64,000 nucleotides of DNA, taken from NCBI GenBank assembly GCA_016214285.1, contig JACROV010000079.1, forward strand, positions 6,855 to 70,854, written 5' to 3'. Source of the stretch: Candidatus Omnitrophota bacterium (GTDB lineage Bacteria; Omnitrophota; Gorgyraeia; Zapsychrales; Zapsychraceae). The first letter of the stretch is position 1. Each line of letters opens with the position of its first letter. Both the position numbers and the translations under genes were made by a program. This document shows positions 1-64,000 of the stretch, piece after piece. The notes below the pieces were generated by a model. It saw nothing but the letters and a program-made list of their open reading frames with translations, searched no databases and was not told the DNA's origin.

Positions 1-1800
1 CTGCTGGGAGAAGCCGGCGTCGGGAAAACGGCTATCGTTGAGGGACTTGCCCAATTGATCGTTAACGGCGATGTCCCGGAAGTGTTGCGCGACAAGACGA
101 TCGTCGTCCTGGACCTGGCCCTGATGATCGCGGGGACCAAATACCGCGGGCAGTTCGAAGAGCGCATTAAAGCGGTGATGGATGAGATCAAGCGGTCCGG
201 AAAACTTATTTTGTTCATCGATGAGTTGCATACCTTGGTCGGCGCAGGTGCCGCCGAGGGCGCTATCGACGCGGCCAATATCCTCAAACCCGCTCTCTCG
301 CGCGGGGAGATCCAGTGCATCGGCGCGACGACCCTGGATGAATACCGTAAACACATCGAGAAAGATGCCGCGCTCGAGCGCCGCTTCCAGACGATCATGG
401 TCGAACCTCCTTCAGTGGAGGAGGCCATTCAGATCCTTAAGGGCCTGCGTGATAAATACGAGGCGCATCACCGCGTGAAATTTTCCGATGAATCCCTCGA
501 CGCGTCCGTGCGGCTTTCGGACCGTTATATCTCCGGCCGGGCGCTGCCTGATAAGGCCGTGGATATTCTCGATGAGGCCGGGGCACGGGCGCGCTTGAAC
601 GTGATGGTCGTTCCCGACGGGATGAAAGAACTGGAAGAGAAGATCGAGTCGCTTAAAAAGGAAAAAGAATCGTATATCAAAAGTCAGGATTTCGAAAAGG
701 CCGCGCACATGCGTGATGTGGAGCGCGAAACGCGCACCAAGCTTGAAGAGATCAAAAAGAAATGGTCGGAGGAACGCGACAATGCGACACTTGTTATAGG
801 TTATGAAGAGGTGGCCAGGGTCGTTTCCCAGTGGACGAAAATACCGCTGATCCAGCTGGAAGAGGAAGAAACCAAGAAGCTGCTGAAAATGGAAGATCAT
901 CTGCGCAAGGTCGTCGTCGGGCAGGAAGAGCCGATCAGCGCGATCGCCCGCGCGGTGCGGCGTTCCCGCGCGGGGATCAAGAATCCGCGCCGGCCTATTG
1001 GTTCGTTCATCTTCCTGGGACCGACGGGGGTCGGAAAGACATTGCTGGCGCAGGCCTTGGCGGAATTCATGTTCGGCAGCAAGGATTCCCTCGTGCAGAT
1101 CGATATGTCCGAGTACATGGACAAGTTCAACGTGTCGCGTCTGATCGGCGCTCCGCCGGGGTACGTGGGATATGAAGAAGGGGGACAACTGACCGAGAAA
1201 GTGCGGCGCAAACCTTATTCGGTGGTTTTGCTCGACGAGATCGAAAAAGCGCATCCGGACGTTTTTAACATCCTCCTGCAGGTTTTCGAGGAGGGGCGCT
1301 TGACGGACAGCCTCAGCAGGAAGGTAGATTTTCGCAATACGATCATCCTGATGACCTCCAACGTCGGCGCGGATATGTTGCGTAAACAAGGATCGCTGGG
1401 ATTTGTTGCCCAGAAAGAGGAAGTCACTTACGAACACATGAAAGACCGCCTTTTGGAAGAGGTCAAGAAAACGTTTAAACCTGAATTCTTGAACCGGGTC
1501 GATGACATTATCGTCTTTAAGTCGCTGACCAAGGAGAATCTTCATGATATCGTTGAGCTGGAGATCGCCGATGTGGTCAAGCGTCTAAAGGACAGGCAGA
1601 TCGAAATGGAATTGACCAAAGACGCCATCGAGCTTCTCGTTGAAAAAGGTTTCGATCCGGTTTACGGGGCCAGACCGCTCAAAAGGACGATCCAGCGGCT
1701 TCTCGAAGACCCTATGGCGGAAGAGCTCCTTGTCGGTCGTTTTAAGGAAGGAAGCAAGGTTAAGGTCAGCCGTAAAGATGAGCAGTTTGTTTTTGTGTGA
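1..1800 (+). CDS. clpC: ATP-dependent Clp protease ATPase subunit ClpC (5' end lies outside the window)
   Basis: First AAA+ module ([16 protein letters not shown]), UVR-like middle motif, second AAA+ module (GPTGVGKT). The reading frame is open from base 1. Confidence 0.9.
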
Positions 1801-1827
1801 TGTGCCCATAGGAGAGGCAGGAGCTTC

Positions 1828-2823
1828 ATGAGAGCAAAAGTTTTGGTGGCGGGGTGTGTCTTTGCCCTGCTTTTTGTTCCTTGTGCTTTTGCCAATGTCG
1901 TGGCCACCTTTTACGGACAGGTCGATTTTGCTCAAAAACAGTTTGACGTTACTTTGGATTTTTCCCATCTCCCGGGAAGCCCGCCTTTGGAAAACAAACA
2001 GTCATCGGTTGCCATCAGCGGCGCGAAAGTTTCCGATAAAGATTATCGTTTTTCCCTCAACATCGATCACCTCCGAACGCCCATCTGGAACCTTTTAAGC
2101 AAGATCGAAAGTTCCATTGAAGTTGACCCGCAAGCCGTTGGTAAAAGCGCGCCTATGGTGCGCGGCGAGATCTGGAGCCAAAATTCTCTTATCGACTATA
2201 AGCCTGTCCGCGAATTGACCGGTCATTTCGAGATCAAGGACAGTCAATTATTGCTGGAATCTTTGTCTTTCGGGAACCTGAGCTGCCAGGGATCGCTGGA
2301 TCTGGTCTATCCTTACAAGATGGACATGAAGGTTTTGCTGCATGACGTCGCGATGGAAGATTTCCTGAATTTTTGGGCCGGGAATAAAGGATATAAATCT
2401 TCTGGCACCGTTTCCGGCGAGATCGGCGTCTCAGGCACGTGGAGCCGGATCGGCCTAAAGGGCAGTCTGGAAAGTCACGACGGATATGTTGAACAGTTGG
2501 AGTATAACAGCCTCCATCTTAACGTCCAGGGCGTTTATCCGCAGTTGAGCATCGGGCAATCTACGATCTCCAAGGCGGATGGGGTGAGTTTTGCCTTCAG
2601 CGGGCCCGTCGATCTAAGCGATCAGGAGAATTTTACAAGGCAGATCGGCGCGCTGGTCCTTTCGCCGCTGGTGAGCGATTCGTCCTCCGAAAGGGAATGG
2701 ACGATCAAACGATTGAATCAGCCTAATTCGGGGGCGACGGAGATCAAATATCTTTTGCGCAAAGAGGACAAATCCGACGGCGCCTCCGGTATGTTGGGCG
2801 TTCAACGAACAATGAGTTTTTAA
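1828..2823 (+). CDS. Secreted hypothetical protein (signal peptide) directly upstream of mlaE
   Basis: N-terminal signal peptide MRAKVLVAGCVFALLFVPCAFA. No recognised domain. It is co-directional with the mla genes and tightly spaced. Confidence 0.55.
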   Translation: MRAKVLVAGCVFALLFVPCAFANVVATFYGQVDFAQKQFDVTLDFSHLPGSPPLENKQSSVAISGAKVSDKDYRFSLNIDHLRTPIWNLLSKIESSIEVDPQAVGKSAPMVRGEIWSQNSLIDYKPVRELTGHFEIKDSQLLLESLSFGNLSCQGSLDLVYPYKMDMKVLLHDVAMEDFLNFWAGNKGYKSSGTVSGEIGVSGTWSRIGLKGSLESHDGYVEQLEYNSLHLNVQGVYPQLSIGQSTISKADGVSFAFSGPVDLSDQENFTRQIGALVLSPLVSDSSSEREWTIKRLNQPNSGATEIKYLLRKEDKSDGASGMLGVQRTMSF

Positions 2824-2838
2824 CTTTGGCTCTTCATT

Positions 2839-3627
2839 ATGTGGAATTATTTTAAATCATTTCCAGGGGGCGCGGTTTCCCGGCTGGTTCTTTATATCGG
2901 GGAGATCGCGGTTCTTTTCGGACAAACCGTTTATTTGTGTTTCGTCCCGCCGTTTAAGGGTGAACGGGTCCTTATTCAATCCAAACAGATAGGCCCGGGC
3001 AGCTTTTTTATTTCAGCGCTGGTCGCGTTTTTTATCGGAATGATCATGGCCCTGCAGATGGCGTACCAGATGACCAAGCTGTCCGCGGAGATCTATATCC
3101 CCAACGTCATCGCGGTCTCATTGACCCGGGAACTCGCCCCCGTTTTGACGGCGCTCATCGTCGCCGGCCGCGTCGGGGCCGGCATTACGGCGGAATTAGG
3201 ATCCATGACGGTCACTGAACAAGTCGAGGCCCTCAAGGCGTTTGCCGTCAACCCGATCAAATATCTCGTCGTGCCGCGATTTTTGGCGCTTATTGTGATG
3301 CTGCCGATGTTGAGCATTTTCGCGGACTTGATCGGGATCATGGGCGGATTCGTCATCTGTGTGACCAAGCTTTATATCAGTCCGGCATTGTATTTTACGA
3401 TGATCGCCGAATCACTGGCGATCAAGGATGTCATGACGGGGTTGTTCAAGACGATCTTCTTCGGCGCTATTATCGCGCTGGTGGGGTGCCACCAGGGATT
3501 GAACGTCAGAAGCGGCGCGGAAGGGGTGGGAAGGGCGACCACGATCTCGGTCGTGGCTTCGTTTATTTTGATCATCGTGGTCGATTGTTTGTTCACAACT
3601 TTTTTTTATTTCGTATTGCACGTATAA
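2839..3627 (+). CDS. mlaE: ABC transporter permease MlaE
   Basis: MlaE/Ttg2B-like multi-TM sequence. Its stop overlaps the start of the next gene (ATAATGA). Confidence 0.85.
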   Translation: MWNYFKSFPGGAVSRLVLYIGEIAVLFGQTVYLCFVPPFKGERVLIQSKQIGPGSFFISALVAFFIGMIMALQMAYQMTKLSAEIYIPNVIAVSLTRELAPVLTALIVAGRVGAGITAELGSMTVTEQVEALKAFAVNPIKYLVVPRFLALIVMLPMLSIFADLIGIMGGFVICVTKLYISPALYFTMIAESLAIKDVMTGLFKTIFFGAIIALVGCHQGLNVRSGAEGVGRATTISVVASFILIIVVDCLFTTFFYFVLHV

Positions 3628-4400
3628 TGATCGAGATAGCGCATTTGCACAAATCGTTCGGCAACCACGTCATCCTCAATGACTTGAATCTCACGATCAA
3701 GGAAGGGGAGACGAAGGTCATCATCGGCCGTTCGGGAACCGGGAAAAGCGTTCTTTTGAAGAACATCATCGGGATCCTGCGCCCCGATTTTGGCTCGATC
3801 AAAATCAGCGGCACGGAAGTCACAACCCTTAATGAGCGCGATTACAATAAGATCCGCATGCAGATGGGGATGGTGTTTCAGGGCGGGGCCCTGTTCGATT
3901 CGATGAACGTCGCCGAGAACGTGGCGTTCGTCCTGGATGAATTCATGAGCGTGGACAAAAAAACGGTCCGGGCGAAGGTTGAGCGGTGCTTGGGGATGGT
4001 GGGCTTATCCGGTATCGAAGAAATGATGCCGTCGGAATTAAGCGGCGGGATGAAAAAGCGTGTGAGTCTGGCAAGAGTTTTGTGCATGGAACCGCGGATC
4101 ATTTTTTATGACGAACCGACGACCGGAGTTGACCCCATCACATCTGATGTCATCAACAACTTGATCGTTGATCTGCGCCATAAGCTTAAAGTGACCTCGA
4201 TCGTGGTCACGCATGACATGAATTCGGCGTATAAAGTGGCCGATAACATCGCGATGCTCTATCACGGGCAGGTGGTGGCCGAAGGGACGCCGCAAGAAAT
4301 TCAGAGCACGAAACATCCGGTCGTCAAGCAGTTCATCAACGGCGAGGCTAGGGGCCCTATTACGGAAAACGAAAACCTGATTTTTGGATACACAGACTAA
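3627..4400 (+). CDS. mlaF: ABC transporter ATP-binding protein MlaF
   Basis: Walker A GRSGTGKS, signature LSGGMKKR, Walker B IFYDEPT. The ATG at 3627 overlaps the mlaE stop. Confidence 0.85.
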   Translation: MIEIAHLHKSFGNHVILNDLNLTIKEGETKVIIGRSGTGKSVLLKNIIGILRPDFGSIKISGTEVTTLNERDYNKIRMQMGMVFQGGALFDSMNVAENVAFVLDEFMSVDKKTVRAKVERCLGMVGLSGIEEMMPSELSGGMKKRVSLARVLCMEPRIIFYDEPTTGVDPITSDVINNLIVDLRHKLKVTSIVVTHDMNSAYKVADNIAMLYHGQVVAEGTPQEIQSTKHPVVKQFINGEARGPITENENLIFGYTD

Positions 4401-4424
4401 CAAACGTAACAAACGGAGATCTAT

Positions 4425-5111
4425 ATGCCCAAAGAAAAGAGTCTCGAATTCAAAGTTGGTTTTTTTGTCCTGCTTGCGTTGATCGGTTTGGCAGTTTTTA
4501 TATTTTCCATCACAGACTCCCCGATTTTTGAGGGGGGCAAGACGCTCAAGGCGGTTTTTAATTTCGCCAACGGCTTGAAAAAAAGCGCGCCGGTGCGTAT
4601 CGCCGGGGTGGATCAGGGGATCGTTAAAGAGATCAAATTGTTTTTTGACCCGCATGTCCGCAAGGCCAAGGCCGAGATCGTGCTTTGGGTGAAAAAAGAC
4701 GTCCAGATCCCCCAAGATTCTACCATTATGATCAACCAACTGGGGTTGATGGGTGAAAAGTACATCGAGATCACGCCGGGAGCGGACACCCGGGAATTCC
4801 TTCAGGAGGGACAGGTGATGGTGGGCATCGACCCCATCGCCCAGGAAGCGATCGCCCAGAAGGTCATGGAAGTTGCTTCCGGTCTCGATAAAATGATCAG
4901 CGATGAGAAAACAAAGAATTCGATCAGCGCCACTCTGGAGAACTTGAGCCTGGTGACCGGGAATTTAAGAGATATTACCTCAAGCGTCAAGGACGGTAAA
5001 GGGACCTTGGGCAGGATCCTTTACGACGAGCGGTTGTATGATGATCTGCAGGGGCTCACCGCGGATTTGAAAACGAATCCCTGGAAACTTTTATACCGGC
5101 CGAAGAAATAG
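4425..5111 (+). CDS. mlaD: MCE-domain protein MlaD
   Basis: N-terminal TM helix followed by an MCE domain. Third gene of the mla operon. Confidence 0.8.
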   Translation: MPKEKSLEFKVGFFVLLALIGLAVFIFSITDSPIFEGGKTLKAVFNFANGLKKSAPVRIAGVDQGIVKEIKLFFDPHVRKAKAEIVLWVKKDVQIPQDSTIMINQLGLMGEKYIEITPGADTREFLQEGQVMVGIDPIAQEAIAQKVMEVASGLDKMISDEKTKNSISATLENLSLVTGNLRDITSSVKDGKGTLGRILYDERLYDDLQGLTADLKTNPWKLLYRPKK

Positions 5112-5125
5112 GATTTTTTCGAAAA

Positions 5126-6487
5126 ATGAAGACCAAAACACTTTTTGTCTGCCAGAACTGCGGTACCCAATCTCCCAAGTGGGTCGGACGATGTCCGGGC
5201 TGCCAGACCTGGAATACGTTCGTCGAGGAAACCGCGCCTTCGGCTATCGAAGAAAGAACGGGGATCGTTTTTAAGGACGAGCCGGTCCTTCTCAATGAAA
5301 TTTCCACGGAACAAAAAGAGCGCTGGACGACGGGCATCAGCGAGTTCGACCGTGTTGTCGGCGGCGGCATCGTGCAGGGTTCGGTGACGCTCATCGGCGG
5401 CGATCCGGGAATAGGCAAGTCGACCCTTTCTCTGCAGGTCGCCTCGGCATTAAGTCAAAAGGGCCTCAAGATCCTTTATGTCAGCGGTGAGGAATCCGTC
5501 CAGCAAACCCGTCTGCGCGCCCAGCGTCTGGGAGCCGGGGCCAACAAATCTTTATATATCGTCAACCAGGTCGATCTCGATACAATTGTGGGTTATATCG
5601 AGAAAATGGCGCCGGAGGTCGTGGTTGTTGACTCCATCCAGGTTTTGTACAGCGCAGAGATCTCATCTTCCCCGGGAAGTGTTAGTCAGGTGCGGGATTG
5701 CGCGGCCATCTTGACCCATTTGGTCAAGATCAAAGGCATTTCCCTGTTTATTATCGGCCACGTCACCAAAGATGGAATGCTCGCCGGCCCGCGGGTGCTG
5801 GAGCATATCGTTGATACGGTCCTGTATTTTGAGGGCGAGCGGTATTCGATGTACCGGGTGCTGCGCGCGACCAAGAACAGGTTCGGGTCGACCAACGAGA
5901 TCGGCGTTTTCGAAATGGCCTCGGCCGGCTTGATCGAGGTTTCCAACCCGTCGGAAATATTTTTGTCCGAACGCCCGCACGATAGTTCAGGGTCGGTCGT
6001 GGTGCCTATTATCGAAGGAACGCGTCCGTTCCTGGTGGAGATCCAGGGACTGATCAGCCGTTCGAACTTCGGCATGGTCCGCCAAAAGGCGCAAGGGTTC
6101 GACGCCAACCGTTTGGCCATGCTCGTTGCTGTTTTAGAGAAACGCTTGGATCTTAATTTGCAGGATAAGGATATTTTTTTGAACGTCGTTGGCGGTGTCA
6201 GGCTGATGGACCCGGCGGCGGATCTGGGGGTCGTGATCGCGGTAGCTTCCGCTTTGCTGGATAAACCGGTCGCGTTCGATACGGTCATTCTGGGAGAAGT
6301 CGGGCTTTCGGCGGAGGTGCGCAGCGTCCCGCAGATGGCCGTGCGTGTCCAGGAAGCCCAGAAGCTGGGGTTCAAGCGCTGCATTGTTCCGCAAAACAAT
6401 TTGAAGATGAACAAGGAATTGGACGTCCGCGCGATAAAGATCATCGGTGTGGAAACGGTCAGGCAGGCGCTGGAGGAGCTGACATAA
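5126..6487 (+). CDS. radA: DNA repair protein RadA/Sms
   Basis: N-terminal C4 zinc finger CQNCGTQSPKWVGRCPGCQTW, RecA-like ATPase GGDPGIGKST, Lon-like C-terminal domain. Confidence 0.95.
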   Translation: MKTKTLFVCQNCGTQSPKWVGRCPGCQTWNTFVEETAPSAIEERTGIVFKDEPVLLNEISTEQKERWTTGISEFDRVVGGGIVQGSVTLIGGDPGIGKSTLSLQVASALSQKGLKILYVSGEESVQQTRLRAQRLGAGANKSLYIVNQVDLDTIVGYIEKMAPEVVVVDSIQVLYSAEISSSPGSVSQVRDCAAILTHLVKIKGISLFIIGHVTKDGMLAGPRVLEHIVDTVLYFEGERYSMYRVLRATKNRFGSTNEIGVFEMASAGLIEVSNPSEIFLSERPHDSSGSVVVPIIEGTRPFLVEIQGLISRSNFGMVRQKAQGFDANRLAMLVAVLEKRLDLNLQDKDIFLNVVGGVRLMDPAADLGVVIAVASALLDKPVAFDTVILGEVGLSAEVRSVPQMAVRVQEAQKLGFKRCIVPQNNLKMNKELDVRAIKIIGVETVRQALEELT

Positions 6488-6591
6488 TAATAGTTCGTTG
6501 GGTTTGCAGGGTTGATTGAGTTTGTTGGGTTGGTAAAACACAACAAACCCAATGGACACAATAAACCCAATCAACTTACCTGGAGTTCTTT

Positions 6592-7635
6592 ATGACATTA
6601 CTGTTCATCCGCAGCCTGTTCGTGATTATGAGCGGGGTCGTCGGGTATTACATTGGCATGCTCGTCCAGTATCCGCTTTTGGGAACGGAGCTGGGCTGTT
6701 TGGGCGGTTTGACCATTATTTTCATTGAGCACCGGTTGCAGCGCGTTTCGGTGAAGGGTTTATCGAGCATGGTTTTCGGCCTGCTCTTAGGTATCTTCAT
6801 GGCCAAATTGCTCTCTGATATTATTGCCTTGCTGCCGCTGGGGGAATTTGTCCATTCCATTTTACGGGTCGTGTTGACGCTGGTCTTTTCTTATTTCGGG
6901 GCGGTCATGGCGCTGCGCGGCAAGGATGAATTCAACGTGATCATCCCTTACGTGCGCTTCAAGCGCCAGGATGTGCGCGGCGAGGACGTCTTGCTCGACA
7001 CCAGCGCCATCATCGACGGCAGGGTTGTCGATATTTGCAAAACGAACTTTCTGACGGGGCGGCTCGTCGTGCCCCGCTGTGTCCTTCAGGAATTGCAAAA
7101 GATCTCCGATTCCGCCGATGACATCAAACGCGAACGCGGCCGGCGCGGCATGGAATTGCTGCGTCATATGCAAAAAGATTCCAGGATCGAGATCCATGTC
7201 CACGAAGAGGATTTGCCGGATATCGACAATGTGGATGAGAAGCTGGTCAAGCTCGCCCGGATGATGGATGCGCGTATTTGCACGACGGATTTTAATTTGG
7301 GCCGCATCGCCGTATTGCAGGGGGTTGAAGTTTTAAACATCCATGAACTGGTCAACGCGGTGAAATCCGTTGTCCTGACCGGGGAGAGGCTGGAGGTGAG
7401 GCTGGTGCGGGAAGGCAAAGAACCCGGCCAGGCCGTCGCCTTTCTGGAGGACGGCACGATGATCGTGGTCGGCGACGCCCAGAAATTGATCGGCAAAAAA
7501 GTCACCGTCGCCGTGACCTCGGTTTTACAGACGCAGGCCGGTAAAATGATCTTCGCCAGGCTTCCGATAGGCTCCCTTCGGCCAAAGGCTCCTCCCCCTC
7601 GGGGGACCTCTGGCCGCGGGGAGGAGGAGAAATGA
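6592..7635 (+). CDS. yacL: YacL-like membrane protein with PIN and TRAM domains
   Basis: N-terminal TM helices, a PIN domain and a C-terminal TRAM-like beta domain. Its position between radA and ispD matches Firmicutes. Confidence 0.75.
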   Translation: MTLLFIRSLFVIMSGVVGYYIGMLVQYPLLGTELGCLGGLTIIFIEHRLQRVSVKGLSSMVFGLLLGIFMAKLLSDIIALLPLGEFVHSILRVVLTLVFSYFGAVMALRGKDEFNVIIPYVRFKRQDVRGEDVLLDTSAIIDGRVVDICKTNFLTGRLVVPRCVLQELQKISDSADDIKRERGRRGMELLRHMQKDSRIEIHVHEEDLPDIDNVDEKLVKLARMMDARICTTDFNLGRIAVLQGVEVLNIHELVNAVKSVVLTGERLEVRLVREGKEPGQAVAFLEDGTMIVVGDAQKLIGKKVTVAVTSVLQTQAGKMIFARLPIGSLRPKAPPPRGTSGRGEEEK

Positions 7636-8327
7636 CAACAAAAGCCATTATTGCCGCGGGCGGTTTGGGAACGCGTTTAAAGACGATCCACCCAAAGCCG
7701 CTGGTCATGCTCAACGGTAAACCGCTTCTTGCCTACAGCGTTGAGGTCTTCGACAAATTCCCCTTGATCGACGGTATTATTATCGTTACGCATGAATACC
7801 ATGTCCTGGACGTGGAGGACGTGGTCCGGCATTATAACCTTCAGAAAATAGAGCGTATCGTCATCGGCGGCGAAACGCGTTCGGCCTCCGTTTATAACGG
7901 CCTGCGCGAAGCCGGGGAGAAGACGGATATCGTGGTCATCCACGACGGGGCCAGACCGCTCATCAAGGCCCAGACGATCCAGAAGGCCATTGAGCAATGT
8001 AAAATTCACGGGGCGGCCGTCGTCGGTGTTAAGGTCAAGCCCACGATCAAGAGGGTCGATCCTCTGAGTTTATTTGTGCGCGAGACATTGAACCGCGGCG
8101 AACTTTGGGAGATCCAGACTCCGCAGGTATTTAACCGTGAGCTTCTTTTAAAAGCTTATGCCCAAAAGGGTGCTGAAGATCCCACCGATGACGCTGGCCT
8201 GGTCGAGCGTATGGGTGTTCCGGTCAAGGTCGTTGAGGGCGATTATGAGAATATCAAGATCACGACCAATGAAGACCTGGTTTTGGCCGAAGCGTTCTTG
8301 AGCGCCCGCGCGAATATCCTAGTATAG
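7632..8327 (+). CDS. ispD: 2-C-methyl-D-erythritol 4-phosphate cytidylyltransferase
   Basis: N-terminal AIIAAGGLGTRL motif and IspD family similarity throughout. Confidence 0.9.
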   Translation: MTTKAIIAAGGLGTRLKTIHPKPLVMLNGKPLLAYSVEVFDKFPLIDGIIIVTHEYHVLDVEDVVRHYNLQKIERIVIGGETRSASVYNGLREAGEKTDIVVIHDGARPLIKAQTIQKAIEQCKIHGAAVVGVKVKPTIKRVDPLSLFVRETLNRGELWEIQTPQVFNRELLLKAYAQKGAEDPTDDAGLVERMGVPVKVVEGDYENIKITTNEDLVLAEAFLSARANILV

Positions 8328-8329
8328 CC

Positions 8330-8806
8330 ATGCATAGCAGAATAGGAATAGGTTACGACATCCATCGCTTCGTGAAGGGACGCAAGCTCATCCTGGGCGG
8401 TGTGGCGATCCCGCATCCGAAGGGGCTGGACGGACATTCGGATGCCGATGTTGTGTTGCACGCCGTCAGCGACGCGCTTTTGGGGGCCGCGGGCAAAGGC
8501 GATATCGGAGAGCATTTCCCCAACACGGACAAAAAATATAAAAACATCTCGAGCTTGGTCTTGCTGGACCAGGTTTGCGAGCTGATTGCCAAAGAAGGAT
8601 ACAGGGTGGGCAACGTTGATGTGGTCATCCAGGCCGAGGAGCCGAACCTTAAAGACTATAAACCGCGGATGAAGGCTGCAATCGCGAAAGCATTGCATAT
8701 TGACGGGAGCTTTGTTAATATTAAGGCCACCACCAGCGAAGGTTTGGGGGCGATTGGACAAGGGCAGGGGATTGCCGCGTTTGCGGTAGTTTTGTTGACT
8801 AAGTGA
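8330..8806 (+). CDS. ispF: 2-C-methyl-D-erythritol 2,4-cyclodiphosphate synthase
   Basis: IGIGYDIHRF and HSDADVVLHA motifs. Confidence 0.95.
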   Translation: MHSRIGIGYDIHRFVKGRKLILGGVAIPHPKGLDGHSDADVVLHAVSDALLGAAGKGDIGEHFPNTDKKYKNISSLVLLDQVCELIAKEGYRVGNVDVVIQAEEPNLKDYKPRMKAAIAKALHIDGSFVNIKATTSEGLGAIGQGQGIAAFAVVLLTK

Positions 8807-8819
8807 AGTATTGAGGCTA

Positions 8820-8970
8820 GTGGATTTTGAAGTTCGAAATTCGAAGCACGAAATACGAAACAAATCAAAAATCCTAAATTCTATTGTCCTAAACCAACTG
8901 TTTAGAATTTTAGATATTCGAATTTAAGTATTGTTTCGAATTTCGATATTCGTGCTTCGGATTTTAACAG
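8820..8970. repeat. Intergenic MITE-like palindromic element, family A copy 1
   Basis: Terminal inverted repeats ttcgaagcacgaaatacgaaacaa / ttgtttcgaatttcgatattcgtgcttcgg around an AT-rich core. Homologous copies at 25481-25650 and 31455-31632. Confidence 0.7.
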
Positions 8971-8996
8971 GTCATATTTAAGAGCCAGGAGCAGGT

Positions 8997-9677
8997 ATGA
9001 CGTTTCTTTTTACGCTGGTTTTGATTTTCTTCGCGTGGGCGCTGATCATTTTTGTCTTTTTCAAGGCGGAGATCCAGTCCACCAAAGAGAGGGATCCGGC
9101 CGCCCGCGGGATCGCGGAGATCGTGCTTTTATACCCGGGGCTTCACGCGGTCGTGGCTCATCGGATCAATCATTTCCTCTGGAAAATGAAGATACCGCTT
9201 TTACCCAGGGCATTGTCCCAGTTGACGCGTTTTTTTACCGGTATCGAGATCCACCCTGGAGCAGAGATCGGCAAGGGACTTTTTATCGACCACGGCATGG
9301 GTGTCGTCGTCGGCGAAACGGCCATTGTCGGGGATAACGTTACGCTGTTTCAGGGGGTCACCCTGGGAGGCACGGGCAAGGAAACCGGCAAGCGGCATCC
9401 GACGATCGGCAATAATGTGGTCATCGGCGCCGGCGCCAAGGTCTTGGGCAATATTACCGTCGGCGGCAACAGTTACGTCGGTGCCAACGCGGTCATTATC
9501 CGGGACGTTCCCTCCAACGCCACGGTGGTCGGTGTCCCGGGCCATGTCACCAAACAAGAAGGTAAAAAGATGGATCTGCTGATGGACCATGTCCATACTT
9601 CGGATCCGGTGATGCAGCATATGAAAGATCTGGTCCGGCGGGTCAAGACGCTCGAAGATAAAACCCCGGGGCAATAG
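8997..9677 (+). CDS. cysE: Serine O-acetyltransferase
   Basis: SATase N-terminal region plus a hexapeptide-repeat left-handed beta-helix. Confidence 0.85.
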
Positions 9678-9699
9678 ATCTGTTCTTCATTGATCCCTC

Positions 9700-11106
9700 A
9701 TGACGATTCGCATTGTTAATTCTCTTACCAGGAGAAAAGAAGAGCTTGTGCCGTGTGACGGCAAGATCATCCGCATGTACTCCTGCGGGGTGACGGTCTA
9801 TGACCGCTGCCATATCGGGCACGCCCGCAGTCTGTATGTCTTTGATGTTATCCGGCGCTATCTTAAGTATCGCGGCTTTGATGTCAAGTTTGTCCGCAAC
9901 ATCACCGATGTCGACGATAAAATCATCAATAAAGCCCGGGAAACCGGGAGAAAGTTCGTGGATGTCGTCGCGGAAAATATCGCGGCCTATCAGGCGGACT
10001 TGAAAAGCCTCGGTATCCCGCCGGCGGATATCGAGCCGCGCGCCACCGAAAATATCCCGGAGATGATCAAGGACATCCAGGGCTTGATCCAGAAAGGATT
10101 TGCTTATACGGCCAATGGCGAGGTGTATTACGATGTGCGCAAATTCAAGGATTACGGAAAGCTCTCCGGTCAGAGTGTTGATAAAATGATGGAAGCGGTA
10201 CGCATCGAGCAGGATCAGAAAAAAAAGGACCCGCTCGATTTCGCCCTTTGGAAGAAATCCAAGGAGGATGAACCGTTCTGGGAAAGTCCGTGGGGCCGCG
10301 GAAGGCCGGGCTGGCACATCGAATGTTCCTGCATGAGCCTAAAGCATCTTAAGTGCGAGACTTTGGACATTCACGCCGGCGGGCGCGATCTGATCTTTCC
10401 CCATCATGAAAACGAGATCGCCCAGGCGCAGCCGCTGACGAACAAACCTTTCGCCAGATGCTGGATCCATCACGGGCTTTTGACCATCCAGGGACAGAAA
10501 ATGGCCAAGTCGCTGGGGAATTTCATCACTGTGCAGGACGCGCTTAAAAAATACAGCGTCGACCAGCTGAAGATGTTCTTTCTTTCCTCGCATTACGCCA
10601 GCCCCATTGATTTTTCCGGGGAAAAAATGCGGGAAACGCAAAAGGCGCTGGACCGGTTCGATGTCCTGTTCTGGAAAGCGTATCAGATGCTCGAAGGCAA
10701 AAAGCCGGTCGATCCCATCGAGGCCGAATTCATCACCAAACACCGCAATGAATTTATCGTTGCGATGGACGATGATTTTAATACGCCGATGGCACTGGGG
10801 TGTTTGTTTAATTTTATTAATGATACCAATAAATTCATCGATACGGCGCCCAAAGACGGCAATTATTTCGAAATTATTTTTCGGGCGGTCGACACGATCG
10901 AGAGTTTGTCCCGGAATATCCTGGGGTTGTTTCTTAAAGAGAAAGACAACGATCTGACGCAAGAGCAAAAGACGCTCCTGCAGCAGCGCCTGGATGCCCG
11001 AAGACAGAAGAATTTTAAACGCTCGGATGAGATCCGTGATCTGTTGAAGGAAAATGGAGTGATTGTCGAGGATACCAAAGACGGGCAGGTGTGGCGGTGG
11101 GCATGA
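9700..11106 (+). CDS. cysS: Cysteine--tRNA ligase
   Basis: HIGH motif CHIGHARS, KMSKS variant KMAKS and cysteine ligands. Confidence 0.95.
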   Translation: MTIRIVNSLTRRKEELVPCDGKIIRMYSCGVTVYDRCHIGHARSLYVFDVIRRYLKYRGFDVKFVRNITDVDDKIINKARETGRKFVDVVAENIAAYQADLKSLGIPPADIEPRATENIPEMIKDIQGLIQKGFAYTANGEVYYDVRKFKDYGKLSGQSVDKMMEAVRIEQDQKKKDPLDFALWKKSKEDEPFWESPWGRGRPGWHIECSCMSLKHLKCETLDIHAGGRDLIFPHHENEIAQAQPLTNKPFARCWIHHGLLTIQGQKMAKSLGNFITVQDALKKYSVDQLKMFFLSSHYASPIDFSGEKMRETQKALDRFDVLFWKAYQMLEGKKPVDPIEAEFITKHRNEFIVAMDDDFNTPMALGCLFNFINDTNKFIDTAPKDGNYFEIIFRAVDTIESLSRNILGLFLKEKDNDLTQEQKTLLQQRLDARRQKNFKRSDEIRDLLKENGVIVEDTKDGQVWRWA

Positions 11107-11720
11107 AAGGAAGATTTATCACGTTTGAAGGTTCCGAAGGCTCGGGGAAAAGCACCCAGATCGAGCTGGTTTGCCGCTATTTGAAAAGAAAAAGACGGAA
11201 AGTCCTGTTCCTGCGGGAGCCGGGCGCGACCAGGATCAGCGAGCAGATCCGCCGCATCCTTTTGGACGTCGGCAGCGCGGGCATGAGCGACGAATGCGAG
11301 ACGCTTTTGTACATGGCGGCGCGGGCGCAACTGGTACGCGAGAAGATCATCCCGGCGTTGCGTAAAGGGAGGGTCGTTCTTTGCGACCGTTTTCTGGATT
11401 CCACACTCGCTTATCAAGGGTACGGCAATGGCGTGGATATCGCTTGGATCAAACAGCTTGGCCGGTTCGCGACCGGCGGCGTCACTCCGGATCTGACGCT
11501 TTTTTTTGACATCGACGCGAAGAAAGGCTTGGGGCGGATCGTCCGTCCCAAAGACCGCATCGAGCGCCGCAGTGTTCTGTATCATAACCGTGTGCGCGCG
11601 GGATATCGGGCTCTGGCCCGGCAGGAACCGAAGCGGATCAAGTTGATCAAAGTCAACGGCGGTAAGGCAGAGATCCATTTGGTCGTGCGCGATCACATCG
11701 ATGGTTTATTGGGTTTATAG
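11103..11720 (+). CDS. tmk: Thymidylate kinase
   Basis: P-loop FEGSEGSGKST and LID region. The ATG at 11103 overlaps the cysS stop (ATGA); the listed ORF begins at 11091. Confidence 0.9.
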   Translation: MKGRFITFEGSEGSGKSTQIELVCRYLKRKRRKVLFLREPGATRISEQIRRILLDVGSAGMSDECETLLYMAARAQLVREKIIPALRKGRVVLCDRFLDSTLAYQGYGNGVDIAWIKQLGRFATGGVTPDLTLFFDIDAKKGLGRIVRPKDRIERRSVLYHNRVRAGYRALARQEPKRIKLIKVNGGKAEIHLVVRDHIDGLLGL

Positions 11721-11724
11721 TTTG

Positions 11725-12068
11725 ATTTCGGCTGAACCTTTCACCGGAACGCTTGTCCCGCCCTCCCGCAGGGAGCCTACTCGGCCACCGAGGCGGGACT
11801 ACGCTCGACAAAAGCCCCTCGCTCGCCAAGGTGGTTGAGCGAAGGGCTCCATGGCCGCTCGTGGCTTTTAACGTCCGGCTCAAGGTTCATCCTCAATCCT
11901 TTTGTCAAGAAGTTGAGTAATGATAAGTTGCCCGAATTAAAGGTCACCGGTCAATATCCAATCCGAAGTGAACTTTGATGTGAACGAAGGATTGGATATT
12001 GACAACGACGGCGAATCATGTCGTAAGGGTTTAATCGCCGGAATGTTTATCTGTCTAACTTGGGTTAA
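11725..12068 (+). repeat. ~340-nt structured intergenic element, family C copy 1 (candidate ncRNA or repeat)
   Basis: Homologous to 36040-36350 at about 70% identity, with conserved blocks and a compensatory change in one hairpin (atatccaatcc/ggattggatat versus ataccaatcc/ggattggtat). Confidence 0.55.
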
Positions 12069-12070
12069 TC

Positions 12071-13051
12071 ATGATTACAAGTGCAATTGAAATTAATCAG
12101 TCGGTTTTAAAACGTTTCGCCGCCCTTGAGAAGAAGGGGTTTTTGGCGCACGCGTATCTTTTCACGGGCCCGGCGCATATCGGCAAGGCCGCCACCGCGT
12201 TTGCCGTTGCCAAGTTCTTGAACTGTGAGAACAAAAAAGAGGGCGGTGAGGGGTGTTCTTGCGACCGCTGCCCGTCGTGCCTGAGGATCAATTCGGGCAA
12301 CCACCCGGATATCCATGTCCTTAAAGTGGCGCCCGGCGAGTCGATCAAGATTGACGCGGTCCGTGAACTATTGGCCCGGATCAGGCTGCGGCCTTTTATG
12401 GCGGCAAAAAAGATCTTTATCGTTCATAACATTGAAGACCTCACCACCGAAGGGGCCAACGCTTTGTTGAAGACCCTGGAAGAGCCGTCGGTCAACAGTC
12501 TGCTCATTCTGACAACGGCGGTCCCTGAACGGGTTTTGGAAACGGTCAAATCCCGTTGTCACGTTATGCCATTTGTCCCGGTCTCCCAAGCAGCGCTTGC
12601 GGCCCGGCTGGTTCAGTACTATGATGAGGACAAAGACCAGGCTCACTTTCTGGCCTATTTTGCCGAAGGGTGCCTGGGCAAGGCGCGCCGGCTTAAAGAA
12701 GACGGTCTGTGCGCGGCCAAGGATGAGATCATTGACCGGTATATTTTGGGGCGCGAACGTGAGGCGCTCGTCAAAACAATTGGAGCCGACAAGGCGAAAA
12801 CAAGAGAATTTTTGGATGTCCTCTTAAGCTGGGTCAGGGACTGCCTGCTGATCCAGTCGGGAGTAGAGGATGCCCGGCTGGTGCATGCCGGACGGATCCG
12901 GGAACTACAGAACTTTCAACGGCGGTTTTCTTTCGAAGAGCTGGCCGGCATTCACCGTGAAACGATCAACGCGTGCCGGTTACTCGTCGAAAATCTTAAC
13001 GTGAAAATACCGCTGTCGATCCTGGGAGAAATGCTATACCGCGTTCCATAA
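12071..13051 (+). CDS. holB: DNA polymerase III delta' subunit
   Basis: AAA+ P-loop GPAHIGKA and zinc module CSCDRCPSC. Synteny with tmk and yaaT. Confidence 0.9.
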   Translation: MITSAIEINQSVLKRFAALEKKGFLAHAYLFTGPAHIGKAATAFAVAKFLNCENKKEGGEGCSCDRCPSCLRINSGNHPDIHVLKVAPGESIKIDAVRELLARIRLRPFMAAKKIFIVHNIEDLTTEGANALLKTLEEPSVNSLLILTTAVPERVLETVKSRCHVMPFVPVSQAALAARLVQYYDEDKDQAHFLAYFAEGCLGKARRLKEDGLCAAKDEIIDRYILGREREALVKTIGADKAKTREFLDVLLSWVRDCLLIQSGVEDARLVHAGRIRELQNFQRRFSFEELAGIHRETINACRLLVENLNVKIPLSILGEMLYRVP

Positions 13052-13114
13052 ATTTCTAATCAGGGGAACGCGGTATTATCCCGAGACCCTTGATGTTCAA
13101 GATCGAGGAGGCGA

Positions 13115-13924
13115 GTGGATATGGGCCAAATAATACAAGTCCAGTTGGGCGAATACCGCGACGCGGATTATTATGACCTTAATGGTGTTGCCTGTGACCG
13201 CGGGGATTATGTGATCGTGGAAGTCGACCGCGGATCGGAGTTCGGCCTGGTCGTCTCCCAGGTGAGCGCCGTGTGTCCCCCGAAAACGGAAAGCAAGTCC
13301 CAGGGGCGTATCTTGCGCAAGGCGACTGAAGGCGATTTGAAGCAAATTGCCAACAACCGCACGAAGGTGCAGGACGCCATCGATAACTGCGTGAGCAAGA
13401 TCAGCGACCGCAAACTTCATATGAATATCGTCAAGGCCGAGTATACTTTTGATGCCAGCAAGATCATCTTTTTCTTTCTGGCCGACGGGCGCGTTGATTT
13501 TCGCAATCTGGTCAAAGACCTGGCGAAGGTGTTCCGCGTGCGCATCGAGCTTAAGCAGATCGGCGTGCGCGACAAGGCCAAGATCGTCGGCGGTTACGGG
13601 ATTTGCGGCCGCGAGCTGTGCTGTTCGTCTTATATGAATGGTTTCCATACGCTTTCCATCAAGATGGCCAAAGAGCAGGGGCTGCCTTTGAACCCGTCGC
13701 GTATCTCGGGGGTGTGCGGCCGCATCAAGTGCTGCATGGCTTACGAATTTCAGGTGTATAAAGAATTTTCCAAAGGCCTGCCGTCGGTCGGCGAGAAGAT
13801 CACCACCGAAGAAGGCAAGGGCAAAGTGGTCGACGTCAACATCCTCAAGCGCCTGGTCACCGTCGATGTCGGCGAAGGCAAGGTCATCAAAACTGCTTTC
13901 CCGAAAGAAGTTGGGGCCGGTTGA
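13115..13924 (+). CDS. ricT: PSP1 C-terminal domain protein YaaT/RicT
   Basis: PSP1 domain with cysteine cluster (ICGRELCC, CGRIKCC). Conserved neighbour of holB. Confidence 0.85.
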   Translation: MDMGQIIQVQLGEYRDADYYDLNGVACDRGDYVIVEVDRGSEFGLVVSQVSAVCPPKTESKSQGRILRKATEGDLKQIANNRTKVQDAIDNCVSKISDRKLHMNIVKAEYTFDASKIIFFFLADGRVDFRNLVKDLAKVFRVRIELKQIGVRDKAKIVGGYGICGRELCCSSYMNGFHTLSIKMAKEQGLPLNPSRISGVCGRIKCCMAYEFQVYKEFSKGLPSVGEKITTEEGKGKVVDVNILKRLVTVDVGEGKVIKTAFPKEVGAG

Positions 13925-13961
13925 ATTGGTTCTTAAACGACTTTTATAAAAAGCCACAGGG

Positions 13962-13990
13962 CCCGCTCCGTGGCTTTCTCTTATTCGCCG
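13962..13990 (+). terminator. Rho-independent terminator after yaaT
   Basis: Hairpin gccacagggcccgctccgtggc followed by a T-rich tract. Confidence 0.6.
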
Positions 13991-14075
13991 CAGAGGCGGC
14001 GAATAACTCCAGCGTTTGATTCATTCCGAAATATCAATATTCCCGGGATGAATCAGCTGGAGTGACCACCCTTGT
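13990..14075 (+). repeat. Post-terminator repeat element, family B copy 1
   Basis: ttattcgccgcagaggcggcgaataa hairpin followed by a conserved ...ccgaaatatcaa...cccgggatgaatcagctgg block. A near-identical unit lies at 28707-28795. Confidence 0.6.
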
Positions 14076-14087
14076 TACACTTGTAAC
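14074..14087. promoter_or_regulatory. Conserved palindromic operator-like motif gttacacttgtaac (copy 1)
   Basis: Perfect 14-bp palindrome repeated at 16842-16855, where it overlaps a TTGACA-N16-TACACT promoter. Here it lies about 30 nt upstream of a small ORF with a good ribosome-binding site. Confidence 0.45.
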
Positions 14088-14113
14088 AAATTTGCTACAT
14101 GTAAGGAAGGTTA

Positions 14114-14281
14114 ATGGAAATTCTGAAGTGGTTTAAGATGTTTTTCCGTGAAAATAATAGGCGTCGATTATTGCGGCAGCAGTTAGAGAAAGAATCCAAG
14201 GTAACTCGGGCAGCCTCGCTGGAAGTACTCCACGAGATGGAAGAACTGGATGACGATTTGAACTGCGAATTCGGTCATTAA
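14114..14281 (+). CDS. Small hypothetical protein (56 aa)
   Basis: ATG with ribosome-binding site taaggaagg. Its 3' end overlaps the first GAATT hairpin. Below the 60-aa cutoff of the ORF track. Confidence 0.3.
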   Translation: MEILKWFKMFFRENNRRRLLRQQLEKESKVTRAASLEVLHEMEELDDDLNCEFGH

Positions 14282-14472
14282 TGACCGAATTTGAATTGCC
14301 CGGGCGACAGGTGAATTCAGTCGGTGCCGACTGAATTTGGACTGCCCAAGCGACAGGCAAATTCAACCGACATCGGCTGAATTCGAATTGCCCGAGACGT
14401 GAGATGAATTCCGCAGACGTCTGCGGAATTGCCCGCGGCAGGGACGCGGGGAAAAGCGGCGGAGGGAAAAGG
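14267..14472. repeat. Array D1: four GAATT-flanked 25-nt palindromic hairpins separated by (t)gaattgcccgggcgacag units, ending in a G-rich tract
   Basis: Hairpins gaattcggtcattaatgaccgaatt, gaattcagtcggtgccgactgaatt, aattcaaccgacatcggctgaatt and gaattccgcagacgtctgcggaatt. The terminal gaattgcccgcggcagggacgcggggaaaagcggcggagggaaaagg recurs at 16578 and 18011. Confidence 0.75.
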
Positions 14473-14559
14473 TGTGCGTCGCCGGAGAAACTGGCGCGCG
14501 GCCCGGCGGGATTTGGAAGAATTGGCAGGGAAAAGCATTTTCCGGGAAAGGAGAAACTT

Positions 14560-14760
14560 GTGGGCAAATATAAATTAAACAAAAAAATTGTAGTCATATC
14601 GTCTTTGGACGAAACCGATGAAAAGGATTATTGGAAGTCACGGACACCAACAGATAGATTGAAGGCCATTGAAATAAACAGGAGGATTGTATATGGATAT
14701 GCCCATACTTCCCCAAGATTTCAGAGTTTTTTTGAAGTTGCTCAACTCCAAAAGAATTGA
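14560..14760 (+). CDS. Small hypothetical protein (66 aa, GTG start), possible partner of the downstream nucleotidyltransferase
   Basis: Ribosome-binding site aaaggagaaacttGTG. The upstream portion of the listed ORF 14404..14760 covers repeats and is spurious. The 74-nt overlap with the next gene makes this call uncertain. Confidence 0.3.
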   Translation: MGKYKLNKKIVVISSLDETDEKDYWKSRTPTDRLKAIEINRRIVYGYAHTSPRFQSFFEVAQLQKN

Positions 14761-15142
14761 GTATCTGCTCATCGGCGGTTATGCCGTCGGCTATTACGGT
14801 TATCCACGCGCAACAGCTGATATGGATATATGGATCGCTATCAGCAAAGAGAACGCGAAGAAGATGACAGAAGCAATTAAGGATTTCGGCATGAAGGCTC
14901 CCGCTTTAAACGAGGGTATTTTTCTTGAGCCCGGGAAAATAATCAGGATGGGATATCCGCCGATAAGAATAGAAGTGCTGACAGAAATATCAGGAGTAAA
15001 TTTTAAACAATGCTATGCCCGGCGCGAAGAAATAAAAATTGATGGAATAAAAGTAAAAATGATATCATTGGGGGATCTTTTGAAAAATAAAAAGGCGAGT
15101 GGCCGGCATAAAGATCTAAATGATCTGGAAAATTTAAGATAA
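14687..15142 (+). CDS. Pol-beta superfamily nucleotidyltransferase (MNT/DUF6036-like), candidate TA component
   Basis: hG[GS]x9-13DxD NTase motif in LLIGGYAVGYYGYPRATADMDIWI. AT-rich relative to the genome. Confidence 0.6.
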   Translation: MYMDMPILPQDFRVFLKLLNSKRIEYLLIGGYAVGYYGYPRATADMDIWIAISKENAKKMTEAIKDFGMKAPALNEGIFLEPGKIIRMGYPPIRIEVLTEISGVNFKQCYARREEIKIDGIKVKMISLGDLLKNKKASGRHKDLNDLENLR

Positions 15143-15204
15143 CAAGCGGGTTGAGCGCTCAATTCAGACCAGGACGCTTCCGGAGTGTCCTGCGGCATTA
15201 ACAA

Positions 15205-15297
15205 GTGACGAAACTAAATGAGAAATATGTCTTCGAAATTTTACGTGACAACCCCGATTTACTACGTCAACGATAACCCGCGCATCGGGCACGCGTA
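15205..15297 (+). pseudogene. Displaced, diverged 5' fragment of metG ([26 protein letters not shown])
   Basis: About 85% nucleotide identity to the true metG start at 18634 ([26 protein letters not shown]). It ends in a stop after 30 codons. Confidence 0.7.
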
Positions 15298-15372
15298 ATG
15301 ATACCTGCCATCATCCTGTTTCTGCAAAAGAATGTTTGAGTTTTTTAAAGTGATAGTTTATAATTCTCAATA

Positions 15373-16605
15373 TGCGATTCGTTCATCGTCTCATCGAAAA
15401 TGAACTTTTAAAGGCCGCCCGCAATTTCCCGGCGATTCTCTTTGACCGGCCCGCGCCGGGCCGGGAAAACAACGCTTTTAAAAAAGTTGTTCCCCAAGGC
15501 CTCGTATTATCTCCTGGAAGACCCCGACATTGTTGCCCGCGTCCGGACTGATCCGCGTTCTTTTCTTGAAGAGATCAGGCTGCCGGTCATTCTCGATGAA
15601 ATCCAGAACGTCCCCGAACTGTTCAATTACGTGCGCGCGCGGATTGATAACGCTCCACAGAAGTTCGGACAGTGGTTTCTGACCGGGTCCCAGGAAGCCG
15701 GGCTCATGAAGGGGGTGACGGAGTCCATGGCTGGCCGCGTGGCCGTGTTTGAGCTTTTGCCGTTTTCGATAGGTGAGACATCCGGAGTTTCCATTTTTCG
15801 CGGAGGATTCCCGGAGGTTCTGGCCAGACCCCGGGCGGGCGATATCTGGTTCCGGTCGTACCTTCAGACGTATCTGGAAAGAGACGTGCGCGCGGTCAGC
15901 TCGATCAAGAGCGTGACGACATTCCGGCGTTTTTTGTCTCTGTTGGCCAGCCAGTGCGGGCAGATCCTGAACAAGACCGATCTCGCGGCCCCTTTGGGGG
16001 TGAGCGTGCCCACGTTGAGCGAATGGATCCATATCCTTGAGACCACGGGTCAGATCATCCTCGTGCCGCCTTTTTATGAAAATTTCGGCAAACGGATCAT
16101 CAAATCCCCAAAACTCTATTTTGTGGACTCCGGGTTGGCGTGTCATCTTTTGAATATCTCTTCCGAGAAAATGCTTTTTTCTTCGCCGTTTCTGGGAGCT
16201 GTCTTTGAAGGGTTCATCGCCGCGGAAATCATCAAATTCCAGATAAATACCGGCAAGAGAAAAGAGCTGTATTATTTTCGGGACCAGCAGGGCCTGGAAG
16301 TTGATTTTTTGATTCCGCAGGGGGACCGCCGGCTCATCCTTCTGGAGGCGGAGGCAACCAGGACGCTTCGGCCGCAGATGGCGGAACCCCTCAAACGGCT
16401 GGCGCACAATATCGCGCGTTACGAGGTTGAGCAGTGGGTTGTCTGTCCTGATTCCCAAAAAGGAGAACCCCTGCGCGCCTTAAGCCCGGGCACAAAGGCC
16501 CTTTCCGTGAAGGGGCTGTTGAGTGCTTTGAAGGGGCAGCTTTCCGGAACACCCGGTGCTGTCAAGGGCCGGACGGCGAATTCCACCGGCGCCGGTGGAA
16601 TTTGA
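15373..16605 (+). pseudogene. AAA_14/DUF4143-family ATPase, frameshifted near 15440
   Basis: Frame 1 from the ATG at 15373 gives MRFVHRLIENELLKAARNFPAILFDRPAPG. The P-loop TGPRRAGKTTLL continues in another frame (the listed ORF starts at TTG 15442). One extra base at about 15437-15440 separates the two frames. The C-terminus runs into the hairpin array. Confidence 0.6.
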
Positions 16606-16716
16606 ATTGCCCGGGCGACAGACGAATTGAGTCGGTGCCGACTGAATTGTAGTGTAAATTTGAATTCGTCCCGACGTATCGTCGGGACGAATTGCCCGCG
16701 GCAGGGGGGGGGGGAT
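16578..16716. repeat. Array D2: three GAATT-flanked palindromic hairpins plus a gaattgcccgcggcagg(g)n tract
   Basis: gaattccaccggcgccggtggaatt, gaattgagtcggtgccgactgaatt and gaattcgtcccgacgtatcgtcgggacgaatt, then gcccgcggcagggggggggg. Confidence 0.75.
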
Positions 16717-16821
16717 CCGACCAGAGGACACTTTGGGAGTGTCCGGCGGCGGGTGTTAAGTTGTGGTTGCCCCGGAGTTTGGTACGTCCCCGGAATCCCC
16801 TCGTTTTTAGCAGAAAATGAA

Positions 16822-16862
16822 TTGACATATGGCTGTGCCATGTTACACTTGTAACAGAATTG
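16822..16862 (+). promoter_or_regulatory. Sigma70-like promoter (TTGACA-N16-TACACT) overlapping palindrome gttacacttgtaac, upstream of the wHTH-MNT gene
   Basis: -35 TTGACA at 16822-16827 and -10 TACACT at 16844-16849. The palindrome at 16842-16855 is identical to 14074-14087. Confidence 0.5.
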
Positions 16863-16947
16863 TTACAAAGGCCGCCCTTTAATATTTCAAAGGCGAGCCT
16901 CGCCATTTCACCAAGAAAGGAAATGGCGAAAATAGCGGGAGCTTCTT

Positions 16948-17556
16948 ATGCGTTTTCATGAATCTTTTCTGAGTGTTTTAAGATCGGACTTGAAGCTGAA
17001 GATCGTCAGATTTCTGCTCGATCATCAGGCCTCCATGAGCGAGCGCGAGATCGCCGCCGTCTTGAAGATCTCCCACATGAGCGTCAACCGCACCATGCAG
17101 GAACTGGCCCAGGCGAACCTTGTCCATTACCTGACCGTGGGCAAGGCGCATCTTTGGCAAGTGAACCGCCGCAGTTTTGCTTACAAGGCCTTGCGCCGAT
17201 TGTTCATTAGTTTGGAAAAGTCCCCGGATCCCCTGGAAGAATTAAAACAGGTCCTTTTAAAGCACTTGCCGCGAGGGTTGGTCAAGAGGATCGTCTTGTT
17301 CGGTTCAGTGGCGAAGGCTTCGGAGGGACCCCAGAGCGATATTGACGTCTTTATACTGGTCAATGATGCCCAAGGTCAACAGAGGCTTGAGGCGGCTATT
17401 GAAAAACTTTCTAATGAATGCCTGGAGGTTTTTGGGAACAGGCTGTCCCCGTATATTCTCACCGAAGGGCAATATAAACAAAGGCGGGATTCAGGTATTA
17501 TTGCCCAGGTCGAACAGGGGATTCAGATCTATCCCAACGGCAAGGCCGTGTCATGA
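16948..17556 (+). CDS. Winged-helix DNA-binding domain fused to a minimal nucleotidyltransferase (MNT antitoxin-like)
   Basis: MarR/ArsR-like N-terminal HTH. C-terminal NTase motif LFGSVAKASEGPQSDIDVFILV. Its stop overlaps the start of the HEPN gene. Confidence 0.7.
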   Translation: MRFHESFLSVLRSDLKLKIVRFLLDHQASMSEREIAAVLKISHMSVNRTMQELAQANLVHYLTVGKAHLWQVNRRSFAYKALRRLFISLEKSPDPLEELKQVLLKHLPRGLVKRIVLFGSVAKASEGPQSDIDVFILVNDAQGQQRLEAAIEKLSNECLEVFGNRLSPYILTEGQYKQRRDSGIIAQVEQGIQIYPNGKAVS

Positions 17557-17963
17557 CGTCTAAATTCAAAACAAGGGATGTGGGTAAGGCCCATTACGCC
17601 AATTTTTTGAAAAAGGCGGAAGAGTGTTTTCACGCGGCGCGGAATTCCTTCGCGGCTCAGGAATGGAACGCCGCGGCCATCAACGCCATTCATTGCGCTA
17701 TTGCCGCCTGCGACGCGATGTGCGTTTATTTTTTGGGCAAGCGCCACTCGGGTGAAGACCATAATGACGCGGCAGGGTTGTTCAAGGCCATCCGCCACGA
17801 TGAAGAGATCAATACCAACGCGAACCGGATTTTGAGGATTTTACGCATGAAAAGTATGGCGGAATATGAAGAGCGGCTGGTCTATAAATCCGAGGCCGAG
17901 AAGGTCCTGAAGGACTGCGAACGGTTTTGGGAGTTTGTGCAGGAACAGCTGCCTAAAGGCTGA
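17553..17963 (+). CDS. HEPN domain protein (toxin-like partner of the MNT)
   Basis: Rx4-6H motif GKRHSGEDH in a ~136-aa alpha-helical protein. It overlaps the MNT gene by 4 nt. Confidence 0.65.
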   Translation: MTSKFKTRDVGKAHYANFLKKAEECFHAARNSFAAQEWNAAAINAIHCAIAACDAMCVYFLGKRHSGEDHNDAAGLFKAIRHDEEINTNANRILRILRMKSMAEYEERLVYKSEAEKVLKDCERFWEFVQEQLPKG

Positions 17964-17972
17964 TGCTTAACC

Positions 17973-17997
17973 CCCGGCAACACCGGGTGTTGCCGGG
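17973..17997. repeat. GGCAACACCGGGTGTTGCC palindromic element, family E copy 1 (intergenic)
   Basis: Perfect 25-bp palindrome cccggcaacaccgggtgttgccggg. Other copies at 24383-24403 (inside alr) and 61947-61975 (inside lnt). Confidence 0.8.
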
Positions 17998-18010
17998 GCC
18001 GGGCGGACAG

Positions 18011-18122
18011 CGAATTCAGTCGACGTCGACTGAATTTGAATTCGTCAGATATCTGACGAATTCGCCAGCTAGCTGGCGAATTGCCCGCGGCAGGGGTGCT
18101 GGAAAGCGGCAGAGGGGAAAGG
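18011..18122. repeat. Array D3: two GAATT-flanked palindromic hairpins plus a gaattgcccgcggcagggg... G-rich tract
   Basis: cgaattcagtcgacgtcgactgaatt and gaattcgtcagatatctgacgaattc, then gccagctagctggcgaattgcccgcggcaggggtgctggaaagcggcagaggggaaagg. Confidence 0.75.
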
Positions 18123-18169
18123 TACACGTTTACGGGGAATATCGGTACAGAAATACATTGGATATCCAG

Positions 18170-18637
18170 ATGAAGAAGCCAGTAATTCAGTTAGAGCGTA
18201 CAGGTTGTGGTATCGCGAGCGTGGCTGCGATCGTCGGTTTCTCTTACCTGAAAATGAAGTCGATCGCGAATTCTTTGGGTGTCTTTGCGCATGACGAGAC
18301 TTTGTGGTCGAACCCGTCTCACGTGCGGAAGTTGTTGAGGCGTTTCGGCGTGAGAGCTGGCTCACGTGAAATACCTTTCCGCTCTTGGGAGACGCTTCCT
18401 GATCTTGCACTGTTGTCGATCAAGTGGCATCTTGAGAAAGGCCGTCCTTATTGGCATTGGGTAGTGTTCGTTCGAGAAAATGGGCGATCCTATGTGCTGG
18501 ATTCAAAAAAGCGTCTGCGTAGCAACGTCAGAACGGACTTTGGGCGTATGAAGCCAAAATGGTATATCCCGGTCATTGATGTCCAGCAATGCGTTCAATG
18601 CGATCGCGCCGGCAATAATAGACAGATAGAATCATGA
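18170..18637 (+). CDS. Peptidase C39-like (papain-fold) domain protein
   Basis: Catalytic-Cys context QLERTGCGIASVAAI and His context WHWVVFV. The real start MKKPV is about codon 70 of listed ORF 17963..18637, whose N-terminus is repeat DNA. The coordinate may be off by one. Confidence 0.55.
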   Translation: MKKPVIQLERTGCGIASVAAIVGFSYLKMKSIANSLGVFAHDETLWSNPSHVRKLLRRFGVRAGSREIPFRSWETLPDLALLSIKWHLEKGRPYWHWVVFVRENGRSYVLDSKKRLRSNVRTDFGRMKPKWYIPVIDVQQCVQCDRAGNNRQIES

Positions 18638-20154
18638 AGACTCCATTTTACGTCACAACTCCTATCTATTACGTCAACGATAATCCACACATCGGGCACG
18701 CGTACACGACGATCCTTGCTGATGTTTTGGCGCGTTACCACCGTAACGAGGGCGATGAAGTCTTTTTCCTGACGGGTCTGGATGAGCACGGGCAAAAGGT
18801 CCAGCAGGCGGCGCAGAAGCGTGGAGTTCCCGAGCAGCAGCATTGCGACGAGCTCGCGCCGCGGTTTTCCGACCTTTGGAAGAAGCTCGAGATCCAGAAC
18901 GACGATTTTATCCGCACCACCGAGCCGCGGCATATCAAGGCCGTCCAGGCCGCGCTGCAGAAAGTGTATGACGCGGGGGACGTTTATACGGATGAATACG
19001 AAGGCTGGTACTCGGTCGCTGAGGAACGGTTCATCACCGATACCGAGAAAGATTCCGGACATTTCCGCGACGTTAAAAAACTAAAGGAGCGCAATTATTT
19101 CTTCAAGATGAGCAAATATCAGCAAAAGCTCATCGACTATATCAACGCCCATCCGGAATTTATCCAGCCCGAACATCGCAAGAATGAGGTCTTGGGATTT
19201 TTACGCCAGCCGCTGGGGGACCTGTGCATCTCGCGTCCCAAATCGCGCATGGGCTGGGGCATCGAGATTCCTTTTGATAAAGAGTATGTCACCTATGTCT
19301 GGTTCGACGCGCTGATCAATTACATCACGGCATCGGGATATTTGGTAGATGAGAAAGAATTCAAGAAGTGGTGGCCGGCGTCGGTCCATTTGATCGGCAA
19401 AGACATTTTGACGACCCACGCGGTGTACTGGCCGACGATGCTTTTTTCATTGGGGCTGCCGCTGCCGAAAACCATCTTTGCCCACGGCTGGTGGCTCATC
19501 GGCGAAACGAAAATGAGCAAGTCGTTGGGGAATGTCGTTGATCCTTTAAGTTTGGTTGACCAATACGGCGTTGACCCGGTGCGCTATTACCTGATGCGCG
19601 AGATGGTCCTGGGGCAGGACGCCAATTTCACCATGGAATCGTTCATCAAACGCTACAACAGCGACCTGGCGAATGATTTCGGGAATCTTTTGAATCGTGT
19701 CAGTGGTCTTATTGGAAAATATTTTGACGGCTGCGTTCCCAAAGAAGGTCAGGCGTGGGCGCCGGATAAGGAGATCAGGAAGGTTGCCGACGGGCTGGCC
19801 AAGAATATCGAAGAGTTGATCAATGGCATGCGCGTCCACGAGGCCCTTGAACAGGTTTTGGTGTTGATCCGCAACACCAACGTGTATATGGAACACCAGG
19901 CGCCTTGGAAAGAGGCGAAAGAGAATTTGGAACGGGCGGGAACGATCCTTTATACAGCAACGGAGGCGCTGCGCGTCAGCGCGATTCTGCTTCTTCCGGT
20001 TATGCCCGCGAAGGCGAATACGGTTTTAGAGATTTTAGGAGCGGTGGGGACAGAGCCGTGCTGGGGGCAGCTCAAGGCCGGGGCAAAATTACAAAGCCAC
20101 GACGCGCTTTTCCCGCGATTAGACGCTGAAGGCAAGGTTATAACTAAGAGTTGA
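18634..20154 (+). CDS. metG: Methionine--tRNA ligase (short form)
   Basis: HIGH motif (PHIGHAYT), KMSKS, connective-peptide zinc-knuckle region and an anticodon-binding domain. No C-terminal EMAP domain. Confidence 0.95.
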   Translation: [506 protein letters not shown]

Positions 20155-20232
20155 GGTCACAAAGTCACCCGGTCACAACGTCACCAGTATTTTTTACCTG
20201 TGACTTTGTGTCTTTGTGACATGGTGACCACT
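20155..20232. promoter_or_regulatory. Long imperfect palindrome built from GTCAC half-sites downstream of metG
   Basis: ggtcacaaagtcacccggtcacaacgtcacc ... cctgtgactttgtgtctttgtgacatggtgacc. It may act as a bidirectional terminator and/or an operator upstream of mtnA. Confidence 0.45.
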
Positions 20233-20246
20233 TCGAAAGTATTATT

Positions 20247-21329
20247 ATGTCTATTCAAACGATCAGTTGGGTCAACGGTCACGTCAAGCTCATCGACCAG
20301 ACCAAACTTCCCGGGAAATTGGTTTACATCCATTGCCGCGACGTCAAGACACTGTGGCAGGCGATCCGGCGTTTGAGTGTCCGCGGCGCGCCGGCCCTTG
20401 GCGTGGCGGCGGCGTTCGGAGTTTTACTGGGGATCAAATCTTTTTCCGGTTCCGGTTCCCGTTCCAGGAACCGGAACGACCGGAAACATTTTAGCAAGCA
20501 TGTGGATCAGATAAGCGATTATATCGCCGCCTCGCGCCCGACGGCGGTGAATCTTTTTAATGCTCTGGCGAGGATGAAACAGGTTGTCCATCGTCACCCT
20601 GACGCAAGCGTTGGCGGACTGAGAAATCTTTTGAAAAAAGAGGCGCTGGCCATTTATGAGGAAGACCGCAAGCTTTGCCGGCGGATGGGAACCTTTGGCG
20701 CGCGCCTTATCCCGTCGGGTGCCAACCTTTTGACCATCTGCAATGCCGGCGCGCTGGCGGCCGTCGATTACGGCACCGCGTTAGGTGTCATGTACAGCGC
20801 CAAGGCGAAGGGCAAGAAATTCCAGGTTTACGCGTGCGAAACGCGGCCGCTTTTGCAGGGCGCGCGGCTGACGGTGTGGGAACTCTTGCGTTCGGGCATT
20901 GATACGACGTTGATTTGCGACAACATGGCCGCAACGTTGATGAAGCAGGGCAAGGTTGACGGGGTTTTTACCGGCGCTGACCGCATCGCCGCTAACGGAG
21001 ACACGGCAAACAAAATCGGGACGTACAACCTGGCCGTTTTGGCCAAACATCACCGGATCCCTTTTTACGTGGTCGCTCCCCGGTCGAGTTTTGATCTCTC
21101 CATCAAAAACGGCCGGCAGATCCCGATCGAACAAAGAAGCAAGGAAGAGGTCCTGGGTTTTGGCGGCTGCCCGACGGCGCCGCGGCAGGTGAAGGTGTAC
21201 AATCCCGCCTTTGATGTGACGGACAACAGGTTGATTGCGGCGATTGTGACGGAGAAAGGAATCATCCGCCAGCCGTTTGTGAAAAATATAAAGAGGGTCT
21301 TTGAACGGAGAAACCATTCCGGCGAATAA
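20247..21329 (+). CDS. mtnA: S-methyl-5-thioribose-1-phosphate isomerase
   Basis: eIF-2B/MtnA family motifs (ETRPLLQGARLTVWEL, DRIAANGDTANKIGTY). Contains a low-complexity insert SGSGSRSRNRNDRK encoded by a palindrome at 20443-20486. Confidence 0.85.
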   Translation: MSIQTISWVNGHVKLIDQTKLPGKLVYIHCRDVKTLWQAIRRLSVRGAPALGVAAAFGVLLGIKSFSGSGSRSRNRNDRKHFSKHVDQISDYIAASRPTAVNLFNALARMKQVVHRHPDASVGGLRNLLKKEALAIYEEDRKLCRRMGTFGARLIPSGANLLTICNAGALAAVDYGTALGVMYSAKAKGKKFQVYACETRPLLQGARLTVWELLRSGIDTTLICDNMAATLMKQGKVDGVFTGADRIAANGDTANKIGTYNLAVLAKHHRIPFYVVAPRSSFDLSIKNGRQIPIEQRSKEEVLGFGGCPTAPRQVKVYNPAFDVTDNRLIAAIVTEKGIIRQPFVKNIKRVFERRNHSGE

Positions 21330-21557
21330 GCCTTTCCGCCCAGATCCGCCATCGTTGTCATCCCGATCTCTCGTTCACTAAAACGTTCACTCAAGATTGG
21401 GATGACCGGTAACCTTTTGTTCGGGACAGTTTAGGCGTGTGGTATCAGGCGGGTGACCCGGAAGCGGGTTCCCTGCCGCCCGCAGCGATAAGCGAGGACG
21501 GGAGGGTGCCGCAGGGGCAGGACCCGCCGGTGGATTGAGAATAGTTTTATTAAAATT

Positions 21558-22451
21558 ATGTCTCTACGACTTTCCCAACTCGGCGAGTTCGGCCTCATTG
21601 ATCTTCTCAGGAAATATAAGGGAAGCGGCGCGGGCGTCATCAAGGGCATCGGCGATGACACGGCCGTCGTGCCGCTGGACGCTAAACGGTATCTCTTGCT
21701 GACGACGGACATGCTGATGGAAGGCGTGCATTTCGAACGCAAGACGCCACCACGCTTGATTGGGCGCAAGGCCTTGGCATGCAGTATCAGCGATATCGCG
21801 GCGATGGGAGGCAGGCCGCGCTACGCGCTTGTGTCTTTGGGCGTCCCGGGGAGTTTGTCCTGGGCGTTTGTCCGTGATCTGTATAAAGGCATGGACGCGC
21901 TGGCGCGCAAATTCGGCGTTGCCGTCGTCGGCGGGGACACCGTTAAAAGCGCCAGGCTCGTGATCAATGTCGCTCTTACGGGTGAGGTTAACAAGACTGA
22001 CGTAGTTTATCGAAGCGGCGCCCGGCCGGGTGATCTGATCTTTGTAACAGGGCCGGTGGGAAAATCTTTGTCCACGGGCTGGCATCTGAAATTCGCCCCG
22101 CGCGTAAAACAAGCGCGGTATTTGGTTGAGCATATCAAACCGACATCCATGACCGATATCTCCGACGGGCTGGCGGCGGATCTGGGGCACATTCTGGAAG
22201 AGAGTAAGGTCGGCGCTGTTCTGGATGAGAAGAAAATCCCGCGGCGCGCCGGTGCTAATTTGCGCCAGGCGCTTTATGACGGGGAAGATTTCGAGCTTTT
22301 GTTTACAGTTCCTCGTCGCAAGGCCGCCTTATTAAGAAGGAACAAATTTTATCTCATTGGCGAGATCGTCCCATGGTCTAAGGGATTGTTATTACGGGAT
22401 AAAAACCAGCGGTTAACGAAGATTAATATTCAGGGATATACACACTTTTAA
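21558..22451 (+). CDS. thiL: Thiamine-monophosphate kinase
   Basis: AIR-synthase-related N- and C-terminal domains (GDDTAV, LLTTDMLMEGVHF). Confidence 0.85.
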   Translation: MSLRLSQLGEFGLIDLLRKYKGSGAGVIKGIGDDTAVVPLDAKRYLLLTTDMLMEGVHFERKTPPRLIGRKALACSISDIAAMGGRPRYALVSLGVPGSLSWAFVRDLYKGMDALARKFGVAVVGGDTVKSARLVINVALTGEVNKTDVVYRSGARPGDLIFVTGPVGKSLSTGWHLKFAPRVKQARYLVEHIKPTSMTDISDGLAADLGHILEESKVGAVLDEKKIPRRAGANLRQALYDGEDFELLFTVPRRKAALLRRNKFYLIGEIVPWSKGLLLRDKNQRLTKINIQGYTHF

Positions 22452-22921
22452 TGAAAAGCGTCGCTATATTGTCGAAGAGTACGGATCAGACCATCAAGGT
22501 GGGCGAGCGGCTGGCCAAGCATTTGAAAAAAGGGGACATCGTGTGCCTTCAGGGCGATCTGGGCGCGGGCAAGACGACCTTCATTAAAGGCGTTGCTAAA
22601 GGCTTAAAGATCGCTCCGTCCAAGGTCAACAGCCCGACGTTCGTTCTGATGAACGCGTATCATGGGCGCCTGCCGCTTTACCATTTTGATCTTTACCGTC
22701 TCGAAGATACGGGAGAGATCGGGGCCATCGGATATGAGGAATTTTTGTATGGCGACGGAGTGTCGGTCATCGAATGGGCTGAACGTCTGGGGCCGCTGAC
22801 CCCGAAGGAATATTTGCGCGTTGAATTAAAACATAAAAGCGAAAATGAACGTTCGATCAAACTTGCGGCGGTTGGAGAAAAGTATTGTCGAATTACGAGA
22901 GGACTGGTTAATGGTAAATAG
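22451..22921 (+). CDS. tsaE: tRNA threonylcarbamoyladenosine biosynthesis ATPase TsaE
   Basis: YjeE family. P-loop GDLGAGKTTFIKG. Confidence 0.9.
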   Translation: MKSVAILSKSTDQTIKVGERLAKHLKKGDIVCLQGDLGAGKTTFIKGVAKGLKIAPSKVNSPTFVLMNAYHGRLPLYHFDLYRLEDTGEIGAIGYEEFLYGDGVSVIEWAERLGPLTPKEYLRVELKHKSENERSIKLAAVGEKYCRITRGLVNGK

Positions 22922-22969
22922 TGAATGGTAAATGGGGCCATTTACTATCCACCATTAACTATTAACCGT
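22906..22969. repeat. TGGTAAA(T)-repeat inverted-repeat hairpin
   Basis: ggttaatggtaaatagtgaatggtaaatggggccatttactatccaccattaactattaacc. A similar architecture lies at 54123-54225. Confidence 0.55.
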
Positions 22970-22972
22970 TTT

Positions 22973-23716
22973 ATGAATATCTTAGCCATTGATACGTCCA
23001 GCAAGCATTTCAGCCTCGCGGTCGCGAAGGATGGGAAGACGCTGTGTTACCGCGGCATCTTGCTCAAAAAGGTTCTCTCCGATTCGATTATGCCCGCGAT
23101 TCAGGGGATATTAAAAAAGGCGGGGCTGACACTTGCCAAACTTGATGGGTTTGCCGTCGGGCTTGGGCCGGGGTCGTTTACCAGCCTGCGCGTCGGGCTT
23201 TCGACCGTCAAGGGGTCGGCCTTCGCGCTTAAAAAGCCGGTTGTGGGCGTTCCCAGCCTGGATGTCCTGGCGCTCGACATTACGGGTGACGGACAGGTTT
23301 GTGTTGTGTGCGATGCCAAACGAAATATGGTCTACGCCTGCCTTTATCAAAAGAAAGTAGACGTATTAAAAAGAAAGAGCAAATATTTGTTAACGGATAT
23401 TCAAAATGTGTTAAAACAAATAAAAGGCGATGTCACCTTTATCGGTGACGGCGTGCCGCTTTTTCGTGAGACAATTGAAAAGGCCGCTGGGATAAAAGCG
23501 CGCTTTGCCGGCGAAAAACAAATGTACCCGCAGGCCAAGCATCTGGCAGCCTTGACCTTGAAACGGTTTGAATCGAAAGAATACGACGCGGCGGAGAGTT
23601 TGGTTCCGTTGTACCTGTATCCCGAAGATTGCCAAGTGCAGAAGAGAAGTCCTTCGACAAGCTCAGGATCCCTCGAGAAGGAGTCCCGAGCGAAGTCGAG
23701 GAAAAAGTGGGAGTAG
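22973..23716 (+). CDS. tsaB: tRNA threonylcarbamoyladenosine biosynthesis protein TsaB (YeaZ)
   Basis: Start MNILAIDTSS. Inactive Kae1/YgjD-like fold. The listed ORF begins at 22925 inside the hairpin. Confidence 0.85.
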   Translation: MNILAIDTSSKHFSLAVAKDGKTLCYRGILLKKVLSDSIMPAIQGILKKAGLTLAKLDGFAVGLGPGSFTSLRVGLSTVKGSAFALKKPVVGVPSLDVLALDITGDGQVCVVCDAKRNMVYACLYQKKVDVLKRKSKYLLTDIQNVLKQIKGDVTFIGDGVPLFRETIEKAAGIKARFAGEKQMYPQAKHLAALTLKRFESKEYDAAESLVPLYLYPEDCQVQKRSPSTSSGSLEKESRAKSRKKWE

Positions 23717-23770
23717 AGAGTGGATAGTTATGATATACTTTGCTTAAGCAATTAAGAGCAAGGAGGAGCC

Positions 23771-23971
23771 ATGATAAAAATTAGAGAGTTGGAGAAGGGC
23801 GTGTTAAGCCTGCCGGATAAATACTTTGCCCGGTTCAGGGCCTGGTTTCATAAACTTGAGGCGGAAAGATGGGACAAGCAGTTTGAACAAGATGCCGCCT
23901 CCGGCAAACTGGAGCATCTGGCCGTCAAAGCACGCCAGGATTTCGCAAAAGGAAAATGTAAAGAGTTATGA
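23771..23971 (+). CDS. Putative antitoxin (66 aa) of the RelE/ParE module
   Basis: Small gene whose stop overlaps the start of the toxin gene by 4 nt. Confidence 0.5.
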   Translation: MIKIRELEKGVLSLPDKYFARFRAWFHKLEAERWDKQFEQDAASGKLEHLAVKARQDFAKGKCKEL

Positions 23972-24222
23972 GGCATTTTGCCGATCCTTCTTTTTGGAAT
24001 TGTTATCGTAGACTCCCCAAGCATATACGGCAACTGGCCGACAAGAATTTTGTACTCCTCAAAGAAAATCCTCACCATACGTCCCTGCACTTGAAAAAAG
24101 TCCGTAAGTACTGGTCGGTCAGAATCGGCATCAAATATCGGGCTTTGGGCGTTGAAGTCGCGGGAGGAGTGGTGTGGTCCTGGATAGGCACGCATGCGGA
24201 GTATGGCAAGCTGGTGAAATAG
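23968..24222 (+). CDS. RelE/ParE-family type II toxin
   Basis: ParE/RelE fold signature ...WSVRIGIKYRALGVEV..VVWSWIGTHAEY. Confidence 0.7.
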   Translation: MRHFADPSFWNCYRRLPKHIRQLADKNFVLLKENPHHTSLHLKKVRKYWSVRIGIKYRALGVEVAGGVVWSWIGTHAEYGKLVK

Positions 24223-24294
24223 CAATTCCCGCCCGTGGGCGGGAATTCGAATTAACGCCGGCCGATACCAATTGACAGAGGGCAAATTAAGAAA

Positions 24295-25446
24295 ATGAAT
24301 AAACATTTAACTTGGGCACAGATTGATTTAAGCGCCATCCGGCATAATTTTCGGGTGCTACAACGGCTGGCGGGAATACCCACGGCAACACCCGGTGTTG
24401 CCGCGGGTTCGGGGAAAGTGAAAATCCTCGCCGTCATCAAGGCGGACGCGTACGGCCACGGGATGCTGGTCGCGAAGGTTCTCGTTAAAGAGAAGGTGGA
24501 TTTTATCGGGCTATCGAATCTGACCGAAGGGATCGCTTTACGCGAGGCAGGCATCAAAACGCCGGTCCTTTTGTTTGAAACGACCCTCGCTGAACAAGCC
24601 CAAAATATTATTGACTACGAGCTGACCCCGACGATATGCACGCATGAATTGGCCGCGGCGTTGAACCGCTACGCGCAGAAACGTAAGCGCGTGGTGGATA
24701 TCCACGTCAAGGTCGATACCGGCATGGGGCGCCTGGGCGTCTGGCATGAAGAGGCTTTGGATTTTATAAAGAAATTAAGCCGTCTGCGGAATTTGCGGGT
24801 CCAGGGGATCTGCACCCATTTCCCGTCGGCGGATACGGACCAGGCGTTCACGCGCCGTCAGATCAGAGATCTGGAGAATTTAGTTTCGCGGCTTAAAGCC
24901 GGAGGGCTTCATGCTCTTTACGTCCACGCGGCCAACAGCATGGGGCTGGTTGGATATCCGAACAAGATTTTGAATCTCGCGCGGCCGGGATTGATGCTCT
25001 ACGGCCTGTATCCGCGTCCGGGATTGGAAGAGAAAGTCAATTTGCGCCCGGCGATGAGTATCCATTCGAAGATCATCTTTTTAAAGCGCATTGAAAAGGG
25101 AAGAAGCATCAGTTACGGCCGGACGTTTATCGCCTCGCGGCCTATGACGGTCGCGACCTTGCCGATCGGTTACAGCGATGGATATCTGCGCGGACTCTCC
25201 GGCAAGGCGGACGTTCTTGTCGGCGGCCAGCGTTGTCCGGTTCTGGGCCGTGTCACCATGGACCAGATCGTTGTTGATGTTTCCAAGATTAAAAATCCTC
25301 GGCTGGGGATGCCGGTTGTCATTTTAGGAAAGCAAGGGAAAGAGGAAGTCTGCGCTTATGAGCTCGCCCAACTCGTCCGTACGATCAATTACGAGATCGT
25401 CTGCAGCCTCGGGAGCCGCTTGCCGAGGTTGTATAAAAAAGCTTGA
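24295..25446 (+). CDS. alr: Alanine racemase
   Basis: PLP-lysine motif VIKADAYGHG and a C-terminal beta domain. Carries an in-frame 21-bp palindrome insertion (TATPGVA) at 24383-24403. Confidence 0.9.
   Translation: MNKHLTWAQIDLSAIRHNFRVLQRLAGIPTATPGVAAGSGKVKILAVIKADAYGHGMLVAKVLVKEKVDFIGLSNLTEGIALREAGIKTPVLLFETTLAEQAQNIIDYELTPTICTHELAAALNRYAQKRKRVVDIHVKVDTGMGRLGVWHEEALDFIKKLSRLRNLRVQGICTHFPSADTDQAFTRRQIRDLENLVSRLKAGGLHALYVHAANSMGLVGYPNKILNLARPGLMLYGLYPRPGLEEKVNLRPAMSIHSKIIFLKRIEKGRSISYGRTFIASRPMTVATLPIGYSDGYLRGLSGKADVLVGGQRCPVLGRVTMDQIVVDVSKIKNPRLGMPVVILGKQGKEEVCAYELAQLVRTINYEIVCSLGSRLPRLYKKA
24383..24403. repeat. Family E palindrome copy 2, in-frame inside alr
   Basis: cggcaacacccggtgttgccg encodes ..TATPGVA.. 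. The alr N-terminal linker is about 8 aa longer than in E. coli Alr at this position. Confidence 0.75.
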
Positions 25447-25480
25447 TATTTCGATAGTATGCTATAATCTCTCCCGTCAA

Positions 25481-27307
<1,827 letters not shown>

Positions 27308-27315
27308 ATGGCCTT

Positions 27316-27380
27316 AAGGGCAGTAAGGGGCAGTAAGGGCAGTAAGGGAACGGTGTGTTAGGAACGGTGTGTTAGGAACG
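27316..27380 (+). repeat. Tandem direct repeats (gggcagtaag x3, then aacggtgtgttagg x2 plus a partial unit)
   Basis: aagggcagtaaggggcagtaagggcagtaaggg aacggtgtgttagg aacggtgtgttagg aacggtgttgaca. The last unit overlaps the -35 box. Confidence 0.7.
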
Positions 27381-27383
27381 GTG

Positions 27384-27412
27384 TTGACAACGGGTAGCAG
27401 AGCGTATATACT
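27384..27412 (+). promoter_or_regulatory. Near-consensus sigma70 promoter (TTGACA-N17-TATACT)
   Basis: TTGACA at 27384-27389, a 17-nt spacer, TATACT at 27407-27412. Confidence 0.6.
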
Positions 27413-27418
27413 TATATT

Positions 27419-27508
27419 GTTTTAGTAAATATTTGAAAGTGGCGGCGTAGCTACTACAATTCAAAAGGCAATGGAGCCCTGAACCGGAAACGGTTCAGGG
27501 CTTTTTCT
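27419..27508 (+). ncRNA. Candidate ~90-nt sRNA or transcription attenuator, promoter to intrinsic terminator
   Basis: Predicted transcription start about 7 nt after the -10 box. Terminator hairpin agccctgaaccggaaacggttcagggct plus TTTTTCT at 27476-27508. The PAS-LuxR CDS begins about 35 nt downstream. Confidence 0.4.
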
Positions 27509-27542
27509 GCGTCTTTTGGCGCAGGCAGATAACTTTCAACCC

Positions 27543-28391
27543 ATGACGATGAACACACGACAAGATCTTTTGATGGCCGATGAAGCGTTCTTGCGGGATT
27601 TCTTCGAGAACTCGCCGGTTGGGTTTCATGTCTTCGGGCCGGATAAGATCATCAGGGCGGTCAACCAGGCCGAGCTGGATATCCTGGGATACCGACGCGA
27701 GGAGATCATCGGACGCAAGAAATGGTCGGATTTGATCGTCCCCGAACAGCGCGCGCAGTTCGAGCGGCATTGGAAGGACATATCCACCATCGGCAGGGTG
27801 ACCAATTTGCGTTATACGTTGCAGACCAAGACAGGTGCCAAGGTCGATGTGATCCTCAATGCCTCGGCGCGTTTTAACCGCGCCGGTGAATTGCTCAATA
27901 CCCGTGGGACCATTTTGGATGTCCGGCATCTGAAGCAGGCGCGCCGTTCCGGGAAATCCGGCGTGCGCGAGAAAACGGTGCTGGAACAACACAATCAGGC
28001 GCTTAGCGTCCTGCTGGCCAATATTGAAGTCGAGAAGGAAACCCTGAAGAAAAATATCATGACCAATTTGGAACAGCTGATCCTGCCGGTTCTAAGAAAA
28101 CTTAAACGCCGCGGGAGCCAGCTGGACCAGCGCTATTTGGAACTTTTGGAGCGGAATTTCCTGGGGCTGACTTCCTCGCTCGGCATGAAATTGGTCAATC
28201 CGCGGTGGAAGTTGACTGCACGCGAGATCGAGGTCTGCGGCATGATCAAAAACGGCCTGGCCACCAAAACGATCGCCGACATGCTGTGCGTGTCGCAGCG
28301 CACCGTCGAGCACCACCGCAACCATATCCGTAAAAAACTTGGGGTAACCCGAATCGGGATCAATCTTAACAGCTATTTACAATCATTGTGA
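27543..28391 (+). CDS. PAS domain / LuxR-type HTH transcriptional regulator
   Basis: N-terminal PAS domain and C-terminal LuxR HTH (LTAREIEVCGMIKNGLATKTIADMLCVSQRTVEHHRNHIRKKLG). The start is uncertain; the listed ORF begins at TTG 27516. Confidence 0.75.
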   Translation: MTMNTRQDLLMADEAFLRDFFENSPVGFHVFGPDKIIRAVNQAELDILGYRREEIIGRKKWSDLIVPEQRAQFERHWKDISTIGRVTNLRYTLQTKTGAKVDVILNASARFNRAGELLNTRGTILDVRHLKQARRSGKSGVREKTVLEQHNQALSVLLANIEVEKETLKKNIMTNLEQLILPVLRKLKRRGSQLDQRYLELLERNFLGLTSSLGMKLVNPRWKLTAREIEVCGMIKNGLATKTIADMLCVSQRTVEHHRNHIRKKLGVTRIGINLNSYLQSL

Positions 28392-28674
28392 AGGGCTACC
28401 TATGGAACTAAGTATTTTATACGTGGTTAGCCGGAAACGTAAATTGCAGCGGATGATCATCCTCGTCGAGACCGCGAGCGATCACAGGCCCCCGGTGGGC
28501 GATTGGGGGCGCAGGATCGTATTCCTGTCGACGGAGAACGTGAGATTTGTCGGCATCGAGAAATAGGTATTGACGCTCACGCGGGATGGGGTAAACTTGA
28601 AACGTAAGATCTTTGAGGGACGGCAAGGAAGCTTTCCTTCAAGAGAAGTTCGCCGGAGAAACTTTAGGACACAG

Positions 28675-28708
28675 AAGCCCTGAACCAGAACATGGTCCAG
28701 GGTTTTTT
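28675..28708 (+). terminator. Rho-independent terminator
   Basis: gccctgaaccagaacatggtccaggg followed by TTTTTT. Confidence 0.65.
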
Positions 28709-28795
28709 ATTCGCCGCAGTGGCGGCGAATAACCCCCCAGCGCTTGATTTATCCCGAAATATCAAGATCTCCGGGATGAATCAGCTGGGGTGAGC
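28707..28795 (+). repeat. Post-terminator repeat element, family B copy 2
   Basis: ttattcgccgcagtggcggcgaataacccccc agcgcttgatttatcccgaaatatcaagatctccgggatgaatcagctgggg. Matches 13990-14075. Confidence 0.6.
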
Positions 28796-28887
28796 ATATA
28801 GGCGCAGAAGCCCAACATCTGTAATCAGATGTCGGGCTTTTTTTGATCCATTTACCTTCATATCGCATAAACAGAAAAATGGATCAA

Positions 28888-28930
28888 CCCCCCGCGTTTC
28901 GTTTTGTCCTATCGGACAAAACGGCGGGGG
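28888..28930 (+). promoter_or_regulatory. Strong palindrome in the nirB leader (cccccgc..TTTTGTCCtatcGGACAAAA..gcggggg)
   Basis: 8-4-8 perfect inner palindrome with GC-rich outer arms. It ends about 20 nt before the nirB ATG and has no T-run. Confidence 0.45.
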
Positions 28931-28949
28931 TGACCGAGGGGGAATAAAG

Positions 28950-31448
28950 ATGCAAAAAAGACTGGTTGTCATCGGAAACGGTATGGCCGGAGCGCGGGTG
29001 GTCGAAGAGATCCTCAAGCGCGCGCCGGGGGTCTTTGAGATCGTCATGTTCGGCGCCGAGCCTTACGGCAATTACAACCGGATCCTGTTAAGTAACGTGC
29101 TCAATCAATCCCAAAAGCCGGAAGAGATCTTTCTCAATTCCCTAACGTGGTATCAGGGAAATAACATCCGTCTTCATGCCGGGGTCAAGGCGGTCAAGAT
29201 CGATGCCGGGCGCCGCTGTATCATCGGGTATCCTCTGCCGGCGGATGTCAATGCCTATGATTTTAGCGACGGCCTTTTTGACAAAGACGCCACCGTCATA
29301 GAGCCCTATGATAACGTTATTATTGCCACCGGATCGCGCCCTTTTGTCCCGCCGATCGAAGGCCAGGGCCTGCCCGGGGTGTTTTTGTTCCGCACCATCG
29401 ACGATTGCCGGCGTATCGCCGAATTCGCTCATGGCTGCCGCAAGGCCGCGGTCATCGGAGGAGGCTTGCTGGGGCTGGAAGCCGCGCGCGGATTATTGAC
29501 GCATAATGTGGACGTGACCGTCGTGGAAGCGGGCGGGCAGTTGATGAATGTCCAGCTTGATGAAGAATCCGGACAGATGCTCAGGCGCACCATGGAGGCG
29601 ATGGGGATCACGGTTGTCGTTAATGGCCGGACAAAGCGTATCCGTGAAGAGAATGGCAAGATCACCGGACTGGAATTTCAGGATGGCACTTCAATCGATG
29701 CCGATATGGTCGTCATCAGCGCCGGCATCCGGCCGATCACCGAGATCGCGCAGGTTTCCGGGATCACCGTCAACAAAGGTATTGTCTGCGACGACCACAT
29801 GCGCACCAATGTCCCGGAGATCTTCGCTTTGGGGGAATGCGTGGAGCATCGCGGGAAGATTTATGGCCTGGTGGACCCGATCTGGGAACAGGCCAGGGTG
29901 CTGGCGGATGTCATCACGGGGACCAACTCCCAGGCGCGCTATGAAGGATCGAAAACCGCGACGAAGCTGAAGGTCATGGGCGTCGAACTTGTTTCCATTG
30001 GCGCCAAAGACGCGGAAAAGCCCTCCGATGAACTGGTCGTTTATCGCGAACTCAAGCGTAATATTTACAAAAAAGTGGTCATCCGCGATGAGAAGATCCT
30101 TGGCGCGATCCTTTTGGGCGACACTGAATACGCGGACACGCTCATGCGGATGTTCCTGGCGGAGCAAAAGATCCCCGGGAACCCTTCGGAACTTTTGTTC
30201 GGCACCGTGACGGGAAGCGCTCTGGTCAACGCCGCGGACCTGCCCGACAACGCGCAGATCTGCAATTGTAACGGCGTGTGCAAAAAAGAGATCGTCGATG
30301 CCATCGTAAACGACAATTGCCAAAGTGTTTCCGCGGTCGGCGCCAAAACAAAGGCGGGCAAAGGCTGCGGTTCCTGCCGCAGCATGATCGCCCAGATCAT
30401 CGAATCGTGCGTGGGGAAGGTCTCTTATGACGCGTCGGAGCATTATTACGTGCCGGGGATCCCTCTAGAAAAATCCCAGCTGGTCGCGCAGATCCTGACG
30501 AAGAAATTGAGATCGGTCAGCGCCGTGTTCGCGGCCCTGGCCGACGGCAAAGAGGACGCGGACAGCAAGGTCGGTCTAGCGTCACTTTTGAAAACCCTTT
30601 GGCCGGGCGAGTATGAAGACGAGCGCGACGCGCGGTTCATCAACGACCGCGTGCACGCCAATATCCAAAGAGACGGGACGTTCTCCGTCATCCCCCGCGT
30701 TTACGCCGGCGTAACCACACCGGATGAACTGATGCGCATTGCCCAAGCCGCCGTTAAATATCAGGTCAAAATGGTCAAGATCACCGGCGGCCAGCGGATC
30801 GATTTGTTGGGGATCCAAAAGGCGGACCTGCCGGCGATCTGGAAAGATCTGGGGATGCCCAGCGGCCACGCGTACACGAAAGCCTTTCGCACCTGCAAGA
30901 GTTGCGTGGGCACGGATTTCTGCCGTTTTGGCCTGGGGGATTCCATCCAGCTCGCGCAAAACATTGAACGCCGTTTTCAGGGGATCGAATCGCCGCACAA
31001 GATGAAGCTGGCCACCGCGGGCTGTCCGCGGAATTGTTCGGAGGCCTATGTCAAAGACATCGGCGCGGTCGCCGTCGGCGAAGATAAATGGGAAATTTAT
31101 ATCGGCGGCGCGGCCGGTGGAACGGTGCGTAAAGGCGACTTTCTTTACACGGCGCAAGGCCATGAGGAAACCGTCAAGGTCGTCGGGAGGTTCATGCAAT
31201 ATTACCGCGAACATGCCAAATATCTGGAGCGTACTTACGGGTTCGTGGAGCGCGTGGGCATCGATGTTTTAAAGAACATTTTGGTGGAGGATTCCCTGGG
31301 GATCTGCGCCCGGCTCGATGCCAGAATTCAGGAGGCCGTGGACGCCTACCGGGATCCCTGGAAGGAAGCGGAGGTGCAGGCATATGAGCGCCAGTTTGAG
31401 GGGCCGCGCTTGGTGGAAGTCTTGAGGGAAGCGGAGAATAATGGTTAA
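28950..31448 (+). CDS. nirB: NAD(P)H-dependent nitrite reductase large subunit
   Basis: N-terminal FAD/NAD Rossmann fold (VVIGNGMAG), a BFD-like [2Fe-2S] module and a sirohaem/[4Fe-4S] domain. 832 aa. Confidence 0.9.
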   Translation: MQKRLVVIGNGMAGARVVEEILKRAPGVFEIVMFGAEPYGNYNRILLSNVLNQSQKPEEIFLNSLTWYQGNNIRLHAGVKAVKIDAGRRCIIGYPLPADVNAYDFSDGLFDKDATVIEPYDNVIIATGSRPFVPPIEGQGLPGVFLFRTIDDCRRIAEFAHGCRKAAVIGGGLLGLEAARGLLTHNVDVTVVEAGGQLMNVQLDEESGQMLRRTMEAMGITVVVNGRTKRIREENGKITGLEFQDGTSIDADMVVISAGIRPITEIAQVSGITVNKGIVCDDHMRTNVPEIFALGECVEHRGKIYGLVDPIWEQARVLADVITGTNSQARYEGSKTATKLKVMGVELVSIGAKDAEKPSDELVVYRELKRNIYKKVVIRDEKILGAILLGDTEYADTLMRMFLAEQKIPGNPSELLFGTVTGSALVNAADLPDNAQICNCNGVCKKEIVDAIVNDNCQSVSAVGAKTKAGKGCGSCRSMIAQIIESCVGKVSYDASEHYYVPGIPLEKSQLVAQILTKKLRSVSAVFAALADGKEDADSKVGLASLLKTLWPGEYEDERDARFINDRVHANIQRDGTFSVIPRVYAGVTTPDELMRIAQAAVKYQVKMVKITGGQRIDLLGIQKADLPAIWKDLGMPSGHAYTKAFRTCKSCVGTDFCRFGLGDSIQLAQNIERRFQGIESPHKMKLATAGCPRNCSEAYVKDIGAVAVGEDKWEIYIGGAAGGTVRKGDFLYTAQGHEETVKVVGRFMQYYREHAKYLERTYGFVERVGIDVLKNILVEDSLGICARLDARIQEAVDAYRDPWKEAEVQAYERQFEGPRLVEVLREAENNG

Positions 31449-31454
31449 ATCGCT

Positions 31455-31632
31455 TCAAAATTCGAAGCACGAAATCCGAAATTCGAAACAATACCAAAAC
31501 CCGAATGATCTAAATCTGAAACAGAGGGTTTCAATCGTTGTTGGAATTTAGCATTTAGAATTTGTTTCGTGTTTTCCGCCAAAGGCGGATCGGCCTCTGG
31601 CTGACGAGCTTCGGATTTCGAATTTAATTAAA
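31455..31632. repeat. MITE-like element, family A copy 3
   Basis: ttcgaagcacgaaatccgaaattcgaaacaa ... ttgtttcgtgttttccgccaaaggcggatcggcctctggctgacgagcttcggatttcgaattt. Confidence 0.7.
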
Positions 31633-31642
31633 GGGGTGATTT

Positions 31643-32005
31643 ATGAGGACATCGTATTTAGTCAATCTGGGGAATGTTAATGATATCCCTTTGGGGCAGG
31701 GCGCCTGTTATATCGTCAAAGGAGAAGAGATCGCGGTCTTTCGCGCGCGCGACGGCAAAGTTTCCGCTATCGCGAACAGATGCCCTCACCGTCAAGGCCC
31801 GTTATCGGAAGGTGTGGTCGGTAACGGCAAAGTCGTTTGTCCGTTGCATGGTCATAAGTTCGATCTTGCCTCGGGACAGGGCAGTGAAAAACATGAATGC
31901 GTCCGGGCCTTCGAGGCCTGGGAACAGTATGGGGAAATCATTTTAAGCTTTCCCTGTGAACTATTTAATAAAAACAAAAACGAAAGGAGCTCAGCATGTT
32001 TTTAA
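31643..32005 (+). CDS. nirD: Nitrite reductase small subunit (Rieske-like)
   Basis: CPH..GPL...CPLHG Rieske-type motifs. 120 aa. Confidence 0.85.
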
Positions 32006-33330
32006 AGAAATTTTTTGGGGTGATCGTCATTTTTGTAATTTTTTTGGCATTGGTCAGTACACCGGGTTTTGCCGCGCAACTGGAAAAAGATGAATTGACC
32101 CTCGGCTTTATCAAATTAACGGACTGCGCGCCAATCATTATCGCCAAGGAAAAAGGGTTTTTCGAACAGGAAGGGTTGTTCGTGACGCTCAAGGCCCAGG
32201 CGAACTGGAAGGTCTTGCTGGACGGGGTCATCAGCGGAGAATTGGACGGCGCCCATATGCTGGCGGGCCAGCCATTGGGCGCGACCATCGGGTTCGGAAC
32301 CAAAGGGAATGTCGTGACGGCCTTCAGCATGGATCTAAACGGCAACGCGACGACCGTTTCCAATGAAGTCTGGGCGCTGATGAAACCCGGCATCGCGCAG
32401 GAGGACGGCAAGCCCGTGCATCCGATCTCGGCCGAGGCGTTGAAACCGGCCATCGAGAAATACAAAAGCGAAGGGAAAAAATTTCAGATGGCCATGGTCT
32501 TTCCGGTATCGACCCATAATTATGAACTGCGTTATTGGCTGGCGGCGGCCGGCATCCACCCGGGATTTTATACTCCCACCGACATCACCGGAACCACCGA
32601 CGCCGACATCCTGATCTCCGTGACGCCTCCGCCGCAAATGCCCGCGACGCTGGAGGCGGGGACGATCTCCGGATATTCCGTCGGTGAGCCGTGGAACCAG
32701 CAGGCCGTGTTCAAAGGGATCGGCGTCCCGGTCATTACCGACTATGAGATCTGGAAAAACAACCCGGAGAAAGTGTTCGGGGTGACCAGGCAATGGGCCG
32801 AAAAGTATCCCAATACGCATGTGGCTGTCGTCAAGGCGCTCATCCGCGCCGGGCAATGGCTGGACGCGGACAACGGCAAAAACCGGGCGGAGGCGGCCAG
32901 GATCCTTTCAAAGCCCGAATATGTGGGGGCTGATTATGAAGTCATCGCCAATAGTATGACGGGCACGTTTGAATATGAAAAAGGTGACAAACGCTCCCTG
33001 CCGGATTTTAATGTCTTTTTCCGTTATTACGCGACGTACCCTTATTACAGCGACGCCATCTGGTACTTGACGCAGATGCGCCGCTGGGGGCAGATCCCGG
33101 AACCGAAGCCGGACAGCTGGTACACAGAAACGGCCAGGAAGGTTTATCTGCCGGAGGTTTGGCTTAAAGCGGCCAAGGCGCTCGTCGCGGAGGGCAAGAT
33201 GTCCGAATCGGATATCCCGCAGACCGATGGGTATAAGCCGGCGACCGGGGATTTTATCGACGGGGTCGTTTATGACGGGCGAAAACCGAACGAGTATTTG
33301 GCGAAATTTCCGATCGGCAACAAGAATTGA
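31996..33330 (+). CDS. nrtA: Nitrate/nitrite ABC transporter substrate-binding protein (NrtA/CmpA family)
   Basis: Signal peptide and NMT1/NrtA-like periplasmic-binding-protein fold. Its position after nirBD supports the call. Confidence 0.8.
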
Positions 33331-33347
33331 AAAGACGAGAGAAAATC

Positions 33348-34355
33348 ATGAGCGATAGAATGATCAAGAATAAAAAAGGACAGGTGTCCCTGGGCGCGAC
33401 GGCGTTTCCCCCAAACGGACTCAGCTTAAAAGCGGGAGATATCCTTTTGAAACTTTGGGTCTCGCTGGGGATCCCGGTCGCGGCTTTTAGCATTTTTATC
33501 TGGCTGTGGTCGGCCGGCGCCGCCAGTGTCCAGACGAGCTTGGGGACACTCCCTGGGCCTCAAGCGGTATTTGCGCAGGCCGGAACATTATGGCAGGAAC
33601 ATTGGGAAGAAAAAGGAAAAGAAAAAGAATTCTATTTTAAGCAGCGGGAACAGAACGCACAAAAGCTGGCGCAGGATCCAGCTTATCAGGTGAAGGCACG
33701 CAAATATACCGGCAAACCGACGTATCTTGACCAGATCATCACCAGTCTTATTACGGTCTTTACCGGTTTTGTCATCGCGTCCCTGGTCGCCATCCCCATC
33801 GGTATTCTTTGCGGATTGAATCGCATCATCATGATCGCGTTTAATCCTTTCATTCAGATCTTCAAACCTGTTTCCCCGCTGGCTTGGCTGCCTTTGGTCA
33901 CGATGATCGTCAGTGCGGTTTATACGACGCAAAACGGCGGCATCGAGAAATGTTTTATCATCTCGGCGATCACGGTTTCGTTATGTTCTTTATGGCCGAC
34001 GCTGATCAACACGGCGCAGGGGGTATCTTCCATTGATAAGGATATCATCAACGTTTCCCGCGTCTTGAACCTCGGGTGGTTCACCCATGTTTTCAAGATC
34101 GTTTTGCCGTCATCATTGCCGCTGATATTTACCGGCTTAAGGATCTCTTTGGGTGTCGGGTGGATGGTCCTGATCGCGTCCGAAATGCTGGCCCAGAATC
34201 CGGGGCTGGGAAAATTTGTCTGGGACGAATTCCAGAACGGGAGCAGTAATTCGCTGGCCCGAATTATGGTGGCGGTCTTGACGATCGGGGTCCTCGGTTT
34301 TATTTTAGACCGCCTGATGGTCTTATTGCAGAAAACGGTCAACTTTCAAAAATAG
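33348..34355 (+). CDS. nrtB: Nitrate ABC transporter permease
   Basis: BPD_transp_1 permease with an EAA-like loop. The ATG at 33348 is preferred over the listed TTG at 33327. Confidence 0.8.
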
Positions 34356-34366
34356 GATATAGCTTT

Positions 34367-35230
34367 ATGGCTTTTCTGGAATTAAATAATGTTTCGAAAT
34401 CGTACGTGAGCGGCCCTGGGGGCAAGCGGCTTCCGGTCCTTGAGAACATCAACCTCAAGGTCGAGGAAGGGGAATTCATCGCTATCGTTGGATTTTCCGG
34501 GAGCGGAAAGACGACGCTGATCTCTTTGATCGCCGGGCTGCTGAACCCTGATGAGGGGGAGATCCTTTTGCGTGGTCAACCCGTTTTAAGCCCAGGTCCT
34601 GACCGTGGGGTTGTTTTTCAGAATTACTCTCTTCTGCCGTGGCTGTCGGTCTACGGCAATGTCCGTTTGGCCGTCGGGAAGGCTTTTCCCTCGTGGTTGC
34701 CGCGGCAAAAAGACCGGCAGACGCACAAGTTCATTGATCTGGTCAAATTGACCCCGGCCGTCGCCAAATATCCGCGTGAATTGTCCGGAGGGATGCGTCA
34801 GCGCGTTGCCGTGGCCCGCGCTTTGGCGATGAATCCGCAAATGCTTTTGCTGGATGAGCCGCTAAGCGCGCTCGATGCCCTGACGCGCGCGACCCTGCAG
34901 GATGAGATCGAAAAGATCTGGGAAAAAGAACGCAAGACGGTCATCCTGATCACCAATGACGTTGATGAAGGTATCCTTTTGGCGGACCGGATTATTCCGC
35001 TCAACCCTGGCCCATCCGCGACGCTGGGGCCGGAATTTCCCATAACCCTGCCCCGGCCGCGCAACCGTCAGCAGTTGAACCATGACGCGCGTTACAAAAT
35101 GATCCGCAACCAGATCATCGAATATCTGATGGACGTGCGCGGGGATGTCGCCGGGTTCCGTGTCCCTGAAGATCTGGTTTTGCCTGATCTGGAGCCGCGA
35201 TATGTCAGCTCCGACTCGCTGAAAGGATGA
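34367..35230 (+). CDS. nrtC: Nitrate ABC transporter ATP-binding protein
   Basis: Walker [10 protein letters not shown], signature [14 protein letters not shown], Walker B LLLDEP. Confidence 0.85.
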
Positions 35231-36036
35231 TCTTGATGGAATCGTCGGTATTGCAGTTTGAACGGATCTCCAAGGTTTACCCGGTTCCTAAAGGCGGGGA
35301 ATACGTTGTGCTGGAGCAATTCGATCTGAACATTGCCAAGGGAGAATTCGTCGCGGTCATCGGGCATTCGGGCTGCGGGAAATCGACGGCGTTGATGATC
35401 GCCGCGGGGCTTCTTCCCATGAGTGGTGGATATGTCTTTTTGAAAAGCCGCGAGATCGTCGGGCCGGGGCCGGACCGGGGGGTCGTGTTCCAAGGGCCGA
35501 GTCTTCTGCCATGGTTAAGCGCCCTGGAGAACGTGATGCTGGGCGTGAATCAGGTCTTTCCCAACGCGCCCGGGAAGCAAAAGGAAGATGTCGCGCGATA
35601 CTATCTTCACCGCGTCGGGTTATCCGAGAGCATGAAGAAAAAGGCCGCGGACCTCTCCAGCTGGATGAAATAGCGGGTGGCCATCGCCCGGGCGTTCGCT
35701 TTAAAGCCGAAAGTTTTGCTGCTCGATGAGCCTTTCGGCATGCTGGATTCCATGACGCGCTTCGAACTGCAGGAAGTTTTGATGGAGGTCTGGTCGCGGG
35801 AACAGATCACCGCCATGCTGGTCACGCACGATATTGACGAAGCGTTATTTTTGTCCGACCGTGTCGTGATGATGACCAACGGCCCCCGCGCCAAAGTCGG
35901 CGATATTCTGGAAGTGCCCTTCGCCCGGCCGCGGCTGCGCAAGGACGTCATCGAGCACCCGGATTATTACCGGTACCGGGGATATTTGACGGATTTTTTG
36001 GAGAATGCGGATAAAAATGTTACAAACACAAAATAA
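35227..36036 (+). pseudogene. nrtD: Second nitrate ABC ATPase (nrtD-like), interrupted by an in-frame TAG at 35671-35673 within a degenerate signature motif
   Basis: Walker A GHSGCGKST is intact. The signature reads LSSWMK*RVAIARA where LSGGMKQR is expected. The downstream frame (Walker [13 protein letters not shown]-loop TH) continues as listed ORF 35677..36036. Confidence 0.6.
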
Positions 36037-36039
36037 TAA

Positions 36040-36350
36040 TATGTTTGCCTCTCTGCTCGCATGGACGTTTATTTTTCCCTCCCGAAGGGAGCCTATCGGC
36101 CAGCGAGGAAAAATAAACTCGACATTCGGCCTCGCTCTCCCGGGGAGTCAGAGCGCGGGGGAACCATGCCCGCTCGGCCTCATGACGCCATGCTCACAGA
36201 GAGTCAAACATGTCCCGAACAAAAGGTCACTGGTCGATACCAATCCGCAGTGAGCGTGCTAGCGAACGGAGGATTGGTATCGACAACGATGGCGAATCTG
36301 GGCGCAAAGGTTTAATCGCCGGAATGGTTATCCGTTAACTATCATAAAAG
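36040..36350 (+). repeat. Structured intergenic element, family C copy 2
   Basis: Collinear with 11725-12068. Shared blocks: ccctcccg.agggagccta, aaaggtcac.ggtc.ata.ccaatccg, ggattgg.at.gacaacga.ggcgaatc, ggtttaatcgccggaatg.ttatc. Confidence 0.55.
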
Positions 36351-36363
36351 AGGAGAGAGGAAT

Positions 36364-37698
36364 ATGAAAAAACACGTTCTGGTATGTCTTTCATTAATGT
36401 TGGCTGGTTTTGCTCAACCCGCCCACGCGGGGGAATTGTTGAACAAGCATCTGCCGTCGTATCTGAAGGCGGACATCGAGTTTCGCCACCGGATGGAGTA
36501 CCGGCAGAATTTCGATTTTAACGACAACGCGGACGACGAGGACGCGTTCGATCTTCTGCGCAGCCGCCTGACCCTGCAATGGATCCCGGTCAAAACGGTC
36601 AAATTGTTCACGCAATGGCAGGATTCGCGCATCGCCAATGATGAATTCGCCAACAAAACGACCTTCGAGAATTTCATGGACCTGCGCCAGCTCTATGTCG
36701 ATTACGAGGACGCCATTTTGATCGACGCGATCAATATGAATAAATTATCCCTGCGCGCCGGGCGTCAGGAATTTTCTTACGGGGCGCAGCGGTTGTTGGG
36801 CGGGTTCAACTGGTCGAACATTGCCCAGACCTTCGACGGCGGGAAGCTGGGCGCGCATTTTTCCACGTTTCATACGCAATTGGACATTTTCGCCGGAGAG
36901 AAGACCAACAATAAAAGTCCCCGGCAGGCCGACGATCTTTTCGACGGTTCCAACAAGGACAGGATCTGGGCGTATTACGCGACGGCCAAGGCCTTTGGTG
37001 AAACGTTGATCGAGAACTATCTTATCCGGCGTGCCACGTATAAAAACATCTCTTTCGGTCCCGGCGGTTCCAGCGAGATCGATGATTATACTTTCGGCGG
37101 CCGGCTGAAGAAGTCTTTCTCCAATGGCGTTGATTATGAGTTGGAGGCGGCTGGCCAGTGGGGGGATTTTCGCGACCAAGACGTCGCCGCCATGATGGCG
37201 GTTGGCATCCTGGGGTATACTTTCCAGGCGCCCTGGCAGCCGCGTGTCGCTTTTGAGTTTGATTACGGCTCGGGCGATTCGGATCCCACGGACGGCAAAC
37301 TGACAACTTTCGATAACTTGTATCCGACCAATCATCTTTTTTACGGATTCATGGATTTTATCAGTTTGCAGAACCTCAATGATTATCGTTTTCAGGTCAG
37401 CGCCAAGCCTCACAAGAAACTGAAATTGCAGGCGGATCTTCACCTGATCTCCCTGGACACCCCGAAGGATTCCTTTTATTCGGCGGGCCGCGCGGTGACC
37501 CGCACGGCGGCGGCGAGCCTTTCGGGCGTCAGTCCGCACGTGGGCAACGAGATCGATCTGACGGCCGATTATAAGATAAATAATTACGTGAATGTGCACG
37601 CGGGGTATTCGCGCTTTTTCGCCGGAAAATATCTCCAGGAAACGGGAGCCAACGATGACGCTGATTTTGCCTATGTCCAGACGACGCTTTCGTTATGA
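36364..37698 (+). CDS. Outer-membrane beta-barrel porin (alginate-export/AlgE-like family)
   Basis: Signal peptide. Alginate_exp-like sequence with alternating amphipathic beta-strands. It directly follows the nitrate-uptake operon. Confidence 0.65.
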   Translation: MKKHVLVCLSLMLAGFAQPAHAGELLNKHLPSYLKADIEFRHRMEYRQNFDFNDNADDEDAFDLLRSRLTLQWIPVKTVKLFTQWQDSRIANDEFANKTTFENFMDLRQLYVDYEDAILIDAINMNKLSLRAGRQEFSYGAQRLLGGFNWSNIAQTFDGGKLGAHFSTFHTQLDIFAGEKTNNKSPRQADDLFDGSNKDRIWAYYATAKAFGETLIENYLIRRATYKNISFGPGGSSEIDDYTFGGRLKKSFSNGVDYELEAAGQWGDFRDQDVAAMMAVGILGYTFQAPWQPRVAFEFDYGSGDSDPTDGKLTTFDNLYPTNHLFYGFMDFISLQNLNDYRFQVSAKPHKKLKLQADLHLISLDTPKDSFYSAGRAVTRTAAASLSGVSPHVGNEIDLTADYKINNYVNVHAGYSRFFAGKYLQETGANDDADFAYVQTTLSL

Positions 37699-37747
37699 CC
37701 GCCGAAGGTATTAGAGATAAACGGAAGTAAACGAGGAGATAAACGTT

Positions 37748-38860
37748 TTAGTTTAGCGAGCGGGTTTCGATAATGGTCATGGCCATGGCCGCGAAGATGA
37801 CCGGCGTTATCCAGGCCGCCAGGATCGGCGGGAAAAATCCACCCTTGCCGAAGGCAAGGCTCACCGCGTTGACCACGTAGTACAAAAATCCCACGCATAC
37901 CGCCAGCCCCAGCGCCGTGAAGGTCGCCCCTTTGCGGCTTTTGAACATGAGGGCGAAGGGAAGTCCCGCCAGAACGATCACCACATTTCCGACAGGGAAA
38001 GCGATGCGCTGATGCATATCCACGCGCAGGCTCTGCAGGGCTTTGTGCGCGCCGCTGGAGGCGAATTTGGCGATGTATTCGTTTAACTGCCGGATGTTCA
38101 TCGACGAGACATTGAGCCGCTGCTTAAGAAAATCCTCCGGTGTTTCCTTGATATCCATCAGCTTTTCCTTGTAGACCTTGATCTTGACCGGGCTGGTGAG
38201 ATTAACGGGATTAAATATCGTAATCTGGCACTGGTAGAATTTCCAGGCGATCCCCGTCCAGGCGCCTTTGAGGGCGACGATCTTTTGCTGGATGTTCTGG
38301 TCCTGGTCATGCTCGATGATGGTGATCCCTTCGAGCGTTTGTTCGCGCGGGTTGTAGCGATCGATGAAATAGAGCCGGTTCTTGAGCCCGTAAAAGGTCA
38401 GGTTGCGGATGACTTCGGTGTTTTTGCGCATTTTGTCGGCCTGCAGGATGATGTTTTCATCGCGGATCTTCTCGGTCGTAGCGGCGGCGCCGGGGACGAT
38501 CCGTTCATTGACGAAAAAGACCGCGGCCGCGACCAAAAGGCTGAAAACAATGGCGGGGCGGGTGATCTGCCAGAAATTTAACCCGCTGGAGCGCATGGCG
38601 ATGATCTCGTTATGGTTGTTGAGAGTGCTGAAGGTCAGCAGGACCCCGATCAAACAGGCGATGGAAGAAGTCTGCACCAGGATGACGGGGAAAAAGGACA
38701 TGTAATACTTGCTCAGAATGTCCATGGAAAGCTTGCGGTTGATGATCTCATCAAGGTTGCTCGTAATATCGATGAGGATATACAAGAAGCAAAAGATCAG
38801 GACCGTCAGGCAGAAGATCTTGACGATGGATCTGGTGATATGGCGTTCTAGGATACGCAT
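37748..38860 (-). CDS. lptG: LPS export permease LptG/LptF family (YjgP/YjgQ)
   Basis: Six-TM YjgP/YjgQ family with a periplasmic beta-jellyroll insert. Start MRILERH; the listed ORF runs to 38920. Confidence 0.8.
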   Translation of the reverse strand: MRILERHITRSIVKIFCLTVLIFCFLYILIDITSNLDEIINRKLSMDILSKYYMSFFPVILVQTSSIACLIGVLLTFSTLNNHNEIIAMRSSGLNFWQITRPAIVFSLLVAAAVFFVNERIVPGAAATTEKIRDENIILQADKMRKNTEVIRNLTFYGLKNRLYFIDRYNPREQTLEGITIIEHDQDQNIQQKIVALKGAWTGIAWKFYQCQITIFNPVNLTSPVKIKVYKEKLMDIKETPEDFLKQRLNVSSMNIRQLNEYIAKFASSGAHKALQSLRVDMHQRIAFPVGNVVIVLAGLPFALMFKSRKGATFTALGLAVCVGFLYYVVNAVSLAFGKGGFFPPILAAWITPVIFAAMAMTIIETRSLN

Positions 38861-39933
38861 TTTTGATTCAGGATAAAGGCCCCGATCCCGGCCAGGACAT
38901 TGGGTGTCCACATGACCCATGCCGCGGGGGCGATATTCTGGATGCTCAACGCCTCACAGCCCAGCGACAACAGATAATACAGCGCGGCGAACGCGACCGC
39001 GATGACGATGTTGGCGGATTTTTCCCGCCGGTGGGTGATCACGGCGGCCGGAAATCCCAGCAGGATAAAGATCAGCGAGGCGAACGACCAGGTGATCTTG
39101 CGGTGATACTCCGTGCGCAGCTGGACGGTATCGATCAGCAGCCGTTCATGTTCTTCGATCTGCGCGCGCAGTTCCTTGAGCGTCATCCCTCTGGGTTTTT
39201 TTTCGACTTCTTTCTTTTCTTTGGACAGGTCCAGGGTGATGAAATAATTCTTAAAATTCAGTTTATAGAAATTTTCCGGGTTCTCCAGGTTCGGCTCGTC
39301 GGAGGTGCCATCCATGAGCTTGAGTTTGACCTGGTCTTTGCCCGGCACGGCGGTAAATTCCCCGCGTTTGGCGATGATGGTACGCGTCGGCCGGTCGGGC
39401 TGCGGCTGGTAAATGGTGACGTTGTACATTTTATTGTCTTCGATCTTGTGGATGAAGAGGATCTGGTTTTCGAAGGCGTGGATAAAAAGCCCCGGCTCTA
39501 AAAGCGCGGCCGGGTTTTCGGTGCCGAGATTTTTCAGGAGCTTGCGTTGCTCGTAATAGGCGTAGGGAATGATGCGTTCGTTCAAGACGACCGCCAGAAG
39601 GCTGATCACGATTCCGACGACGCATAGCGATATCAGGATCCCTCCCAAATGGACGCCGCTGGAGCGTATGGCCAGGATCTCATTATCGACCGATAACCGG
39701 CTGAAGGTGAAGATGACGCTCACCAGGCACGCGATGGGAAGCGTGTAGCCTAAAAGGACGGGAATATAAAGTAAAAATACGTGCCCGATGGTCGCCGGGT
39801 TTATTCCTTTATTGATCACGAGGTTAGCCATCTGGATAAGATTGCCCAGAAGAAAAACGCAGGTCAAGACGACCAGAGACAGGAGGAAGGGGATGATGCA
39901 TTCTTTCAAGATGTAGGAGCGGAGGATTTTCAT
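38848..39933 (-). CDS. lptF: LPS export permease LptF/LptG family (YjgP/YjgQ)
   Basis: Paralogue of the downstream gene. Start MKILRSY; the listed ORF runs to 40035. Confidence 0.8.
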   Translation of the reverse strand: MKILRSYILKECIIPFLLSLVVLTCVFLLGNLIQMANLVINKGINPATIGHVFLLYIPVLLGYTLPIACLVSVIFTFSRLSVDNEILAIRSSGVHLGGILISLCVVGIVISLLAVVLNERIIPYAYYEQRKLLKNLGTENPAALLEPGLFIHAFENQILFIHKIEDNKMYNVTIYQPQPDRPTRTIIAKRGEFTAVPGKDQVKLKLMDGTSDEPNLENPENFYKLNFKNYFITLDLSKEKKEVEKKPRGMTLKELRAQIEEHERLLIDTVQLRTEYHRKITWSFASLIFILLGFPAAVITHRREKSANIVIAVAFAALYYLLSLGCEALSIQNIAPAAWVMWTPNVLAGIGAFILNQKCVS

Positions 39934-39939
39934 AAAAGA

Positions 39940-40045
39940 AAATTGGGAATGGTTATCCGGAAATCCGGTTATCCGTAACTTGGAGATCCGGCTACCCGGA
40001 TATCCGGATGCCCCAGTCCCGGATTCCCGGATCATCGGATATCCC
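39940..40045. promoter_or_regulatory. Cluster of GGTTATCCGG / CCGGATATCCGG-type repeats in the lptF upstream region
   Basis: gggaatggttatccggaaatccggttatccgtaacttggagatccggctacccggatatccggatgccccagtcccggattcccggatcatcggatatcccg. A related perfect palindrome ccggttatccggataaccgg lies at 52971-52990. Confidence 0.5.
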
Positions 40046-40054
40046 GACTTTTTA

Positions 40055-40867
40055 TTACGTCCGTTCAGCGGTAATGGCCAGTGTCAGCACACCCACGGTC
40101 CCCGCCCCGGCGTCTTTGAGCACGCGTGCCGCTTCGGAGGCGGTCGCCCCGGTCGTCAACAGATCGTCGATGAGCAGTATGTTCTTGTGCTTGAGGTTGT
40201 TAAGTTTTCTTATTGTAAAAGCGCCCTTTATATTTGTCCAGCGTTGTTTTTCGTCCAGAAAGCTCTGGGGACCGGTATGGCGGACGCGCCGCAAATGATT
40301 CCCCTCCGGGGCCAGAGGAATCGAGAATTCCCTGGCGAGCTCTTGCGCCAGCAACTGGGCCTGGTTGTAGCCGCGTTCACGCGATCGGGTTGAAGATAAA
40401 GGGATAGGGACGATTGCGTCAAACTGCCCCGTATCGAGGCCGTATTCCTTAATAAAAGAGATCATCACTTCCGCGAAAAGGCGGCGCAATTGTGTTTTTT
40501 GGCCGTATTTGAACCGGTGGAGGAGGTCTTTAATCGGGTCTTCATAGAGACACGCGCTCCAGGCGAAATCGAACGAGGGTCCGGCTTTGCGGCATTCTTT
40601 GCAGATGTTTGTGGCAGATATTCCAAGATGCCGGGAACATTTGCGGCAAAATGGCGGGCGGTTGAACACGATTGCGGCGCGGCACGGCGGACAGACTCCG
40701 GACCCAGGGGGATGCGCGGTATAGTGGGTCGAACAGACAAGACAGTGCGGGGGATAGACCAGATGACCCAGACCTTGTACGAGGTCCTTGAACACGGGCG
40801 TATCGTAACATCTCAAGCCACAAGTGTCAAACCGGATTTTTTGTTGGCCATAGGTTATGGCCAACAA
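40055..40867 (-). CDS. comF: ComF-family phosphoribosyltransferase (competence protein ComFC-like)
   Basis: N-terminal Cys4 zinc finger and a C-terminal PRTase motif LLIDDLLTTGATA. Confidence 0.8.
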   Translation of the reverse strand: MLAITYGQQKIRFDTCGLRCYDTPVFKDLVQGLGHLVYPPHCLVCSTHYTAHPPGSGVCPPCRAAIVFNRPPFCRKCSRHLGISATNICKECRKAGPSFDFAWSACLYEDPIKDLLHRFKYGQKTQLRRLFAEVMISFIKEYGLDTGQFDAIVPIPLSSTRSRERGYNQAQLLAQELAREFSIPLAPEGNHLRRVRHTGPQSFLDEKQRWTNIKGAFTIRKLNNLKHKNILLIDDLLTTGATASEAARVLKDAGAGTVGVLTLAITAERT

Positions 40868-41085
40868 CCCTCACGTTTGTTTCGTTTTGTTCATCAAAAA
40901 CTCAAAACGAAACAGTGAGGGTAGTCATCCCCCGATCGATGTTCTATAAAAGTTGAAAGGGGGATTTCTTAAGGGGTATTTTTTAGGGTATTTTTTATGA
41001 TTTGAACAAAATTGTTTTTCGTGTAGAATATGGGCAAGAATTTATCCTCCCCCGCCGATTCCCCCTCCAGCAGAAAGGGAAGACT

Positions 41086-41793
41086 ATGCATCCGCCGCAA
41101 AAATATCCGACGGCCATTTGCCATTGGCCAAAAGAAGACCGCCCGCGGGAAAAAATGATGCAATATGGAGAGCAGGCCTTAAGCAATTCCGAACTCCTCG
41201 CCATCTTGCTCCGCACCGGCACCAAAGGCCAAAGCGCGCTGGACCTCGCCCGAAAAGTCATACACAAATTTCAAACCTTCCGGAACATGAGCCACACCGA
41301 CACGCGCGATTGGCTGGAGTTTAAGGGCGTCGGAACCGCCAAAATCGCCCAGATCAAAGCCGCGCTTGAAATCGGCCGCCGTTTTCGTGAAGACGAAACC
41401 CGTCTCGAGCGCCCGCAAATCAAATCCGCGAAAGACGTCGTTGAAATCCTGATGCCCCAGATGCGAGATCTTAAAAAGGAAGTCTTCAAAGTCGCATTCC
41501 TCAATTCCCAAAACCGTATCATTGCCATCGAAGATATGGAGGAAGGCACCGTCAACCACGCCGCGCCCATCATCCGCGAAATCTTCCAGCACGCCCTGCA
41601 GCATTTTGCGGTGTCGATTATCTGTGTTCACAATCATCCTTCCGGAGACACGAAGCCAAGCCCAGAGGATCAAATGTTCACCCAGAAATTAATGGAATCT
41701 GGCCAAGCATTAGATGTCAAAATTACGGACCACATTATCCTCGGCAATGGTCGATACTTTGCTTTTGTGGACGATCTGAACGCCATAGTATAG
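41086..41793 (+). CDS. radC: RadC-family JAB/MPN domain protein
   Basis: UPF0758 N-terminal helix-hairpin-helix and JAMM motif HNHPSG. Confidence 0.85.
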   Translation: MHPPQKYPTAICHWPKEDRPREKMMQYGEQALSNSELLAILLRTGTKGQSALDLARKVIHKFQTFRNMSHTDTRDWLEFKGVGTAKIAQIKAALEIGRRFREDETRLERPQIKSAKDVVEILMPQMRDLKKEVFKVAFLNSQNRIIAIEDMEEGTVNHAAPIIREIFQHALQHFAVSIICVHNHPSGDTKPSPEDQMFTQKLMESGQALDVKITDHIILGNGRYFAFVDDLNAIV

Positions 41794-41842
41794 TAGGTAA
41801 AATATTGACTCTTTACCTACTTTATGATATATTTTACCCACT

Positions 41843-44623
41843 ATGAATGAATCGCAAACCCGTAAAGAATATATTAACAAAGCCTTGGCCAGGGCCCAAT
41901 GGACCCCCAATGGGTCCTGCCGGTACACCGAAGAATTTGAAATGGACAAGGTTTGGAGTTCCGGCATTGCCGAACCAACGACACCCTATGGCGCAAGCCA
42001 TGAATATGCCGATTATTTATTGCTTGGACGTGATGAACAACCGCTCGCCATTGTTGAAGCTAAAAGAACCACTAAAAATGCGCGCATAGGCCAGCAGCAA
42101 GCCAAGGGCTACGCCGAAAATATCAAAGCCAAATTCGGCATCGAACCATTTATATTTCTGACCAACGGAGAAGATATTTTATTTTGGGACCGCCAGCGAT
42201 ATCCTCCCCGCCTTGTTTACGGATTTTTTGAACGAAGGGATTTAGAGCGGCTCTATTTCCAACGACAGGAAGCCGCCCAAAATTTTTCCGGCATCAAAAT
42301 CAATCCCGAGATCGCTGATCGCGATTATCAAGCTGAAGCCATCCGTACCGTATTAACGGGAATACAAAACGGCCGCCGCAAGTTTCTATTAGTCATGGCC
42401 ACGGGTACCGGAAAAACGCGTACGACCATGGCCATCATCGATTGTCTTTTAAGAGCCAAGCGCATTAATACCGTTTTATTCTTAACAGACCGTAAAGTCC
42501 TTCGTGATCAGGCCTACGGTAAAAAAGGATATCAGGGATTTTTCAGCGAAAGTTGCGGTAGAATTACATCCGGAAAATTTAACGCGGAAAAGCGTCTTTA
42601 CGCGGCCACCATCCAGACGATGATGGAGTGTTACAAAGACATTTCGCCGGGTTTCTTTGATCTGGTGATTGCGGATGAGTGCCATCGCTCCATTTACAAC
42701 AAATGGAAAGATGTTTTATCCTATTTTGATGCCCTTCAGATTGGCCTGACCGCCACACCTGCCCAGTTTATTGAAAGAGATACCTTCCGTTATTTTGAAG
42801 TGGACTTAAAAAATCCTAAAGACAACCTTTTTAATTATTCGTATGAAAAGGCTGTTGATGAAAAACATTTACTTCCCTTTGTTCCCTACCACGCCAAAAC
42901 GTCTTTTCAGATCAAGGGGCTGCGAGAAGACGAAATCCCTCTGGCAGTTAAAAAGAAATTAGTAGAAGAGGGCAAAACCCTCGATGAATTAAACTTCGAA
43001 GGAACCGAGTTTGAAAAACGCTTTACCAATACCGGCACCCACGAGGCCATGGTCCGGGAATTTATGGAGGTTTGTTATAAAGACGATACCGGAACGTTGC
43101 CCGGTAAAACCATCATCTTTGCGATGACGAAGAATCACGCTTACCGCTTATTGGATGCCTTTGATCAGCTCTATCCCCAGTATAAGGGAAGACTCGCCGA
43201 GGTTATCGTTTCCGAAGATTCGCGGGCGGATAATTTTCTTGGGCGTTTTGAAAATGACAGCTATCCCAGGATCGCTATCTCGGTGGACATGCTCGACACG
43301 GGTATCGATATCAGAGAAGTTACCAATTTGGTCTTTGCCAAACCGGTCTTCAGCAAGATCAAATTCTGGCAGATGATCGGCCGCGGGACACGCACCCTCG
43401 ACAAGAACAATATGAAGCTCTGGTGCCCGCAGAAAGAGAATTTTTTGATCATCGATCACTGGAATAATTTCGAATATTTCGGCGAGAAACCGGAAGGAGA
43501 AGTCCCTCCCATGGAGGACGCCGTTACCTCGCGCGTGTTTAAAGTCAAAGTTAACCGTTTACGGTTTTACCTTCATCGCTTGGATCAGAAAGAAATCGAA
43601 GGCGTCAAAAAAGAGCTGCGAGATATGATCGCAAAACTCCCCCAGGATTCCATCAGCGTTAAAGAAAGAAAAGATGTCCTACAAAGACTGGCGAGTCCTC
43701 AATTCTGGACCAATGTGGATACCGACTATTTGTATGATCACGTGGCCCCTTTGATGCGTTTTTTGGAAGATATCAATTACAACGAATATTCCTTTATTCT
43801 GAAGTGTGAACAGCTTGAACTGGCATTTCTTAATAAAGATGAGCGCAGAATTCTTGATCTCAAAGACGCTGTTAAAGACGATTTGCAATTGTTGCCCATG
43901 ACGCTTCAAGTCGTCAAGCGTGAACAAGAAACGGTCTTCAAGACCGCCTCTGACGCCTTTTGGAGTGGTCTTTCGATCGAAGGCATCCGTGAGGCCAAAC
44001 AAAAATTGTCGCCAATTATGAAATATAAACGCCAGAATCCGCGTGAAATCATTCAATTCGATCTGGATGACCAGATCATTGAGCGCAAATGGATCGAGTT
44101 CGGGCCCAACGGCGAAGGGGCGTATGTCCACATTTATAAAGAAAAGGTCGAAAGGCGGGTCAAAGAATTGGCGGATAAAGAGTCGGCCATTATTAAGATC
44201 TGTAATGATGAACCGGTCAATGACCATGACCTGGAGGCCCTCGAAAATACTTTGAACGGGCCGGAGCTGTATATCACGGAAGATAAATTACGTGAGGCCT
44301 ACAGCCAGCCGTCGGGGACTTTGGTTCAATTTATTAAATCAATTTTCGGCAAATACAAATTTAAAAGTCAGGAAGACCAGATCGCCGAAAGCTTTGACGC
44401 GTTTATCATTGCGCACAATTACAATACCGACCAGACGCGTTTTTTGCGCGTCATCAAAAGTGTATTCCTGGCCAAGATCCGCCGCCATGAATTGCTGGAA
44501 ATCGACGATTTCTACGAAGGGCCGGTGAAGGAATTAGGCGGAGACATCGCCGACCACCTTTTTTCGAAGCAACAAATGGATGAAGTTATTGAATTCTGCA
44601 ATGAGCGGGTACTGGTGAAATGA
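41843..44623 (+). CDS. hsdR: Type I restriction enzyme R subunit
   Basis: HSDR_N nuclease domain, SF2 helicase motifs (MATGTGKT, DECHRS) and a C-terminal domain. AT-rich. Confidence 0.85.
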   Translation: MNESQTRKEYINKALARAQWTPNGSCRYTEEFEMDKVWSSGIAEPTTPYGASHEYADYLLLGRDEQPLAIVEAKRTTKNARIGQQQAKGYAENIKAKFGIEPFIFLTNGEDILFWDRQRYPPRLVYGFFERRDLERLYFQRQEAAQNFSGIKINPEIADRDYQAEAIRTVLTGIQNGRRKFLLVMATGTGKTRTTMAIIDCLLRAKRINTVLFLTDRKVLRDQAYGKKGYQGFFSESCGRITSGKFNAEKRLYAATIQTMMECYKDISPGFFDLVIADECHRSIYNKWKDVLSYFDALQIGLTATPAQFIERDTFRYFEVDLKNPKDNLFNYSYEKAVDEKHLLPFVPYHAKTSFQIKGLREDEIPLAVKKKLVEEGKTLDELNFEGTEFEKRFTNTGTHEAMVREFMEVCYKDDTGTLPGKTIIFAMTKNHAYRLLDAFDQLYPQYKGRLAEVIVSEDSRADNFLGRFENDSYPRIAISVDMLDTGIDIREVTNLVFAKPVFSKIKFWQMIGRGTRTLDKNNMKLWCPQKENFLIIDHWNNFEYFGEKPEGEVPPMEDAVTSRVFKVKVNRLRFYLHRLDQKEIEGVKKELRDMIAKLPQDSISVKERKDVLQRLASPQFWTNVDTDYLYDHVAPLMRFLEDINYNEYSFILKCEQLELAFLNKDERRILDLKDAVKDDLQLLPMTLQVVKREQETVFKTASDAFWSGLSIEGIREAKQKLSPIMKYKRQNPREIIQFDLDDQIIERKWIEFGPNGEGAYVHIYKEKVERRVKELADKESAIIKICNDEPVNDHDLEALENTLNGPELYITEDKLREAYSQPSGTLVQFIKSIFGKYKFKSQEDQIAESFDAFIIAHNYNTDQTRFLRVIKSVFLAKIRRHELLEIDDFYEGPVKELGGDIADHLFSKQQMDEVIEFCNERVLVK

Positions 44624-45660
44624 AATCTTTTTCCGATCAATATTTAAACAGAATACGTATCACGCCGCAATTGTTGAGCCTCACGAACGCCTTGTCAGAG
44701 TATAAGGGGAAGGAGGTGTTATATACGCGGCAATCTCCCGATGTCTTGGAGAAGCTCGTCGAGCGGGCTAAAGTGGAAAGCGTCGAATCATCCAATCGTA
44801 TAGAGGGAATTAACGTGAAACACGATCGTGTCGTTGATATCGTCGAACAGCAATCAACGCCGCGCAATCGTCCTGAAGAAGAGGTGGCTGGTTATCGGGA
44901 CGCCCTGGAGTACATTCATGAGAATCACAAGGCCATCCCGGTTGCGCTCAATACGGTATCTTTGTTTCACCAGTTTTTATACAAGAACACCAATCAGACC
45001 GGAGGTGAGTTTAAGTGGGAGGATAATTTGATTATCGACCGGCTCAAGGATGGAACCGAGCGGGTACGTTTCCGTCCGCCTCCGGCCAGCCAAACATATC
45101 TTTATGTACATGAGCTGATGAACGCCTACAAATTTGTATCCAGCCAGCGTAATCTTTCGCCCTTGATATCGATTCCGCTTTTTATCCTGGATTATTTATG
45201 CATCCACCCTTTTAAGGACGGCAATGGGCGCACGGCGCGTTTGTGGGCGCTTTTGCTTTTGTATCACGCCGGTTACAGTGTCGGCAAGTACATCAGTCTG
45301 GAAAGGATTATTGAGCAAAGCAAGGAAACGTACTATGAGTCATTGGAGCGATCATCGCAAGGCTGGCATGACGAGAAGCATAATGTTGAGCCGTGGCTGC
45401 ATTATTTTTGCGGGGTATTGATCGCGGCGTACAAGGAGTTTGAGTCGCGGGTTGGGGTATTCCGCGAAGAGAGCACAAAAACCGGCCAGATTAAAACATA
45501 CGTCAATAAAGCGGTCATTCCTTTTTCTATTTCTGATGTTGAGCAGGCATGCCCCAATATCAGCCGGGATATGATCCGTTTGGTGTTGCGTGAGTTGCGC
45601 AATTCAGGAACAATTTATACTACGGGAAAAGGTCGTGGGGCAAAATGGGTAAAGAAATAG
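44620..45660 (+). CDS. Fic/DOC family protein embedded in the type I RM operon
   Basis: Fic motif HPFKDGNGRTARL and a C-terminal wHTH. 4-nt overlap with hsdR. Confidence 0.8.
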   Translation: MKSFSDQYLNRIRITPQLLSLTNALSEYKGKEVLYTRQSPDVLEKLVERAKVESVESSNRIEGINVKHDRVVDIVEQQSTPRNRPEEEVAGYRDALEYIHENHKAIPVALNTVSLFHQFLYKNTNQTGGEFKWEDNLIIDRLKDGTERVRFRPPPASQTYLYVHELMNAYKFVSSQRNLSPLISIPLFILDYLCIHPFKDGNGRTARLWALLLLYHAGYSVGKYISLERIIEQSKETYYESLERSSQGWHDEKHNVEPWLHYFCGVLIAAYKEFESRVGVFREESTKTGQIKTYVNKAVIPFSISDVEQACPNISRDMIRLVLRELRNSGTIYTTGKGRGAKWVKK

Positions 45661-45723
45661 GGTAAAAAGCCTATTAAGTAGGTAATTTTATATATAAATA
45701 CCCTATTTTTATGGAGGATATTC

Positions 45724-47223
45724 ATGTTAAATCCTGAACTCAAGTCACAAATCCGCCGTTTATGGAACAAATTCTGGGAAGGGGGAATTGCCAATCCCCT
45801 GACCGCCATCGAGCAGATGTCCTATCTGATATTTATGAAGCGCTTGGAAGACATGGACTTCCAGCACAAAAAGGCGGCCGATCGGCGCAATGAAAAATAT
45901 GTTTCCATTTATAAAGGGCAGGAAAACTGCCGCTGGTCTTACTGGATCAATATGCCGGCCGAAGAAATGATCGCCCACGTGCGCGACAAGGTATTTCCCT
46001 TTATCAAGACATTAAAAGACGACGATCATCATTTCAGTCAGTCTATGAAAGACGCGGTCTTTATGATTCCCCGGCCTTCCCTGTTGCAGGAATCCGTGCG
46101 CATCATTGATGAGCTCAATATTACCCAGCAAAATCAGGATACCCAGGGAGATCTTTATGAATATCTTTTAAGCGAACTGAAAACCTCCGGCAAGAACGGC
46201 CAATTCCGCACGCCGCGGCATATTATCCGGATGATCGTGGAATTGGTCAATCCCGTCTTGGGTGACCGGATCTGTGACCCGGCCTGTGGCACCGCCGGAT
46301 TTTTGATCAACGCCTACCAGCATATCCTCAAAGAAAATACCTCGCCCGATGTTCTGGAAGTGGATGAAGACGGCGTACCGCACCATCTGGTGGGGGATAA
46401 GATCACGGATAAGAAACAGCGCGCGTTCTTGAAGGAAAAAGCCCTGCACGGGTTTGATTTTGACACGACCATGGTGCGGATCGCCTTGATGAACGCCGTC
46501 TTGCACGGCATCGACAAACCCAATATCCGCTACACGGATACGCTGTCTAAGACTTACGAAGAAAAAGAAAAATATGAGATCGTGCTGGCCAATCCGCCGT
46601 TTAAAGGCAGTATCGACAAAAGCGATATCTCCGATCGGCTGAAGCTCAAGACCACCAAGACCGAGCTTTTGTTCATGAATCTTTTTGTGGAATTGCTGGT
46701 TACCGGCGGCAAATGCGGGGTCATTGTCCCGGACGGTGTTTTGTTCGGCTCCTCCAACGCGCACAAAGAGGCCCGTACAATGCTGGTCGAGGAAAACGAA
46801 CTGCAGGGCATCATCAAAATGCCCTCCGGCGTCTTCAAACCTTACGCCGGTGTTTCGACCGCGGTGGTGATCTTCGCCAAAGGCGGCACAACTGATAAGG
46901 TCTGGTTCTACGACATGCAGGCCGACGGCTTTTCGCTGGATGACAAACGTACCAAAACCCCGGACAAAAACGACATCCCCGACATCATTGCCCAGTGGAA
47001 CGCCCGTGACAAAAAGAAATCACCCTGCAAAGGCGAGAAGTGGTTCTGGGTGGATGCGAAAGAAATCCGTGAAAACAAATATGACCTCTCCATCTCCCGC
47101 TACAAACCGGTGGAGTATGAGGAAGTGCAGTATGACTCGCCCCAAGCGATCCTAGCCAAAACCACAGCCCTCGAGGCTGAAATCGCGGGGGAAATTAAAG
47201 AAATTGAGGCATTGTTGAAATGA
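45724..47223 (+). CDS. hsdM: Type I restriction-modification N6-adenine DNA methyltransferase M subunit
   Basis: HsdM N-terminal domain, AdoMet site (DPACGTAGFL) and catalytic NPPF motif. Confidence 0.9.
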   Translation: MLNPELKSQIRRLWNKFWEGGIANPLTAIEQMSYLIFMKRLEDMDFQHKKAADRRNEKYVSIYKGQENCRWSYWINMPAEEMIAHVRDKVFPFIKTLKDDDHHFSQSMKDAVFMIPRPSLLQESVRIIDELNITQQNQDTQGDLYEYLLSELKTSGKNGQFRTPRHIIRMIVELVNPVLGDRICDPACGTAGFLINAYQHILKENTSPDVLEVDEDGVPHHLVGDKITDKKQRAFLKEKALHGFDFDTTMVRIALMNAVLHGIDKPNIRYTDTLSKTYEEKEKYEIVLANPPFKGSIDKSDISDRLKLKTTKTELLFMNLFVELLVTGGKCGVIVPDGVLFGSSNAHKEARTMLVEENELQGIIKMPSGVFKPYAGVSTAVVIFAKGGTTDKVWFYDMQADGFSLDDKRTKTPDKNDIPDIIAQWNARDKKKSPCKGEKWFWVDAKEIRENKYDLSISRYKPVEYEEVQYDSPQAILAKTTALEAEIAGEIKEIEALLK

Positions 47224-47302
47224 AGCTGACTTCATGAAAAAAGAATGAGAATGCGAGATCGGTTCAGGGAGCAGATGAGAAGATAAATGTCTTATATTTT
47301 AC

Positions 47303-48619
47303 CAGTACTGTCCGGTTATAAGTTGAACATTGTCAATTGTTTATCGTTCTCAACGTTCTGGCCGTCGATATTAGTTTCTGTAAGTGCTTGCAATATAGGC
47401 GTTTTGTCGAAAATGGTCACGCTCAAAATTTGTAAAATTGTGTAAAGACTCGGTTTGAGGTTGAGACGTTTTTTGATAATGGCTACGAGCACGTAAACCG
47501 AGATTGCGATCCAGACCTGCGTCTTGACGGCGTTTTGCGATGTCCCGAAGAAAGCCTTGATGCGCAAATGCTGTTTGATCCAACGGAAAAAGAGTTCGAC
47601 TTTCCAACGGCATTTGTAAAGTTGTGCTACGGTAATCGCGTCGACATCGAAATTGTTGGTCAGGAAGGTAAAACGTTTTTTGGTCTCGGAATCGAAAAAT
47701 TTGATCAGACGAAGCTGTTCCGGATAATCTTTGGCTGATTGCACACCGGTTAAAAGAATTGTTTGATCGCACCGTAATCCTGTTGCTTTGTTGACTGGGC
47801 GCGAATAAAGACGCCGGTATTGTGTGTTGGATTTGATCCGGGTAATAAATGTCGCGCGCGCCTGATGTATAGTATACAAACGCGCAAAGTCGAGATACCC
47901 GCGGTCCATGATGTAGAACGATCCGGCTTCGAGGAACAGGATGTCCAGAACGTTTACATCCGCGACTTTTCCGTCGGTGATATTGATAAATGACGGGATT
48001 GGCCCGCGTAGATCCAAAAGCGTGTGAAGCTTGATCGCGCCCTTGCTCTTTCGAAAATGCGCCCATGGAAAAAGCGACAGACACAGGTCGATGGTTGTTG
48101 AGTCCAGCGCATAAACTGTATTTTCCAAATCGACCCCGAACGAATCTTCGCGATAAAGTTCGCGGGCTTGATGGATCAGAACCTGCGCGAAGTCTGCGTA
48201 AATGTGCCAGTCGCGATTCTCGTTGGCATCGGCCAATGTGCTTTTGGATATTGAGCCGCGAATGCCCATGTGATAAAGTTTCGGCTGCATGAATCGCAAG
48301 CACGCGGTGATGTCGCGCAAACTCTCGCGATAAGTCAATTGCGCAAAGCTCATGCACAAAAATTGATCCATGCACGAAAAATTCTTGATCCTGTAGTCGC
48401 CTTGATGCCGCGCAACACATTTGCGGAATTCGTGCAGTGGCAAGAATTCCATGACTTGAGAAAAGATTGTTTTTCCCGTGTTCATTGGACGCTCCTTTGT
48501 TGGTAGGAGCGCCAAAATAACACGCATTTGAATTCAAATCGATTAAAAGGTTTTTATGCATAACATAATAAAAATTATAGAGTTACAAAATTCAATTAAA
48601 AGTTAACCGGACACTACTG
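47303..48619 (-). mobile_element. Intact IS4-family insertion sequence (~1.32 kb) with imperfect terminal IRs and a 9-bp target-site duplication ATATTTTAC
   Basis: Left end CAGTACTGTCCGGTTA.., right end ..TAACCGGACACTACTG. Direct repeats atattttac at 47294-47302 and 48620-48628. Single DDE transposase ORF. Confidence 0.85.
47316..48527 (-). CDS. IS4-family DDE transposase
   Basis: IS4-type N-terminus (MNTGKTIFSQVMEFLP..FSCMDQFLCMSFAQLTYRESLRDI) and DDE residues (LDSTTID, IMDRGY, KVELFFRWIKQ). The alternative start M15 gives a 48485 end. Confidence 0.85.
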   Translation of the reverse strand: MRVILALLPTKERPMNTGKTIFSQVMEFLPLHEFRKCVARHQGDYRIKNFSCMDQFLCMSFAQLTYRESLRDITACLRFMQPKLYHMGIRGSISKSTLADANENRDWHIYADFAQVLIHQARELYREDSFGVDLENTVYALDSTTIDLCLSLFPWAHFRKSKGAIKLHTLLDLRGPIPSFINITDGKVADVNVLDILFLEAGSFYIMDRGYLDFARLYTIHQARATFITRIKSNTQYRRLYSRPVNKATGLRCDQTILLTGVQSAKDYPEQLRLIKFFDSETKKRFTFLTNNFDVDAITVAQLYKCRWKVELFFRWIKQHLRIKAFFGTSQNAVKTQVWIAISVYVLVAIIKKRLNLKPSLYTILQILSVTIFDKTPILQALTETNIDGQNVENDKQLTMFNL

Positions 48620-49276
48620 ATATTTTACTGGATGAATCTGGAGACTTGGGCTTCGATTTTAGTCGAAAAGGGACGACAAATTATTTTCTTGTCACTTTCC
48701 TTAAATTATGTGACAAATATTCTGCTGGACAGGATATTTACCAGAAAGCTGGTCCCGGTCGATCAAGAAATTGTGTTTATTGCTTCCAAGAGGGAGACAA
48801 ACGCGTTCTTAAACGAGAATTTTAGAAACTACCTCAAAGGTCAAGCGCTCAATACCCATAAGGTTAGATTGCACATTGAGATTAAGACGCCTTCAGAGGA
48901 GAAGGCGTTACAGGCGGTAGATTTTATTAGTTGGGCGGTTTTTAGAAAACACGAGTATCAGGACGGGTCTTATTACGACATGGTAAAAAAGAAAATCGTT
49001 GAAGAAAATCCTTTGTTCCCTTAGAAATGGTAAAGCCTCATTCGCTATTTACGAGGTGCCATTCCGGTACCCCACGAATGAGGACTTACTTACCACAGTA
49101 ACAATCAAAATTTTTGACCGCCCCGACTACTCTTGCGAGAGGGCCCCATGGGCCCTTGTCATTAAGGCGGAACCTTTAAATTTGCGACCGGGGAAACCCC
49201 GATCCACCTCCAATTGCTTGAATTGCTTTAAGTATAGTTTATGTGTGTGTATGTGTCAAGGTTTCATTCAAAGAAG

Positions 49277-49310
49277 AGCCCTCGAGGCTGAAATCGCGGG
49301 GAAATTAAGG
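49277..49310 (+). repeat. Duplicate of the hsdM 3'-end sequence (agccctcgaggctgaaatcgcgggg.aaattaa) immediately upstream of hsdS
   Basis: 34/36 identity with 47166-47201 (hsdM codons ...ALEAEIAGEIKE). Both hsdM and hsdS junctions also share ttgaaATGAAG. Confidence 0.6.
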
Positions 49311-49419
49311 AATAGGGTTATGCCTTTGATGAACAGTGCAACAGGATTTCGTGCCCATCGTATGCTGGAAGTGGTAGTCAAGGGCATAACCCTATTAAGG
49401 AAAATGAGAAATTATTGAA

Positions 49420-50607
49420 ATGAAGAATCGGACCGTGGCCATTAGTGACCTTTGTCAACAAATTCGAGGAGTCTCCTATAAAGGAGGGGAAGCAATCGAT
49501 ACTCCCCGAGATGGTTATTTGCCAATTTTAAGAGCGAATAATATTTGCGATGGAGAAATCTCTTATGATGATTTAGTGTTCGTGCCTCAAAAGTATGTTA
49601 GCAAGACGCAGGTTTTACAGAAGAACGATGTTGTTATCGCGGCATCGAGCGGAAGTCTCGAAATTGTCGGTAAAGCTGCTCAAATTAAAGGTGAATTCAA
49701 AGGAAGTTTTGGGGCTTTCTGTAAAGTTTTAAGGCCCAATTCAGATGTTGACTCTGCGTATTTCTCCTATTTTTTCAAAACGCCGTTTTATAGACATACA
49801 ATTTCACATCTTGCGGCAGGGGCAAATATTAATAATCTTAGGAATGAACATCTTGATAATTTGAAGATTCCTTTACCTTCTTTTGAAATTCAAAGAAAGA
49901 ATGTGGCATTTTTGTCGAAGGCTGAATCCGCTCTCGAAAAACGCCGCCAGACCCTGCGCCTGGCCGACGAATTCCTCAAATCCGTGTTTTTGGAGATGTT
50001 CGGGGAGCCGGGAGCCAATTTAAAGGATTTTAAAACCAGTCCCATTAGAGATTTGGTTAAAAAAGTTATTAACGAGGACCCCCCGCGATACCCGGCCAAG
50101 AGTTATTCTTACGTGGATATTTCATCTATAGATAATCAATTAAAGAAGATAACTGAAACTAAGCAGATTCTAGGGGAGGATGCGCCTGGCAGGGCAAGAC
50201 AACTTTTACAAGCACAAGATATTCTGGTTTCAACAGTGCGCCCGAATCTAAATGCTGTTGGCGTTTTACCAGATGGGTTAAGCAACCCTATAGGATCAAC
50301 GGGGTTCTGCGTATTGCGGGCCAATAGGGAGCTTGTCCTGCCAGAGTATTTATTTGAAATTTGTAAGACGTCTTTTTTTATTAAATCTTTAGTCAATGTT
50401 GCAAAAGGAGCCAGTTATCCGGCTGTCAGCGATAATGATATTTTAAGACTATCAATACCAGTGCCGTCTTTGCCTGAACAGCAAAAATTCGCCGAGCTTG
50501 TCCAGAAAGTCGAGAAACTCAAAGAAAAACAAAAACAATCCGAAACCCAACTCCAAAACCTCTTTAACTCCCTCATGCAAAGGGCGTTTAGGGGGGACAT
50601 ATTATGA
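49420..50607 (+). CDS. hsdS: Type I restriction-modification specificity subunit
   Basis: Two target-recognition domains separated and followed by conserved coiled-coil repeats (TLRLADEFLKSVFLEMFG; LPEQQKFAELVQKVEKLKEKQ). Confidence 0.85.
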   Translation: MKNRTVAISDLCQQIRGVSYKGGEAIDTPRDGYLPILRANNICDGEISYDDLVFVPQKYVSKTQVLQKNDVVIAASSGSLEIVGKAAQIKGEFKGSFGAFCKVLRPNSDVDSAYFSYFFKTPFYRHTISHLAAGANINNLRNEHLDNLKIPLPSFEIQRKNVAFLSKAESALEKRRQTLRLADEFLKSVFLEMFGEPGANLKDFKTSPIRDLVKKVINEDPPRYPAKSYSYVDISSIDNQLKKITETKQILGEDAPGRARQLLQAQDILVSTVRPNLNAVGVLPDGLSNPIGSTGFCVLRANRELVLPEYLFEICKTSFFIKSLVNVAKGASYPAVSDNDILRLSIPVPSLPEQQKFAELVQKVEKLKEKQKQSETQLQNLFNSLMQRAFRGDIL

Positions 50608-51614
50608 AAAAAGTGTTTGTATTGGGGGCTGGTACAAGTCGTGATTTTGGGTTCCCATCGGGCATTGAGTTGATGAAGGAAATACATTCGTCCTGGGAGC
50701 ATCCCGATGAGATTGCTATTAATAATTATGTAAATATTATGGAGAAGTTAAAAAAAGAATTTCGATCTCATCCGAATCGAATCGCTGTGGAGAAAATCAA
50801 GAAATTATCGTATAGGTTTTATTTATCGGGTGCCGATTCTGACTTTTTAAGTCAATGCAAAGATGAGGTTGACCTTCAATTTGGAAGACTGACCATTTTG
50901 AATGCAATTCTTAAAAAGGAACAAAAGACGAAACAGTTTGGCGATGGTACACTTTTCAAGTGGGAAGAGAACTGGTTGAGGGTTTTGTTTGGAGAGGAGT
51001 TTCGTTTCGAAAATGTTGAACAATTAAAAAAGAAGTTAGAAACAGAGCAATTTTATTTTGTGATATTCAATTACGATCGCTGTGTGGAACATTTTTTATA
51101 TACGGCCATTCAAAATTATTACGATTTAAAAGGTGAAGACACAAAAGACATTATTAATAAAATGCGCTTTTATCATGTGTATGGACAGCTGGCTCCTTTG
51201 GAGTGGCAGCCAGAAGGCAATCCTATTAGATTCGGGGATGCTTTTGAAGGTGTATTCGATGACTTGTATCGTTTCGTTCCCAATATTAAGATTGTCAATG
51301 AAGACAGAGGTGACGTCGAGGACATCAGACATAAAATTGGCGCGCAAATCAGAGATGCCGGGAAAGTATATATTTTGGGGTTTGGTTTTCAGGATCCAAA
51401 TTGGAAGCTGCTCGGGATTGATGAATATAAAAAACATCGTGCCAATGGATTGCCTTGGTCAGCCGGCAAGTTTCACTACACGAATTTTGGTTTAAGCAAA
51501 CGACGTAGGGAACATATTCGGGGAAAACTATTTGGTCTCATATCCAATGGCACCGATTCGGCGAGATCATACGATTCGACGGTTTATGAATTCATGCATC
51601 ACGATTATACGTGA
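50604..51614 (+). CDS. SIR2-like (SIR2_2 family) protein, candidate NAD+-depleting defence effector or sensor
   Basis: N-terminal VLGAGTSRDFGFPSGIEL (GAGxS...GxP), catalytic-region FNYDRCVEH (T/NYD motif), FYHVYGQL (lHG-like). Overlaps the hsdS stop by 4 nt. Confidence 0.65.
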   Translation: MKKVFVLGAGTSRDFGFPSGIELMKEIHSSWEHPDEIAINNYVNIMEKLKKEFRSHPNRIAVEKIKKLSYRFYLSGADSDFLSQCKDEVDLQFGRLTILNAILKKEQKTKQFGDGTLFKWEENWLRVLFGEEFRFENVEQLKKKLETEQFYFVIFNYDRCVEHFLYTAIQNYYDLKGEDTKDIINKMRFYHVYGQLAPLEWQPEGNPIRFGDAFEGVFDDLYRFVPNIKIVNEDRGDVEDIRHKIGAQIRDAGKVYILGFGFQDPNWKLLGIDEYKKHRANGLPWSAGKFHYTNFGLSKRRREHIRGKLFGLISNGTDSARSYDSTVYEFMHHDYT

Positions 51615-51662
51615 TATTCAGGTCAGACCTCATACAAAGGGCGTTTAGGGGAGAAATATAAG

Positions 51663-52430
51663 ATGACTCTTCTGATTAGCCGAATCATTTTAACGCTGGT
51701 AATAGTCTATGTTACATATTTAATATGGACTTCGAATGTCGATCTGGTTTTGTGGTCTAAGAATGCGATTCGCGGGTGGTTGCCAATCAATAAGGAATTC
51801 CCAGAGAGTGTAAAAACAGAGCAAAGCCCCGAGATGATTAAAACATTAAGGGATAATGCAATGTGGTCTGTGGAAGGGTTTCAACAAGGGGATCGAAGGA
51901 GTTACCTAACATTGTTATCATGGGCAAGTAACCCAAAGGATACTGTAACAAAGAATTTGATTATATCTGCAATAGAAGAAATTAAAGACGTTTACGGGCA
52001 AACTGATGTTATGAGACAGCATATTGAACCAGTCCGCAACCCCCATCGTTGGTGGATTTGTAAAGAAAGCATCCCTTCTTGCCATGATGGATTTGAAGAA
52101 CCAACAGGTTACAAAGCACAAAATATAATTAACCACCTTGCAAGAAAGTTGTGGCAAGAACGCGGAAGGGCCGCCAGTATTTTAAGAAATATCAAGACGG
52201 CTTCGGATAAAGATCGGATTAATGAGGATGCCACTATTAAAGAACAACTTTTCGATAAGCTTATAGAGCGTCTGAATCTCGAGAAGGAAAATAGCCTGTT
52301 TGTTGCTAAAATGGCGTTTGAGACATATAAAGATTTGACCGGATTTTCGTCGGACGGCGTTTTTGATTTCGCGGGCGCGATCAAAGACTGGGAAACGCGA
52401 AAAGAGAAAATTTTAAGAATGAATTTTTGA
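51663..52430 (+). CDS. Hypothetical protein with a single N-terminal TM helix (255 aa)
   Basis: TM helix at residues ~4-22, then a ~230-aa soluble domain with no recognised motif. About 48 nt after the SIR2 gene. Confidence 0.55.
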   Translation: MTLLISRIILTLVIVYVTYLIWTSNVDLVLWSKNAIRGWLPINKEFPESVKTEQSPEMIKTLRDNAMWSVEGFQQGDRRSYLTLLSWASNPKDTVTKNLIISAIEEIKDVYGQTDVMRQHIEPVRNPHRWWICKESIPSCHDGFEEPTGYKAQNIINHLARKLWQERGRAASILRNIKTASDKDRINEDATIKEQLFDKLIERLNLEKENSLFVAKMAFETYKDLTGFSSDGVFDFAGAIKDWETRKEKILRMNF

Positions 52431-52897
52431 AAATATTTATTATGGAAGATAAATCTGGGAAAATCATCATCACGCGCAGGATGTGGCAGCTTTTGGCCGC
52501 CGCGGGGGTTGTCCTGTTGACCATTTTGGTCACGTATTATCCCTTGAACCCGCGTTACGGGCTGTGGGTGGGCGGGCAAATCTTCTTTATAGTTTTTGCC
52601 CTGGCCTATTTGCGAGAAGAAAGGAGGGCGACGCGATCGCCGGATTCCAACGCGGTCATCAACTGGAATCTGATCGAAGCGGGTTTGCTTTTAGCGAGCA
52701 TCTTAGGATATTCTGTTCTGGCTTATGTCTGTCACTTTAGCAGGGAAGTTTTTTATGCCTATTTTTATACCGGCGCGTTGGGATTGCTGGGCGGAGTGGC
52801 GCTGGGCGAATGGTTGTGGCAGAATACCAGGTTAAAGGAACTTGATGAGACTTGCCGCCAACGGTATTGGGCAAATTATAAGGATTCAATTCTTTGA
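52427..52897 (+). CDS. Small integral membrane protein (4 predicted TM helices, 156 aa)
   Basis: Four hydrophobic segments. The start overlaps the stop of the upstream gene (ATGA). Confidence 0.55.
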   Translation: MKIFIMEDKSGKIIITRRMWQLLAAAGVVLLTILVTYYPLNPRYGLWVGGQIFFIVFALAYLREERRATRSPDSNAVINWNLIEAGLLLASILGYSVLAYVCHFSREVFYAYFYTGALGLLGGVALGEWLWQNTRLKELDETCRQRYWANYKDSIL

Positions 52898-52970
52898 TCG
52901 TCCACGATAGTGTTCCATTATTGCAATTGTATCGACGTATGATACAATGAGAAACATTTAAGAGGAGTTT

Positions 52971-52990
52971 CCGGTTATCCGGATAACCGG
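52971..52990. promoter_or_regulatory. Perfect 20-bp palindrome ccggttatccggataaccgg upstream of prfB
   Basis: About 50 nt upstream of the prfB ATG. Related to the GGTTATCCGG repeats at 39940-40045 and to the family C 3' ends. Confidence 0.5.
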
Positions 52991-53041
52991 TTACCCGGAT
53001 CTCCGGAGCGGGTGGGAAAACAGTCACTATGTCCGACGATA

Positions 53042-54124
53042 TTACCAGAAGAATTGACGCGATAGATGCGCAGCTCAAGCATCTGAGGGGGTTTCTTTGA
53101 CCTGCCGCAGAAGGAGGAGTCCATCCGTTCCATCCAGGAGCGGATGTCGGAGGCGAATTTTTGGGACAATCCCGGCCAGGCCAACAAGATCATGCGCGAG
53201 TTGAAGTACCTGAAAAGCTGCGTTGAACCCTTCGATCAGAGCACCAAACGGCTGGAAGATATCCGTGAATTAACCGTTCTTTCCAAGGATGACCCGGAAT
53301 TTTTGAATCATGTGCAGGAAGAATTGGCCCAGCTAGAATCCGAGGTCAACAAGCTTGAACTTCAGAGTATCCTTTCGGGACAGTTCGACGCCAATAACGC
53401 GATCCTGAGCATCAACGCGGGCGCGGGCGGGACCGAATCCTGTGACTGGGCGAATATGCTGCTGCGCATGTACACCCGCTGGGCGGAAGACAACAACTGC
53501 AAGGTCAAAGTGCTGGATATCCTCGCCGGTGAAGGGGCAGGGATCAAAAACGCGACGTTGAGCATCGAAGGCGAGATGGTCTATGGTTATTTAAAGGGTG
53601 AAAAAGGCGTGCACCGTCTGGTGCGTATTTCGCCTTTTGATGCCAACAAAAGACGGCATACCTCGTTCGCTTCCGTGGATGTCATTCCTGAGATCGAAGA
53701 AGACATTGACATCGAAATAAACCCGGGCGACCTGCGCATTGATATCTTTCGTTCCTCCGGACCCGGCGGGCAAAGTGTCAACACGACCGACTCCGCGGTG
53801 CGCATGACGCATTTACCGACGGGAATTGTCGTCCAATGCCAGAATGAACGCTCGCAGTTGCAAAACCGGCAAGTGGCCATGAAAATTTTGCGGGCCAGAT
53901 TGTATGAATTAAAGCGCCGCGAGCAGGACGAGCGCATGGCCCAGGAATACGGCGAGAAACAAAAGATCGAATGGGGCAGCCAGATCCGTTCCTACGTCAT
54001 GCATCCCTACACGATGGTCAAAGACCACCGCACCGACGTGGAAACCGGGAACGTCACCAAAGTGATGGATGGGGATTTGAGGATTTTTATAGAGGCGTAT
54101 TTGAAGGTGAAACCGGAGAAATAG
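53042..54124 (+). CDS. prfB: Peptide chain release factor 2, with a programmed +1 ribosomal frameshift at CUU UGA C (53108-53114)
   Basis: ORF0 MSDDITRRIDAIDAQLKHLRGFL stops at TGA 53111-53113. It is preceded by the SD-like AGGGGG and continues in the +1 frame from 53112 (DLPQKEESIRSIQERMSEANFWDNPG...). GGQ and SPF motifs lie downstream. Confidence 0.9.
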
Positions 54125-54225
54125 TGGTAATAGTGGTAAAGTGATAAAGTGGTAAATGGTAAAAAAATAATTGGCTGAATTTTTTCCGTACTTTTTACCA
54201 CACTACCACTTTTACCACTTTACCG
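54123..54225. repeat. TGGTAAA-repeat long inverted-repeat hairpin between prfB and secA
   Basis: agtggtaatagtggtaaagtgataaagtggtaaatggtaaaaaaa ... ttttaccacactaccacttttaccactttaccgc. Confidence 0.6.
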
Positions 54226-54237
54226 CTGAGCAATGTT

Positions 54238-57200
54238 ATGTTTGATTTCTTAATCCGCAAACAAGTTATCCCCAGCGCCCAGCGGTTTATCGACCGTCTG
54301 GAGCCGAAGGTCGCGGTCCACGTGCCCATCGACCTGCCTTTGCCCTCCCTTAAAGTTCTCAAAACATTTTCCGCCACAGTTGCCAAAATAAACGCGCTGG
54401 AGAATCAGATGGCCGCGCTCACTTCCGAACAGTTGCGCGCCAAAACGGATGAATTCCGCGGCCGGTATCAGCAGATGATCACAAAGGAAAAAGAGGATCT
54501 GCGGCGGCTTGAAGATCTTTACTGGAAAGCTGTCACACCTGAAGAGAAAAATGATCTGCAGAATCAGGTCGACGCCGCCCGCAAGGGATTCCGTACCGCC
54601 AGAAAGAAAGTCCTGGATGGTATTTTGCCGGAAGCCTTCGCCGTGGCGCGCGAGACCGGCAAGCGCGTCTTGAACATGCGGCATTTTGACGTTCAGCTCA
54701 TCGGGGGGATGGTCCTCAACGAAGGCAATATCGCGGAAATGGCGACCGGTGAAGGGAAAACTCTGGTGGCAACGCTCCCCGCGTATTTGAACGCCTTGAC
54801 CGGCGACGGCGTCCACGTGGTGACGGTCAATGATTATCTGGCCGGCCGCGACCGCGCCTGGATGGGGCCGATCTACGAATTTTTGGGACTGACCGTCGGG
54901 GTCATTGAGCATGATATGGACCCCGCCAGCCGCCAGCAGGCCTACGGCTGTGATATCACTTACGGTACCAACAACGAATTCGGGTTCGATTATTTGCGCG
55001 ACAACATGGTCATCAGCCGCCAGGCCATGGTCCAGCGCGGGCATTATTTCGCTATCGTTGACGAGGTCGACAGCATCCTCATCGATGAGGCGCGCACGCC
55101 GCTTATCATCTCCGGCCCCGCGGAGGAATCCACGGACAAATATTACCGCGCCCATGAGATCAGCCGCCAGCTCCAGGGCAAACGCATCGCGGATGAAAGC
55201 CAGGAAAAGCTCAACGCGAAATACCGCGGCGAGGAAGAGGACCTGACCAAAGGGGTCGATTATGTGGCCGACGAGAAAACAAAAGCGGTCTCTCTTTCCG
55301 AAGCCGGTGAGGAAAAAGTGGCCAAACTTTTCGGCATCGCGAATATCCATGATATGGAAACCATCGAATACCGCCACCATATCCTGCAAGCGTTAAAGGC
55401 CAAAGAATTCTTTGCCAAGGACGTCGAATACGTCGTGCGCGACGGTGAGGTCCTCATCGTCGATGAATTTACCGGACGATTGATGCCCGGACGCCGCTGG
55501 TCCGACGGGCTGCACCAGGCCGTTGAGGCCAAGGAAGGCATCAAAATCGAGCGCGAGAACCAGACGCTGGCGACGATCACCTTCCAGAATTATTTTCGCA
55601 TGTATGAGAAACTCTCCGGCATGACCGGTACCGCGTACACCGAGGCCAACGAGTTCAAGCAGATCTATAGCCTCGATGTGGTGGCCATGCCCGCCAACCG
55701 TAAATTGCAGCGCGTCAATCACGCCGATTGCATCTATAAAACGATCAAGGAAAAGTTCAATGCCGTTGTCACCGAGATCGAAGAATTCCATAGGCGCGGC
55801 CAGCCGGTTCTGGTGGGTACCATCTCCATCGAGAAATCCGAAATGCTTTCGAAAATGCTCAAGCAAAAGGGGATCGCCCATCAGGTCTTGAACGCCAAAT
55901 ATCATGAGCGTGAAGCGCACATCATCGCGCAGGCCGGGCGGTACCAGGCCGTGACGATTGCCACCAATATGGCCGGACGCGGAACGGACATCATGCTCGG
56001 CGGCAATGCCGAACATCTGGCGAAAAGTCTGGCGGAAGAAAAGCTTGAAGATAAAGATGATCACGCGCAAAGGGACGAATTGACGCGCAAATTCATCGAG
56101 CAATTCCGTCAGCAGGTCAAGGACGAACATGAAAAGGTGGTGGCGACAGGAGGACTGCACGTCCTGGGCACCGAACGCCATGAGTCGCGCCGCATCGACA
56201 ACCAGCTGCGCGGCCGCCAGGGCCGCCAGGGCGATCCGGGTTCCTCACGATTTTATGTTTCCCTTGAAGATGATCTGATGCGGCTTTTTGCTTCAGACAA
56301 GATCATGGGGATCATGGATAAATTGGGCATGGAGGAAGGCCAGGTGCTCGAGCATCCGTGGCTGACCATGGCCATCGAGAACGCGCAAAAAAGGGTGGAG
56401 GCGCACAACTTCGAGATCCGCAAGCACCTGCTGGAATTCGACGATGTCATGAACCGTCAGCGCGAAGCGATCTACTCGATCCGCCGTTACGTCCTGGAAA
56501 GCAATGACGTCAAGCACCTGATGCTCGAATCCATCGAACAGATGGCCGCCGGTGTCGTCGCCGGCTATGTGGTCGCCGGAGAAGATGCCGGCTTCGACGC
56601 GGAAGGGTTGGATATTTATCTTAAAACGAAATTCCATTATGACCTGGGCGAACAAAAGAGCGCTCTGGCCGGGATGCCCCAGGAACAGATCCGGGGGTCG
56701 ATCTCCGAGGGTTTGCTGGCGTTGTATGAAACAAAAGAGAAAGACATCGGCGCGGAACAATTGCGCCAGATGGAACGGATGCTGTTGTTGCAGACCATCG
56801 ATACCAAATGGAAGGACCATCTCTACGCGATGGACCAGTTAAAGGAAGGCATCGGACTGCGTTCTTTCGCCCAGCGCGACCCGATCATTGAATATAAGCG
56901 CGAAGGCTTCGAGATGTTCCAGACGATGTATGATTCCATCCATCAGGAAGTCACGGAGATGATCTTCAGGATCCAGAAGGTCGATCCATCGGCGCGGATG
57001 AGAAGTGTTTTTGGTTCCGTCCCTCAAAAATTAGTCCACGATGAGGTTTCCAGCCTGTCTGCCGGGCAGGTCCTGTCAAAGGCGAAGCCTTATACGGGAC
57101 AGGCAGGTCTCCCGGGACAACGGCCGCCTGTTCCCTTCTCGATGCCGACGGGTCAGAATATTCCGGGAGAAAGACCTCCGCGGCCCCCGGCCCCGGCGCC

Positions 57201-57294
57201 CATCCATAAAACCGGGCCGAAGGTCGGGCGCAACGACCCGTGCCCTTGCGGCAGCGGCAAGAAATACAAAAAATGCTGCGGGCAGTCCGTCTAA
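54238..57294 (+). CDS. secA: Preprotein translocase ATPase SecA
   Basis: DEAD-like motor domains, preprotein cross-linking domain and C-terminal zinc finger [14 protein letters not shown]. The N-terminus is about 30 aa longer than usual; an internal start (e.g. GTG near 54320) is possible. Confidence 0.9.
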
Positions 57295-57392
57295 ATTTTT
57301 CGAAGTATAAAAATTTTTCTTGACATATTTATTATTTTATGTAAATTAAATATAAAAGCTAATTTTATATCAATTCATAAATAGTACTAAAA

Positions 57393-58628
57393 ATGAATTC
57401 CCAGCAAATCAATCGTAAATTCGCCAATCCGTTCCGTCCAGGCGCAGGCCATATGCCGCCACATTTAGCTGGACGCGAAAAGGAAAAAGAAGAGTTTTTA
57501 AGGCTTATCGCACAAAGTACAATACTTGAAAATATGGTACTTACCGGATTGCGAGGTGTCGGTAAAACGGTACTACTTGATGAATTTAAACCAATGGCCA
57601 TTAACCAAGGTTGGTTTTGGGTTGGGACCGATCTTTCAGAGTCAGCCAGTATTAGTGAAGCTAATCTTGCTACACGGGTTCTGGCTGATTTGTCCGTTCT
57701 GACATCAAATATTATTATAGGCAAGAAACAGATTCCTCAGATGGGTTTTTCAAATCTTTCTACAGAGGTTGATACCAGAATGGGGTTCGATTTTTTATCC
57801 GCCCTATTTAACAGTACTCCGGGATTGATATCGGATAAATTAAAAAATGTTTTAGAAACAGTATGGAGTGTTTTAAAACAGACAAGCACAAAAGGATTAA
57901 TTTTCGCTTATGATGAGGCCCAAAATTTATCCGACCAACCCGCGAAAGATCAATATCCTCTTGGGATATTGCTGGATGTTTTTCAGTCTATACAAAAAAA
58001 GGATATCCCGTTTTTACTGGTTTTAACAGGTTTGCCAACATTATTTCCTAAGCTTGTGGAGTCCAGAACTTTTACGGAACGGATGTTTAGAGTGGTAGTC
58101 CTGAAACGTTTAAATGAAAAAGACAGCAAGGATGCTATATTAAAACCTGTCCAGAGCGCCCAATGTCCGATTAAATTGAGTGATGAATCTGTCAATTTAA
58201 TTGTGAAGCATTCGGGGGGGTATCCTTATTTTATACAGTTTATCTGCCGGGAAACATATGATGTTTTTCTCTCCAAAATTGCTTCGGGTGAGACACCCAC
58301 AGTTCCTGTTAATGAGATCACCCGAAAATTAGATACGGATTTTTTTGCTGGAAGGTGGGCGCGCGTAACTGATCGACAAAAAGAACTTCTATTCATTATT
58401 GCAAAACTTCCCAATAGCGAGGAGGAATTCTCTGTTCAGGATGTAGCTGAGAAGTCCAAAGAGATGATGGAACATCCATTTAGTCCAAGCCATGTTAACC
58501 AAATGCTTAGTTCCCTGAGCGACAATGGTTTAGTATATAAAAATCGTCATGGTAAATACTCATTAGCTGTTCCTCTTCTTAGTCAGTTTATATTACGGCA
58601 ACATGAACAGTCAGGAAGCGTAATATAG
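57393..58628 (+). CDS. AAA ATPase (PF01637/Arch_ATPase-like), AT-rich and probably horizontally acquired
   Basis: Conserved N-terminus NPFRPGAGHMPPHLAGREKE..., P-loop LTGLRGVGKTVLL, Walker B FAYDEAQ. The gene is roughly 40% GC against a ~55% genome. Confidence 0.65.
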   Translation: MNSQQINRKFANPFRPGAGHMPPHLAGREKEKEEFLRLIAQSTILENMVLTGLRGVGKTVLLDEFKPMAINQGWFWVGTDLSESASISEANLATRVLADLSVLTSNIIIGKKQIPQMGFSNLSTEVDTRMGFDFLSALFNSTPGLISDKLKNVLETVWSVLKQTSTKGLIFAYDEAQNLSDQPAKDQYPLGILLDVFQSIQKKDIPFLLVLTGLPTLFPKLVESRTFTERMFRVVVLKRLNEKDSKDAILKPVQSAQCPIKLSDESVNLIVKHSGGYPYFIQFICRETYDVFLSKIASGETPTVPVNEITRKLDTDFFAGRWARVTDRQKELLFIIAKLPNSEEEFSVQDVAEKSKEMMEHPFSPSHVNQMLSSLSDNGLVYKNRHGKYSLAVPLLSQFILRQHEQSGSVI

Positions 58629-58686
58629 TTTTTGAATGATTCCATACCCGTTGTTACGAATTTTAAAAGACAGCCGAGGTTTTTGA

Positions 58687-59013
58687 ATGGTTAGAAAATT
58701 CTCTGAAATAAAACGGATTCTGCGCGATTATAAAGCCGAACTCCGGGCGCATGGGATCCGCGTCAGGAAAATGGTCCTGTACGGTTCTTGCGCCAGAGGC
58801 AATCCCAGGTCTTATAGCGATATTGACGTGGTTGTTATTTCGCCGGATCTCGCCAAATTTTCCGCATTAAAACGTCAGGAATTCCTGGCGAAACATACCA
58901 TCCCGGTGGACGCGCCCCTTGAGGTCATCGGCTATACGCCCGCGGAACTCAATAAAGCAAAAGACAGCATATTCGGTCAAATTATCCGCGAGACGGGGAT
59001 TGTTTTCAATTAG
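58687..59013 (+). CDS. Minimal nucleotidyltransferase (MNT antitoxin-like), with no HEPN partner in the window
   Basis: LYGSCARGNPRSYSDIDVVVIS NTase motif. 108 aa. Confidence 0.7.
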   Translation: MVRKFSEIKRILRDYKAELRAHGIRVRKMVLYGSCARGNPRSYSDIDVVVISPDLAKFSALKRQEFLAKHTIPVDAPLEVIGYTPAELNKAKDSIFGQIIRETGIVFN

Positions 59014-59058
59014 TAGTACGCTCAATCCTTCAATGTGTTGCATCCTTAACCTCTGAAT

Positions 59059-61287
59059 TTGAACCTTCTTAAATACAAAGTTTTGGCTTTCCCAATGATC
59101 GACCTCTGGCTTCTGAGGGCCGTTACCGGCATCAGCGCCTTTTTGTTATTTCAGATAGAATTGATCATCGCCAAAATATTTTTGCCGTATTATGGGGGCA
59201 GTTATCTGGTGTGGGGGGCCTGTGTCGTGTTCTTCCAGGCGGCGTTGTTGGCCGGGTATCTTTTCGCCCATGGGCTTATTCAAAAATATGGCATGCGGCG
59301 GTACCGTTGGGTGCATCTTTTTTTGATCTTTTTACCGTTGTTATTTTTCCCGGGGCGGCCGCTGGCCGCGGGGCCCTCGGGATATTCTCTGCCGCTGGCC
59401 CTGGATGTTTTTTTGCGGCTGTGCGCGACGATCGGCCCGGTCTTTTTCGTCCTCTCGACGGTCAGCATCACCTCTCAAATGTGGCTTTCCTCGTCCTCGC
59501 TTTCTTCAAAGTTTAATCCTTATGCGCTGTATTCGGTATCCAACTTCGGGTCCTTCGCGGCCTTATTGAGTTATCCCTTTGTCTTCGAGGCATATTGGGA
59601 CATTTCCCAGCAACTGCAGTTCTGGTCCGTCCTTTATCTTGTGTTCGCTGGATTGAGTGTCTGGGCAGGGCAAAAAATAAGAATAAAAGAAAAGGTGGTT
59701 GCTCCAGACCAAGCTGATGGAGAGACAGGACCATCCCGGAAAGTCCAATGGTTCTTGCTGGGGTTAGCGGGGGTGATGGTGTTCCTTTCCGTTAACAACA
59801 TCATCACCAACGAGATCGTCCCTGTGCCGTTGTTATGGATCATGCCGCTGGGGTTATATTTGTTGTCCTTTGTCCTTAATTTCCGCGAAAGGGCCTGGTG
59901 CCCGGCGTGGATCGTCCGGTATATCCCGTTCTGGCTGGGCATCGCGGCGGTCATGTTTTTTCTTGTGGAAGAAAAAATATTCCCCATACCCGTCTCTTTA
60001 ATTTTGTTGTGCGGTATCCAGTTCATTTTGTGCATGTATTGCCAGAACCGGCTGATTTCGTTAAGGCCGCGCGACGACCGGCACCTGACATTCTTTTATG
60101 TCATGTTCTCTTTCGGAGGGTTTGTCGGCGGGGTATTGACTGCCTGGTTCATCCCGGTAGTCTCTTATTCGATTATCGAATATCTGATCGGGCTTGTGGT
60201 CATAGCCGCGACGCTGGTATTCGAGGAGAGAAGGTTTTCGTTGCGCTGGCGGCACATCCTGTGGACCGTCGCTTTGGTCGCCGCCGTCATAACGTGGCCG
60301 ACATGGTATCCCCGGTATAACTTTTGGTGTTTGTTGATGGTGTTGATGTTGTTCCGGCTTGTGTTCTGTTCTGCCTTTAAAGGCGCTCCCGCGGCGGTGG
60401 TTTTGAGCCTGGTCCTCTTGGGGGGAATCGCGTATTATCCGCTGGACCAGTTCAACACATCCAGGATCGTGCAGATCAAAAGAAATTACTATGGCATAAG
60501 CAAGGTCCTTGACTCCAATGGCATCCGCAGCCTGGTTCACGGCGAGACCCTGCACGGCGCCCAGTATCTCGCGCCAGACGAGAGGAATCATCCGCTCACA
60601 TATTACAGTCTCCCGATGCCGATAGGAGAGATCCTCTCTTCAGATGTTTTTTTCTTCTCGCGCATCGGTCTTGTCGGGTTAGGGACGGGGGCGTTATCCG
60701 CGTACGGGAAGCCGCACCAAACCCTGGATTTTTACGAGCTGGACCCGGACATATATATCATTGCCAACCAGTACTTCACGTATTTACGGGATTCCGCGGC
60801 CAAGATCAATTTTATTATCGGAGACGCCCGTCTCTCGCTGGAAAAAGATAAAATGGCGCGTTATGACCTGCTGATCGTGGATGCTTTCGGGGGCGACAGC
60901 ATCCCTTTTCATCTTCTGACGAAGGAAGCGATATCCCTTTACCGCGAGCGCCTTAGCAGCGCCGGGATTTTGATGTTCCATGTCAGTAATCGTTATTTGG
61001 AGCTAAGGAGCGTCCTGGCGAATGCAGGCGCTTCGCTGGACGCTCATGTCGGGTTTAAGGTCGGCAAAGACTCATCTTTGATCGACATCGTGTCCACCTG
61101 GGTCGTGATCACCTGGGATGACGCTTCGTTCGCGACCTTGCGCTCCGGGTTCGGTTGGAAAGAACTGACCCCGGGCGCCTTTGGCAAGACGCGCCTTTGG
61201 ACCGACCGTTATATCAATATCCTCCCCACGATAAAACTTCAGCAGTTTTTGGAATCCATTAAATCTTTTACGCCGTTTAGCTGGTAG
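59059..61287 (+). CDS. Fused polytopic membrane domain / spermidine-synthase-like (AdoMet MTase fold) protein
   Basis: About 450 aa of TM helices, then GLGTGAL...DLLIVDAF (spermidine synthase family). Confidence 0.7.
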   Translation: MNLLKYKVLAFPMIDLWLLRAVTGISAFLLFQIELIIAKIFLPYYGGSYLVWGACVVFFQAALLAGYLFAHGLIQKYGMRRYRWVHLFLIFLPLLFFPGRPLAAGPSGYSLPLALDVFLRLCATIGPVFFVLSTVSITSQMWLSSSSLSSKFNPYALYSVSNFGSFAALLSYPFVFEAYWDISQQLQFWSVLYLVFAGLSVWAGQKIRIKEKVVAPDQADGETGPSRKVQWFLLGLAGVMVFLSVNNIITNEIVPVPLLWIMPLGLYLLSFVLNFRERAWCPAWIVRYIPFWLGIAAVMFFLVEEKIFPIPVSLILLCGIQFILCMYCQNRLISLRPRDDRHLTFFYVMFSFGGFVGGVLTAWFIPVVSYSIIEYLIGLVVIAATLVFEERRFSLRWRHILWTVALVAAVITWPTWYPRYNFWCLLMVLMLFRLVFCSAFKGAPAAVVLSLVLLGGIAYYPLDQFNTSRIVQIKRNYYGISKVLDSNGIRSLVHGETLHGAQYLAPDERNHPLTYYSLPMPIGEILSSDVFFFSRIGLVGLGTGALSAYGKPHQTLDFYELDPDIYIIANQYFTYLRDSAAKINFIIGDARLSLEKDKMARYDLLIVDAFGGDSIPFHLLTKEAISLYRERLSSAGILMFHVSNRYLELRSVLANAGASLDAHVGFKVGKDSSLIDIVSTWVVITWDDASFATLRSGFGWKELTPGAFGKTRLWTDRYINILPTIKLQQFLESIKSFTPFSW

Positions 61288-61301
61288 GCAGGAGTGATCT
61301 G

Positions 61302-62870
61302 TTGTTCTCTGGAAAATATCCATTGGTACGAATACTTTTCTTGAACGCTTTGTCCGCGGGGCTGCTCATTTTGGCGTTCCCCCAAACGGATATCTGGCCC
61401 TTGGCCTGGATCGGGCTTGTTCCTTTGTTGCGCGGTCTGGACGGGCAAACGCCGGCGCGCGCGTTCGCTCGCGCGTATTTGTGCGGCATCCTTTTTTTTG
61501 CCGGGACGCTTTACTGGCTGATCCATGTGACGTTACCGGGAATGGTTTTGCTGGCCGCGTACCTTGCCGTCTATTTCGGCCTCTTCGGGGCTGGATATAA
61601 TTTTCTTGCCGGATCAAAAACAGCCTGGAAACCCTTCGGTATCGCCGGCCTGTGGACGCTTTTGGAATTCACCCGGGCGCATTTCTTGACCGGGTTTGGG
61701 TGGGCCAGCCTGGGGTATTCGCAATACAAAAATCTTTTGTTCATTCAGATCGCGGACTTGACGGGCGTTTACGGGGTGTCGTTTTTGGTCGTGCTGATCA
61801 ATTGTTTCTTGAAAGAAATTCTTGAACTTGTTCTTGCTCAAAAACGTTTCGGCAAAAGCGTGTTAGTTTTATCGTTGCGCGTTCCTGTCATCGTGCTGGT
61901 GCTGGTGTCGGGATACGGTATATCGCGGTTAACGCAGTTGCGTCAGACCACGGCAACACCGGGTGTTGCCGTGGTTCCCCAGGCCTCGATCGCGGTCATC
62001 CAGGCGAACATCCCGCAGTCGATGAAATGGTATGAACCCGCCTGGCCGGACATCATGGCGCGTTACAAGATCCTTACCGGGGCCGCGGCAAAAGAGAAGC
62101 CGGATCTGATCATCTGGCCGGAAACATCTTATCCCGGGATATTATGGGAAGATAAGAAATTATTTGACGAGCTGCGGGGTTTCGTCGCGCGGCTGGGTGT
62201 CCCGCTTTTGGTCGGCTCGATCGTGCGCGAGAACGGCCATTACTATAATACCGCCATTTTGTTATCAAAAGACGGGGAGATCCTTCAGCAATATAAAAAG
62301 ATCCATCTGGTGCCCTTCGGAGAATATATTCCGTTACGTCCTTTATTTCCCTTTTTAGAACATATTGTGCCCATCGCGGATTTTACGGCCGGCGGAGAGT
62401 ACACCGTTTTTGATTTTCCGCAAAAGGAGGGCGCCAAAGCCAAGGGTGGCGGGAGATCTTTTTCCGTTCTGATCTGTTTTGAGGATACGCTCGCGGGGCT
62501 CACGCGGCAATTCGTCCGGCAGGGGGCGGGACTTTTGGTCAACATGACCAACGACGCCTGGTTTAAGGATACCAAAGAGCCGTTCATGCACGCGCAGGCG
62601 TCGGTTTTCCGAAGCGTAGAGAACCGGCGGTCGCTGGTACGCGCCGCCAACACGGGGGTGAGCTGTTCTATCGACGCCTCCGGGCGTGTGGTCCAGGCCG
62701 TAGCGGATGAGCGCGGCAAGAAAACCTATGTGGCGGGATACGCGATCATGAAGGTCCGGTTTGACCGGCAAAAAACTTTTTATACGCGCTACGGAGATGT
62801 TTTTATAATGGGTTGTTGCGCGTGTCTGTTATGGGCGGCCGTCCGCAGGAGAAGGATCTTCAAACGGTAA
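61302..62870 (+). CDS. lnt: Apolipoprotein N-acyltransferase
   Basis: N-terminal TM domain and C-terminal CN-hydrolase domain (WPETS.., VLICFED). Contains an in-frame family E palindrome (TTATPGVAVV) at 61947-61975. Confidence 0.85.
   Translation: MFSGKYPLVRILFLNALSAGLLILAFPQTDIWPLAWIGLVPLLRGLDGQTPARAFARAYLCGILFFAGTLYWLIHVTLPGMVLLAAYLAVYFGLFGAGYNFLAGSKTAWKPFGIAGLWTLLEFTRAHFLTGFGWASLGYSQYKNLLFIQIADLTGVYGVSFLVVLINCFLKEILELVLAQKRFGKSVLVLSLRVPVIVLVLVSGYGISRLTQLRQTTATPGVAVVPQASIAVIQANIPQSMKWYEPAWPDIMARYKILTGAAAKEKPDLIIWPETSYPGILWEDKKLFDELRGFVARLGVPLLVGSIVRENGHYYNTAILLSKDGEILQQYKKIHLVPFGEYIPLRPLFPFLEHIVPIADFTAGGEYTVFDFPQKEGAKAKGGGRSFSVLICFEDTLAGLTRQFVRQGAGLLVNMTNDAWFKDTKEPFMHAQASVFRSVENRRSLVRAANTGVSCSIDASGRVVQAVADERGKKTYVAGYAIMKVRFDRQKTFYTRYGDVFIMGCCACLLWAAVRRRRIFKR
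61947..61975. repeat. Family E palindrome copy 3, in-frame inside lnt
   Basis: accacggcaacaccgggtgttgccgtggt is a perfect 29-bp palindrome. It encodes TATPGVA in the same frame as the alr copy. Confidence 0.75.
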
Positions 62871-63115
62871 AGAATCCGGCAGTGTTTTTGTTGTTCCTCA
62901 AGATGGCTGATGAGCAGAGGCTGGCCGCCGATCAAAAAGCCTTCGTTAATTCCGACTTCGACAGGCTATTTTGAAACGTGCTTTTGAAGGAAATTGAGCT
63001 ATATGAGGACTAATTTGGAATAATATTGCAGTTAGTGTAAATATAAATTAGCACTATTTATAATAAAATGTGAACTGCTATTGACATAATTAAATTATCC
63101 TGTTATTCTTAAATC

Positions 63116-64000
63116 ATGAAGAAAGACTCAATTCTCCCAACCGAGGCCGAGATATTACATGCTCTGCGAGACATCAATCCTTTTTGGATCAATAAGGATT
63201 GGCCAGATCTTCCTGCAATTCGTCGATATCCATTTTACAGTGCCATTAGCTATCTACAGGAACTTGGCTCGCAGAGAGCTATATTTTTTAGAGGATTTAG
63301 AGGCGTTGGAAAATCAACGTTGTTGCGACAGATGGGAGTTTGGCTTAGAAATGAACAAGAAATTAAAGCCTGGAATATTGTTTATGTCGATTTTGAAAAA
63401 CGGCCTTTGCGGCAGATCCCGTGGAACGTTTGGTTTAATACTTGGGAAAAGGAACTCAAGCCTTCTGAAGGCTTGGTTTATTTTCTTCTGGACGAAATTC
63501 AATACGCGGATGGCTGGGTCCAGGAAGTGCGGTCGTTGCTCGTTAACCCTCGATATCGAATTGTTGCCACCGGGAGCGCGGCGGCGGAAATCCAGACCGC
63601 GCTGGATCAGGAAGTCCGTCGCTGGATATCCCTTCATGTGCCGGCTCTGCTTTTTCATGAGTACCTGCTTATTTTTCATCCTCAAGAATACGCAAAAATC
63701 GAAAATGATATCCTTAAAGGACAGGTGTTTTTTGAGAAAGGGATTTTTGACGCGGCAGAGATGGGCCGTGTTTTTGATACATTAAAGGACCTTTTTAAAA
63801 ACTATCTTTTGCGCGGAGGTTTTCCAGAAGTTGCAAAAACAAAATTGAGCCTTCCGGAGGTCCAGCGAGTTCTCACCGATGTCGTCGACAAAGCGCTTTA
63901 CCAGGATATGAGAACCCAGTTCTCCCGGCAGGACATTGAAAATCTTGAGCGACTTCTTGAGTATGTTTGTCGGAACCCCGGCGTTTTACTGGATAAATCC
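63116..64000 (+). CDS. AAA_14/DUF4143-family ATPase (3' end beyond the window). Missed by the ORF track, which lists a spurious ORF in another frame.
   Basis: Manual translation from the ATG at 63116: MKKDSILPTEAEILHALRDINPFW...FRGFRGVGKSTLL...YFLLDEIQY...YLLRGGFPE..., open to the window end. Paralogous to the frameshifted ATPase at 15373. AT-rich. Confidence 0.7.
   Translation, partial: MKKDSILPTEAEILHALRDINPFWINKDWPDLPAIRRYPFYSAISYLQELGSQRAIFFRGFRGVGKSTLLRQMGVWLRNEQEIKAWNIVYVDFEKRPLRQIPWNVWFNTWEKELKPSEGLVYFLLDEIQYADGWVQEVRSLLVNPRYRIVATGSAAAEIQTALDQEVRRWISLHVPALLFHEYLLIFHPQEYAKIENDILKGQVFFEKGIFDAAEMGRVFDTLKDLFKNYLLRGGFPEVAKTKLSLPEVQRVLTDVVDKALYQDMRTQFSRQDIENLERLLEYVCRNPGVLLDKS

Follow-up and report, generated by a model that had tools for sequence, protein, structure and literature searches.

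Within the window analysed here, a stretch of 64,000 nucleotides from a Candidatus Omnitrophota genome, a small, variable islet separates PSP1/ricT from metG. The part of the islet next to metG carries three open reading frames, all three at the positions given by an earlier sequence-only reading of this DNA, together with a promoter-like site, a pair of palindromes and a hairpin array:

16822-16849, + strand: sigma-70-like promoter (TTGACA-16 nt-TACACT, with TG before the -10; 10/12 matches), upstream of the MNT gene
16841-16867, no strand assigned: overlapping palindromes TGTTACA-CT-TGTAACA and TGTAACA-GAAT-TGTTACA over the -10; candidate operator
16948-17556, + strand: wHTH-MNT gene, 202 aa; wHTH at about residues 5-80, minimal nucleotidyltransferase at about 95-190
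17553-17963, + strand: HEPN gene, 136 aa; PF05168 / AF0298 type
17966-18110, no strand assigned: hairpin array; a GC hairpin, three GAATTC-stem-GAATT hairpins and the end motif GAATTGCCCGCGGCAGG
18170-18637, + strand: peptidase-like gene, 155 aa; solitary C39-like protein with Gln7, Cys13, His96 and Asp111
18634-20154, + strand: metG (methionyl-tRNA synthetase, from its translation); context, belonging to neither module

Gene layout and regulatory elements

The genes are tightly packed: the MNT and HEPN genes overlap in an ATGA (HEPN ATG at 17553-17555, MNT stop at 17554-17556), and metG begins at 18634, giving a 4-nt overlap with the end of the peptidase-like ORF (stop at 18635-18637). Neither the HEPN nor the peptidase-like ORF is a chance reading frame, since they have 629 and 3057 homologues, respectively. 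The mechanical ORF of the peptidase-like gene begins at 17963, and an alignment of 20 homologues sets the true start at ATG 18170, giving 155 aa. PADLOC marks several toxin-antitoxin (TA) or defence candidates in the islet, namely a PDC-S01 ATPase, a PDC-M05-like pair and a DUF2204 NTase pair. Syntenic relatives carry a tRNA-synt_1g protein in the same slot as metG, and in sister genomes a MazE/PemK-like (MazEF-like) pair occupies the slot before metG in place of the peptidase-like gene.

The promoter upstream of the MNT gene is the sole promoter-like site in 16500-18700, although a single site is no excess over shuffled sequences (mean of 1.5); its sequence is also conserved in the relative L071, at 3305-3350. 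The sequence TGTTACACTTGTAACA occurs at just two sites in the 64 kb (14073 and 16841), where 0.2 would be expected by chance, and the TGTTACA palindromes lying over the promoter would form a candidate operator for the wHTH domain.

The hairpin array spans 145 nt, in which three perfect GAATTC...GAATT hairpins come after a GC hairpin; its folding energy is -92 kcal/mol (z = -5.3 relative to shuffled sequences). Arrays homologous to it are located at 14264-14460 and 16548-16750, and also after each cassette in L071; the array at 17966-18110 is an islet boundary element. The peptidase-like ORF follows it, as had been described. A metagenome scan with the 16-nt end motif returned chance matches almost throughout, L147 alone being a true relative. 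We also considered whether the arrays could be integron attC sites, which was not supported, given that they contain several short perfect hairpins rather than one long imperfect one.

The HEPN/MNT pair

The first two genes encode adjacent PF01909 (MNT, 5') and PF05168 (HEPN, 3') proteins, both above the Pfam gathering score, which bears out the two-gene module proposed previously. Specifically, the MNT protein matches NTP_transf_2 with 37.1 bits (cut-off 21, E = 4.2e-9) and also Polbeta, and the only Pfam match of the HEPN protein is PF05168 (35.2 bits, cut-off 22, E = 1.6e-8). The catalytic motif GSX10DXD of the MNT is intact in the translation (G119-S120-VAKASEGPQS-D131-I-D133) and aligns with the adenylyltransferase active sites of ANT(3'') and DrrA. 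Many wHTH families, GntR, HTH_24 and MarR among them, match MNT residues 9-76. The N-terminal winged helix and the stop/start overlap with HEPN had thus been recognised correctly; the fusion is not unusual, a catalogued PADLOC family, PDC-M05A, matching the full-length MNT including the wHTH (residues 5-182, E = 4.7e-19).

Judged by sequence, the pair is an ordinary and already catalogued Class II HEPN/MNT module, the PADLOC candidate PDC-M05, whose antiviral or TA role is unconfirmed (PMC12988326). Both Pfam domains, the MNT-first order, the overlapping stop and start and the PDC-M05A match agree with this class, with the difference that the HEPN here matches no PDC-M05B profile at E <= 0.1; it likewise has no match in NCBIfam. 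The motif RX4HXY is missing from Class II pairs (PF05168/PF01909; Yao et al. 2020, PMC7641770). The pair had been called HepT/MntA-like, and some resemblance to that type VII system (Shewanella SO_3166/SO_3165; Class I) does exist: a GSX10DXD MNT is followed by a small HEPN, and a Tyr stands exactly 7 residues past the motif Arg, corresponding to the Tyr that MntA poly-AMPylates in HepT. However, the assignment itself fails on several counts. The HEPN belongs to PF05168 (Class II) and not to DUF86 (PF01934) or PF08780, its RX4HXY reads RX4AEY and so lacks the catalytic His, and the MNT carries an additional N-terminal wHTH and scores only 28.1 bits against the NCBIfam MntA_antitoxin cut-off of 60. 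Overlapping genes for a 202/203-aa MNT and a 135/136-aa HEPN recur in L070-L074, which are syntenic relatives, and in L075/L076, where the context is unrelated.

The AF2 model of the HEPN protein (pLDDT 86.6) contains helices at 12-34, 38-61, 70-78, 84-105 and 112-132, and its best Foldseek match is AF0298 (2hsb; TM 0.71/0.76, rmsd 2.7 Å), another HEPN in which the canonical His is missing and an upstream His is conserved; when the HEPN alignment was used as a profile against the PDB, only gyrases matched, by chance. The canonical HEPN motif is situated where helix 3 ends or where the loop to helix 4 begins (PMC3710099). At the end of helix 3, the present protein reads R98-MKSM-A103-E104-Y105, invariant in 20 homologues, and throughout the aligned close homologues (70-94% identical) the Arg and Tyr are kept and the His is replaced by Ala. 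The Rx4-6H motif had been named as the point on which to check the HEPN, and the absence of the canonical His at R98-x4-A103 weakens the RNase-toxin reading. R64 and H70 are also invariant, and R64-x5-H70 fits the Rx4-6H pattern but sits in the helix 2-3 insert. It may represent the alternative site with an upstream His that was proposed in 2013 for AF0298-type (HEPN-T) proteins (PMC3710099).

Under the reading that we prefer, the wHTH of the MNT would autoregulate the operon by binding the TGTTACA palindromes that overlie its promoter, and the nucleotidyltransferase domain, with its intact motif, would bind the HEPN partner and probably nucleotidylylate it on the conserved Tyr105 (cf. RX4HXY of HepT). 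The HEPN protein would then be the effector or toxin; since Ala103 replaces the canonical His, any RNA cleavage would have to rely on Arg98 together with the upstream invariant His70. It is also conceivable, though we regard it as unlikely, that the pair is no TA system but a wHTH-controlled two-subunit nucleotidyltransferase in which the HEPN is a non-catalytic substrate-binding subunit. HEPN domains that serve NTases as substrate-binding modules lose the motif (PMC3710099), which agrees with the missing catalytic His here, and the unconfirmed role of PDC-M05 leans the same way. Nevertheless, several features are in keeping with a TA-like module: the MNT comes first and the genes overlap, Tyr105 is conserved, an alternative His70/Arg64 is invariant, and the pair is mobile, patchily distributed and located in a TA islet.

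For HEPN/MNT biology, the only new detail is that this HEPN subfamily has lost the catalytic His of the HepT motif but kept its acceptor Tyr. The pair thus lends itself well to asking whether AMPylation still neutralises Class II modules and whether the alternative His is used.

A papain/C39 fold with a conserved Gln-Cys-His-Asp set

The third gene encodes a single-domain protein of 155 aa with no signal peptide, transmembrane segment or ABC domain. Both motifs quoted in the sequence-only reading, QLERTGCGIASV and WHWVVFV, are present; residues from about 137 to 155 form a non-conserved tail, and there is no N-terminal extension. The protein itself matches no Pfam C39 model at E <= 1, and PDB sequence and profile searches returned nothing. 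Among 41 divergent relatives (30-56% identical to it), 36 match PF03412 (Peptidase_C39; best 1.5e-11), with P0261 and P0244 exceeding the gathering score. The AF2 model is of moderate confidence (pLDDT 73.5), and Foldseek places it near PCAT1 (7t55; E = 8e-4, TMq 0.56) and the ComA peptidase domain (5xe9/3k8u; TM 0.50-0.59), and also near the papain-like CDI/T6SS toxins 8ssm and 9l5u and stand-alone C39 proteins of phages. C39 membership of the protein therefore rests on its relatives and on a moderate-confidence model (pLDDT 73.5, TM of about 0.55). Gln7, Cys13, His96 and Asp111 are all invariant among 21 close homologues; across 41 sequences, down to 30% identity, C13, H96 and D111 remain invariant and Q7 is at least 90% conserved. 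Here, we show that the protein has a papain/C39 fold with a conserved Gln-Cys-His-Asp set, in agreement with the 155-aa C39-like papain-fold protein proposed earlier and with the alignment check on catalytic residues that was suggested for it. Values of dN/dS of about 0.08-0.16, from the eight pairs with estimable dS, show strong purifying selection. A RAYT or IS200-type transposase, which the WHW motif near REP-like hairpins might bring to mind, was rejected: there is no HUH motif, and both fold and Pfam matches point to C39.

Resemblance to the C39 domains of PCAT/AMS transporters (ComA, PCAT1, LahT) extends to the papain-like fold, a domain of about 135 aa and an oxyanion Gln six residues before the Cys, and the Cys...His...Asp spacing of 13/96/111 nearly equals that of ComA (17/96/112). 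Unlike these domains, the protein is solitary and cytosolic, with no adjacent transporter, HlyD-like protein or Gly-Gly-leader peptide, and it is too divergent for the Pfam model. Uncharacterised stand-alone C39 proteins of phages (A0A3G3BVL7 of Bacillus phage vB_BcoS-136; Pseudomonas phage PMBT14) and papain-like polymorphic toxins (CdiA-CT 8ssm; 9l5u) share its size, single-domain architecture and fold (125-145 aa, Foldseek E of 1.5e-4 to 8e-3, 14-18% identity). The toxins, however, come with a neighbouring immunity gene and a delivery domain, neither of which is present here.

With 3057 homologues, the family exceeds 3000 members, and all five NCBI/RefSeq records looked up are annotated as "hypothetical protein". 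Members are 137-155 aa long and 50-80% identical across Omnitrophota, Nitrospirota, Proteobacteria, Acidobacteriota, Planctomycetota and Bacteroidota; the C39 domains of transporters are far less conserved. Among cultured bacteria, the family is present in Methylobacillus gramineus (WP_226772077), Thiomicrorhabdus sp. zzn3 (WP_279408368) and Desulfobulbus elongatus (WP_051553425). Longer forms mostly look like miscalled starts or read-through, the sole fusion that looks real being an SH3-SH3-C39 protein on a P. aeruginosa megaplasmid. Between phyla, dS is 0.7-1.4, suggesting horizontal spread, whereas GC3 of the genes tracks the host genome (r = 0.85), suggesting that most copies are long-term residents.

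No conserved partner emerged: in an all-against-all BLAST of ORFs of at least 50 aa from 66 loci, no neighbour family occurred in more than five loci, and the matches comprised only same-locus overlapping-frame artefacts and local synteny. The 123 nearest neighbours fell into 125 Pfam families without a recurrent partner (generic methyltransferases came first, with five), and in other genomes most were housekeeping or metabolic genes. The 25 most frequent neighbour families listed, of the 125, include no ABC family, consistent with the earlier description of a stand-alone peptidase without an ABC transporter. A regular-expression scan of ORFs of 25-150 aa in the 64-kb window found no plausible Gly-Gly-leader substrate, the two matches being implausible and both inside other genes. 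The 200-nt flanks of the peptidase-like ORFs share no k-mer that would indicate a mobile element. About 15-20 nt upstream of these ORFs, the sequences are loosely similar (a TTGtGGGnAT-like ribosome-binding region).

On these data, the protein would be an active, cytosolic thiol endopeptidase, its substrate being encoded at another place in the genome and cleaved behind a small-residue (Gly-Gly-like) motif. Chemistry other than proteolysis has been reported for some papain-fold and C39-like proteins, and the Cys-His-Asp set might instead serve acyl transfer, deamidation or glycoside hydrolysis. An archaeal stand-alone C39-like protein, for instance, is reported to be inactive on Gly-Gly peptides and to hydrolyse galactoside analogues (PMC13642728). 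Matches of 17 of the 41 relatives to Guanylate_cyc_2 (PF09778) and of one to the separate family ACTMAP-like_C, as well as the lack of a Gly-Gly substrate nearby, could be read in the same way. Yet the full Gln/Cys/His/Asp set is conserved here, where the archaeal protein has Asn in the third position, and its closest matches in both sequence and structure are genuine C39 peptidase domains, making a non-peptidase improbable.

Another explanation, to which we assign a low probability, somewhat below that of the two-subunit enzyme discussed above, is a conflict gene, i.e., a papain-like toxin or abortive-infection effector made up of one gene, whose activation would lead to cleavage of a conserved cellular protein. 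The TA and defence candidates of the islet, the Foldseek matches to 8ssm and 9l5u and a weak Tox-PLDMTX match (E = 0.053, below the cut-off) would suit such a role, as would the horizontal spread indicated by dS and the 50-80% identity across phyla, which fits a conserved cellular target. Additionally, distant homologues are found close to an integrase on P. aeruginosa plasmids and next to Nmad2 and HEPN-like genes on an IMG/VR contig; a tblastn search of a phage collection gave no match. Weighing on the other side are the absence of a conserved immunity or partner gene, the mostly housekeeping or metabolic neighbours elsewhere, the absence of any PADLOC match and the long residence of most copies implied by GC3.

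Two probably independent units side by side

Among the possibilities raised previously was that the peptidase processes a component of the HEPN/MNT module. In its fullest form, this would make the interval one three-gene module in which the peptidase targets the MNT antitoxin or the HEPN for processing or degradation, for example as a trigger for toxin release. The genes are indeed adjacent and on the same strand. Moreover, the array between them lacks a T tract, and the stretch from the HEPN gene to the peptidase-like gene contains no predicted promoter. With neither terminator nor promoter predicted there, MNT, HEPN, peptidase and metG may be co-transcribed; a local regulatory link between the pair and the peptidase may thus exist in this genome.

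The distribution of the genes nonetheless largely refutes a single module, which we consider highly improbable. The suggested co-occurrence check came out negative: phmmer searches of all ORFs with the MNT, HEPN, DUF2204 and AAA proteins of the window found MNT or HEPN in none of the 65 other peptidase loci, matching only the window itself and one unrelated DUF2204. Conversely, the identical pair is present in L070-L076 without the peptidase, sister genomes hold a MazEF-like pair at the peptidase position, and the 145-nt boundary array separates the genes. The reading as one module of three genes should not be propagated.

Of the two alternatives offered by the sequence-only reading, the data favour the second, an independent cargo gene. 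Given no conserved neighbour, no HEPN/MNT in the 65 other loci and a MazEF-like pair in sister genomes, we favour the view that the peptidase is independent cargo in the variable islet between PSP1/ricT and metG, unlinked to the pair. In this genome, it would have arrived as a bare ORF, flanked by the last hairpin array and the start codon of metG, and it would not act on the HEPN/MNT proteins. Overall, the interval probably comprises two functionally independent units side by side, a Class II HEPN/MNT module and a solitary C39-type peptidase.

The peptidase is the part that matters more, as it brings to light a family of transporter-less C39 proteins that is large, unannotated and conserved to an unusual degree, whose active site is intact and which has no partner in the genome. 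A speculative extension, which we hold to be rather unlikely, is that the family forms a new functional class of cytosolic cysteine protease. Its members would act without a partner on a highly conserved protein of the cell or of a virus, for instance as single-gene proteases in defence or regulation, and would spread as a bare ORF without recognisable mobile-element machinery. If active on Gly-Gly-type leaders, members of the family could serve as natural stand-alone leader peptidases, which RiPP chemists now obtain by truncating transporters (LahT150); if the target is cellular, they would represent a new cytosolic protease function.

The islet upstream of metG

In this Candidatus Omnitrophota metagenome-assembled genome, a 4.7-kb variable islet lies between PSP1/ricT (13115-13924) and metG (18634-20154), while the flanking order cysS-tmk-holB-PSP1 ... 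metG-mtnA is kept in relatives.

Contents of the islet (window coordinates)
14114-14281, small ORF (55 aa)
14264-14460, hairpin array 1
14560-15142, 66-aa ORF and DUF2204/DUF6036 nucleotidyltransferase
15219-15297, remnant of the metG 5' end
15442-16605, AAA_14/DUF4143 ATPase (PADLOC PDC-S01 match, E = 4e-93)
16548-16750, hairpin array 2
16948-17963, HEPN/MNT pair
16948-17556, winged helix-turn-helix (wHTH)-MNT ORF of the pair (202 aa; Pfam/NCBIfam domain matches)
17553-17963, HEPN ORF of the pair (136 aa; Pfam HEPN PF05168, 35.2 bits against a cut-off of 22)
17966-18110, hairpin array 3
18170-18637, C39-like peptidase ORF (155 aa; ATG at 18170 from homologue alignment, stop overlapping the metG start)

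The sequence-only reading had picked out the last three ORFs. All three are present at the coordinates it gave; its interpretation held in part, and the three do not form one module.

Array 3 consists of one GC-rich hairpin and three perfect GAATTC-stem-GAATT hairpins (-92 kcal/mol, z = -5.3 against shuffles), with no T tract. The array end motif GAATTGCCCGCGGCAGG occurs in the 64 kb only at the three islet arrays. Here and in contigs of other genomes (L071 3213-3250, 4427-4575 and 5241-5402; L147 ~9040-9150, minus strand), two to four units make up an array, each a perfect hairpin of the form GAATTC-variable stem-loop-stem-GAATT; stems vary between units with complementarity kept (GGTCAT/ATGACC, AGTCGG/CCGACT, CACCGG/CCGGTG, AGTCGA/TCGACT). 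Within the 64 kb the arrays are confined to the islet, one behind each gene cassette, and relatives show an equivalent arrangement. The arrays look like cassette boundary, recombination or RNA-processing elements; they lack a T tract and are unlike single-hairpin attC sites.

The 66-aa ORF (VGKYKLNKKIVVISSLDETDEKDYWKSRTPTDRLKAIE...) overlaps the start of the 151-aa DUF2204/DUF6036 nucleotidyltransferase, and the two are probably another small toxin-antitoxin-like pair. The ATPase (15372-16605) seems to carry a frameshift close to its start: its N-terminal ~24 residues (MRFVHRLIENELLKAARNFPAILF...) lie in another frame (ORF 15372-15551), and an additional T within CTCTTTGACC, at about 15440, splits the N-terminus from the P-loop (L)TGPRRAGKTT. 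This PDC-S01-like gene may be either a pseudogene or the product of an assembly error.

A second, dead metG 5' end (15165-15297) consists of the pre-metG hairpin GGACGCTTCCGGAGTGTCC followed by a start codon plus 26 codons to the HIGH motif, with the end CATCGGGCACGCGTA; the same 35-nt stretch in live metG (18634-18704) shows three differences, its last 15 nt being identical. Because the 3.4 kb from one copy to the other contains cargo (the PDC-S01-like ATPase, the HEPN/MNT pair and the C39-like gene), this DNA looks like an insertion into the metG 5' end, or a recombination there, that replaced that end. No integrase lies between the copies. Relatives have ~35 nt between the last array and metG (L071 5402-5437; the stretch compared in the window is 18106-18169). 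No Shine-Dalgarno sequence is recognisable for metG in the window, where the gene starts within the C39-like stop codon; this essential gene seems to rely for its expression on read-through from the accessory genes upstream or on coupling to them.

A Class II HEPN/MNT pair

As first proposed, a wHTH is fused to the MNT N-terminus (residues ~5-80, matching GntR, HTH_24, MarR, ArsR and Lrs14-type families), followed by a minimal nucleotidyltransferase domain (NTP_transf_2, 37.1 bits against a cut-off of 21; also Polbeta). The catalytic signature G119-S120-x10-D131-x-D133 is intact and lines up with the ANT(3'') and DrrA active sites. Since the whole MNT matches the PADLOC subunit profile PDC-M05A (residues 5-182, E = 4.7e-19), the fusion is, judged by this profile, standard for the PDC-M05-like subfamily. 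The reported overlap of the two genes also stands, the HEPN start meeting the MNT stop in ATGA.

In the AlphaFold model of the HEPN protein (pLDDT 86.6; helices 12-34, 38-61, 70-78, 84-105 and 112-132), the helix positions place the canonical site at R98-M-K-S-M-A103-E104-Y105, with R98, A103, E104 and Y105 invariant in 20 homologues. The sequence-only reading had taken the Rx4-6H motif as its test of the HEPN protein, and at this site the His is absent. In HepT, the Tyr of RX4HXY (Y104) is poly-AMPylated by MntA (PMC7641770); the HEPN protein retains the Arg and, at +7, the corresponding Tyr, whereas Ala replaces the catalytic His. Elsewhere, R64-HSGED-H70 fits the Rx4-6H expression, is invariant and sits in the helix 2-3 insert. 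The best structural match, AF0298 (2hsb; TM 0.71/0.76, rmsd 2.7 Å), is of the HEPN-T type, in which the motif His is missing and a second conserved upstream His could make an alternative active site (PMC3710099).

HepT/MntA identity was rejected, given the missing RX4HXY His and an MntA equivalog score (NCBIfam) of 28 bits against 60. Yao et al. term pairs of PF05168 and PF01909 'Class II HEPN/MNT' and report that RX4HXY is missing from them (PMC7641770), and PDC-M05 is a catalogued, unvalidated candidate defence system that combines a nucleotidyltransferase with a HEPN protein (PMC12988326). By its domains, the pair is filed as Class II HEPN/MNT (PDC-M05-like), a known kind, which replaces the earlier HepT/MntA-like label.

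As a unit, the pair is conserved. For the HEPN protein 629 homologues were found; the best 120 of them share 70-94% identity with it and, in all but ~10 cases, carry PF05168 (JGI label often UPF0332). A 202-aa MNT and 136-aa HEPN occupy the same position in five contigs of closely related groundwater Omnitrophota (L070-L074; order cysS-tmk-holB-PSP1, HEPN/MNT pair, MazE-like and PemK pair, metG), and a 203-aa MNT with a 135-aa HEPN occurs in two further contigs (L075/L076) in an unrelated setting, between enoyl-CoA hydratase and menaquinone genes.

The region's single sigma-70-like promoter (16822-16849, TTGACA-16-TACACT) is overlapped by two TGTTACA/TGTAACA palindromes, and we propose, as the most likely mechanism, that the wHTH domain autoregulates the operon through them. 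The palindrome TGTTACACTTGTAACA has two copies (0.2 expected by chance): that at 16841-16856 covers the -10 of the HEPN/MNT promoter, and that at 14073-14088 lies ~25 nt (14089-14113) ahead of the 55-aa ORF, relatives of which in L147 and L071 likewise precede hairpin arrays. Both sites might be targets of wHTH-MNT regulation. HEPN would be the effector, acting via Arg98 and His70, and would be neutralised by MNT binding, with MNT probably nucleotidylylating Tyr105. That the pair is instead a non-toxic two-subunit nucleotidyltransferase is a serious rival, if a rather unlikely one.

A solitary C39-like protein

The 155-aa protein, identical to MBI5024689.1 (HZC18_06800), gave nothing significant in direct searches of Pfam, NCBIfam, PADLOC, PHROGs and PDB sequences. 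Its relatives were more informative: 3057 homologues were found, the closest 120 at 69-83% identity (one identical; the few taxon-named being Nitrospirota, Burkholderiales and Thermoanaerobaculia), and an exhaustive profile search gave 586 clusters at the 50% identity level. In a set of 41 full-length members reaching down to 30% identity, Cys13, His96 and Asp111 never vary, Gln7, six residues ahead of Cys13, is at least 90% conserved, and conservation extends to Trp95, Trp97, Arg121 and Asp123. The 13/96/111 spacing resembles the 17/96/112 of the ComA peptidase domain. Pfam Peptidase_C39 is matched by 36 of the 41 (best E = 1.5e-11). The related Guanylate_cyc_2 family is also matched by 17 and ACTMAP-like_C by one; a non-peptidase chemistry is an unlikely rival reading.

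The AlphaFold model (moderate confidence; pLDDT 73.5, pTM 0.69) has as its best PDB matches PCAT1 (E = 8e-4, TMq 0.56), the ComA peptidase domain, staphopain and papain-like toxins of CDI and T6SS systems. That the protein is itself a stand-alone toxin or defence protease is improbable. The best viral match is a stand-alone Bacillus phage 'Peptidase C39 domain-containing protein', followed by other phage proteins of 125-145 aa; these phage C39 proteins share the transporter-less, solitary form and are uncharacterised. Because conserved residues, relatives' Pfam matches and structural matches agree, the papain-fold, C39-like identification was correct, and the protein is very probably a papain-fold thiol enzyme.

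The stop overlaps the metG start (18634) by 4 nt. Homologue similarity sets in ~15-20 nt upstream of the ATG and stops at about residue 137; the C-terminal 18 residues, running into the metG start codon, are found in this copy only and poorly modelled. The gene would thus have been inserted as little more than an ORF.

Scanning one genome per species gave 63 C39-like loci, in Nitrospirota, Gamma-, Beta- and Deltaproteobacteria, Acidobacteriota, Nitrospinota, Planctomycetota, Bacteroidota, Hydrogenedentota and Chloroflexota (cultured carriers include Neptuniibacter, Motiliproteus, Thiomicrorhabdus, Methylobacillus, Desulfobulbus); two further contigs bring the loci besides the window to 65. Among these, no ORF family adjoins the gene in more than five loci, and those five reflect local Nitrospirota synteny. 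Pfam places the 123 closest flanking proteins in 125 families, most commonly generic methyltransferases; ABC transporter, HlyD and bacteriocin families are absent from the 25 most frequent listed, in keeping with the original description of a single peptidase lacking an ABC transporter. In phmmer searches across the loci, MNT and HEPN adjoin the peptidase in the window alone, and sister genomes with the pair have a MazE/PemK pair at the peptidase position. Judged by gene neighbourhoods, the peptidase is not linked to the toxin-antitoxin pair. Of the two roles suggested for it, processing of a HEPN/MNT component fails, and that of independent cargo gene fits: as the islet is variable and ends in the peptidase, the gene is one more interchangeable passenger of the hot spot.

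Eight gene pairs with estimable dS (dN 0.10-0.30, dS 0.74-1.9), on which dN/dS rests as dS is saturated in the other 20, indicate strong purifying selection. GC3 tracks the host genome (r = 0.85, 66 loci), and most copies are therefore residents of long standing; within the closest clade, horizontal transfer is indicated by a dS of ~1 between different phyla and by some GC mismatches. Distant members occur in three other settings: an SH3-SH3-C39 fusion (L078 3632-4411; P. aeruginosa RW109 megaplasmid LT969519.1, 555 kb), which hints at a protein substrate; copies on Pseudomonas plasmids of 150 kb, with an integrase and a UvrD helicase close by (L079 3971-4429); and one on a viral contig (L077 3157-6122, IMG/VR) between a CBS/HEPN-like and an Nmad2 gene.

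Because its catalytic Cys is residue 13, the protein lacks any signal peptide or membrane segment and must therefore act in the cytosol. No Gly-Gly-leader-like ORF occurs in the 64 kb. Our best reading is an active thiol endopeptidase of C39 specificity with a substrate encoded elsewhere; we give Gly-Gly-type leader-like specificity slightly less than an even chance. All five NCBI/RefSeq records looked up name the family 'hypothetical protein'. The protein is a new, unannotated C39 family member, transporter-less and solitary, and the most interesting part of this locus is the large, unusually conserved orphan family to which it belongs.

What the first reader, a model, noticed from the sequence alone, without database searches (positions are those of the whole stretch)
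17973..61975. A 19-29 bp GGCAACACCGGGTGTTGCC palindrome occurs three times, twice inserted in-frame in essential genes (alr, lnt), both encoding TATPGVA
Perfect palindromes cccggcaacaccgggtgttgccggg (17973-17997, intergenic after the HEPN gene), cggcaacacccggtgttgccg (24383-24403, in alr) and accacggcaacaccgggtgttgccgtggt (61947-61975, in lnt) share the same core. In alr the element falls exactly where this protein is about 8 aa longer than E. coli Alr (RLAGIPTATPGVAAGSGKVKIL versus RELAPASKMVAV). Both coding copies are read in the same frame as T-A-T-P-G-V-A. This resembles Rickettsia palindromic elements, which insert in-frame into ORFs, but the element here is much shorter. Such coding-sequence-tolerated mini-palindromes are uncommon and would be a lineage-specific selfish element.
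Basis: seen in the sequence. Interest (0 to 1): 0.8.

Follow-up and report, generated by a model that had tools for sequence, protein, structure and literature searches.

The report
Tiny hairpin repeat inserted in genes
A roughly 30-base self-complementary DNA repeat of a groundwater Omnitrophota lineage normally sits at the head of hairpin clusters behind genes. Copies have also been inserted in-frame into flexible loops of the alanine racemase (alr) and lipoprotein acyltransferase (lnt) genes. This is a very small relative of known palindromic repeats, not a new kind of system.

Summary
GGCAACACC-S-GGTGTTGCC occurs three times in the window (0 expected by chance). The perfect palindromes span 17972-17998, 24383-24403 and 61947-61975, and both coding copies read T-A-T-P-G-V-A.

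The alr copy is a 39-bp, 13-codon insertion that about 40 close Omnitrophota orthologues lack. It lies in a disordered loop. The lnt copy lies in the linker between the last membrane helix and the nitrilase domain.

The same roughly 31-bp element (ACCCACGGCAACACC-S-GGTGTTGCCGTGGGT) occurs, decayed, at the same alr and lnt sites in diverged relatives. It also occurs in a third unrelated ORF in the same frame, and at several intergenic sites. There it always heads a mosaic array of other perfect hairpins.

A different 9-1-9 palindrome is inserted 9 bp away in alr of other relatives. Several further in-frame indels in housekeeping genes are hairpin-like.

Best reading: a REP/BIME- or MITE-like miniature hairpin repeat. 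Rare coding insertions survive in loops in one harmless frame, and short-patch recombination then shuffles the alleles.

How it moves is unknown. No transposase was found, and perfect copies are few per genome.

Verdict: a real feature and a new variant of a known kind, of moderate interest.

The parts
17972..17998 (.). Copy 1, a 27-bp perfect palindrome CCCCGGCAACACCGGGTGTTGCCGGGG. It starts 9 nt after the HEPN stop codon and is the first module (H0) of hairpin array C.
   Evidence: A decayed orthologous copy follows HEPN in L040 at 2663-2692. The ssDNA hairpin folds at -15.6 kcal/mol.
24376..24414 (+). A 39-bp (13-codon) insertion in alr encoding IPTATPGVAAGSG (residues 28-40). It contains the 21-bp perfect palindrome 24383-24403, or the 31-bp near-palindrome 24378-24408.
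   Evidence: Absent from about 40 close orthologues. Present but decayed at the identical site in L019. There is a 12-residue gap in solved Alr 4y2w at this point. In the AlphaFold2 model residues 27-42 are coil, with pLDDT below 50 at 30-39, between helix 12-26 and strand 43-47 that leads to Lys49.
61947..61975 (+). Copy 3, a 29-bp perfect palindrome ACCACGGCAACACCGGGTGTTGCCGTGGT in lnt, encoding TTATPGVAVV.
   Evidence: Close orthologues have QTRPAPQ here, and L020 (67% identical Lnt) has the decayed element PTGTPGVAGGS. The site is the linker between helix 185-218 and strand 227-234. A conspecific MAG, L046, carries the identical copy.
16546..16563 (.). A fourth, decayed copy (GGAACACCCGGTGCTGTC) at the head of hairpin array B. 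It lies inside the 3' end of the AAA_14/DUF4143 ATPase ORF and is read as GTPGAV.
   Evidence: weak nhmmer hit, E 0.81. It is identified mainly by its position: it is followed by CCGGACGGC and then a GAATTC hairpin, as in array C, L015 and L040.
17999..18125 (.). The rest of array C. It consists of the linker CCGGGCGGACAGC, three perfect palindromes bounded by GAATTC (18012-18036, 18038-18063, 18058-18082), and the conserved tail GCCCGCGGCAGGG followed by GGAAAGCGGCAGAGGGGAAAGG.
14267..14443 (.). Array A. It has four GAATTC-bounded hairpins (14267-14291, 14313-14337, 14359-14384, 14406-14430) separated by the linker TGAATTGCCCGGGCGACAG, and the same tail. It has no H0 module.
   Evidence: The L015 array shares hairpin AATTCCGCAGACGTCTGCGGAATT and does carry H0.
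16578..16706 (.). Array B. It has three hairpins (16578-16602, 16624-16648, 16662-16693), the same linker (16603-16621) and the same tail (16694-16706).

Best explanation
The three sequences are copies of one miniature hairpin-forming repeat carried by a groundwater Omnitrophota lineage.

Anatomy. The element has an invariant 19-bp core, GGCAACACC-S-GGTGTTGCC. An outer stem extends it to about 27-31 bp; the stem varies between copies but stays self-complementary. The consensus is ACCCACGGCAACACC-S-GGTGTTGCCGTGGGT.

Usual location. Its normal home is intergenic, just behind a gene. In the window's own clade it is there the first module of a mosaic of hairpins and conserved linkers, comparable to REP/BIME clusters.

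Coding copies. Occasionally the module has been copied on its own into coding DNA. Such insertions persist only under certain conditions:
- They add whole codons.
- They land in a dispensable loop or linker.
- They fall in the one reading frame observed, ...P-T-A-T-P-G-V-A-V-G..., which gives small flexible residues.
- Orientation is irrelevant, because the element is a palindrome and its odd central base is the third base of a proline codon.

Shown here:
- The alr and lnt copies are insertions.
- They are homologous at the DNA level to each other, to copies in a third gene, and to intergenic copies.
- They lie in loops.
- They are old and decay in relatives.
- For a sister palindrome, insert-bearing and insert-free alleles are exchanged by short-patch homologous recombination.

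Inferred, not shown:
- The copying mechanism. It could be a transposase acting in trans on a DNA hairpin, as for REP/REPIN or IS200-type elements. It could be a minimal MITE made of two joined terminal repeats. It could be ectopic template switching.
- The reason all window copies are still perfect. This could be recent conversion between copies, or hairpin-templated correction of one arm from the other.
For: Non-random repeat:
- Three exact cores in the window against 0 expected.
- The window holds 12 perfect palindromes with arms of 8 nt or more, against about 2 in shuffles.

Insertion status:
- The alr insert is absent from about 40 orthologues that are 70-86% identical.
- The lnt segment is replaced by QTRPAPQ in about 20 close orthologues.

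Same DNA element at independent loci:
- alr in the window and L019, and lnt in the window and L020, share ACCCACRGSAACACCSGGYGTTGCCGNRGGTTC.
- A third ORF in L005 reads GTPTATPGVAVGG.
- Further copies are in L039, L015, L040 (one full copy and one half-copy), L043, and the JAFGQU01 loci L008, L011 (two copies) and L017.

Lineage enrichment:
- 5 of the 18 hit loci in the genome scan are Omnitrophota. Most of the others are ordinary ATPGVA coding sequence in Lon, RND and aminotransferase-like genes; the remainder are a few unassigned coding loci and the Patescibacteria copies.

Composite context:
- The intergenic copies in the window's own clade (window arrays B and C, L015, L040, L039) head a GAATTC-hairpin array. 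All of these except L039 show the linker CCGGRCGG...GC.

Tolerated positions:
-.

No host requirement for the hairpin:
- Orthologous copies in L019 and L020 have lost the fold (-3.4 and -6.3 kcal/mol, no better than shuffles). Window copies fold at -13.7 to -16.3 kcal/mol.

General phenomenon in the clade:
- A different 9-1-9 perfect palindrome, GCCCCGCCG[T/A]CGGCGGGGC, forms a 21-bp insert 9 bp away in alr, with both centre states.
- Other hairpin-like in-frame indels occur in tsaE, secA, an IF-2B-family gene, lnt of L043 and the H+-pyrophosphatase gene.

Recombination:
- L047 and L048 alr are 100% identical except for an approximately 80-bp tract around the insert. In that tract L047 matches L040 at 92-94%.

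Outer-stem covariation:
- The score is 0.179 against 0.118 in shuffles, reached by 3 of 500 shuffles.
Against: - No transposase, RAYT or integrase was seen in the parts of the window that were annotated. The rest of the source genome could not be examined.
- Perfect cores are few. There are 1-3 per representative Omnitrophota genome, 18 hit loci in 596 Gbp of genomes and 19 in the metagenome collection. This is far below classical REP copy numbers.
- Target-site duplications are ambiguous: a possible CGGG in alr, a possible GCT for the sister palindrome, and none resolvable in lnt.
- The alr and lnt inserts are about as diverged from their orthologous copies as the genes themselves: 82% against 78%, and 76% against 69%. 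There is therefore no evidence of recent movement.
- The coincidence of two different palindromes at each of the alr and lnt sites could reflect a site preference that this explanation does not predict.
- The perfection of all three window copies despite their age is not explained by simple neutral decay.
Confidence: 0.6

Rival explanations
1. The palindromes are footprints or 'solo ends' of a larger mobile unit. They would be either the two terminal inverted repeats of an insertion sequence joined head to head (a minimal MITE), or scars left when a gene cassette carrying the hairpin array inserted and then excised.
For: - In the window's clade, every intergenic copy sits at the boundary of a variable cassette region (toxin-antitoxin-like genes between holB-PSP1 and metG) and heads a composite array.
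- The palindrome consists of two 15-nt arms around a single base, as expected for two joined terminal repeats.
- Cassette content differs even between strains that are 98-99% identical.
Against: - No isolated half-site flanking a longer element was found in about 250 kb of related DNA. The only half-copy is L040 3486-3502, at the head of an array.
- The two recent cassette indels between the window and L046 have AT-rich junctions with no hairpins.
- No parent insertion sequence was found in plasmids or viral contigs.
Confidence: 0.15
2. The palindrome is a functional cis-element kept by selection. It would be a binding site for a dimeric protein, or an RNA/DNA hairpin that terminates transcription, stabilises transcripts or attenuates expression.
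For: - All three window copies are perfect although orthologous copies in relatives are decayed.
- The outer stem shows compensated changes.
- Copy 1 lies 9 nt after a stop codon, a typical position for a 3' hairpin.
- A Patescibacteria MAG carries tandem copies of the same core upstream of recA and of ftsW/rodA.
Against: - The hairpin is lost in L019 and L020 with the genes intact, and most orthologues lack it entirely.
- No T-tract follows it and it is not called as a terminator.
- There is no Rfam match.
- Two copies lie deep inside unrelated essential genes.
- The window was picked because its copies are perfect, which is an ascertainment bias.
Confidence: 0.12
3. The palindromes arose in place at each locus by template switching during replication, which converts near-palindromes into perfect ones. 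No sequence moved between loci.
For: - Arm symmetry is kept while the sequence drifts. This is seen in the outer stems, in the hypervariable 24-bp palindromes, and in central bases that flip between complementary states (G/C here, T/A in the sister palindrome, TG/CA in an array hairpin).
Against: - The same 31 bp occurs in alr, lnt, a third ORF and several intergenic sites. Uninserted orthologues have no precursor sequence at those positions.
- In-place formation can explain maintenance of the palindrome, but not its origin.
Confidence: 0.05
4. TATPGVA is an ordinary conserved peptide, and the DNA identity is due to codon usage or chance. Alternatively, the palindromes are assembly artefacts.
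For: Outside Omnitrophota most exact matches are of this kind: ATPGVA in Lon-like, RND-transporter-like and aminotransferase-like genes.
Against: - The peptide is absent from nearly all close orthologues.
- DNA identity extends beyond the peptide into the flanks and into non-coding copies.
- 0 matches are expected by chance in the window.
- The copies recur in independent assemblies from different projects (L046, L039, L015, L019, L020).
Confidence: 0.02

Closest known systems
REP sequences (palindromic units) and their mosaic clusters (BIMEs) in proteobacteria, thought to be mobilised by RAYT transposases (PMC2817692, PMC3116915, PMC3733652)
   Same: - Each is a 20-40-bp hairpin-forming repeat.
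- They sit just downstream of genes.
- They are arranged in clusters of several hairpins separated by conserved linkers.
- Sequence variants keep the stem complementary.
   Different: - Copies here are perfect rather than imperfect palindromes.
- There is no GTAG or CGTC tag, except by chance in L005.
- Copy number looks low.
- No RAYT gene was found.
- Some copies lie inside coding sequence.
- The partner hairpins in the arrays differ in sequence instead of being the same unit in alternating orientation.
Rickettsia palindromic elements (RPEs)
   Same: - They are palindromic repeats inserted in-frame into unrelated, often essential, genes.
- They add a conserved peptide at positions compatible with the protein fold (PMC10969869).
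   Different: - RPEs are about 100-150 bp and add 30-50 residues. This element is about 31-39 bp and adds 11-13 residues.
- The phylum is different.
- Most copies here are intergenic and belong to hairpin arrays.
Small dispersed repeats (SDR, 21-27 nt) of Nostoc and Anabaena (Elhai et al. 2008, Genome Research; recalled from memory and not read here; its title is cited in PMC3116915 and PMC5861425)
   Same: - They are very small hairpin-forming repeats.
- They are found in intergenic DNA and inside genes.
- Compensatory changes preserve the structure.
- The means of movement is unknown.
   Different: - They are cyanobacterial and unrelated in sequence.
- They are often nested within heptamer repeats or HIP1.
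- Copy numbers are much higher.
[quoted passage not shown]
   Same: - They have inverted-repeat ends.
- They are non-coding and non-autonomous.
- They occasionally form in-frame fusions with host ORFs (PMC10969869).
   Different: - The element is below the usual size range: nothing lies between the two arms except one base.
- The target-site duplication is not resolved.
- No parent insertion sequence is known.

Membership tests
Rickettsia palindromic elements | Length of about 100-150 bp, encoding a peptide of about 30-50 residues | tested here: not met
   The element is about 31-33 bp. The inserts are 39 bp (13 codons) in alr and about 33 bp in lnt.
Rickettsia palindromic elements | In-frame insertion into several unrelated protein-coding genes, at positions tolerated by the fold | tested here: met
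   The element is in alr, lnt and an uncharacterised membrane-protein ORF (L005), all in the same frame. The alr and lnt sites are a loop and a linker.
REP / BIME | A 20-40-bp palindromic unit located extragenically, typically at the 3' ends of genes | tested here: inconclusive
   Size is met. Intergenic copies follow stop codons (window copy 1, L040, L039). However, at least three loci are intragenic and the palindromes are perfect.
REP / BIME | A conserved GTAG or CGTC tetranucleotide at one end (PMC3733652) | tested here: not met
   The ends read GTGG, GCGG or GGGG in the window, and GTAG only in L005.
REP / BIME | High copy number (more than 100 per genome) | tested here: inconclusive
   Perfect cores number 3 in JAFGQU01, 1 in MHGR01 and 1 in JACRHP01. 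Including decayed copies, there are about 3 in the 71 kb of related loci that were not chosen for carrying the element. The source genome was not available.
REP / BIME | An associated RAYT (IS200-like tyrosine transposase) gene | not testable with these tools
   None was found among the window ORFs scanned.
REP / BIME | Composite clusters of palindromic units with conserved linker motifs | tested here: met
   Arrays A, B and C in the window, and arrays in L015 and L040, share linkers and a common tail. Unlike BIMEs, the units in these arrays differ in sequence.
MITE | Terminal inverted repeats plus a target-site duplication of fixed length | tested here: inconclusive
   The arms are inverted repeats by definition. 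Possible duplications are 4 bp (CGGG) in alr and 3 bp (GCT) for the sister palindrome. They depend on the assumed ancestral codon, and none is resolvable in lnt.
MITE | A related full-length insertion sequence with the same ends | tested here: not met
   No isolated half-sites bounding a longer element were found in the fetched loci. Nothing was found in viral contigs or plasmids. Complete genomes were not searched.
Integron attC site | Core sites RYYYAAC and GTTRRRY, with an IntI integrase nearby | tested here: not met
   The arms read CGGCAAC and GTTGCCG, which do not fit (read). No integrase was found among the annotated ORFs.
Intrinsic terminator | A GC-rich hairpin followed by a T-tract | tested here: not met
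   None of the palindromes is called by the terminator scan, and no T-run follows any of them.

The most novel reading that the evidence does not exclude
The GGCAACACC hairpin and the 24-bp GAATTC-bounded perfect palindromes that follow it may be working parts of an undescribed hairpin-based DNA exchange system in Omnitrophota. The inner 14 bp of the GAATTC palindromes are hypervariable yet always self-complementary. In this reading the system marks the ends of toxin-antitoxin or defence cassettes wedged between housekeeping genes. A dedicated mechanism would keep the two arms identical while the sequence drifts. The short palindromic insertions in alr, lnt, tsaE, secA and other genes would be off-target products of the same machinery.
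Probability: 0.12. Interest if true: 0.8.

Novelty: new variant of a known kind. Interest (0 to 1): 0.5.

Why it matters
- It extends in-frame palindromic insertion, best known from the 100-150-bp Rickettsia elements, to a roughly 30-bp unit in an uncultivated phylum. It shows the process acting on essential genes (alr, lnt, tsaE, secA).
- Such inserts are a source of loop-length variation that can be mistaken for lineage-specific protein features.
- They are useful strain markers in groundwater metagenomes.
- They may point to a hairpin-processing activity that has not been identified.
- The associated arrays of perfect but hypervariable palindromes next to variable toxin-antitoxin cassettes are the more unusual observation and deserve a genome-wide study.

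Tried and rejected
- Rfam gave no match for the whole window at gathering threshold. At E≤1 on 13900-18300 there were only chance-level hits.
- The viral contig scan for the 19-mer gave 0 hits.
- The metagenome scan gave 19 loci. Most are ordinary ATPGVA coding sequence or unrelated hairpins. One informative hit was L039, and the Patescibacteria copies (L022, L036) were recovered again.
- A blastn search of the 33-bp consensus against plasmids gave only chance matches, with E of 0.9 or higher.
- I tried to find more in-frame copies with a 40-residue query made of three joined element peptides. None of 379 candidates scored E≤10.
- Attempts to extend the source contig beyond the window failed. 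One end protein was not on record, and the other was found only on a 3.8-kb contig.
- The sigma-54 promoter reading was rejected by inspection: the GG-to-GC spacing is 16, not 12.
- attC, dif-like and terminator readings were rejected (see the membership tests).
- The two recent cassette indels between the window and conspecific L046 have AT-rich junctions with no hairpins. Hairpins therefore do not bound every cassette change.
- The claim that the window lineage actively maintains palindromy (about 1 breaking change in the window against about 10 in orthologous copies) was not pressed. The window was selected because its copies are perfect.

Full report
**1. The observation**

The 19-mer GGCAACACC[C/G]GGTGTTGCC occurs exactly three times in the window, at 17976-17994, 24384-24402 and 61952-61970. 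None of 100 dinucleotide-preserving shuffles had a match, even allowing two mismatches. I read all three sequences directly.

The maximal perfect palindromes are as follows:

| Copy | Coordinates | Length | Note |
|---|---|---|---|
| 1 | 17972-17998 | 27 bp | after the HEPN gene |
| 2 | 24383-24403 | 21 bp | in alr; 31 bp (24378-24408) with one mismatch |
| 3 | 61947-61975 | 29 bp | in lnt |

ORF 24295-25446 is an alanine racemase and ORF 61302-62870 is an apolipoprotein N-acyltransferase. Both read the core as T-A-T-P-G-V-A. Copy 1 begins 9 nt after the stop codon of a HEPN gene. The mechanical ORF that reads through it has no family match. As single-stranded DNA the three copies fold into hairpins of -13.7 to -16.3 kcal/mol.

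**2. Source organism and wider distribution**

Alr is 100% identical to a protein of a Candidatus Omnitrophica MAG on an 83-kb contig. A scan of one genome for each of 185,579 species found only 18 loci with the exact 19-mer.

- Most are ordinary coding sequence in which A-T-P-G-V-A is part of a native protein. These include Lon-like, RND-transporter-like and Microbacteriaceae aminotransferase-like genes.
- Five of the 18 loci are Omnitrophota: three in JAFGQU01, one in MHGR01 and one in JACRHP01.
- One Patescibacteria MAG has two loci with tandem copies.
- The metagenome scan added 19 loci of the same mixed nature. One of them, L039 from Hainich groundwater, carries the identical 29-bp version of the lnt copy.
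- Nothing was found in viral contigs, plasmids or Rfam.

**3. The coding copies are insertions**

*alr.* An alignment of 120 Alr homologues shows that about 40 close Omnitrophota relatives read ...RKLAG-KAKIL.... The window reads ...RLAG-IPTATPGVAAGSG-KVKIL..., a 13-codon (39-bp) insertion at 24376-24414.

- Solved Alr 4y2w has a 12-residue gap at this exact point.
- In an AlphaFold2 model (mean pLDDT 86.5) residues 27-42 are coil, with pLDDT below 50 at residues 30-39. The coil lies between helix 12-26 and strand 43-47, which leads to the catalytic Lys49.

*lnt.* About 20 close relatives read ...RRAQTRPAPQASIAV.... The window reads ...LRQTTATPGVAVVPQASIAV....

- The segment aligns to the linker between the last membrane helix and the first strand of the nitrilase domain of E. 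coli Lnt.
- In the model it spans the end of helix 185-218 and coil 219-226, before strand 227-234.

That test is not met, so the insertion reading stands.

**4. One DNA element at many loci**

Two relatives carry the insert at the same positions in decayed form:

| Gene | Source | Sequence |
|---|---|---|
| alr | L019 | ATA ACC ACA GTA ACA CCG GGC GTT GCC GTG GGT TCT GGG |
| alr | window | ATA CCC ACG GCA ACA CCC GGT GTT GCC GCG GGT TCG GGG |
| lnt | L020 | CCC ACA GGA ACA CCC GGT GTT GCC GGA GGT TCC |
| lnt | window | ACC ACG GCA ACA CCG GGT GTT GCC GTG GTT CCC |

The alr and lnt elements therefore share about 31-33 bp, with consensus ACCCACGGCAACACC-S-GGTGTTGCCGTGGGT(TC). This is more than the 19-bp core.

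The same unit occurs at other sites:
- In a third, uncharacterised membrane-protein ORF in L005, read as GTPTATPGVAVGG.
- At intergenic sites in L039, L015, L040 (one full copy and one half-copy), L043 and JAFGQU01.
- As a fourth, decayed copy in the window at 16546-16563.

All five coding copies, which represent at least three independent sites, use the same frame. The other two frames would read G-N-T-G-C-C or Q-H-R-V-L-P. In the frame used, the central base is the third base of a Pro codon, and third codon positions pair with third codon positions. Orientation therefore does not change the peptide. With only three sites the frame bias is suggestive, not significant.

**5. Age and fate of the insertions**

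| Comparison | Gene nucleotide identity | Insert/element identity |
|---|---|---|
| alr, window vs L019 | 78% | 82% |
| lnt, window vs L020 | 69% | 76% |

The insertions are therefore old, not recent.

- The decayed copies no longer fold: -3.4 and -6.3 kcal/mol, no better than shuffles. The host genes do not need the hairpin.
- Carriers are scattered in the Alr tree.
- A sister case explains how such a scatter can arise. Other relatives carry a different perfect 9-1-9 palindrome, GCCCCGCCG[T/A]CGGCGGGGC. It forms a 21-bp insert (LAPP[S/T]AG) 9 bp upstream of the first site.
- L047 has this insert and L048 does not. Their alr genes are 100% identical except for a tract of about 80 bp around the insert. 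In that tract L047 is 92-94% identical to the otherwise distant L040.
- Short-patch homologous recombination therefore moves insert-bearing alleles between lineages.
- The centre of that palindrome is T in L040 and A in L047. This corresponds to G and C in the present element, the two orientation states of one palindrome.

**6. Context of the intergenic copy**

Copy 1 is the first module of a composite structure:
- the palindrome itself;
- the linker CCGGGCGGACAGC;
- three perfect palindromes bounded by GAATTC (18012-18082);
- a conserved tail, GCCCGCGGCAGGG followed by GGAAAGCGGCAGAGGGGAAAGG.

Two further arrays with the same linkers and tail lie at 14267-14443 and 16578-16706. The second is headed by the decayed fourth copy. 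Arrays in L015 and L040 are also headed by the GGCAACACC hairpin, and the L039 copy is followed directly by an AATTC...GAATT hairpin.

The arrays lie in a variable region between holB-PSP1 and metG. In different genomes this region holds different toxin-antitoxin-like cassettes.

Across 13 copies the inner nine pairs are essentially invariant. Pairs 10-12 vary with changes on both sides. The covariation score is 0.179 against 0.118 in shuffles, reached by 3 of 500 shuffles.

**7. A wider habit of this clade**

A comparison of orthologues across the fetched loci shows that many other in-frame indels are hairpin-like:
- a 45-bp insert in tsaE of L040 and L015 (CTGCCTGTCC...GGACAGGCAG, read ...GQAGLP);
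- a related GGACAGGCAGG segment in the window's secA (about 57064-57114);
- a TCCGGTTCC...GGAACCGGA insert in an IF-2B-family gene (20445-20477);
- a GGCGAG-G-CTCGCC insert at the same lnt linker in L043;
- one in the H+-pyrophosphatase gene of L042.

The window holds 12 perfect palindromes with arms of 8 nt or more, against about 2 in shuffles.

**8. Interpretation**

The best-supported reading is a miniature hairpin repeat of the REP/BIME or MITE kind. Its usual place is behind genes, and rare insertions into coding DNA survive in permissive loops in a harmless frame. This behaviour resembles the Rickettsia palindromic elements at a fifth of their size.

*Shown:* insertion status, DNA homology among loci, loop location, decay in relatives, array context, and recombinational spread of a sister insert.

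*Inferred:* the means of copying, and the reason the window's copies are all still perfect. No transposase was found, target duplications are ambiguous, and the source genome could not be counted.

*Rivals:*
- A footprint or joined ends of a larger element: possible, but no parent element was seen.
- A selected cis-element: weakened by the decay and absence in relatives.
- Formation in place by template switching: explains maintenance, not origin.
- A native peptide or an artefact: refuted.

**9. Novelty and score**

Defining features of REPs (the end tag, high copy number, RAYT association) and of RPEs (length) are not met or not testable. I therefore file the element as a new variant of a known kind, not a member of those families. 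Interest is moderate at 0.5.

The more unusual finding is the arrays of perfect 24-bp palindromes with constant GAATTC ends and hypervariable centres beside variable cassettes. This supports a low-probability but more novel reading, given separately in the novel case.

Noticed in passing
window 14267-14291, 14313-14337, 14359-14384, 14406-14430, 16578-16602, 16624-16648, 16662-16693, 18012-18036, 18038-18063, 18058-18082; also L040 1466-1489, 2706-2729, 2758-2781, 3516-3539, 3560-3587; L041 2814-2837; L015 7064-7177; L039 185-208: This is a family of 24-26-bp palindromes of the form (G)AATTC-N7-N7'-GAATT(C). The ends and length are constant. The inner 14 bp differ from copy to copy, even at orthologous positions, yet most copies are perfectly self-complementary right through the centre; a few carry 1-2 mismatches. 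They form arrays with the conserved linker TGAATTGCCCGGGCGACAG and a common tail, next to variable toxin-antitoxin-like cassettes. Some types recur with the central dinucleotide flipped (TG/CA). I know of no described element with this anatomy.
   Followed up: partly
L040 10079-10097, L047 3433-3451 (alr of relatives); absent in L048, L041 and the window: A different perfect 9-1-9 palindrome, GCCCCGCCG[T/A]CGGCGGGGC, forms a 21-bp in-frame insert (LAPP[S/T]AG) 9 bp from the alr site used by the main element. Both centre states occur. L047 and L048 differ only in an approximately 80-bp recombination tract around it.
   Followed up: yes
window 57064-57114 (secA), window 20445-20477 (IF-2B-family gene); L040 7736-7780 and L015 about 1410-1460 (tsaE); L043 10655-10684 (lnt); L042 about 11895-11960 (H+-pyrophosphatase): Other in-frame indels between orthologues are hairpin-like. 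The tsaE and secA inserts share GGACAGGCAGG (read GQAGLP). They resemble the intergenic perfect palindrome CCTGCCTGCCGGCAGGCAGG (L040 6518-6537, L043 3495-3514), so a second repeat family may also enter genes.
   Followed up: partly
window 14073-14099 and 16841-16867; L015 7226-7250: An operator-like motif, TGTTACACTTGTAACA(A/G)A(A/T)TTG(C/T)TACA, is repeated. One copy overlaps a sigma-70-like promoter (16822-16849). The copies lie just upstream of a 55-residue ORF and of the MNT-HEPN pair, so cassettes appear to share a promoter/operator module.
   Followed up: no
window 15172-15190 and 16726-16744; L040 3623-3641; L008 697-715: A further recurrent hairpin, GGACAC(T)YNSGGAGTGTCC, follows the array tails. 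It is perfect in L040 and has a 4-5-nt loop elsewhere.
   Followed up: no
L004 1609-1645 and L010 6379-6428 (the same loci as L022 and L036), Patescibacteria MAG OS_PC_MetaG.mb.42: Tandem copies of the same core (GGCAACACCSGGTGTTGCC followed by GCAACACCCGGTGTTGC) lie in AT-rich spacers upstream of recA and of an ftsW/rodA-like gene, in a genome with about 36% G+C from another phylum. Whether this reflects transfer of the repeat or a shared binding site is unknown.
   Followed up: partly
window 52434-52442 vs L046 448-1442; window 57287-58672 vs L046 6287-6358: The conspecific MAG GCA_016201705.1 is 98-99% identical to the window but differs by a Bro-N gene insertion. It also has 72 bp where the window has a 1.4-kb segment that includes a 411-residue ORF. 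The junctions are AT-rich and have no hairpins.
   Followed up: partly
window 22906-22967: Two 30-nt inverted-repeat arms (GGTTAATGGTAAATAGTGAATGGTAAATGG / CCATTTACTATCCACCATTAACTATTAACC, 83% complementary, 2 nt apart) lie at the tsaE/tsaD junction.
   Followed up: no
window 52971-53007; L046 1972-1991; L043 3515-3550: The perfect palindrome CCGGTTATCCGGATAACCGG, with overlapping near-repeats of GGTTAYCCGGAT, lies upstream of the prfA-like gene. It is conserved in the conspecific MAG and, in part, in a relative.
   Followed up: no

Follow-up and report, generated by a model that had tools for sequence, protein, structure and literature searches.

An in-frame, hairpin-forming insertion of 24 nt, which adds the eight residues SGSRSRNR to the encoded enzyme, sets the mtnA gene of a Candidatus Omnitrophota genome and two related alleles apart from almost all of their relatives. 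We favour, at a probability of about 0.5, the account that this is a single-copy loop insertion that would have arisen locally by slippage and template switching, would have spread by recombination, most likely has no function and forms part of a clade-wide hairpin tendency. Positions refer to the whole 64-kb stretch of DNA analysed (hereafter the window), alleles with and without the 24 nt are called filled and empty, and handles beginning with L and P denote related loci and MtnA protein clusters, respectively.

The inserted hairpin and its host protein

The host gene is:

20247..21329, + strand: mtnA (S-methyl-5-thioribose-1-phosphate isomerase) CDS, 360 aa, from its ORF and its PF01008 and PDB 1t9k/2yrf matches

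Its product is an exact match to NCBI MBI5024691.1 (Candidatus Omnitrophota MAG). The PF01008 (IF-2B) domain covers residues 45-340 with E = 2.6e-81, and PDB MtnA structures match with E values of 1e-106 to 1e-89 (1.4e-106 for 1t9k). C165 (in TICNAG) and D245 (in GADRIA) are invariant in an alignment of 48 MtnA sequences and also align to the PDB homologues. We take this cysteine and this aspartate to be the catalytic residues, after B. subtilis MtnA; since both are invariant, the enzyme is probably intact with the insert in place.

The segment at 20443-20486 consists of the following parts:

20443..20449, + strand: TTTCCGG, left arm of an older 7-bp quasi-palindrome and source unit of the hexamer array; L001 and L004-L006, which are empty, have it as well
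20450..20473, + strand: the inserted 24 nt, TTCCGGTTCCCGTTCCAGGAACCG, adding SGSRSRNR (8 codons), as delimited by filled versus empty alleles
20480..20486, + strand: CCGGAAA, right arm of the older quasi-palindrome and outer stem of the present hairpin
20444..20465, + strand: hexamer tandem array, 3.7 copies of TTCCGG with 93% matches (Tandem Repeats Finder)
20449..20459, + strand: left arm of an 11-nt perfect inverted repeat, GTTCCGGTTCC
20467..20477, + strand: right arm of the same inverted repeat, GGAACCGGAAC, of which the last 4 nt are host sequence

The original prediction, made from the sequence of the window alone, quoted these 44 nt with exactly the right coordinates and letters and described them as an imperfect hairpin of ~19 bp translated within mtnA. 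Folded as DNA, the segment forms a 17-bp stem that is interrupted by a 3-nt bulge and closed by a 7-nt loop, at -17.5 kcal/mol (z = -4.5), and none of 200 dinucleotide shuffles folds as stably; as RNA it reaches -26.6 kcal/mol (z = -3.7). The hairpin is thus present, with a stem slightly shorter than proposed, and it is translated in frame as FSGSGSRSRNRNDRKH within the ORF that carries the PF01008 match (E = 2.6e-81). The prediction had also read a low-complexity segment of 14 residues as an insertion. Alignment of orthologues, which it had proposed as a check, establishes a true in-frame insertion; only 8 of the 14 residues (SGSRSRNR) are new, and the flanking FSG and NDRK are ancestral.

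The empty allele has the junction TTTCCGG^GAACGACCGGAAA and itself folds into a small hairpin, TTTCCGG-GAACGA-CCGGAAA (-6.2 kcal/mol, z -2.2). Filled and empty sites therefore differ by a 17-bp versus a 7-bp stem and by -17.5 versus -6.2 kcal/mol, and the 24 nt are located precisely at the 5' stem-loop junction of the older hairpin. Placement is ambiguous by 1 nt (20449-20472 is equivalent to 20450-20473). The insert has no target-site duplication and no bounding terminal inverted repeats, its junction shares only 1 nt, and the hairpin arms continue into host sequence instead of bounding an element. TTCCGG occurs once in the empty allele, and this copy is the ancestral one; the other copies lie within the insert.

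At the protein level, the PDB homologues have 8-10 residues fewer at the insertion point. In an AlphaFold2 model of MtnA (mean pLDDT 80.5) the insert falls in a loop at residues 65-74, between helices 50-64 and 75-94, and pLDDT is below 50 at residues 70-74; the structural check suggested in the original prediction thus also places the insert in a low-confidence loop. According to this model, the insert occupies a variable linker between two helices of the N-terminal domain, i.e. a floppy surface loop, and the SGSRSRNR peptide is low-complexity and predicted to be disordered.

Distribution of the insert and mosaicism of mtnA

We compared the loop between GAPALG and RPTAVNL in the 120 closest MtnA clusters. 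The standard loop length is found in 113 of them, SGSRSRNR only in P0002 and P0003, and a different 17-residue insert at the same loop in P0066; of the remaining clusters, three are off by 1-3 residues and one is shorter by 1 residue. A second protein search centred on the loop segment returned no further carriers or intermediates. At the nucleotide level, the filled allele TCC GG[T TCC GGT TCC CGT TCC AGG AAC CG]G AAC (insert in brackets) is present in the window, L002 and L003, and the empty allele TCC GGG AAC GAC CGG AAA in L001, L004-L010 and L013, with synonymous variants in L007, L009 and L013; in L001 and L004-L006 the longer stretch TCT TTT TCC GGG AAC GAC CGG AAA is shared. The segment is thus either absent or present with identical palindromic codons, and conservation with non-palindromic codons, which the original prediction had named as evidence against an insertion, was not found. 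Its reading of the mtnA insertion is supported as essentially right.

Palindromes can confuse assemblers, and the window comes from a metagenome-assembled genome, so an assembly or sequencing artefact has to be considered. However, the three filled assemblies are independent and derive from different data sets (i.e. the window's NCBI MAG, GCA_016212005.1 and the Logan assembly of SRR8797412), and they differ in their flanking sequences, with the insert identical and in frame in all three. We regard the chance of an artefact as negligible.

The insert is single-copy and lineage-restricted in the searched DNA, i.e. the window, 187 kb of related loci and 185,579 species-representative genomes. 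In the 64-kb window, neither a search with the 24-mer that allowed three mismatches nor one with an 11-mer recovered a site other than mtnA, and the 187 kb of related loci yielded no copy beyond mtnA itself. An exact 23-mer of the insert has one match in the 185,579 genomes, namely the mtnA of the carrier L003, and the L003 assembly therefore holds no second copy. A multi-copy mobile element of RPE or MITE type was rejected, mtnA being the sole site in all three data sets, and the part of the original prediction that treated the hairpin as a palindromic element is not borne out. Intermediate alleles of +6, +12 or +18 nt were found in none of the databases searched, and a metagenome scan for the exact flanks separated by a gap of 0-30 nt returned one contig with an empty site and no intermediate.

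The distribution of the insert does not follow a simple vertical history. Across mtnA, the window shares 97.3% of nucleotides with L001 (the empty sister strain), 85.6% and 81.8% with the filled L002 and L003, respectively, and 78-81% with the remaining empty alleles; L002 in turn has 83.0% identity with L007, which is empty, but 78.9% with L003, which is filled. A neighbour-joining (NJ) tree of mtnA needs at least three gain or loss events, and simple vertical descent was rejected; the tree itself is not meaningful because the gene is a strong recombination mosaic among related groundwater Omnitrophota. Sliding-window identity between the window and other alleles swings from ~65% to 100% along the gene (e.g. 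~95% with L002 at alignment positions 180-450 and ~76% at 480-540). Between the window and L001 there are 28 SNPs, mainly in two clusters, and the alleles are otherwise identical apart from the insert. One of these clusters adjoins the indel:

20396..20474, + strand: tract differing from L001 by six SNPs and the 24-nt indel, with identical sequence on both sides

The six SNPs (20396, 20399, 20411, 20420, 20426 and 20450) are all at third codon positions and amount to 6 of 28 SNPs within 55 nt (alignment positions 150-204; P = 0.003). Such a cluster is what would be left by the import of standing variation and not by new mutations, and we interpret the tract as the probable recombination event that brought in the insert. 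The mosaic structure of mtnA, together with the position of the indel in a third-position SNP cluster, can explain the patchy spread. Short recombination tracts, we infer, carried the insert from one population to another, so that repeated insertion or excision is not needed. One feature is awkward. The insert and its immediate flanks form a run of 38 nt that the three carriers share unchanged, longer than any other such run (the second is 25 nt), in alleles that differ at 29-42% of third codon positions, and the L003 flanks diverge within 6-9 nt of the insert on each side. This fits poorly with simple vertical descent, and recombination would need a very short tract.

The same 38-nt run could instead reflect selection on a functional hairpin or peptide, e.g. 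as an mRNA fold that modulates the expression of mtnA or slows its translation, as a protein-binding DNA site, or as a basic flexible loop that the enzyme uses; L003 also retains the stable inner hairpin despite an eroded outer stem. Against this, the sister strain (97.3% identity) and nearly all other relatives have an intact mtnA without the insert, and the peptide is low-complexity and predicted to be disordered. No Rfam 15 covariance model matched positions 20000-21000 with E up to 1, and no terminator-like site was found. Unrelated hairpins moreover occur in loops of many other genes (next section), which favours a mutational cause over a locus-specific function. Selection for a function thus appears improbable, and the insert itself is most likely without function.

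Hairpin insertions in the clade and origin of the mtnA insert

We surveyed the window's syntenic housekeeping genes against the orthologues of eleven related loci (19 genes with orthologues), counting insertion alleles of at least 3 aa and using random coding segments of the same length as the null. Twelve of the 14 in-frame insertion alleles outdo 97% or more of these random segments in folding, i.e. almost every in-frame insertion in these ~19 genes consists of hairpin-forming DNA. The mtnA insert is one instance of this clade-wide tendency. Insertions outside the window include:

L014 ~1640-1700 (Logan SRR22388239): in-frame hairpin insertion of P0066 in the same MtnA loop, different Omnitrophota lineage, 51 nt, NRRRALGPESKQAGPKA; GGGCTTTGGGGCC...GGCCCCAAAGCCC
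L016 ~4400-4425: tsaE insertion of +21 nt, GCCTGCCTG-CCGGA-CAGGCAGGC
L003 ~5230-5275 and L004 ~5355-5400: tsaE, a further 24 nt at the 5' stem-loop junction of the +21 hairpin
L017 ~7895-7945 and L015 ~11235-11285: thiL, lineage-specific in-frame insertion that forms two adjacent strong hairpins of 24 nt, each with a 9-bp stem and a 6-nt loop
L009 ~5500-5580 and L013 ~6085-6110: tsaB, lineage-specific in-frame insertions that form strong hairpins
L015 ~3540-3565 and ~4745-4770: cysS, lineage-specific in-frame insertions that form strong hairpins

The P0066 hairpin contains a 13-bp perfect inverted repeat (-37 kcal/mol) and is unrelated in sequence to the window's hairpin in the same loop; a scan of viral contigs for it gave no matches. 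In tsaE, the empty allele encodes GR-LPLYH, and the window's own tsaE (22451-22921) is empty. The nested tsaE insert equals the mtnA insert in size and in junction position. We also noted, post hoc, that insert sizes of 24, 24, 24, 48 and 72 nt recur among 13 events. Derivation from flanking sequence differs among the insertions:

tsaE +21: flank-templated, P 0.001-0.004
tsaB +9: flank-templated, P 0.003-0.01
tsaE nested 24: not flank-templated
thiL 48: not flank-templated
alr 39: not flank-templated

Since several of the hairpin insertions are not flank-derived, a different process also operates in the clade.

Within the window, coding ORFs contain 16 perfect hairpins with stems of 9 bp or more, where codon shuffling leaves 1.9 ± 1.4; roughly half of the 16 are in spurious ORFs that overlap intergenic palindrome arrays. 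One hairpin in metG was rejected as an insertion: the 9-bp perfect hairpin at 19858-19880 (TTGGTGTTG-ATCCG-CAACACCAA) lies in the conserved codons LVLIRNTN, has one mismatch in orthologues (ACG, not ACC) and is a chance near-palindrome perfected by one synonymous change.

Two further sets of palindromes recur in the window and, in part, in related loci:

Window 17976-17994, 24384-24402 and 61952-61970, L011:7192-7210, L004:~291 and L013:~480: the GGCAACACCNGGTGTTGCC hairpin family, with the core GGCAACACC-N-GGTGTTGCC
Window 14268-14291, 14314-14337, 14407-14430, 16579-16602, 16663-16693, 18013-18036, 18039-18062, 18059-18082 and 24224-24247: (near-)perfect palindromes AATTC-N14-GAATT of 24 nt (one of 31 nt)

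The GGCAACACCNGGTGTTGCC family, probably the family E of the original prediction, is the only dispersed family among the clade inserts and has only three copies in the window (17976, 24384 and 61952). One lies in alr (CDS from 24295), as part of 39 inserted nt, GIPTATPGVAAGS, that keep the frame and are missing from the L003 and L007 orthologues. The hairpin is translated as TATPGVA there and in an lnt-like ORF (61302-62870; TTATPGVAVV), in the same frame in both. The third copy in the window is in a hairpin-rich, seemingly intergenic stretch. The AATTC-N14-GAATT palindromes have conserved ends and interiors that are all different and fully self-complementary, and many of them form arrays and have a GCCCG(C)GGCAGGG-like motif after them; in L011 (~7151-7178) a similar unit adjoins the GGCAACACC hairpin. 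The broader proposal of the original prediction, that this genome tolerates small palindromes inside coding regions, is supported, and taken further, by the genuine in-frame GGCAACACCNGGTGTTGCC insertion in alr and by the 12 of 14 hairpin-forming insertion alleles in related genomes. It does not extend to the array at 18013-18082, which appears to be upstream of the likely true start (ATG at 18170) and hence outside the gene.

Several further features of the neighbourhood were recorded. An intergenic hairpin, TTATTCGCCGCAG(A/T)GGCGGCGAATAA, occurs in two copies after genes (13981-14006 and 28707-28732) and may be terminator-like or another small repeat family. The tsaB-alr gap (23716-24295) measures ~580 nt in the window versus ~60 nt in L003; it appears to contain small ORFs at ~23772-23970 and 23970-24225, followed by an AATTC...GAATT palindrome, and relatives have toxin-antitoxin-like genes (ParE_like, PemK and HEPN/NTP_transf_2) at comparable positions. 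A 30-nt imperfect inverted repeat (83% complementary, with GGTAAAT/GGTTAAT-like units) spans the tsaE stop and the tsaB start at 22906-22967.

For the mtnA insert, we propose the following local origin. (i) The ancestral site would have been the small quasi-palindrome TTTCCGG-GAACGA-CCGGAAA; (ii) replication slippage would have recopied the host hexamer TTCCGG in tandem at its 5' stem-loop junction; (iii) template switching would then have extended the complementary arm by copying the other arm, so that the stem lengthened from 7 to 17 bp over several steps; (iv) the product, being in frame and in a predicted disordered surface loop, would have been tolerated; and (v) from what would be a single origin, short-tract homologous recombination would have spread it patchily among related, recombining groundwater Omnitrophota, presumably as a neutral variant. 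Template switching is known to render quasi-palindromes more perfect (PMC7202029) and to give rise to hairpin stems (PMC8794818).

The make-up of the insert bears on these steps. Tandem copies of TTCCGG account for ~16 of the 24 inserted nt only. The right arm GGAACCGGAAC, made of the rest of the insert and the host GAAC, is the exact complement of the left arm GTTCCGGTTCC, and such a perfect repeat of 11 nt would fit a templated last step. Of the insert, 46-67% matches 5-6-mers present in the flanks on one or other strand (P about 0.03-0.04 versus shuffles), so the case for flank templating appears moderate. An exhaustive search of exact tandem-duplication or template-switch steps, in which each of the 607,038 one-step products of the empty allele was followed by one more step, never reached the filled allele. 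A one- or two-step origin was accordingly rejected, and at least three events are needed. We hold slippage plus template switching at a quasi-palindrome as the mechanism with moderate confidence. CCGG as a special target was rejected, being common in this genome (observed/expected 1.15).

The insert might instead have been delivered as a ready-made 24 nt by a clade-specific process that inserts short hairpins, the same as for the GGCAACACCNGGTGTTGCC family and the non-templated tsaE, thiL and tsaB hairpins. Such a process would act at stem-loop junctions without target duplication and with precise loss, and the mtnA copy would be a rare or orphan member. The GGCAACACCNGGTGTTGCC family does insert in frame in this genome (alr and the lnt-like ORF); the tsaE nested 24-nt, thiL 48-nt and alr 39-nt inserts are not flank-derived; the mtnA and nested tsaE inserts share both their 24-nt length and their place at the 5' stem-loop junction of an older hairpin; empty mtnA sites are perfectly clean; and the insert is distributed patchily (at least three events on the gene tree) and is identical in alleles with only 79-86% nucleotide identity. 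However, no second copy was found in the window, the 187 kb of related DNA or the 185,579 genomes, which include a carrier's own assembly; two thirds of the insert is a tandem of the adjacent host hexamer, which is unexpected for a foreign element; and the patchiness is accounted for by the mosaic recombination demonstrated above. Delivery of a finished hairpin therefore seems rather unlikely, and we retain local slippage and template switching for mtnA.

The clade-wide excess of hairpins may be due to either an elevated rate of template switching or an undescribed hairpin-inserting activity. A bolder and more tentative suggestion, which we think somewhat doubtful, is that an unusually active process, possibly driven by an enzyme, makes or inserts short hairpins in this clade, often of ~24 nt or multiples thereof and often at the stem-loop junction of an older hairpin. 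It would account for most in-frame housekeeping insertions and for the intergenic 24-nt palindrome arrays, for unique hairpins as well as dispersed families, and the mtnA insert would be the trace left by a mutational or mobile mechanism, as yet undescribed, through which protein loops are shaped.

Taken alone, the mtnA insert is probably an ordinary loop insertion, neutral or harmless and of little consequence. Its interest is that of a well-resolved example of the excess of hairpin insertions in coding genes across the clade, in which one MtnA loop has been taken by two unrelated hairpins in different lineages and one tsaE hairpin sits within a second. Should the same be true across the genome, one class of structural mutation would largely drive the evolution of protein loops in this uncultured phylum, and Omnitrophota genomes would offer a natural system for the birth, growth and spread of palindromes inside genes. 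In practice, such inserts should not be taken for functional motifs or assembly errors.

Comparison with known systems

A full-text search for 'Omnitrophota' with 'inverted repeat' returned unrelated matches only. REP/REPIN elements, which RAYT transposases mobilise, are short imperfect hairpins of 20-40 nt in bacterial genomes; they lie outside genes, number tens to hundreds of near-identical copies and have a conserved 5' tetranucleotide. The mtnA insert is also a short imperfect hairpin, but lacks the extragenic location, the copy number and the 5' tetranucleotide. Rickettsia palindromic elements resemble it more closely, in that palindromic DNA lies in frame in housekeeping genes, is translated, is tolerated in surface regions and is present or absent among relatives. 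However, these elements measure ~100-150 bp and occur in many copies per recognisable family, whereas the mtnA insert is 24 nt long, five times shorter, and single-copy.

The GGCAACACCNGGTGTTGCC family and the mtnA hairpin are both short, translated in frame and absent from the orthologues examined. They differ in that the same GGCAACACCNGGTGTTGCC core occurs at no fewer than six non-orthologous places and is not flank-derived, while the mtnA hairpin shares no sequence with it and is confined to one locus. Stable inverted repeats inside translated, functional genes are also known from the mitochondria of Nematomorpha, where they reach 284 bp and both arms encode conserved protein regions (PMC6649704). 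The mtnA insert, by contrast, is short and adds to a non-conserved loop, so that these repeats are an analogue for tolerance, not for origin.

The closest likeness is to quasi-palindrome template-switch mutations (the Ripley model; the E. coli thyA/lacZ reporters; Loytynoja and colleagues; PMC7202029, PMC8794818), which share with mtnA an older imperfect inverted repeat, a longer and more perfect hairpin, an arm complementary to the other arm and stems inside genes. Classical events of this kind are single-step and exactly templated, whereas no exact one- or two-step path leads to the filled mtnA allele, which moreover shows tandem expansion of a hexamer and a net gain of 24 nt instead of a cluster of substitutions. 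The mtnA insert thus departs from the strict single-step pattern, but it is most like a mutation that combines quasi-palindrome template switching with slippage.

Follow-up and report, generated by a model that had tools for sequence, protein, structure and literature searches.

The RNA substrate of ANTAR proteins has been defined as a pair of hairpins with stems of at least 3 bp and hexaloops carrying an A at position 1 and a G at position 4, separated by a short linker, the second hairpin (P2) overlapping with a terminator (PMC3369931). According to SELEX with NasR, a terminal C:G pair is a further part of the motif (PMC7496416). The linkers of the eut leaders in E. faecalis measure 5–12 nt (PMC3369931), and with regard to the linker criterion it has been reported that lengths of 3 or 14 nt impaired function (Ramesh 2012; NasR SELEX 2020). 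The ANTAR nitrogen regulons predicted by Ramesh et al. 2012 include 13 RNA matches in Desulfotomaculum acetoxidans, located before P-II, amtB, nitrite reductase and glutamine/glutamate synthesis genes; according to the same source, no GAF- or PAS-ANTAR protein was characterised at that time. A literature search for Omnitrophota and ANTAR together did not retrieve a paper. Here we describe a locus of an Omnitrophota MAG in which positions 27384-27506 are read as the promoter and 5’ leader of a PAS-LuxR regulator gene, and we consider it likely that this leader acts as an ANTAR-type transcription attenuator.

The window, i.e. the complete stretch of 64 kb that was analysed, encodes the PAS-LuxR regulator on the + strand at 27549..28391 (Pfam PAS_4, PAS_9 and GerE, a GerE HTH). 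In the reading proposed here this gene would be controlled by the leader. Its start codon is the ATG at 27549 (alternative 27543), which fits the public 280-aa gene call P0001 (GenBank MBI5024699.1). This entry shows 100% identity with the PAS-LuxR protein of the window and stems from a Candidatus Omnitrophica/Omnitrophota MAG. An ABC-F gene (25664-27307, stop codon at 27307) is the upstream neighbor, and a nirB-nirD-nrt operon is located 1 kb downstream of the PAS-LuxR leader. The latter arrangement is general: orthologs of the regulator (43-78% identity) were always found directly 5’ of nirB-nirD and a nitrate-type ABC transporter (nrtA). A scan of genome contigs with the PAS-LuxR protein gave a single distant HTH match only.

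The initial annotation had described a near-consensus promoter, a short transcript without a convincing ORF and a strong terminator shortly before the regulator, and all three were recovered in our analysis. The predicted sigma-70-type promoter TTGACA-N17-TATACT is located at 27384..27412 on the + strand, agrees with the consensus at 11 of 12 positions and surpasses every other site of this kind in the region 25000-30000. Judged from the consensus, transcription would start at about G27419 and give a transcript of ~88 nt. A 90-nt RNA folds at -36.8 kcal/mol, corresponding to z = -5.1 in comparison to shuffled sequences, and no + strand ORF of at least 20 aa is present within 27405-27515. The intrinsic terminator (27475..27506, + strand) is formed by the arms 27475-27486/27491-27502, which are 100% complementary over 12 bp and enclose a GAAA loop, and by the subsequent T5 at 27502-27506. 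The share of the hairpin in the folding energy is -24.6 kcal/mol, and the distance from the T-run to the PAS-LuxR start codon is 36-42 nt. A simple terminator scan did not list the hairpin 27475-27502, for which, in our reading, a G-T extension of the stem eating into the T-run may be the reason. A second promoter-like site at 27433-27460 (10 of 12 positions), inside the leader, was dismissed as a chance match, no counterpart having been seen in those leaders of relatives that were inspected. Between the terminator and the start codon we noticed a small hairpin, CUGCG-N8-CGCAG (27507..27527, + strand), which is kept in L093; the contig of this relative (>90% identical) starts at the terminator T-run and hence provides no sequence 5’ of it. 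We also noticed an 8-nt complementarity between 27433-27440 and 27532-27539, about 0.6 such pairs being expected by chance according to our estimate.

Folding of the transcript for alternative antiterminator structures, as had been proposed, revealed two hairpins, the second of which competes with the terminator. Hairpin P1, AGUGGC[GGCGUA]GCUACU (27438..27455, + strand), has a 6-bp stem with the C:G closing pair C27443:G27450, and position 4 of its hexaloop is a G; a lower stem formed by 27432-27437 / 27460-27465 can extend it. Hairpin P2, GGC[AAUGGA]GCC (27467..27478, + strand), has a 3-bp stem, the closing pair C27469:G27476 and a loop with both A at position 1 and G at position 4. The linker between the two, as read from the sequence, comprises 11 nt (27456..27466, + strand). 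It shrinks to an effective length of 1 nt if the lower stem of P1 forms; linkers of relatives range from 2 to 37 nt. The 3’ arm of P2 (GCC 27476-27478) is at the same time the base of the terminator 5’ arm (27475-27486), so that the two structures are mutually exclusive. The minimum free energy fold of a nascent RNA ending at 27478 or 27486 consists of P1 and P2. For the full leader the terminator state reaches -35.2 to -36.8 kcal/mol versus -28.2 kcal/mol for P1, P2 and the upper stem.

Stems of at least 3 bp, hexaloops, G at position 4, C:G closing pairs, a short linker and the overlap with the terminator, all of them structural features of ANTAR substrates, are present in this leader. The A at loop position 1 is found in P2 but not in P1, whose loop GGCGUA carries a G in place of the canonical A. 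G at this position occurs in 3 of 30 P1 and 2 of 30 P2 loops of the published alignment and in 7 of 19 P1 loops of the relatives. Homologs of P1 include AGUGGC[GUAGCC]GUCACU in L005, GGUGGC[GCUGAA]GCCGCC in L003 and GCGGC[GCCGAA]GCCGC in L011. The C:G closing pair is preserved in both hairpins in all sequences of the relatives (19/19), and the GGC/GCC stem of P2 as well as its loop AAUGGA are both present among published ANTAR matches. A weak point is the short P2 stem (3 bp). Furthermore, the regulator leaders of L004, L085 and L086 have apparent room for P2 alone.

Two covariance models were used to assess the motif. For model R1 we used 19 P1-linker-P2 segments, all of them taken from relatives so that the window was left out, and searched both strands of the whole window. 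The segment 27439-27479, in which hairpin P1 aligns with the P1 of the model, was the top match (24.5 bits, E 5.9e-4) and the nirB leader described below the second (20.3 bits, E 0.0056); every other match in the window had E > 0.1. Model R2 consisted of 30 published ANTAR substrates only, with the K. oxytoca nasF row, which was misaligned in MAFFT, being excluded. Here again the leader gave the top match in the window (27447-27478), with a score that is marginal at a rough calibration (14.9 bits, E 0.078). Applied to the orthologous leaders of relatives, model R2 yielded 20-31 bits (E 1e-5 to 6e-3) with 10 of 11 matches on the gene strand, among them 24.4 bits for the PAS-LuxR leader of L089, 23.8 for L008, 25.4 for the nirB leader of L003 and 31.5 for L090. 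Covariation in P1 amounts to 98.8% paired positions and compensatory changes in 5 of 6 pairs, figures that are inflated and partly circular since the P1 hairpins were selected by a search requiring pairing.

An attenuator at this position might also work by another mechanism, involving a small-molecule riboswitch, a leader peptide or an RNA-binding protein other than ANTAR. Such explanations draw on the fact that a cognate ANTAR protein was not found in the 64-kb window, as detailed below, and on a mini-ORF of 3 codons, AUG GAG CCC UGA (27472-27483), which overlaps P2. The corresponding leader peptide (MEP-stop) in the P2 loop was rejected: the AUG is missing in most relatives, whose loops read, for instance, AUUGAA, AAAGAU or ACAGAA. 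Rfam returned nothing at gathering score for the whole window. Around the leader no family matched even at E up to 10, where only chance-level hits appeared (terminator look-alikes, SdsR, MicC), and the ~47 nt preceding P2, which are reduced to ~10 nt in some relatives, are too few to hold a typical aptamer. What is conserved corresponds exactly to the ANTAR substrate, and we regard a different mechanism of attenuation as highly improbable.

The terminator is the first one past the ABC-F stop codon at 27307, and any ABC-F transcript has to stop or be gated at this point. The hairpin could accordingly be a constitutive ABC-F terminator, the promoter and the hairpin motif being chance matches; the P2 pattern alone is indeed not rare, a closely related one giving 11 matches in the window versus 4.3 expected. 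Comparison with related loci speaks against this. The gene located 5’ of the PAS-LuxR orthologs is variable: an ABC-F gene in the window, a divergent T2SS gene in L003, surE in L004, L085 and L086, a toxin-antitoxin pair in L089 and an ANTAR gene in L005. The search for homologous leaders before PAS-LuxR genes of relatives, which the initial annotation had called for, was successful: before most of the orthologs there is a sigma-70-like box and a short leader, with an intrinsic terminator ending just before the RBS/ATG. An equivalent TTGACA-N17-TAnnnT box takes the corresponding position ahead of the leaders in L003, L005, L009, L011, L012, L016 and L085. The closest relative, L002 (78% identical), contains the regulator without any leader. 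Since the unit of promoter, leader and terminator is kept despite varying upstream genes, it belongs to the PAS-LuxR gene and does not merely mark the end of the ABC-F gene. Moreover, a nearly identical terminator hairpin (GCCCTGAAC...GTTCGGGGC) precedes PAS-LuxR in L003 and L089, and a near-identical one is also located within the leader of nirB, both in the window and in L003. The occurrence of the same hairpin and P2 motif before orthologs with other or divergent neighbors (L003, L089, L005), its recurrence inside the nirB leader, where no gene ends, the R1 match at E 6e-4 and the conserved position of the promoter box make a plain ABC-F terminator a very remote explanation.

The nirB leader downstream of the regulator gene contains the same type of element twice. 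Its predicted promoter, TTGACG-N16-TAAACT, is located at 28570..28597 on the + strand, and the -35 region GGTATTGACG is kept in all relatives. The first putative attenuator (28620..28708, + strand), which is the second-best R1 match mentioned above, comprises a P1 region at 28620-28660 with the candidate hairpin GGC[AAGGAA]GCU at 28622-28633, a P2 hairpin GGAC[ACAGAA]GCCC at 28667-28680 and a terminator at 28676-28704, then a T-run. In the second (28801..28846, + strand) a GGC[GCAGAA]GCC hairpin at 28801-28812 overlaps with the terminator at 28808-28839, again followed by a T-run; orthologs of this attenuator were detected in L002, L003, L004, L085, L086 and L089. The nirB leaders of relatives likewise contain a P2-type element at the terminator base two or three times.

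Alignment of the leaders showed that the base of the terminator has, on its 5’ side, the invariant core G-C-A-N-N-G-N-N-G-N-C-C, which forms the P2 mini-hairpin; beyond P1, P2 and the terminator the alignment is poor. We scanned both strands of 17 related loci for the pattern G[GA]C-N3-G-N2-G[CT]C directly followed by a hairpin and T4. The gene strand accounted for 36 of the 38 matches obtained, and about 33 were located in PAS-LuxR or nirB leaders; a control of 69 unrelated loci (622 kb) gave 17 matches. The P2 loops of the 36 related leaders carry A at position 1, which is free in the pattern, in 31 cases, and A at position 5 equally in 31/36. Ahead of most P2 elements there is a further hairpin, whose hexaloop is closed by a C:G pair and carries G at position 4. 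Across related Omnitrophota contigs the module was found before PAS-LuxR, nirB and amtB genes. With the same module before both, one RNA-binding regulator would control PAS-LuxR as well as the nitrite/nitrate-assimilation genes.

The initial annotation had left the choice between an sRNA and an attenuator. If the element were a standalone sRNA, the 88-nt transcript itself would be the product, acting by base-pairing or as a decoy for an ANTAR protein, and PAS-LuxR would be transcribed independently. The leader combines a strong promoter-like site of its own with a strong terminator, lacks an ORF and folds stably (z = -5.1), as would be expected of such an RNA, and with its two-hairpin ANTAR-type site terminated copies could in principle bind the protein. 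For a decoy there is precedent in the eut system, in which the sRNAs EutX and Rli55 titrate the ANTAR protein; these are short RNAs with an ANTAR-binding dual hairpin, encoded as independent genes with a riboswitch. An independently transcribed regulator is difficult to reconcile with the surroundings of its start codon. A promoter scan detected no promoter-like site between the terminator (27506) and the start codon (27549), and in relatives RBS and ATG follow within ~10-15 nt of the T-run. As there is neither a separate promoter signal nor room for one between terminator and start, the regulator would be expressible only by read-through. In addition, the element always accompanies the start of PAS-LuxR or nirB, its sequence is poorly conserved apart from P1, P2 and the terminator, and it has no match in Rfam. 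We consider a standalone sRNA unlikely. The attenuator half of the earlier proposal is favored by the two-hairpin motif, by the overlap between P2 and the terminator and by the unit being kept before PAS-LuxR orthologs.

An ANTAR-type attenuator calls for an ANTAR protein. Neither tblastn nor phmmer on all six-frame ORFs (best E 4.3) detected an ANTAR domain in the 64-kb window, and of the 9 ANTAR clusters that were checked none lies in the accession block of MBI5024699.1. Since the window lacks an ANTAR domain, we infer the presence and the identity of the trans-acting factor in this genome. In related loci the situation is more explicit. A gene of 411 aa with the architecture GAF-GAF-ANTAR (PF03861, E 9e-21) is located directly 5’ of the leader and PAS-LuxR in L005/L006 and L015. 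In the genome of L003 a GAF-GAF-ANTAR ortholog is encoded on the same contig, followed by a promoter, the textbook-like dual hairpins GGUC[AAUGAA]GACC ... GGC[AAGGAU]GUCC and a terminator, and a second dual-hairpin leader on this contig precedes amtB-glnB-glnA. The arrangement in L003 unites the ANTAR protein and the motif within one nitrogen regulon. The GAF-GAF-ANTAR family is highly conserved and abundant: at E <= 1e-10 more than 6,600 relatives were counted, with 72-100% identity for the top ones, and many members carry the name Omnitrophica/Omnitrophota. Nitrogen status is suggested as the signal by the GAF domains and the amtB-glnB-glnA neighborhood; nitrate/nitrite may be sensed instead.

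On this basis we propose the following mechanism. RNA polymerase would initiate at ~27419, and the nascent RNA would fold into P1 (27438-27455) and P2 (27467-27478), which present their hexaloops on C:G closing pairs. If no protein is bound, the far more stable terminator 27475-27502 together with its U-run should displace P2, such that an RNA of ~88 nt is released and no regulator is made. Termination would be the default, because the terminator state is ahead by ~7-9 kcal/mol once its 3’ arm has been made. An active dimeric ANTAR protein, in contrast, would clamp both loops and keep GCC 27476-27478 in P2. The most likely clamp is the GAF-GAF-ANTAR protein, which is conserved across Omnitrophota and adjoins such leaders or amtB-glnB-glnA in relatives. 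With P2 held, only the upper 8 bp of the terminator could form, at a distance of 4 nt from the U-run, and polymerase would read through into PAS-LuxR. Two tandem copies of the module would gate nirB-nirD-nrt, so that the same signal may open the regulator gene and the operon that the regulator presumably controls.

The region between the ABC-F gene and the promoter is occupied by the tandem repeats that had been listed in the initial annotation and that TRF found at the same place. Repeat A, GGGCAGTAAG (27315..27348, + strand; period 9-10, 3.2-3.7 copies), begins 8 nt past the ABC-F stop codon, and repeat B, GGAACGGTGTGTTA (27347..27384, + strand; period 14, 2.7 copies, 100% matches), runs into the -35 box. 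These direct repeats had been interpreted as binding sites of a response regulator or LuxR-type protein. We found no further exact copies of either repeat anywhere in the 64-kb window, including the nirB promoter, and both are missing 5’ of the orthologous leaders in L003, L004, L005, L085, L086 and L089. Across the 64-kb window TRF detected 15 short tandem arrays, of which at least 10 are located in spacers, where they often form the arms of long low-complexity hairpins. Given their lack of conservation and the frequency of similar arrays in spacers of this genome, we read the repeats as spacer DNA and not as operators; 27315-27384 is probably ordinary spacer repeat DNA outside of the RNA switch. 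These repeats may conceivably influence the promoter; an operator role found no support. Autoregulation by the PAS-LuxR protein, as had been suggested, was likewise not borne out, as nothing was found pointing to such control. For annotation this means that the tandem repeats beside this promoter should not be read as operator sites.

A more far-reaching interpretation, which we offer tentatively and hold to be possible but rather doubtful, is that one strongly conserved GAF-GAF-ANTAR protein serves as the master nitrogen regulator of Omnitrophota by antitermination alone. Its regulon would comprise amtB-glnB-glnA, nirBD-nrt and PAS-LuxR, wired as a feed-forward loop with up to three serial attenuators, one type of RNA switch gating the transcription factor as well as its target operon, and the abundant terminated leaders could in addition buffer the protein as decoys. 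G at position 1 of the P1 loop would be tolerated by this protein, which suggests a slightly altered recognition code.

The analysis gives a concrete mechanism to an unannotated leader in a phylum without a cultured, genetically tractable member. It connects the widespread but uncharacterised GAF-GAF-ANTAR class with genes for nitrite/nitrate and ammonium assimilation, and it implies that the PAS-LuxR/nirB cluster of these genomes should be annotated as being under RNA-level control. The signature GGC-[A-N-N-G-A-N]-GYC at terminator bases can be used for mapping the nitrogen regulon in Omnitrophota MAGs. The leader would be a new example of the known ANTAR mechanism and not a new kind of RNA, most likely a switch for nitrite/nitrate assimilation; knowledge of how ANTAR systems work is unchanged by it.

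Among the described systems, the eut leaders of E. faecalis and Listeria with the receiver-ANTAR protein EutV resemble this locus in that the module is repeated, with four leaders there versus three attenuators here. The published matches include, letter for letter, the loop AAUGGA and the GGC/GCC stem of P2, and the 11-nt linker falls within 5-12 nt. The eut leaders differ in belonging to the ethanolamine pathway, in their two-component phosphorylation sensor and in the phylum of the host, and the R2 score obtained here is marginal (14.9 bits). The terminated 88-nt leader is reminiscent of EutX/Rli55; unlike these it abuts the coding region that it would gate and has no aptamer. With nasF/NasR (NIT-ANTAR) of Klebsiella oxytoca the locus shares the two hexaloop hairpins with C:G closing pairs, the competition of P2 with a terminator and the association with nitrate/nitrite-assimilation genes (PMC3369931, PMC7496416, PMC12591593). 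In contrast to NasR with its NIT domain, the protein here is likely of the GAF-GAF type, and the promoter is sigma-70-like whereas that of nasF depends on sigma-54/NtrC. Unlike in nasF, the gated gene here would be that of a transcription factor, PAS-LuxR, and not of enzymes, the P1 loop has a G at position 1, and the host is an Omnitrophota MAG. The nitrogen regulons predicted by Ramesh et al. 2012 are similar in that one genome has many dual-hairpin leaders before nitrogen genes; in the relatives analysed here the motif precedes amtB-glnB-glnA, nirB and PAS-LuxR. A transcription-factor gene is not among the targets named in the passages considered. The new aspects of the Omnitrophota leader are the host phylum, a likely GAF-GAF sensor class, which was uncharacterised in 2012, and a transcription-factor gene as the target.

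Directly 3' of the PAS-LuxR stop codon we noticed a palindromic motif (window 28398-28425) that is kept across related Omnitrophota loci (L085 4380-4406, L086 4071-4100, L004 2244-2272 and L089 1959-1990) and lies about 150-190 bp 5' of the nirB promoter. In the relatives it has the form CCTATA-N3-ATAGGTA-N4-ATAGGT, and the copy in the window is degenerate (CCTATggaacTAAGTAttttATACGT). The motif is probably a transcription-factor site, perhaps one for the PAS-LuxR protein itself.

Two hairpins were also noticed close to the starts of these genes. A small one, CUGCG-N8-CGCAG (window 27507-27527), separates the T-run of the terminator from the start codon of PAS-LuxR and is conserved in the closest relative, L093, at about 10-30. 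The other, a conserved C-rich/G-rich hairpin (CCCCCCGCG...CGGCGGGGG), is located in the final 100 nt of the nirB leader (window 28850-28950, with counterparts in the related loci L002, 5160-5265, and L003, 5320-5365) and ends just 5' of the RBS. This second hairpin may act as an extra gate at the level of translation.

On the minus strand, the spacer between tmk and holB carries GGC[CAUGGA]GCC at the base of a strong terminator (window 11856-11808), whose hairpin of about -24 kcal/mol is followed by CTTTTG. Both flanking genes are located on the plus strand, and no convincing P1, the first mini-hairpin of ANTAR substrate RNA, or promoter was found for the element. The match may be due to chance, or the element may be a small RNA with an antisense or decoy role.

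Short tandem repeats fill many spacers in the window, and they often form long imperfect inverted repeats (6498-6532, 8830-8960, 20155-20235, 22905-22935, 25479-25640, 31455-31630, 37714-37745, 40957-40997, 52970-53007 and 54123-54230). In one example five copies of AGTGGTAA face copies of TTACCACT; GAAATTCGAAGCACGAAA-type words recur across several spacers. Several arrays begin directly after stop codons and carry a TAA in each reading frame.

Among the genes of the nitrate-type ABC transporter, the second ATPase gene (window 35236-36039) is interrupted by an in-frame TAG (35671-35673). This stop codon falls within a degenerate form of the signature motif, LSSWMK*RVAIARA, in place of the LSGGMKQRVAIARA that would be expected. 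The gene is either a pseudogene or affected by an assembly error.

Outside the window, the GAF-GAF-ANTAR gene in L090 (GCA_964612665.1, contig CAZTCI010000004.1) is followed by two promoter plus dual-hairpin attenuator units, separated by two tiny called ORFs, and then by amtB-glnB-glnA (GSIII); the region concerned is L090 6242-7152. This locus looks like the core of the phylum's ANTAR nitrogen regulon.
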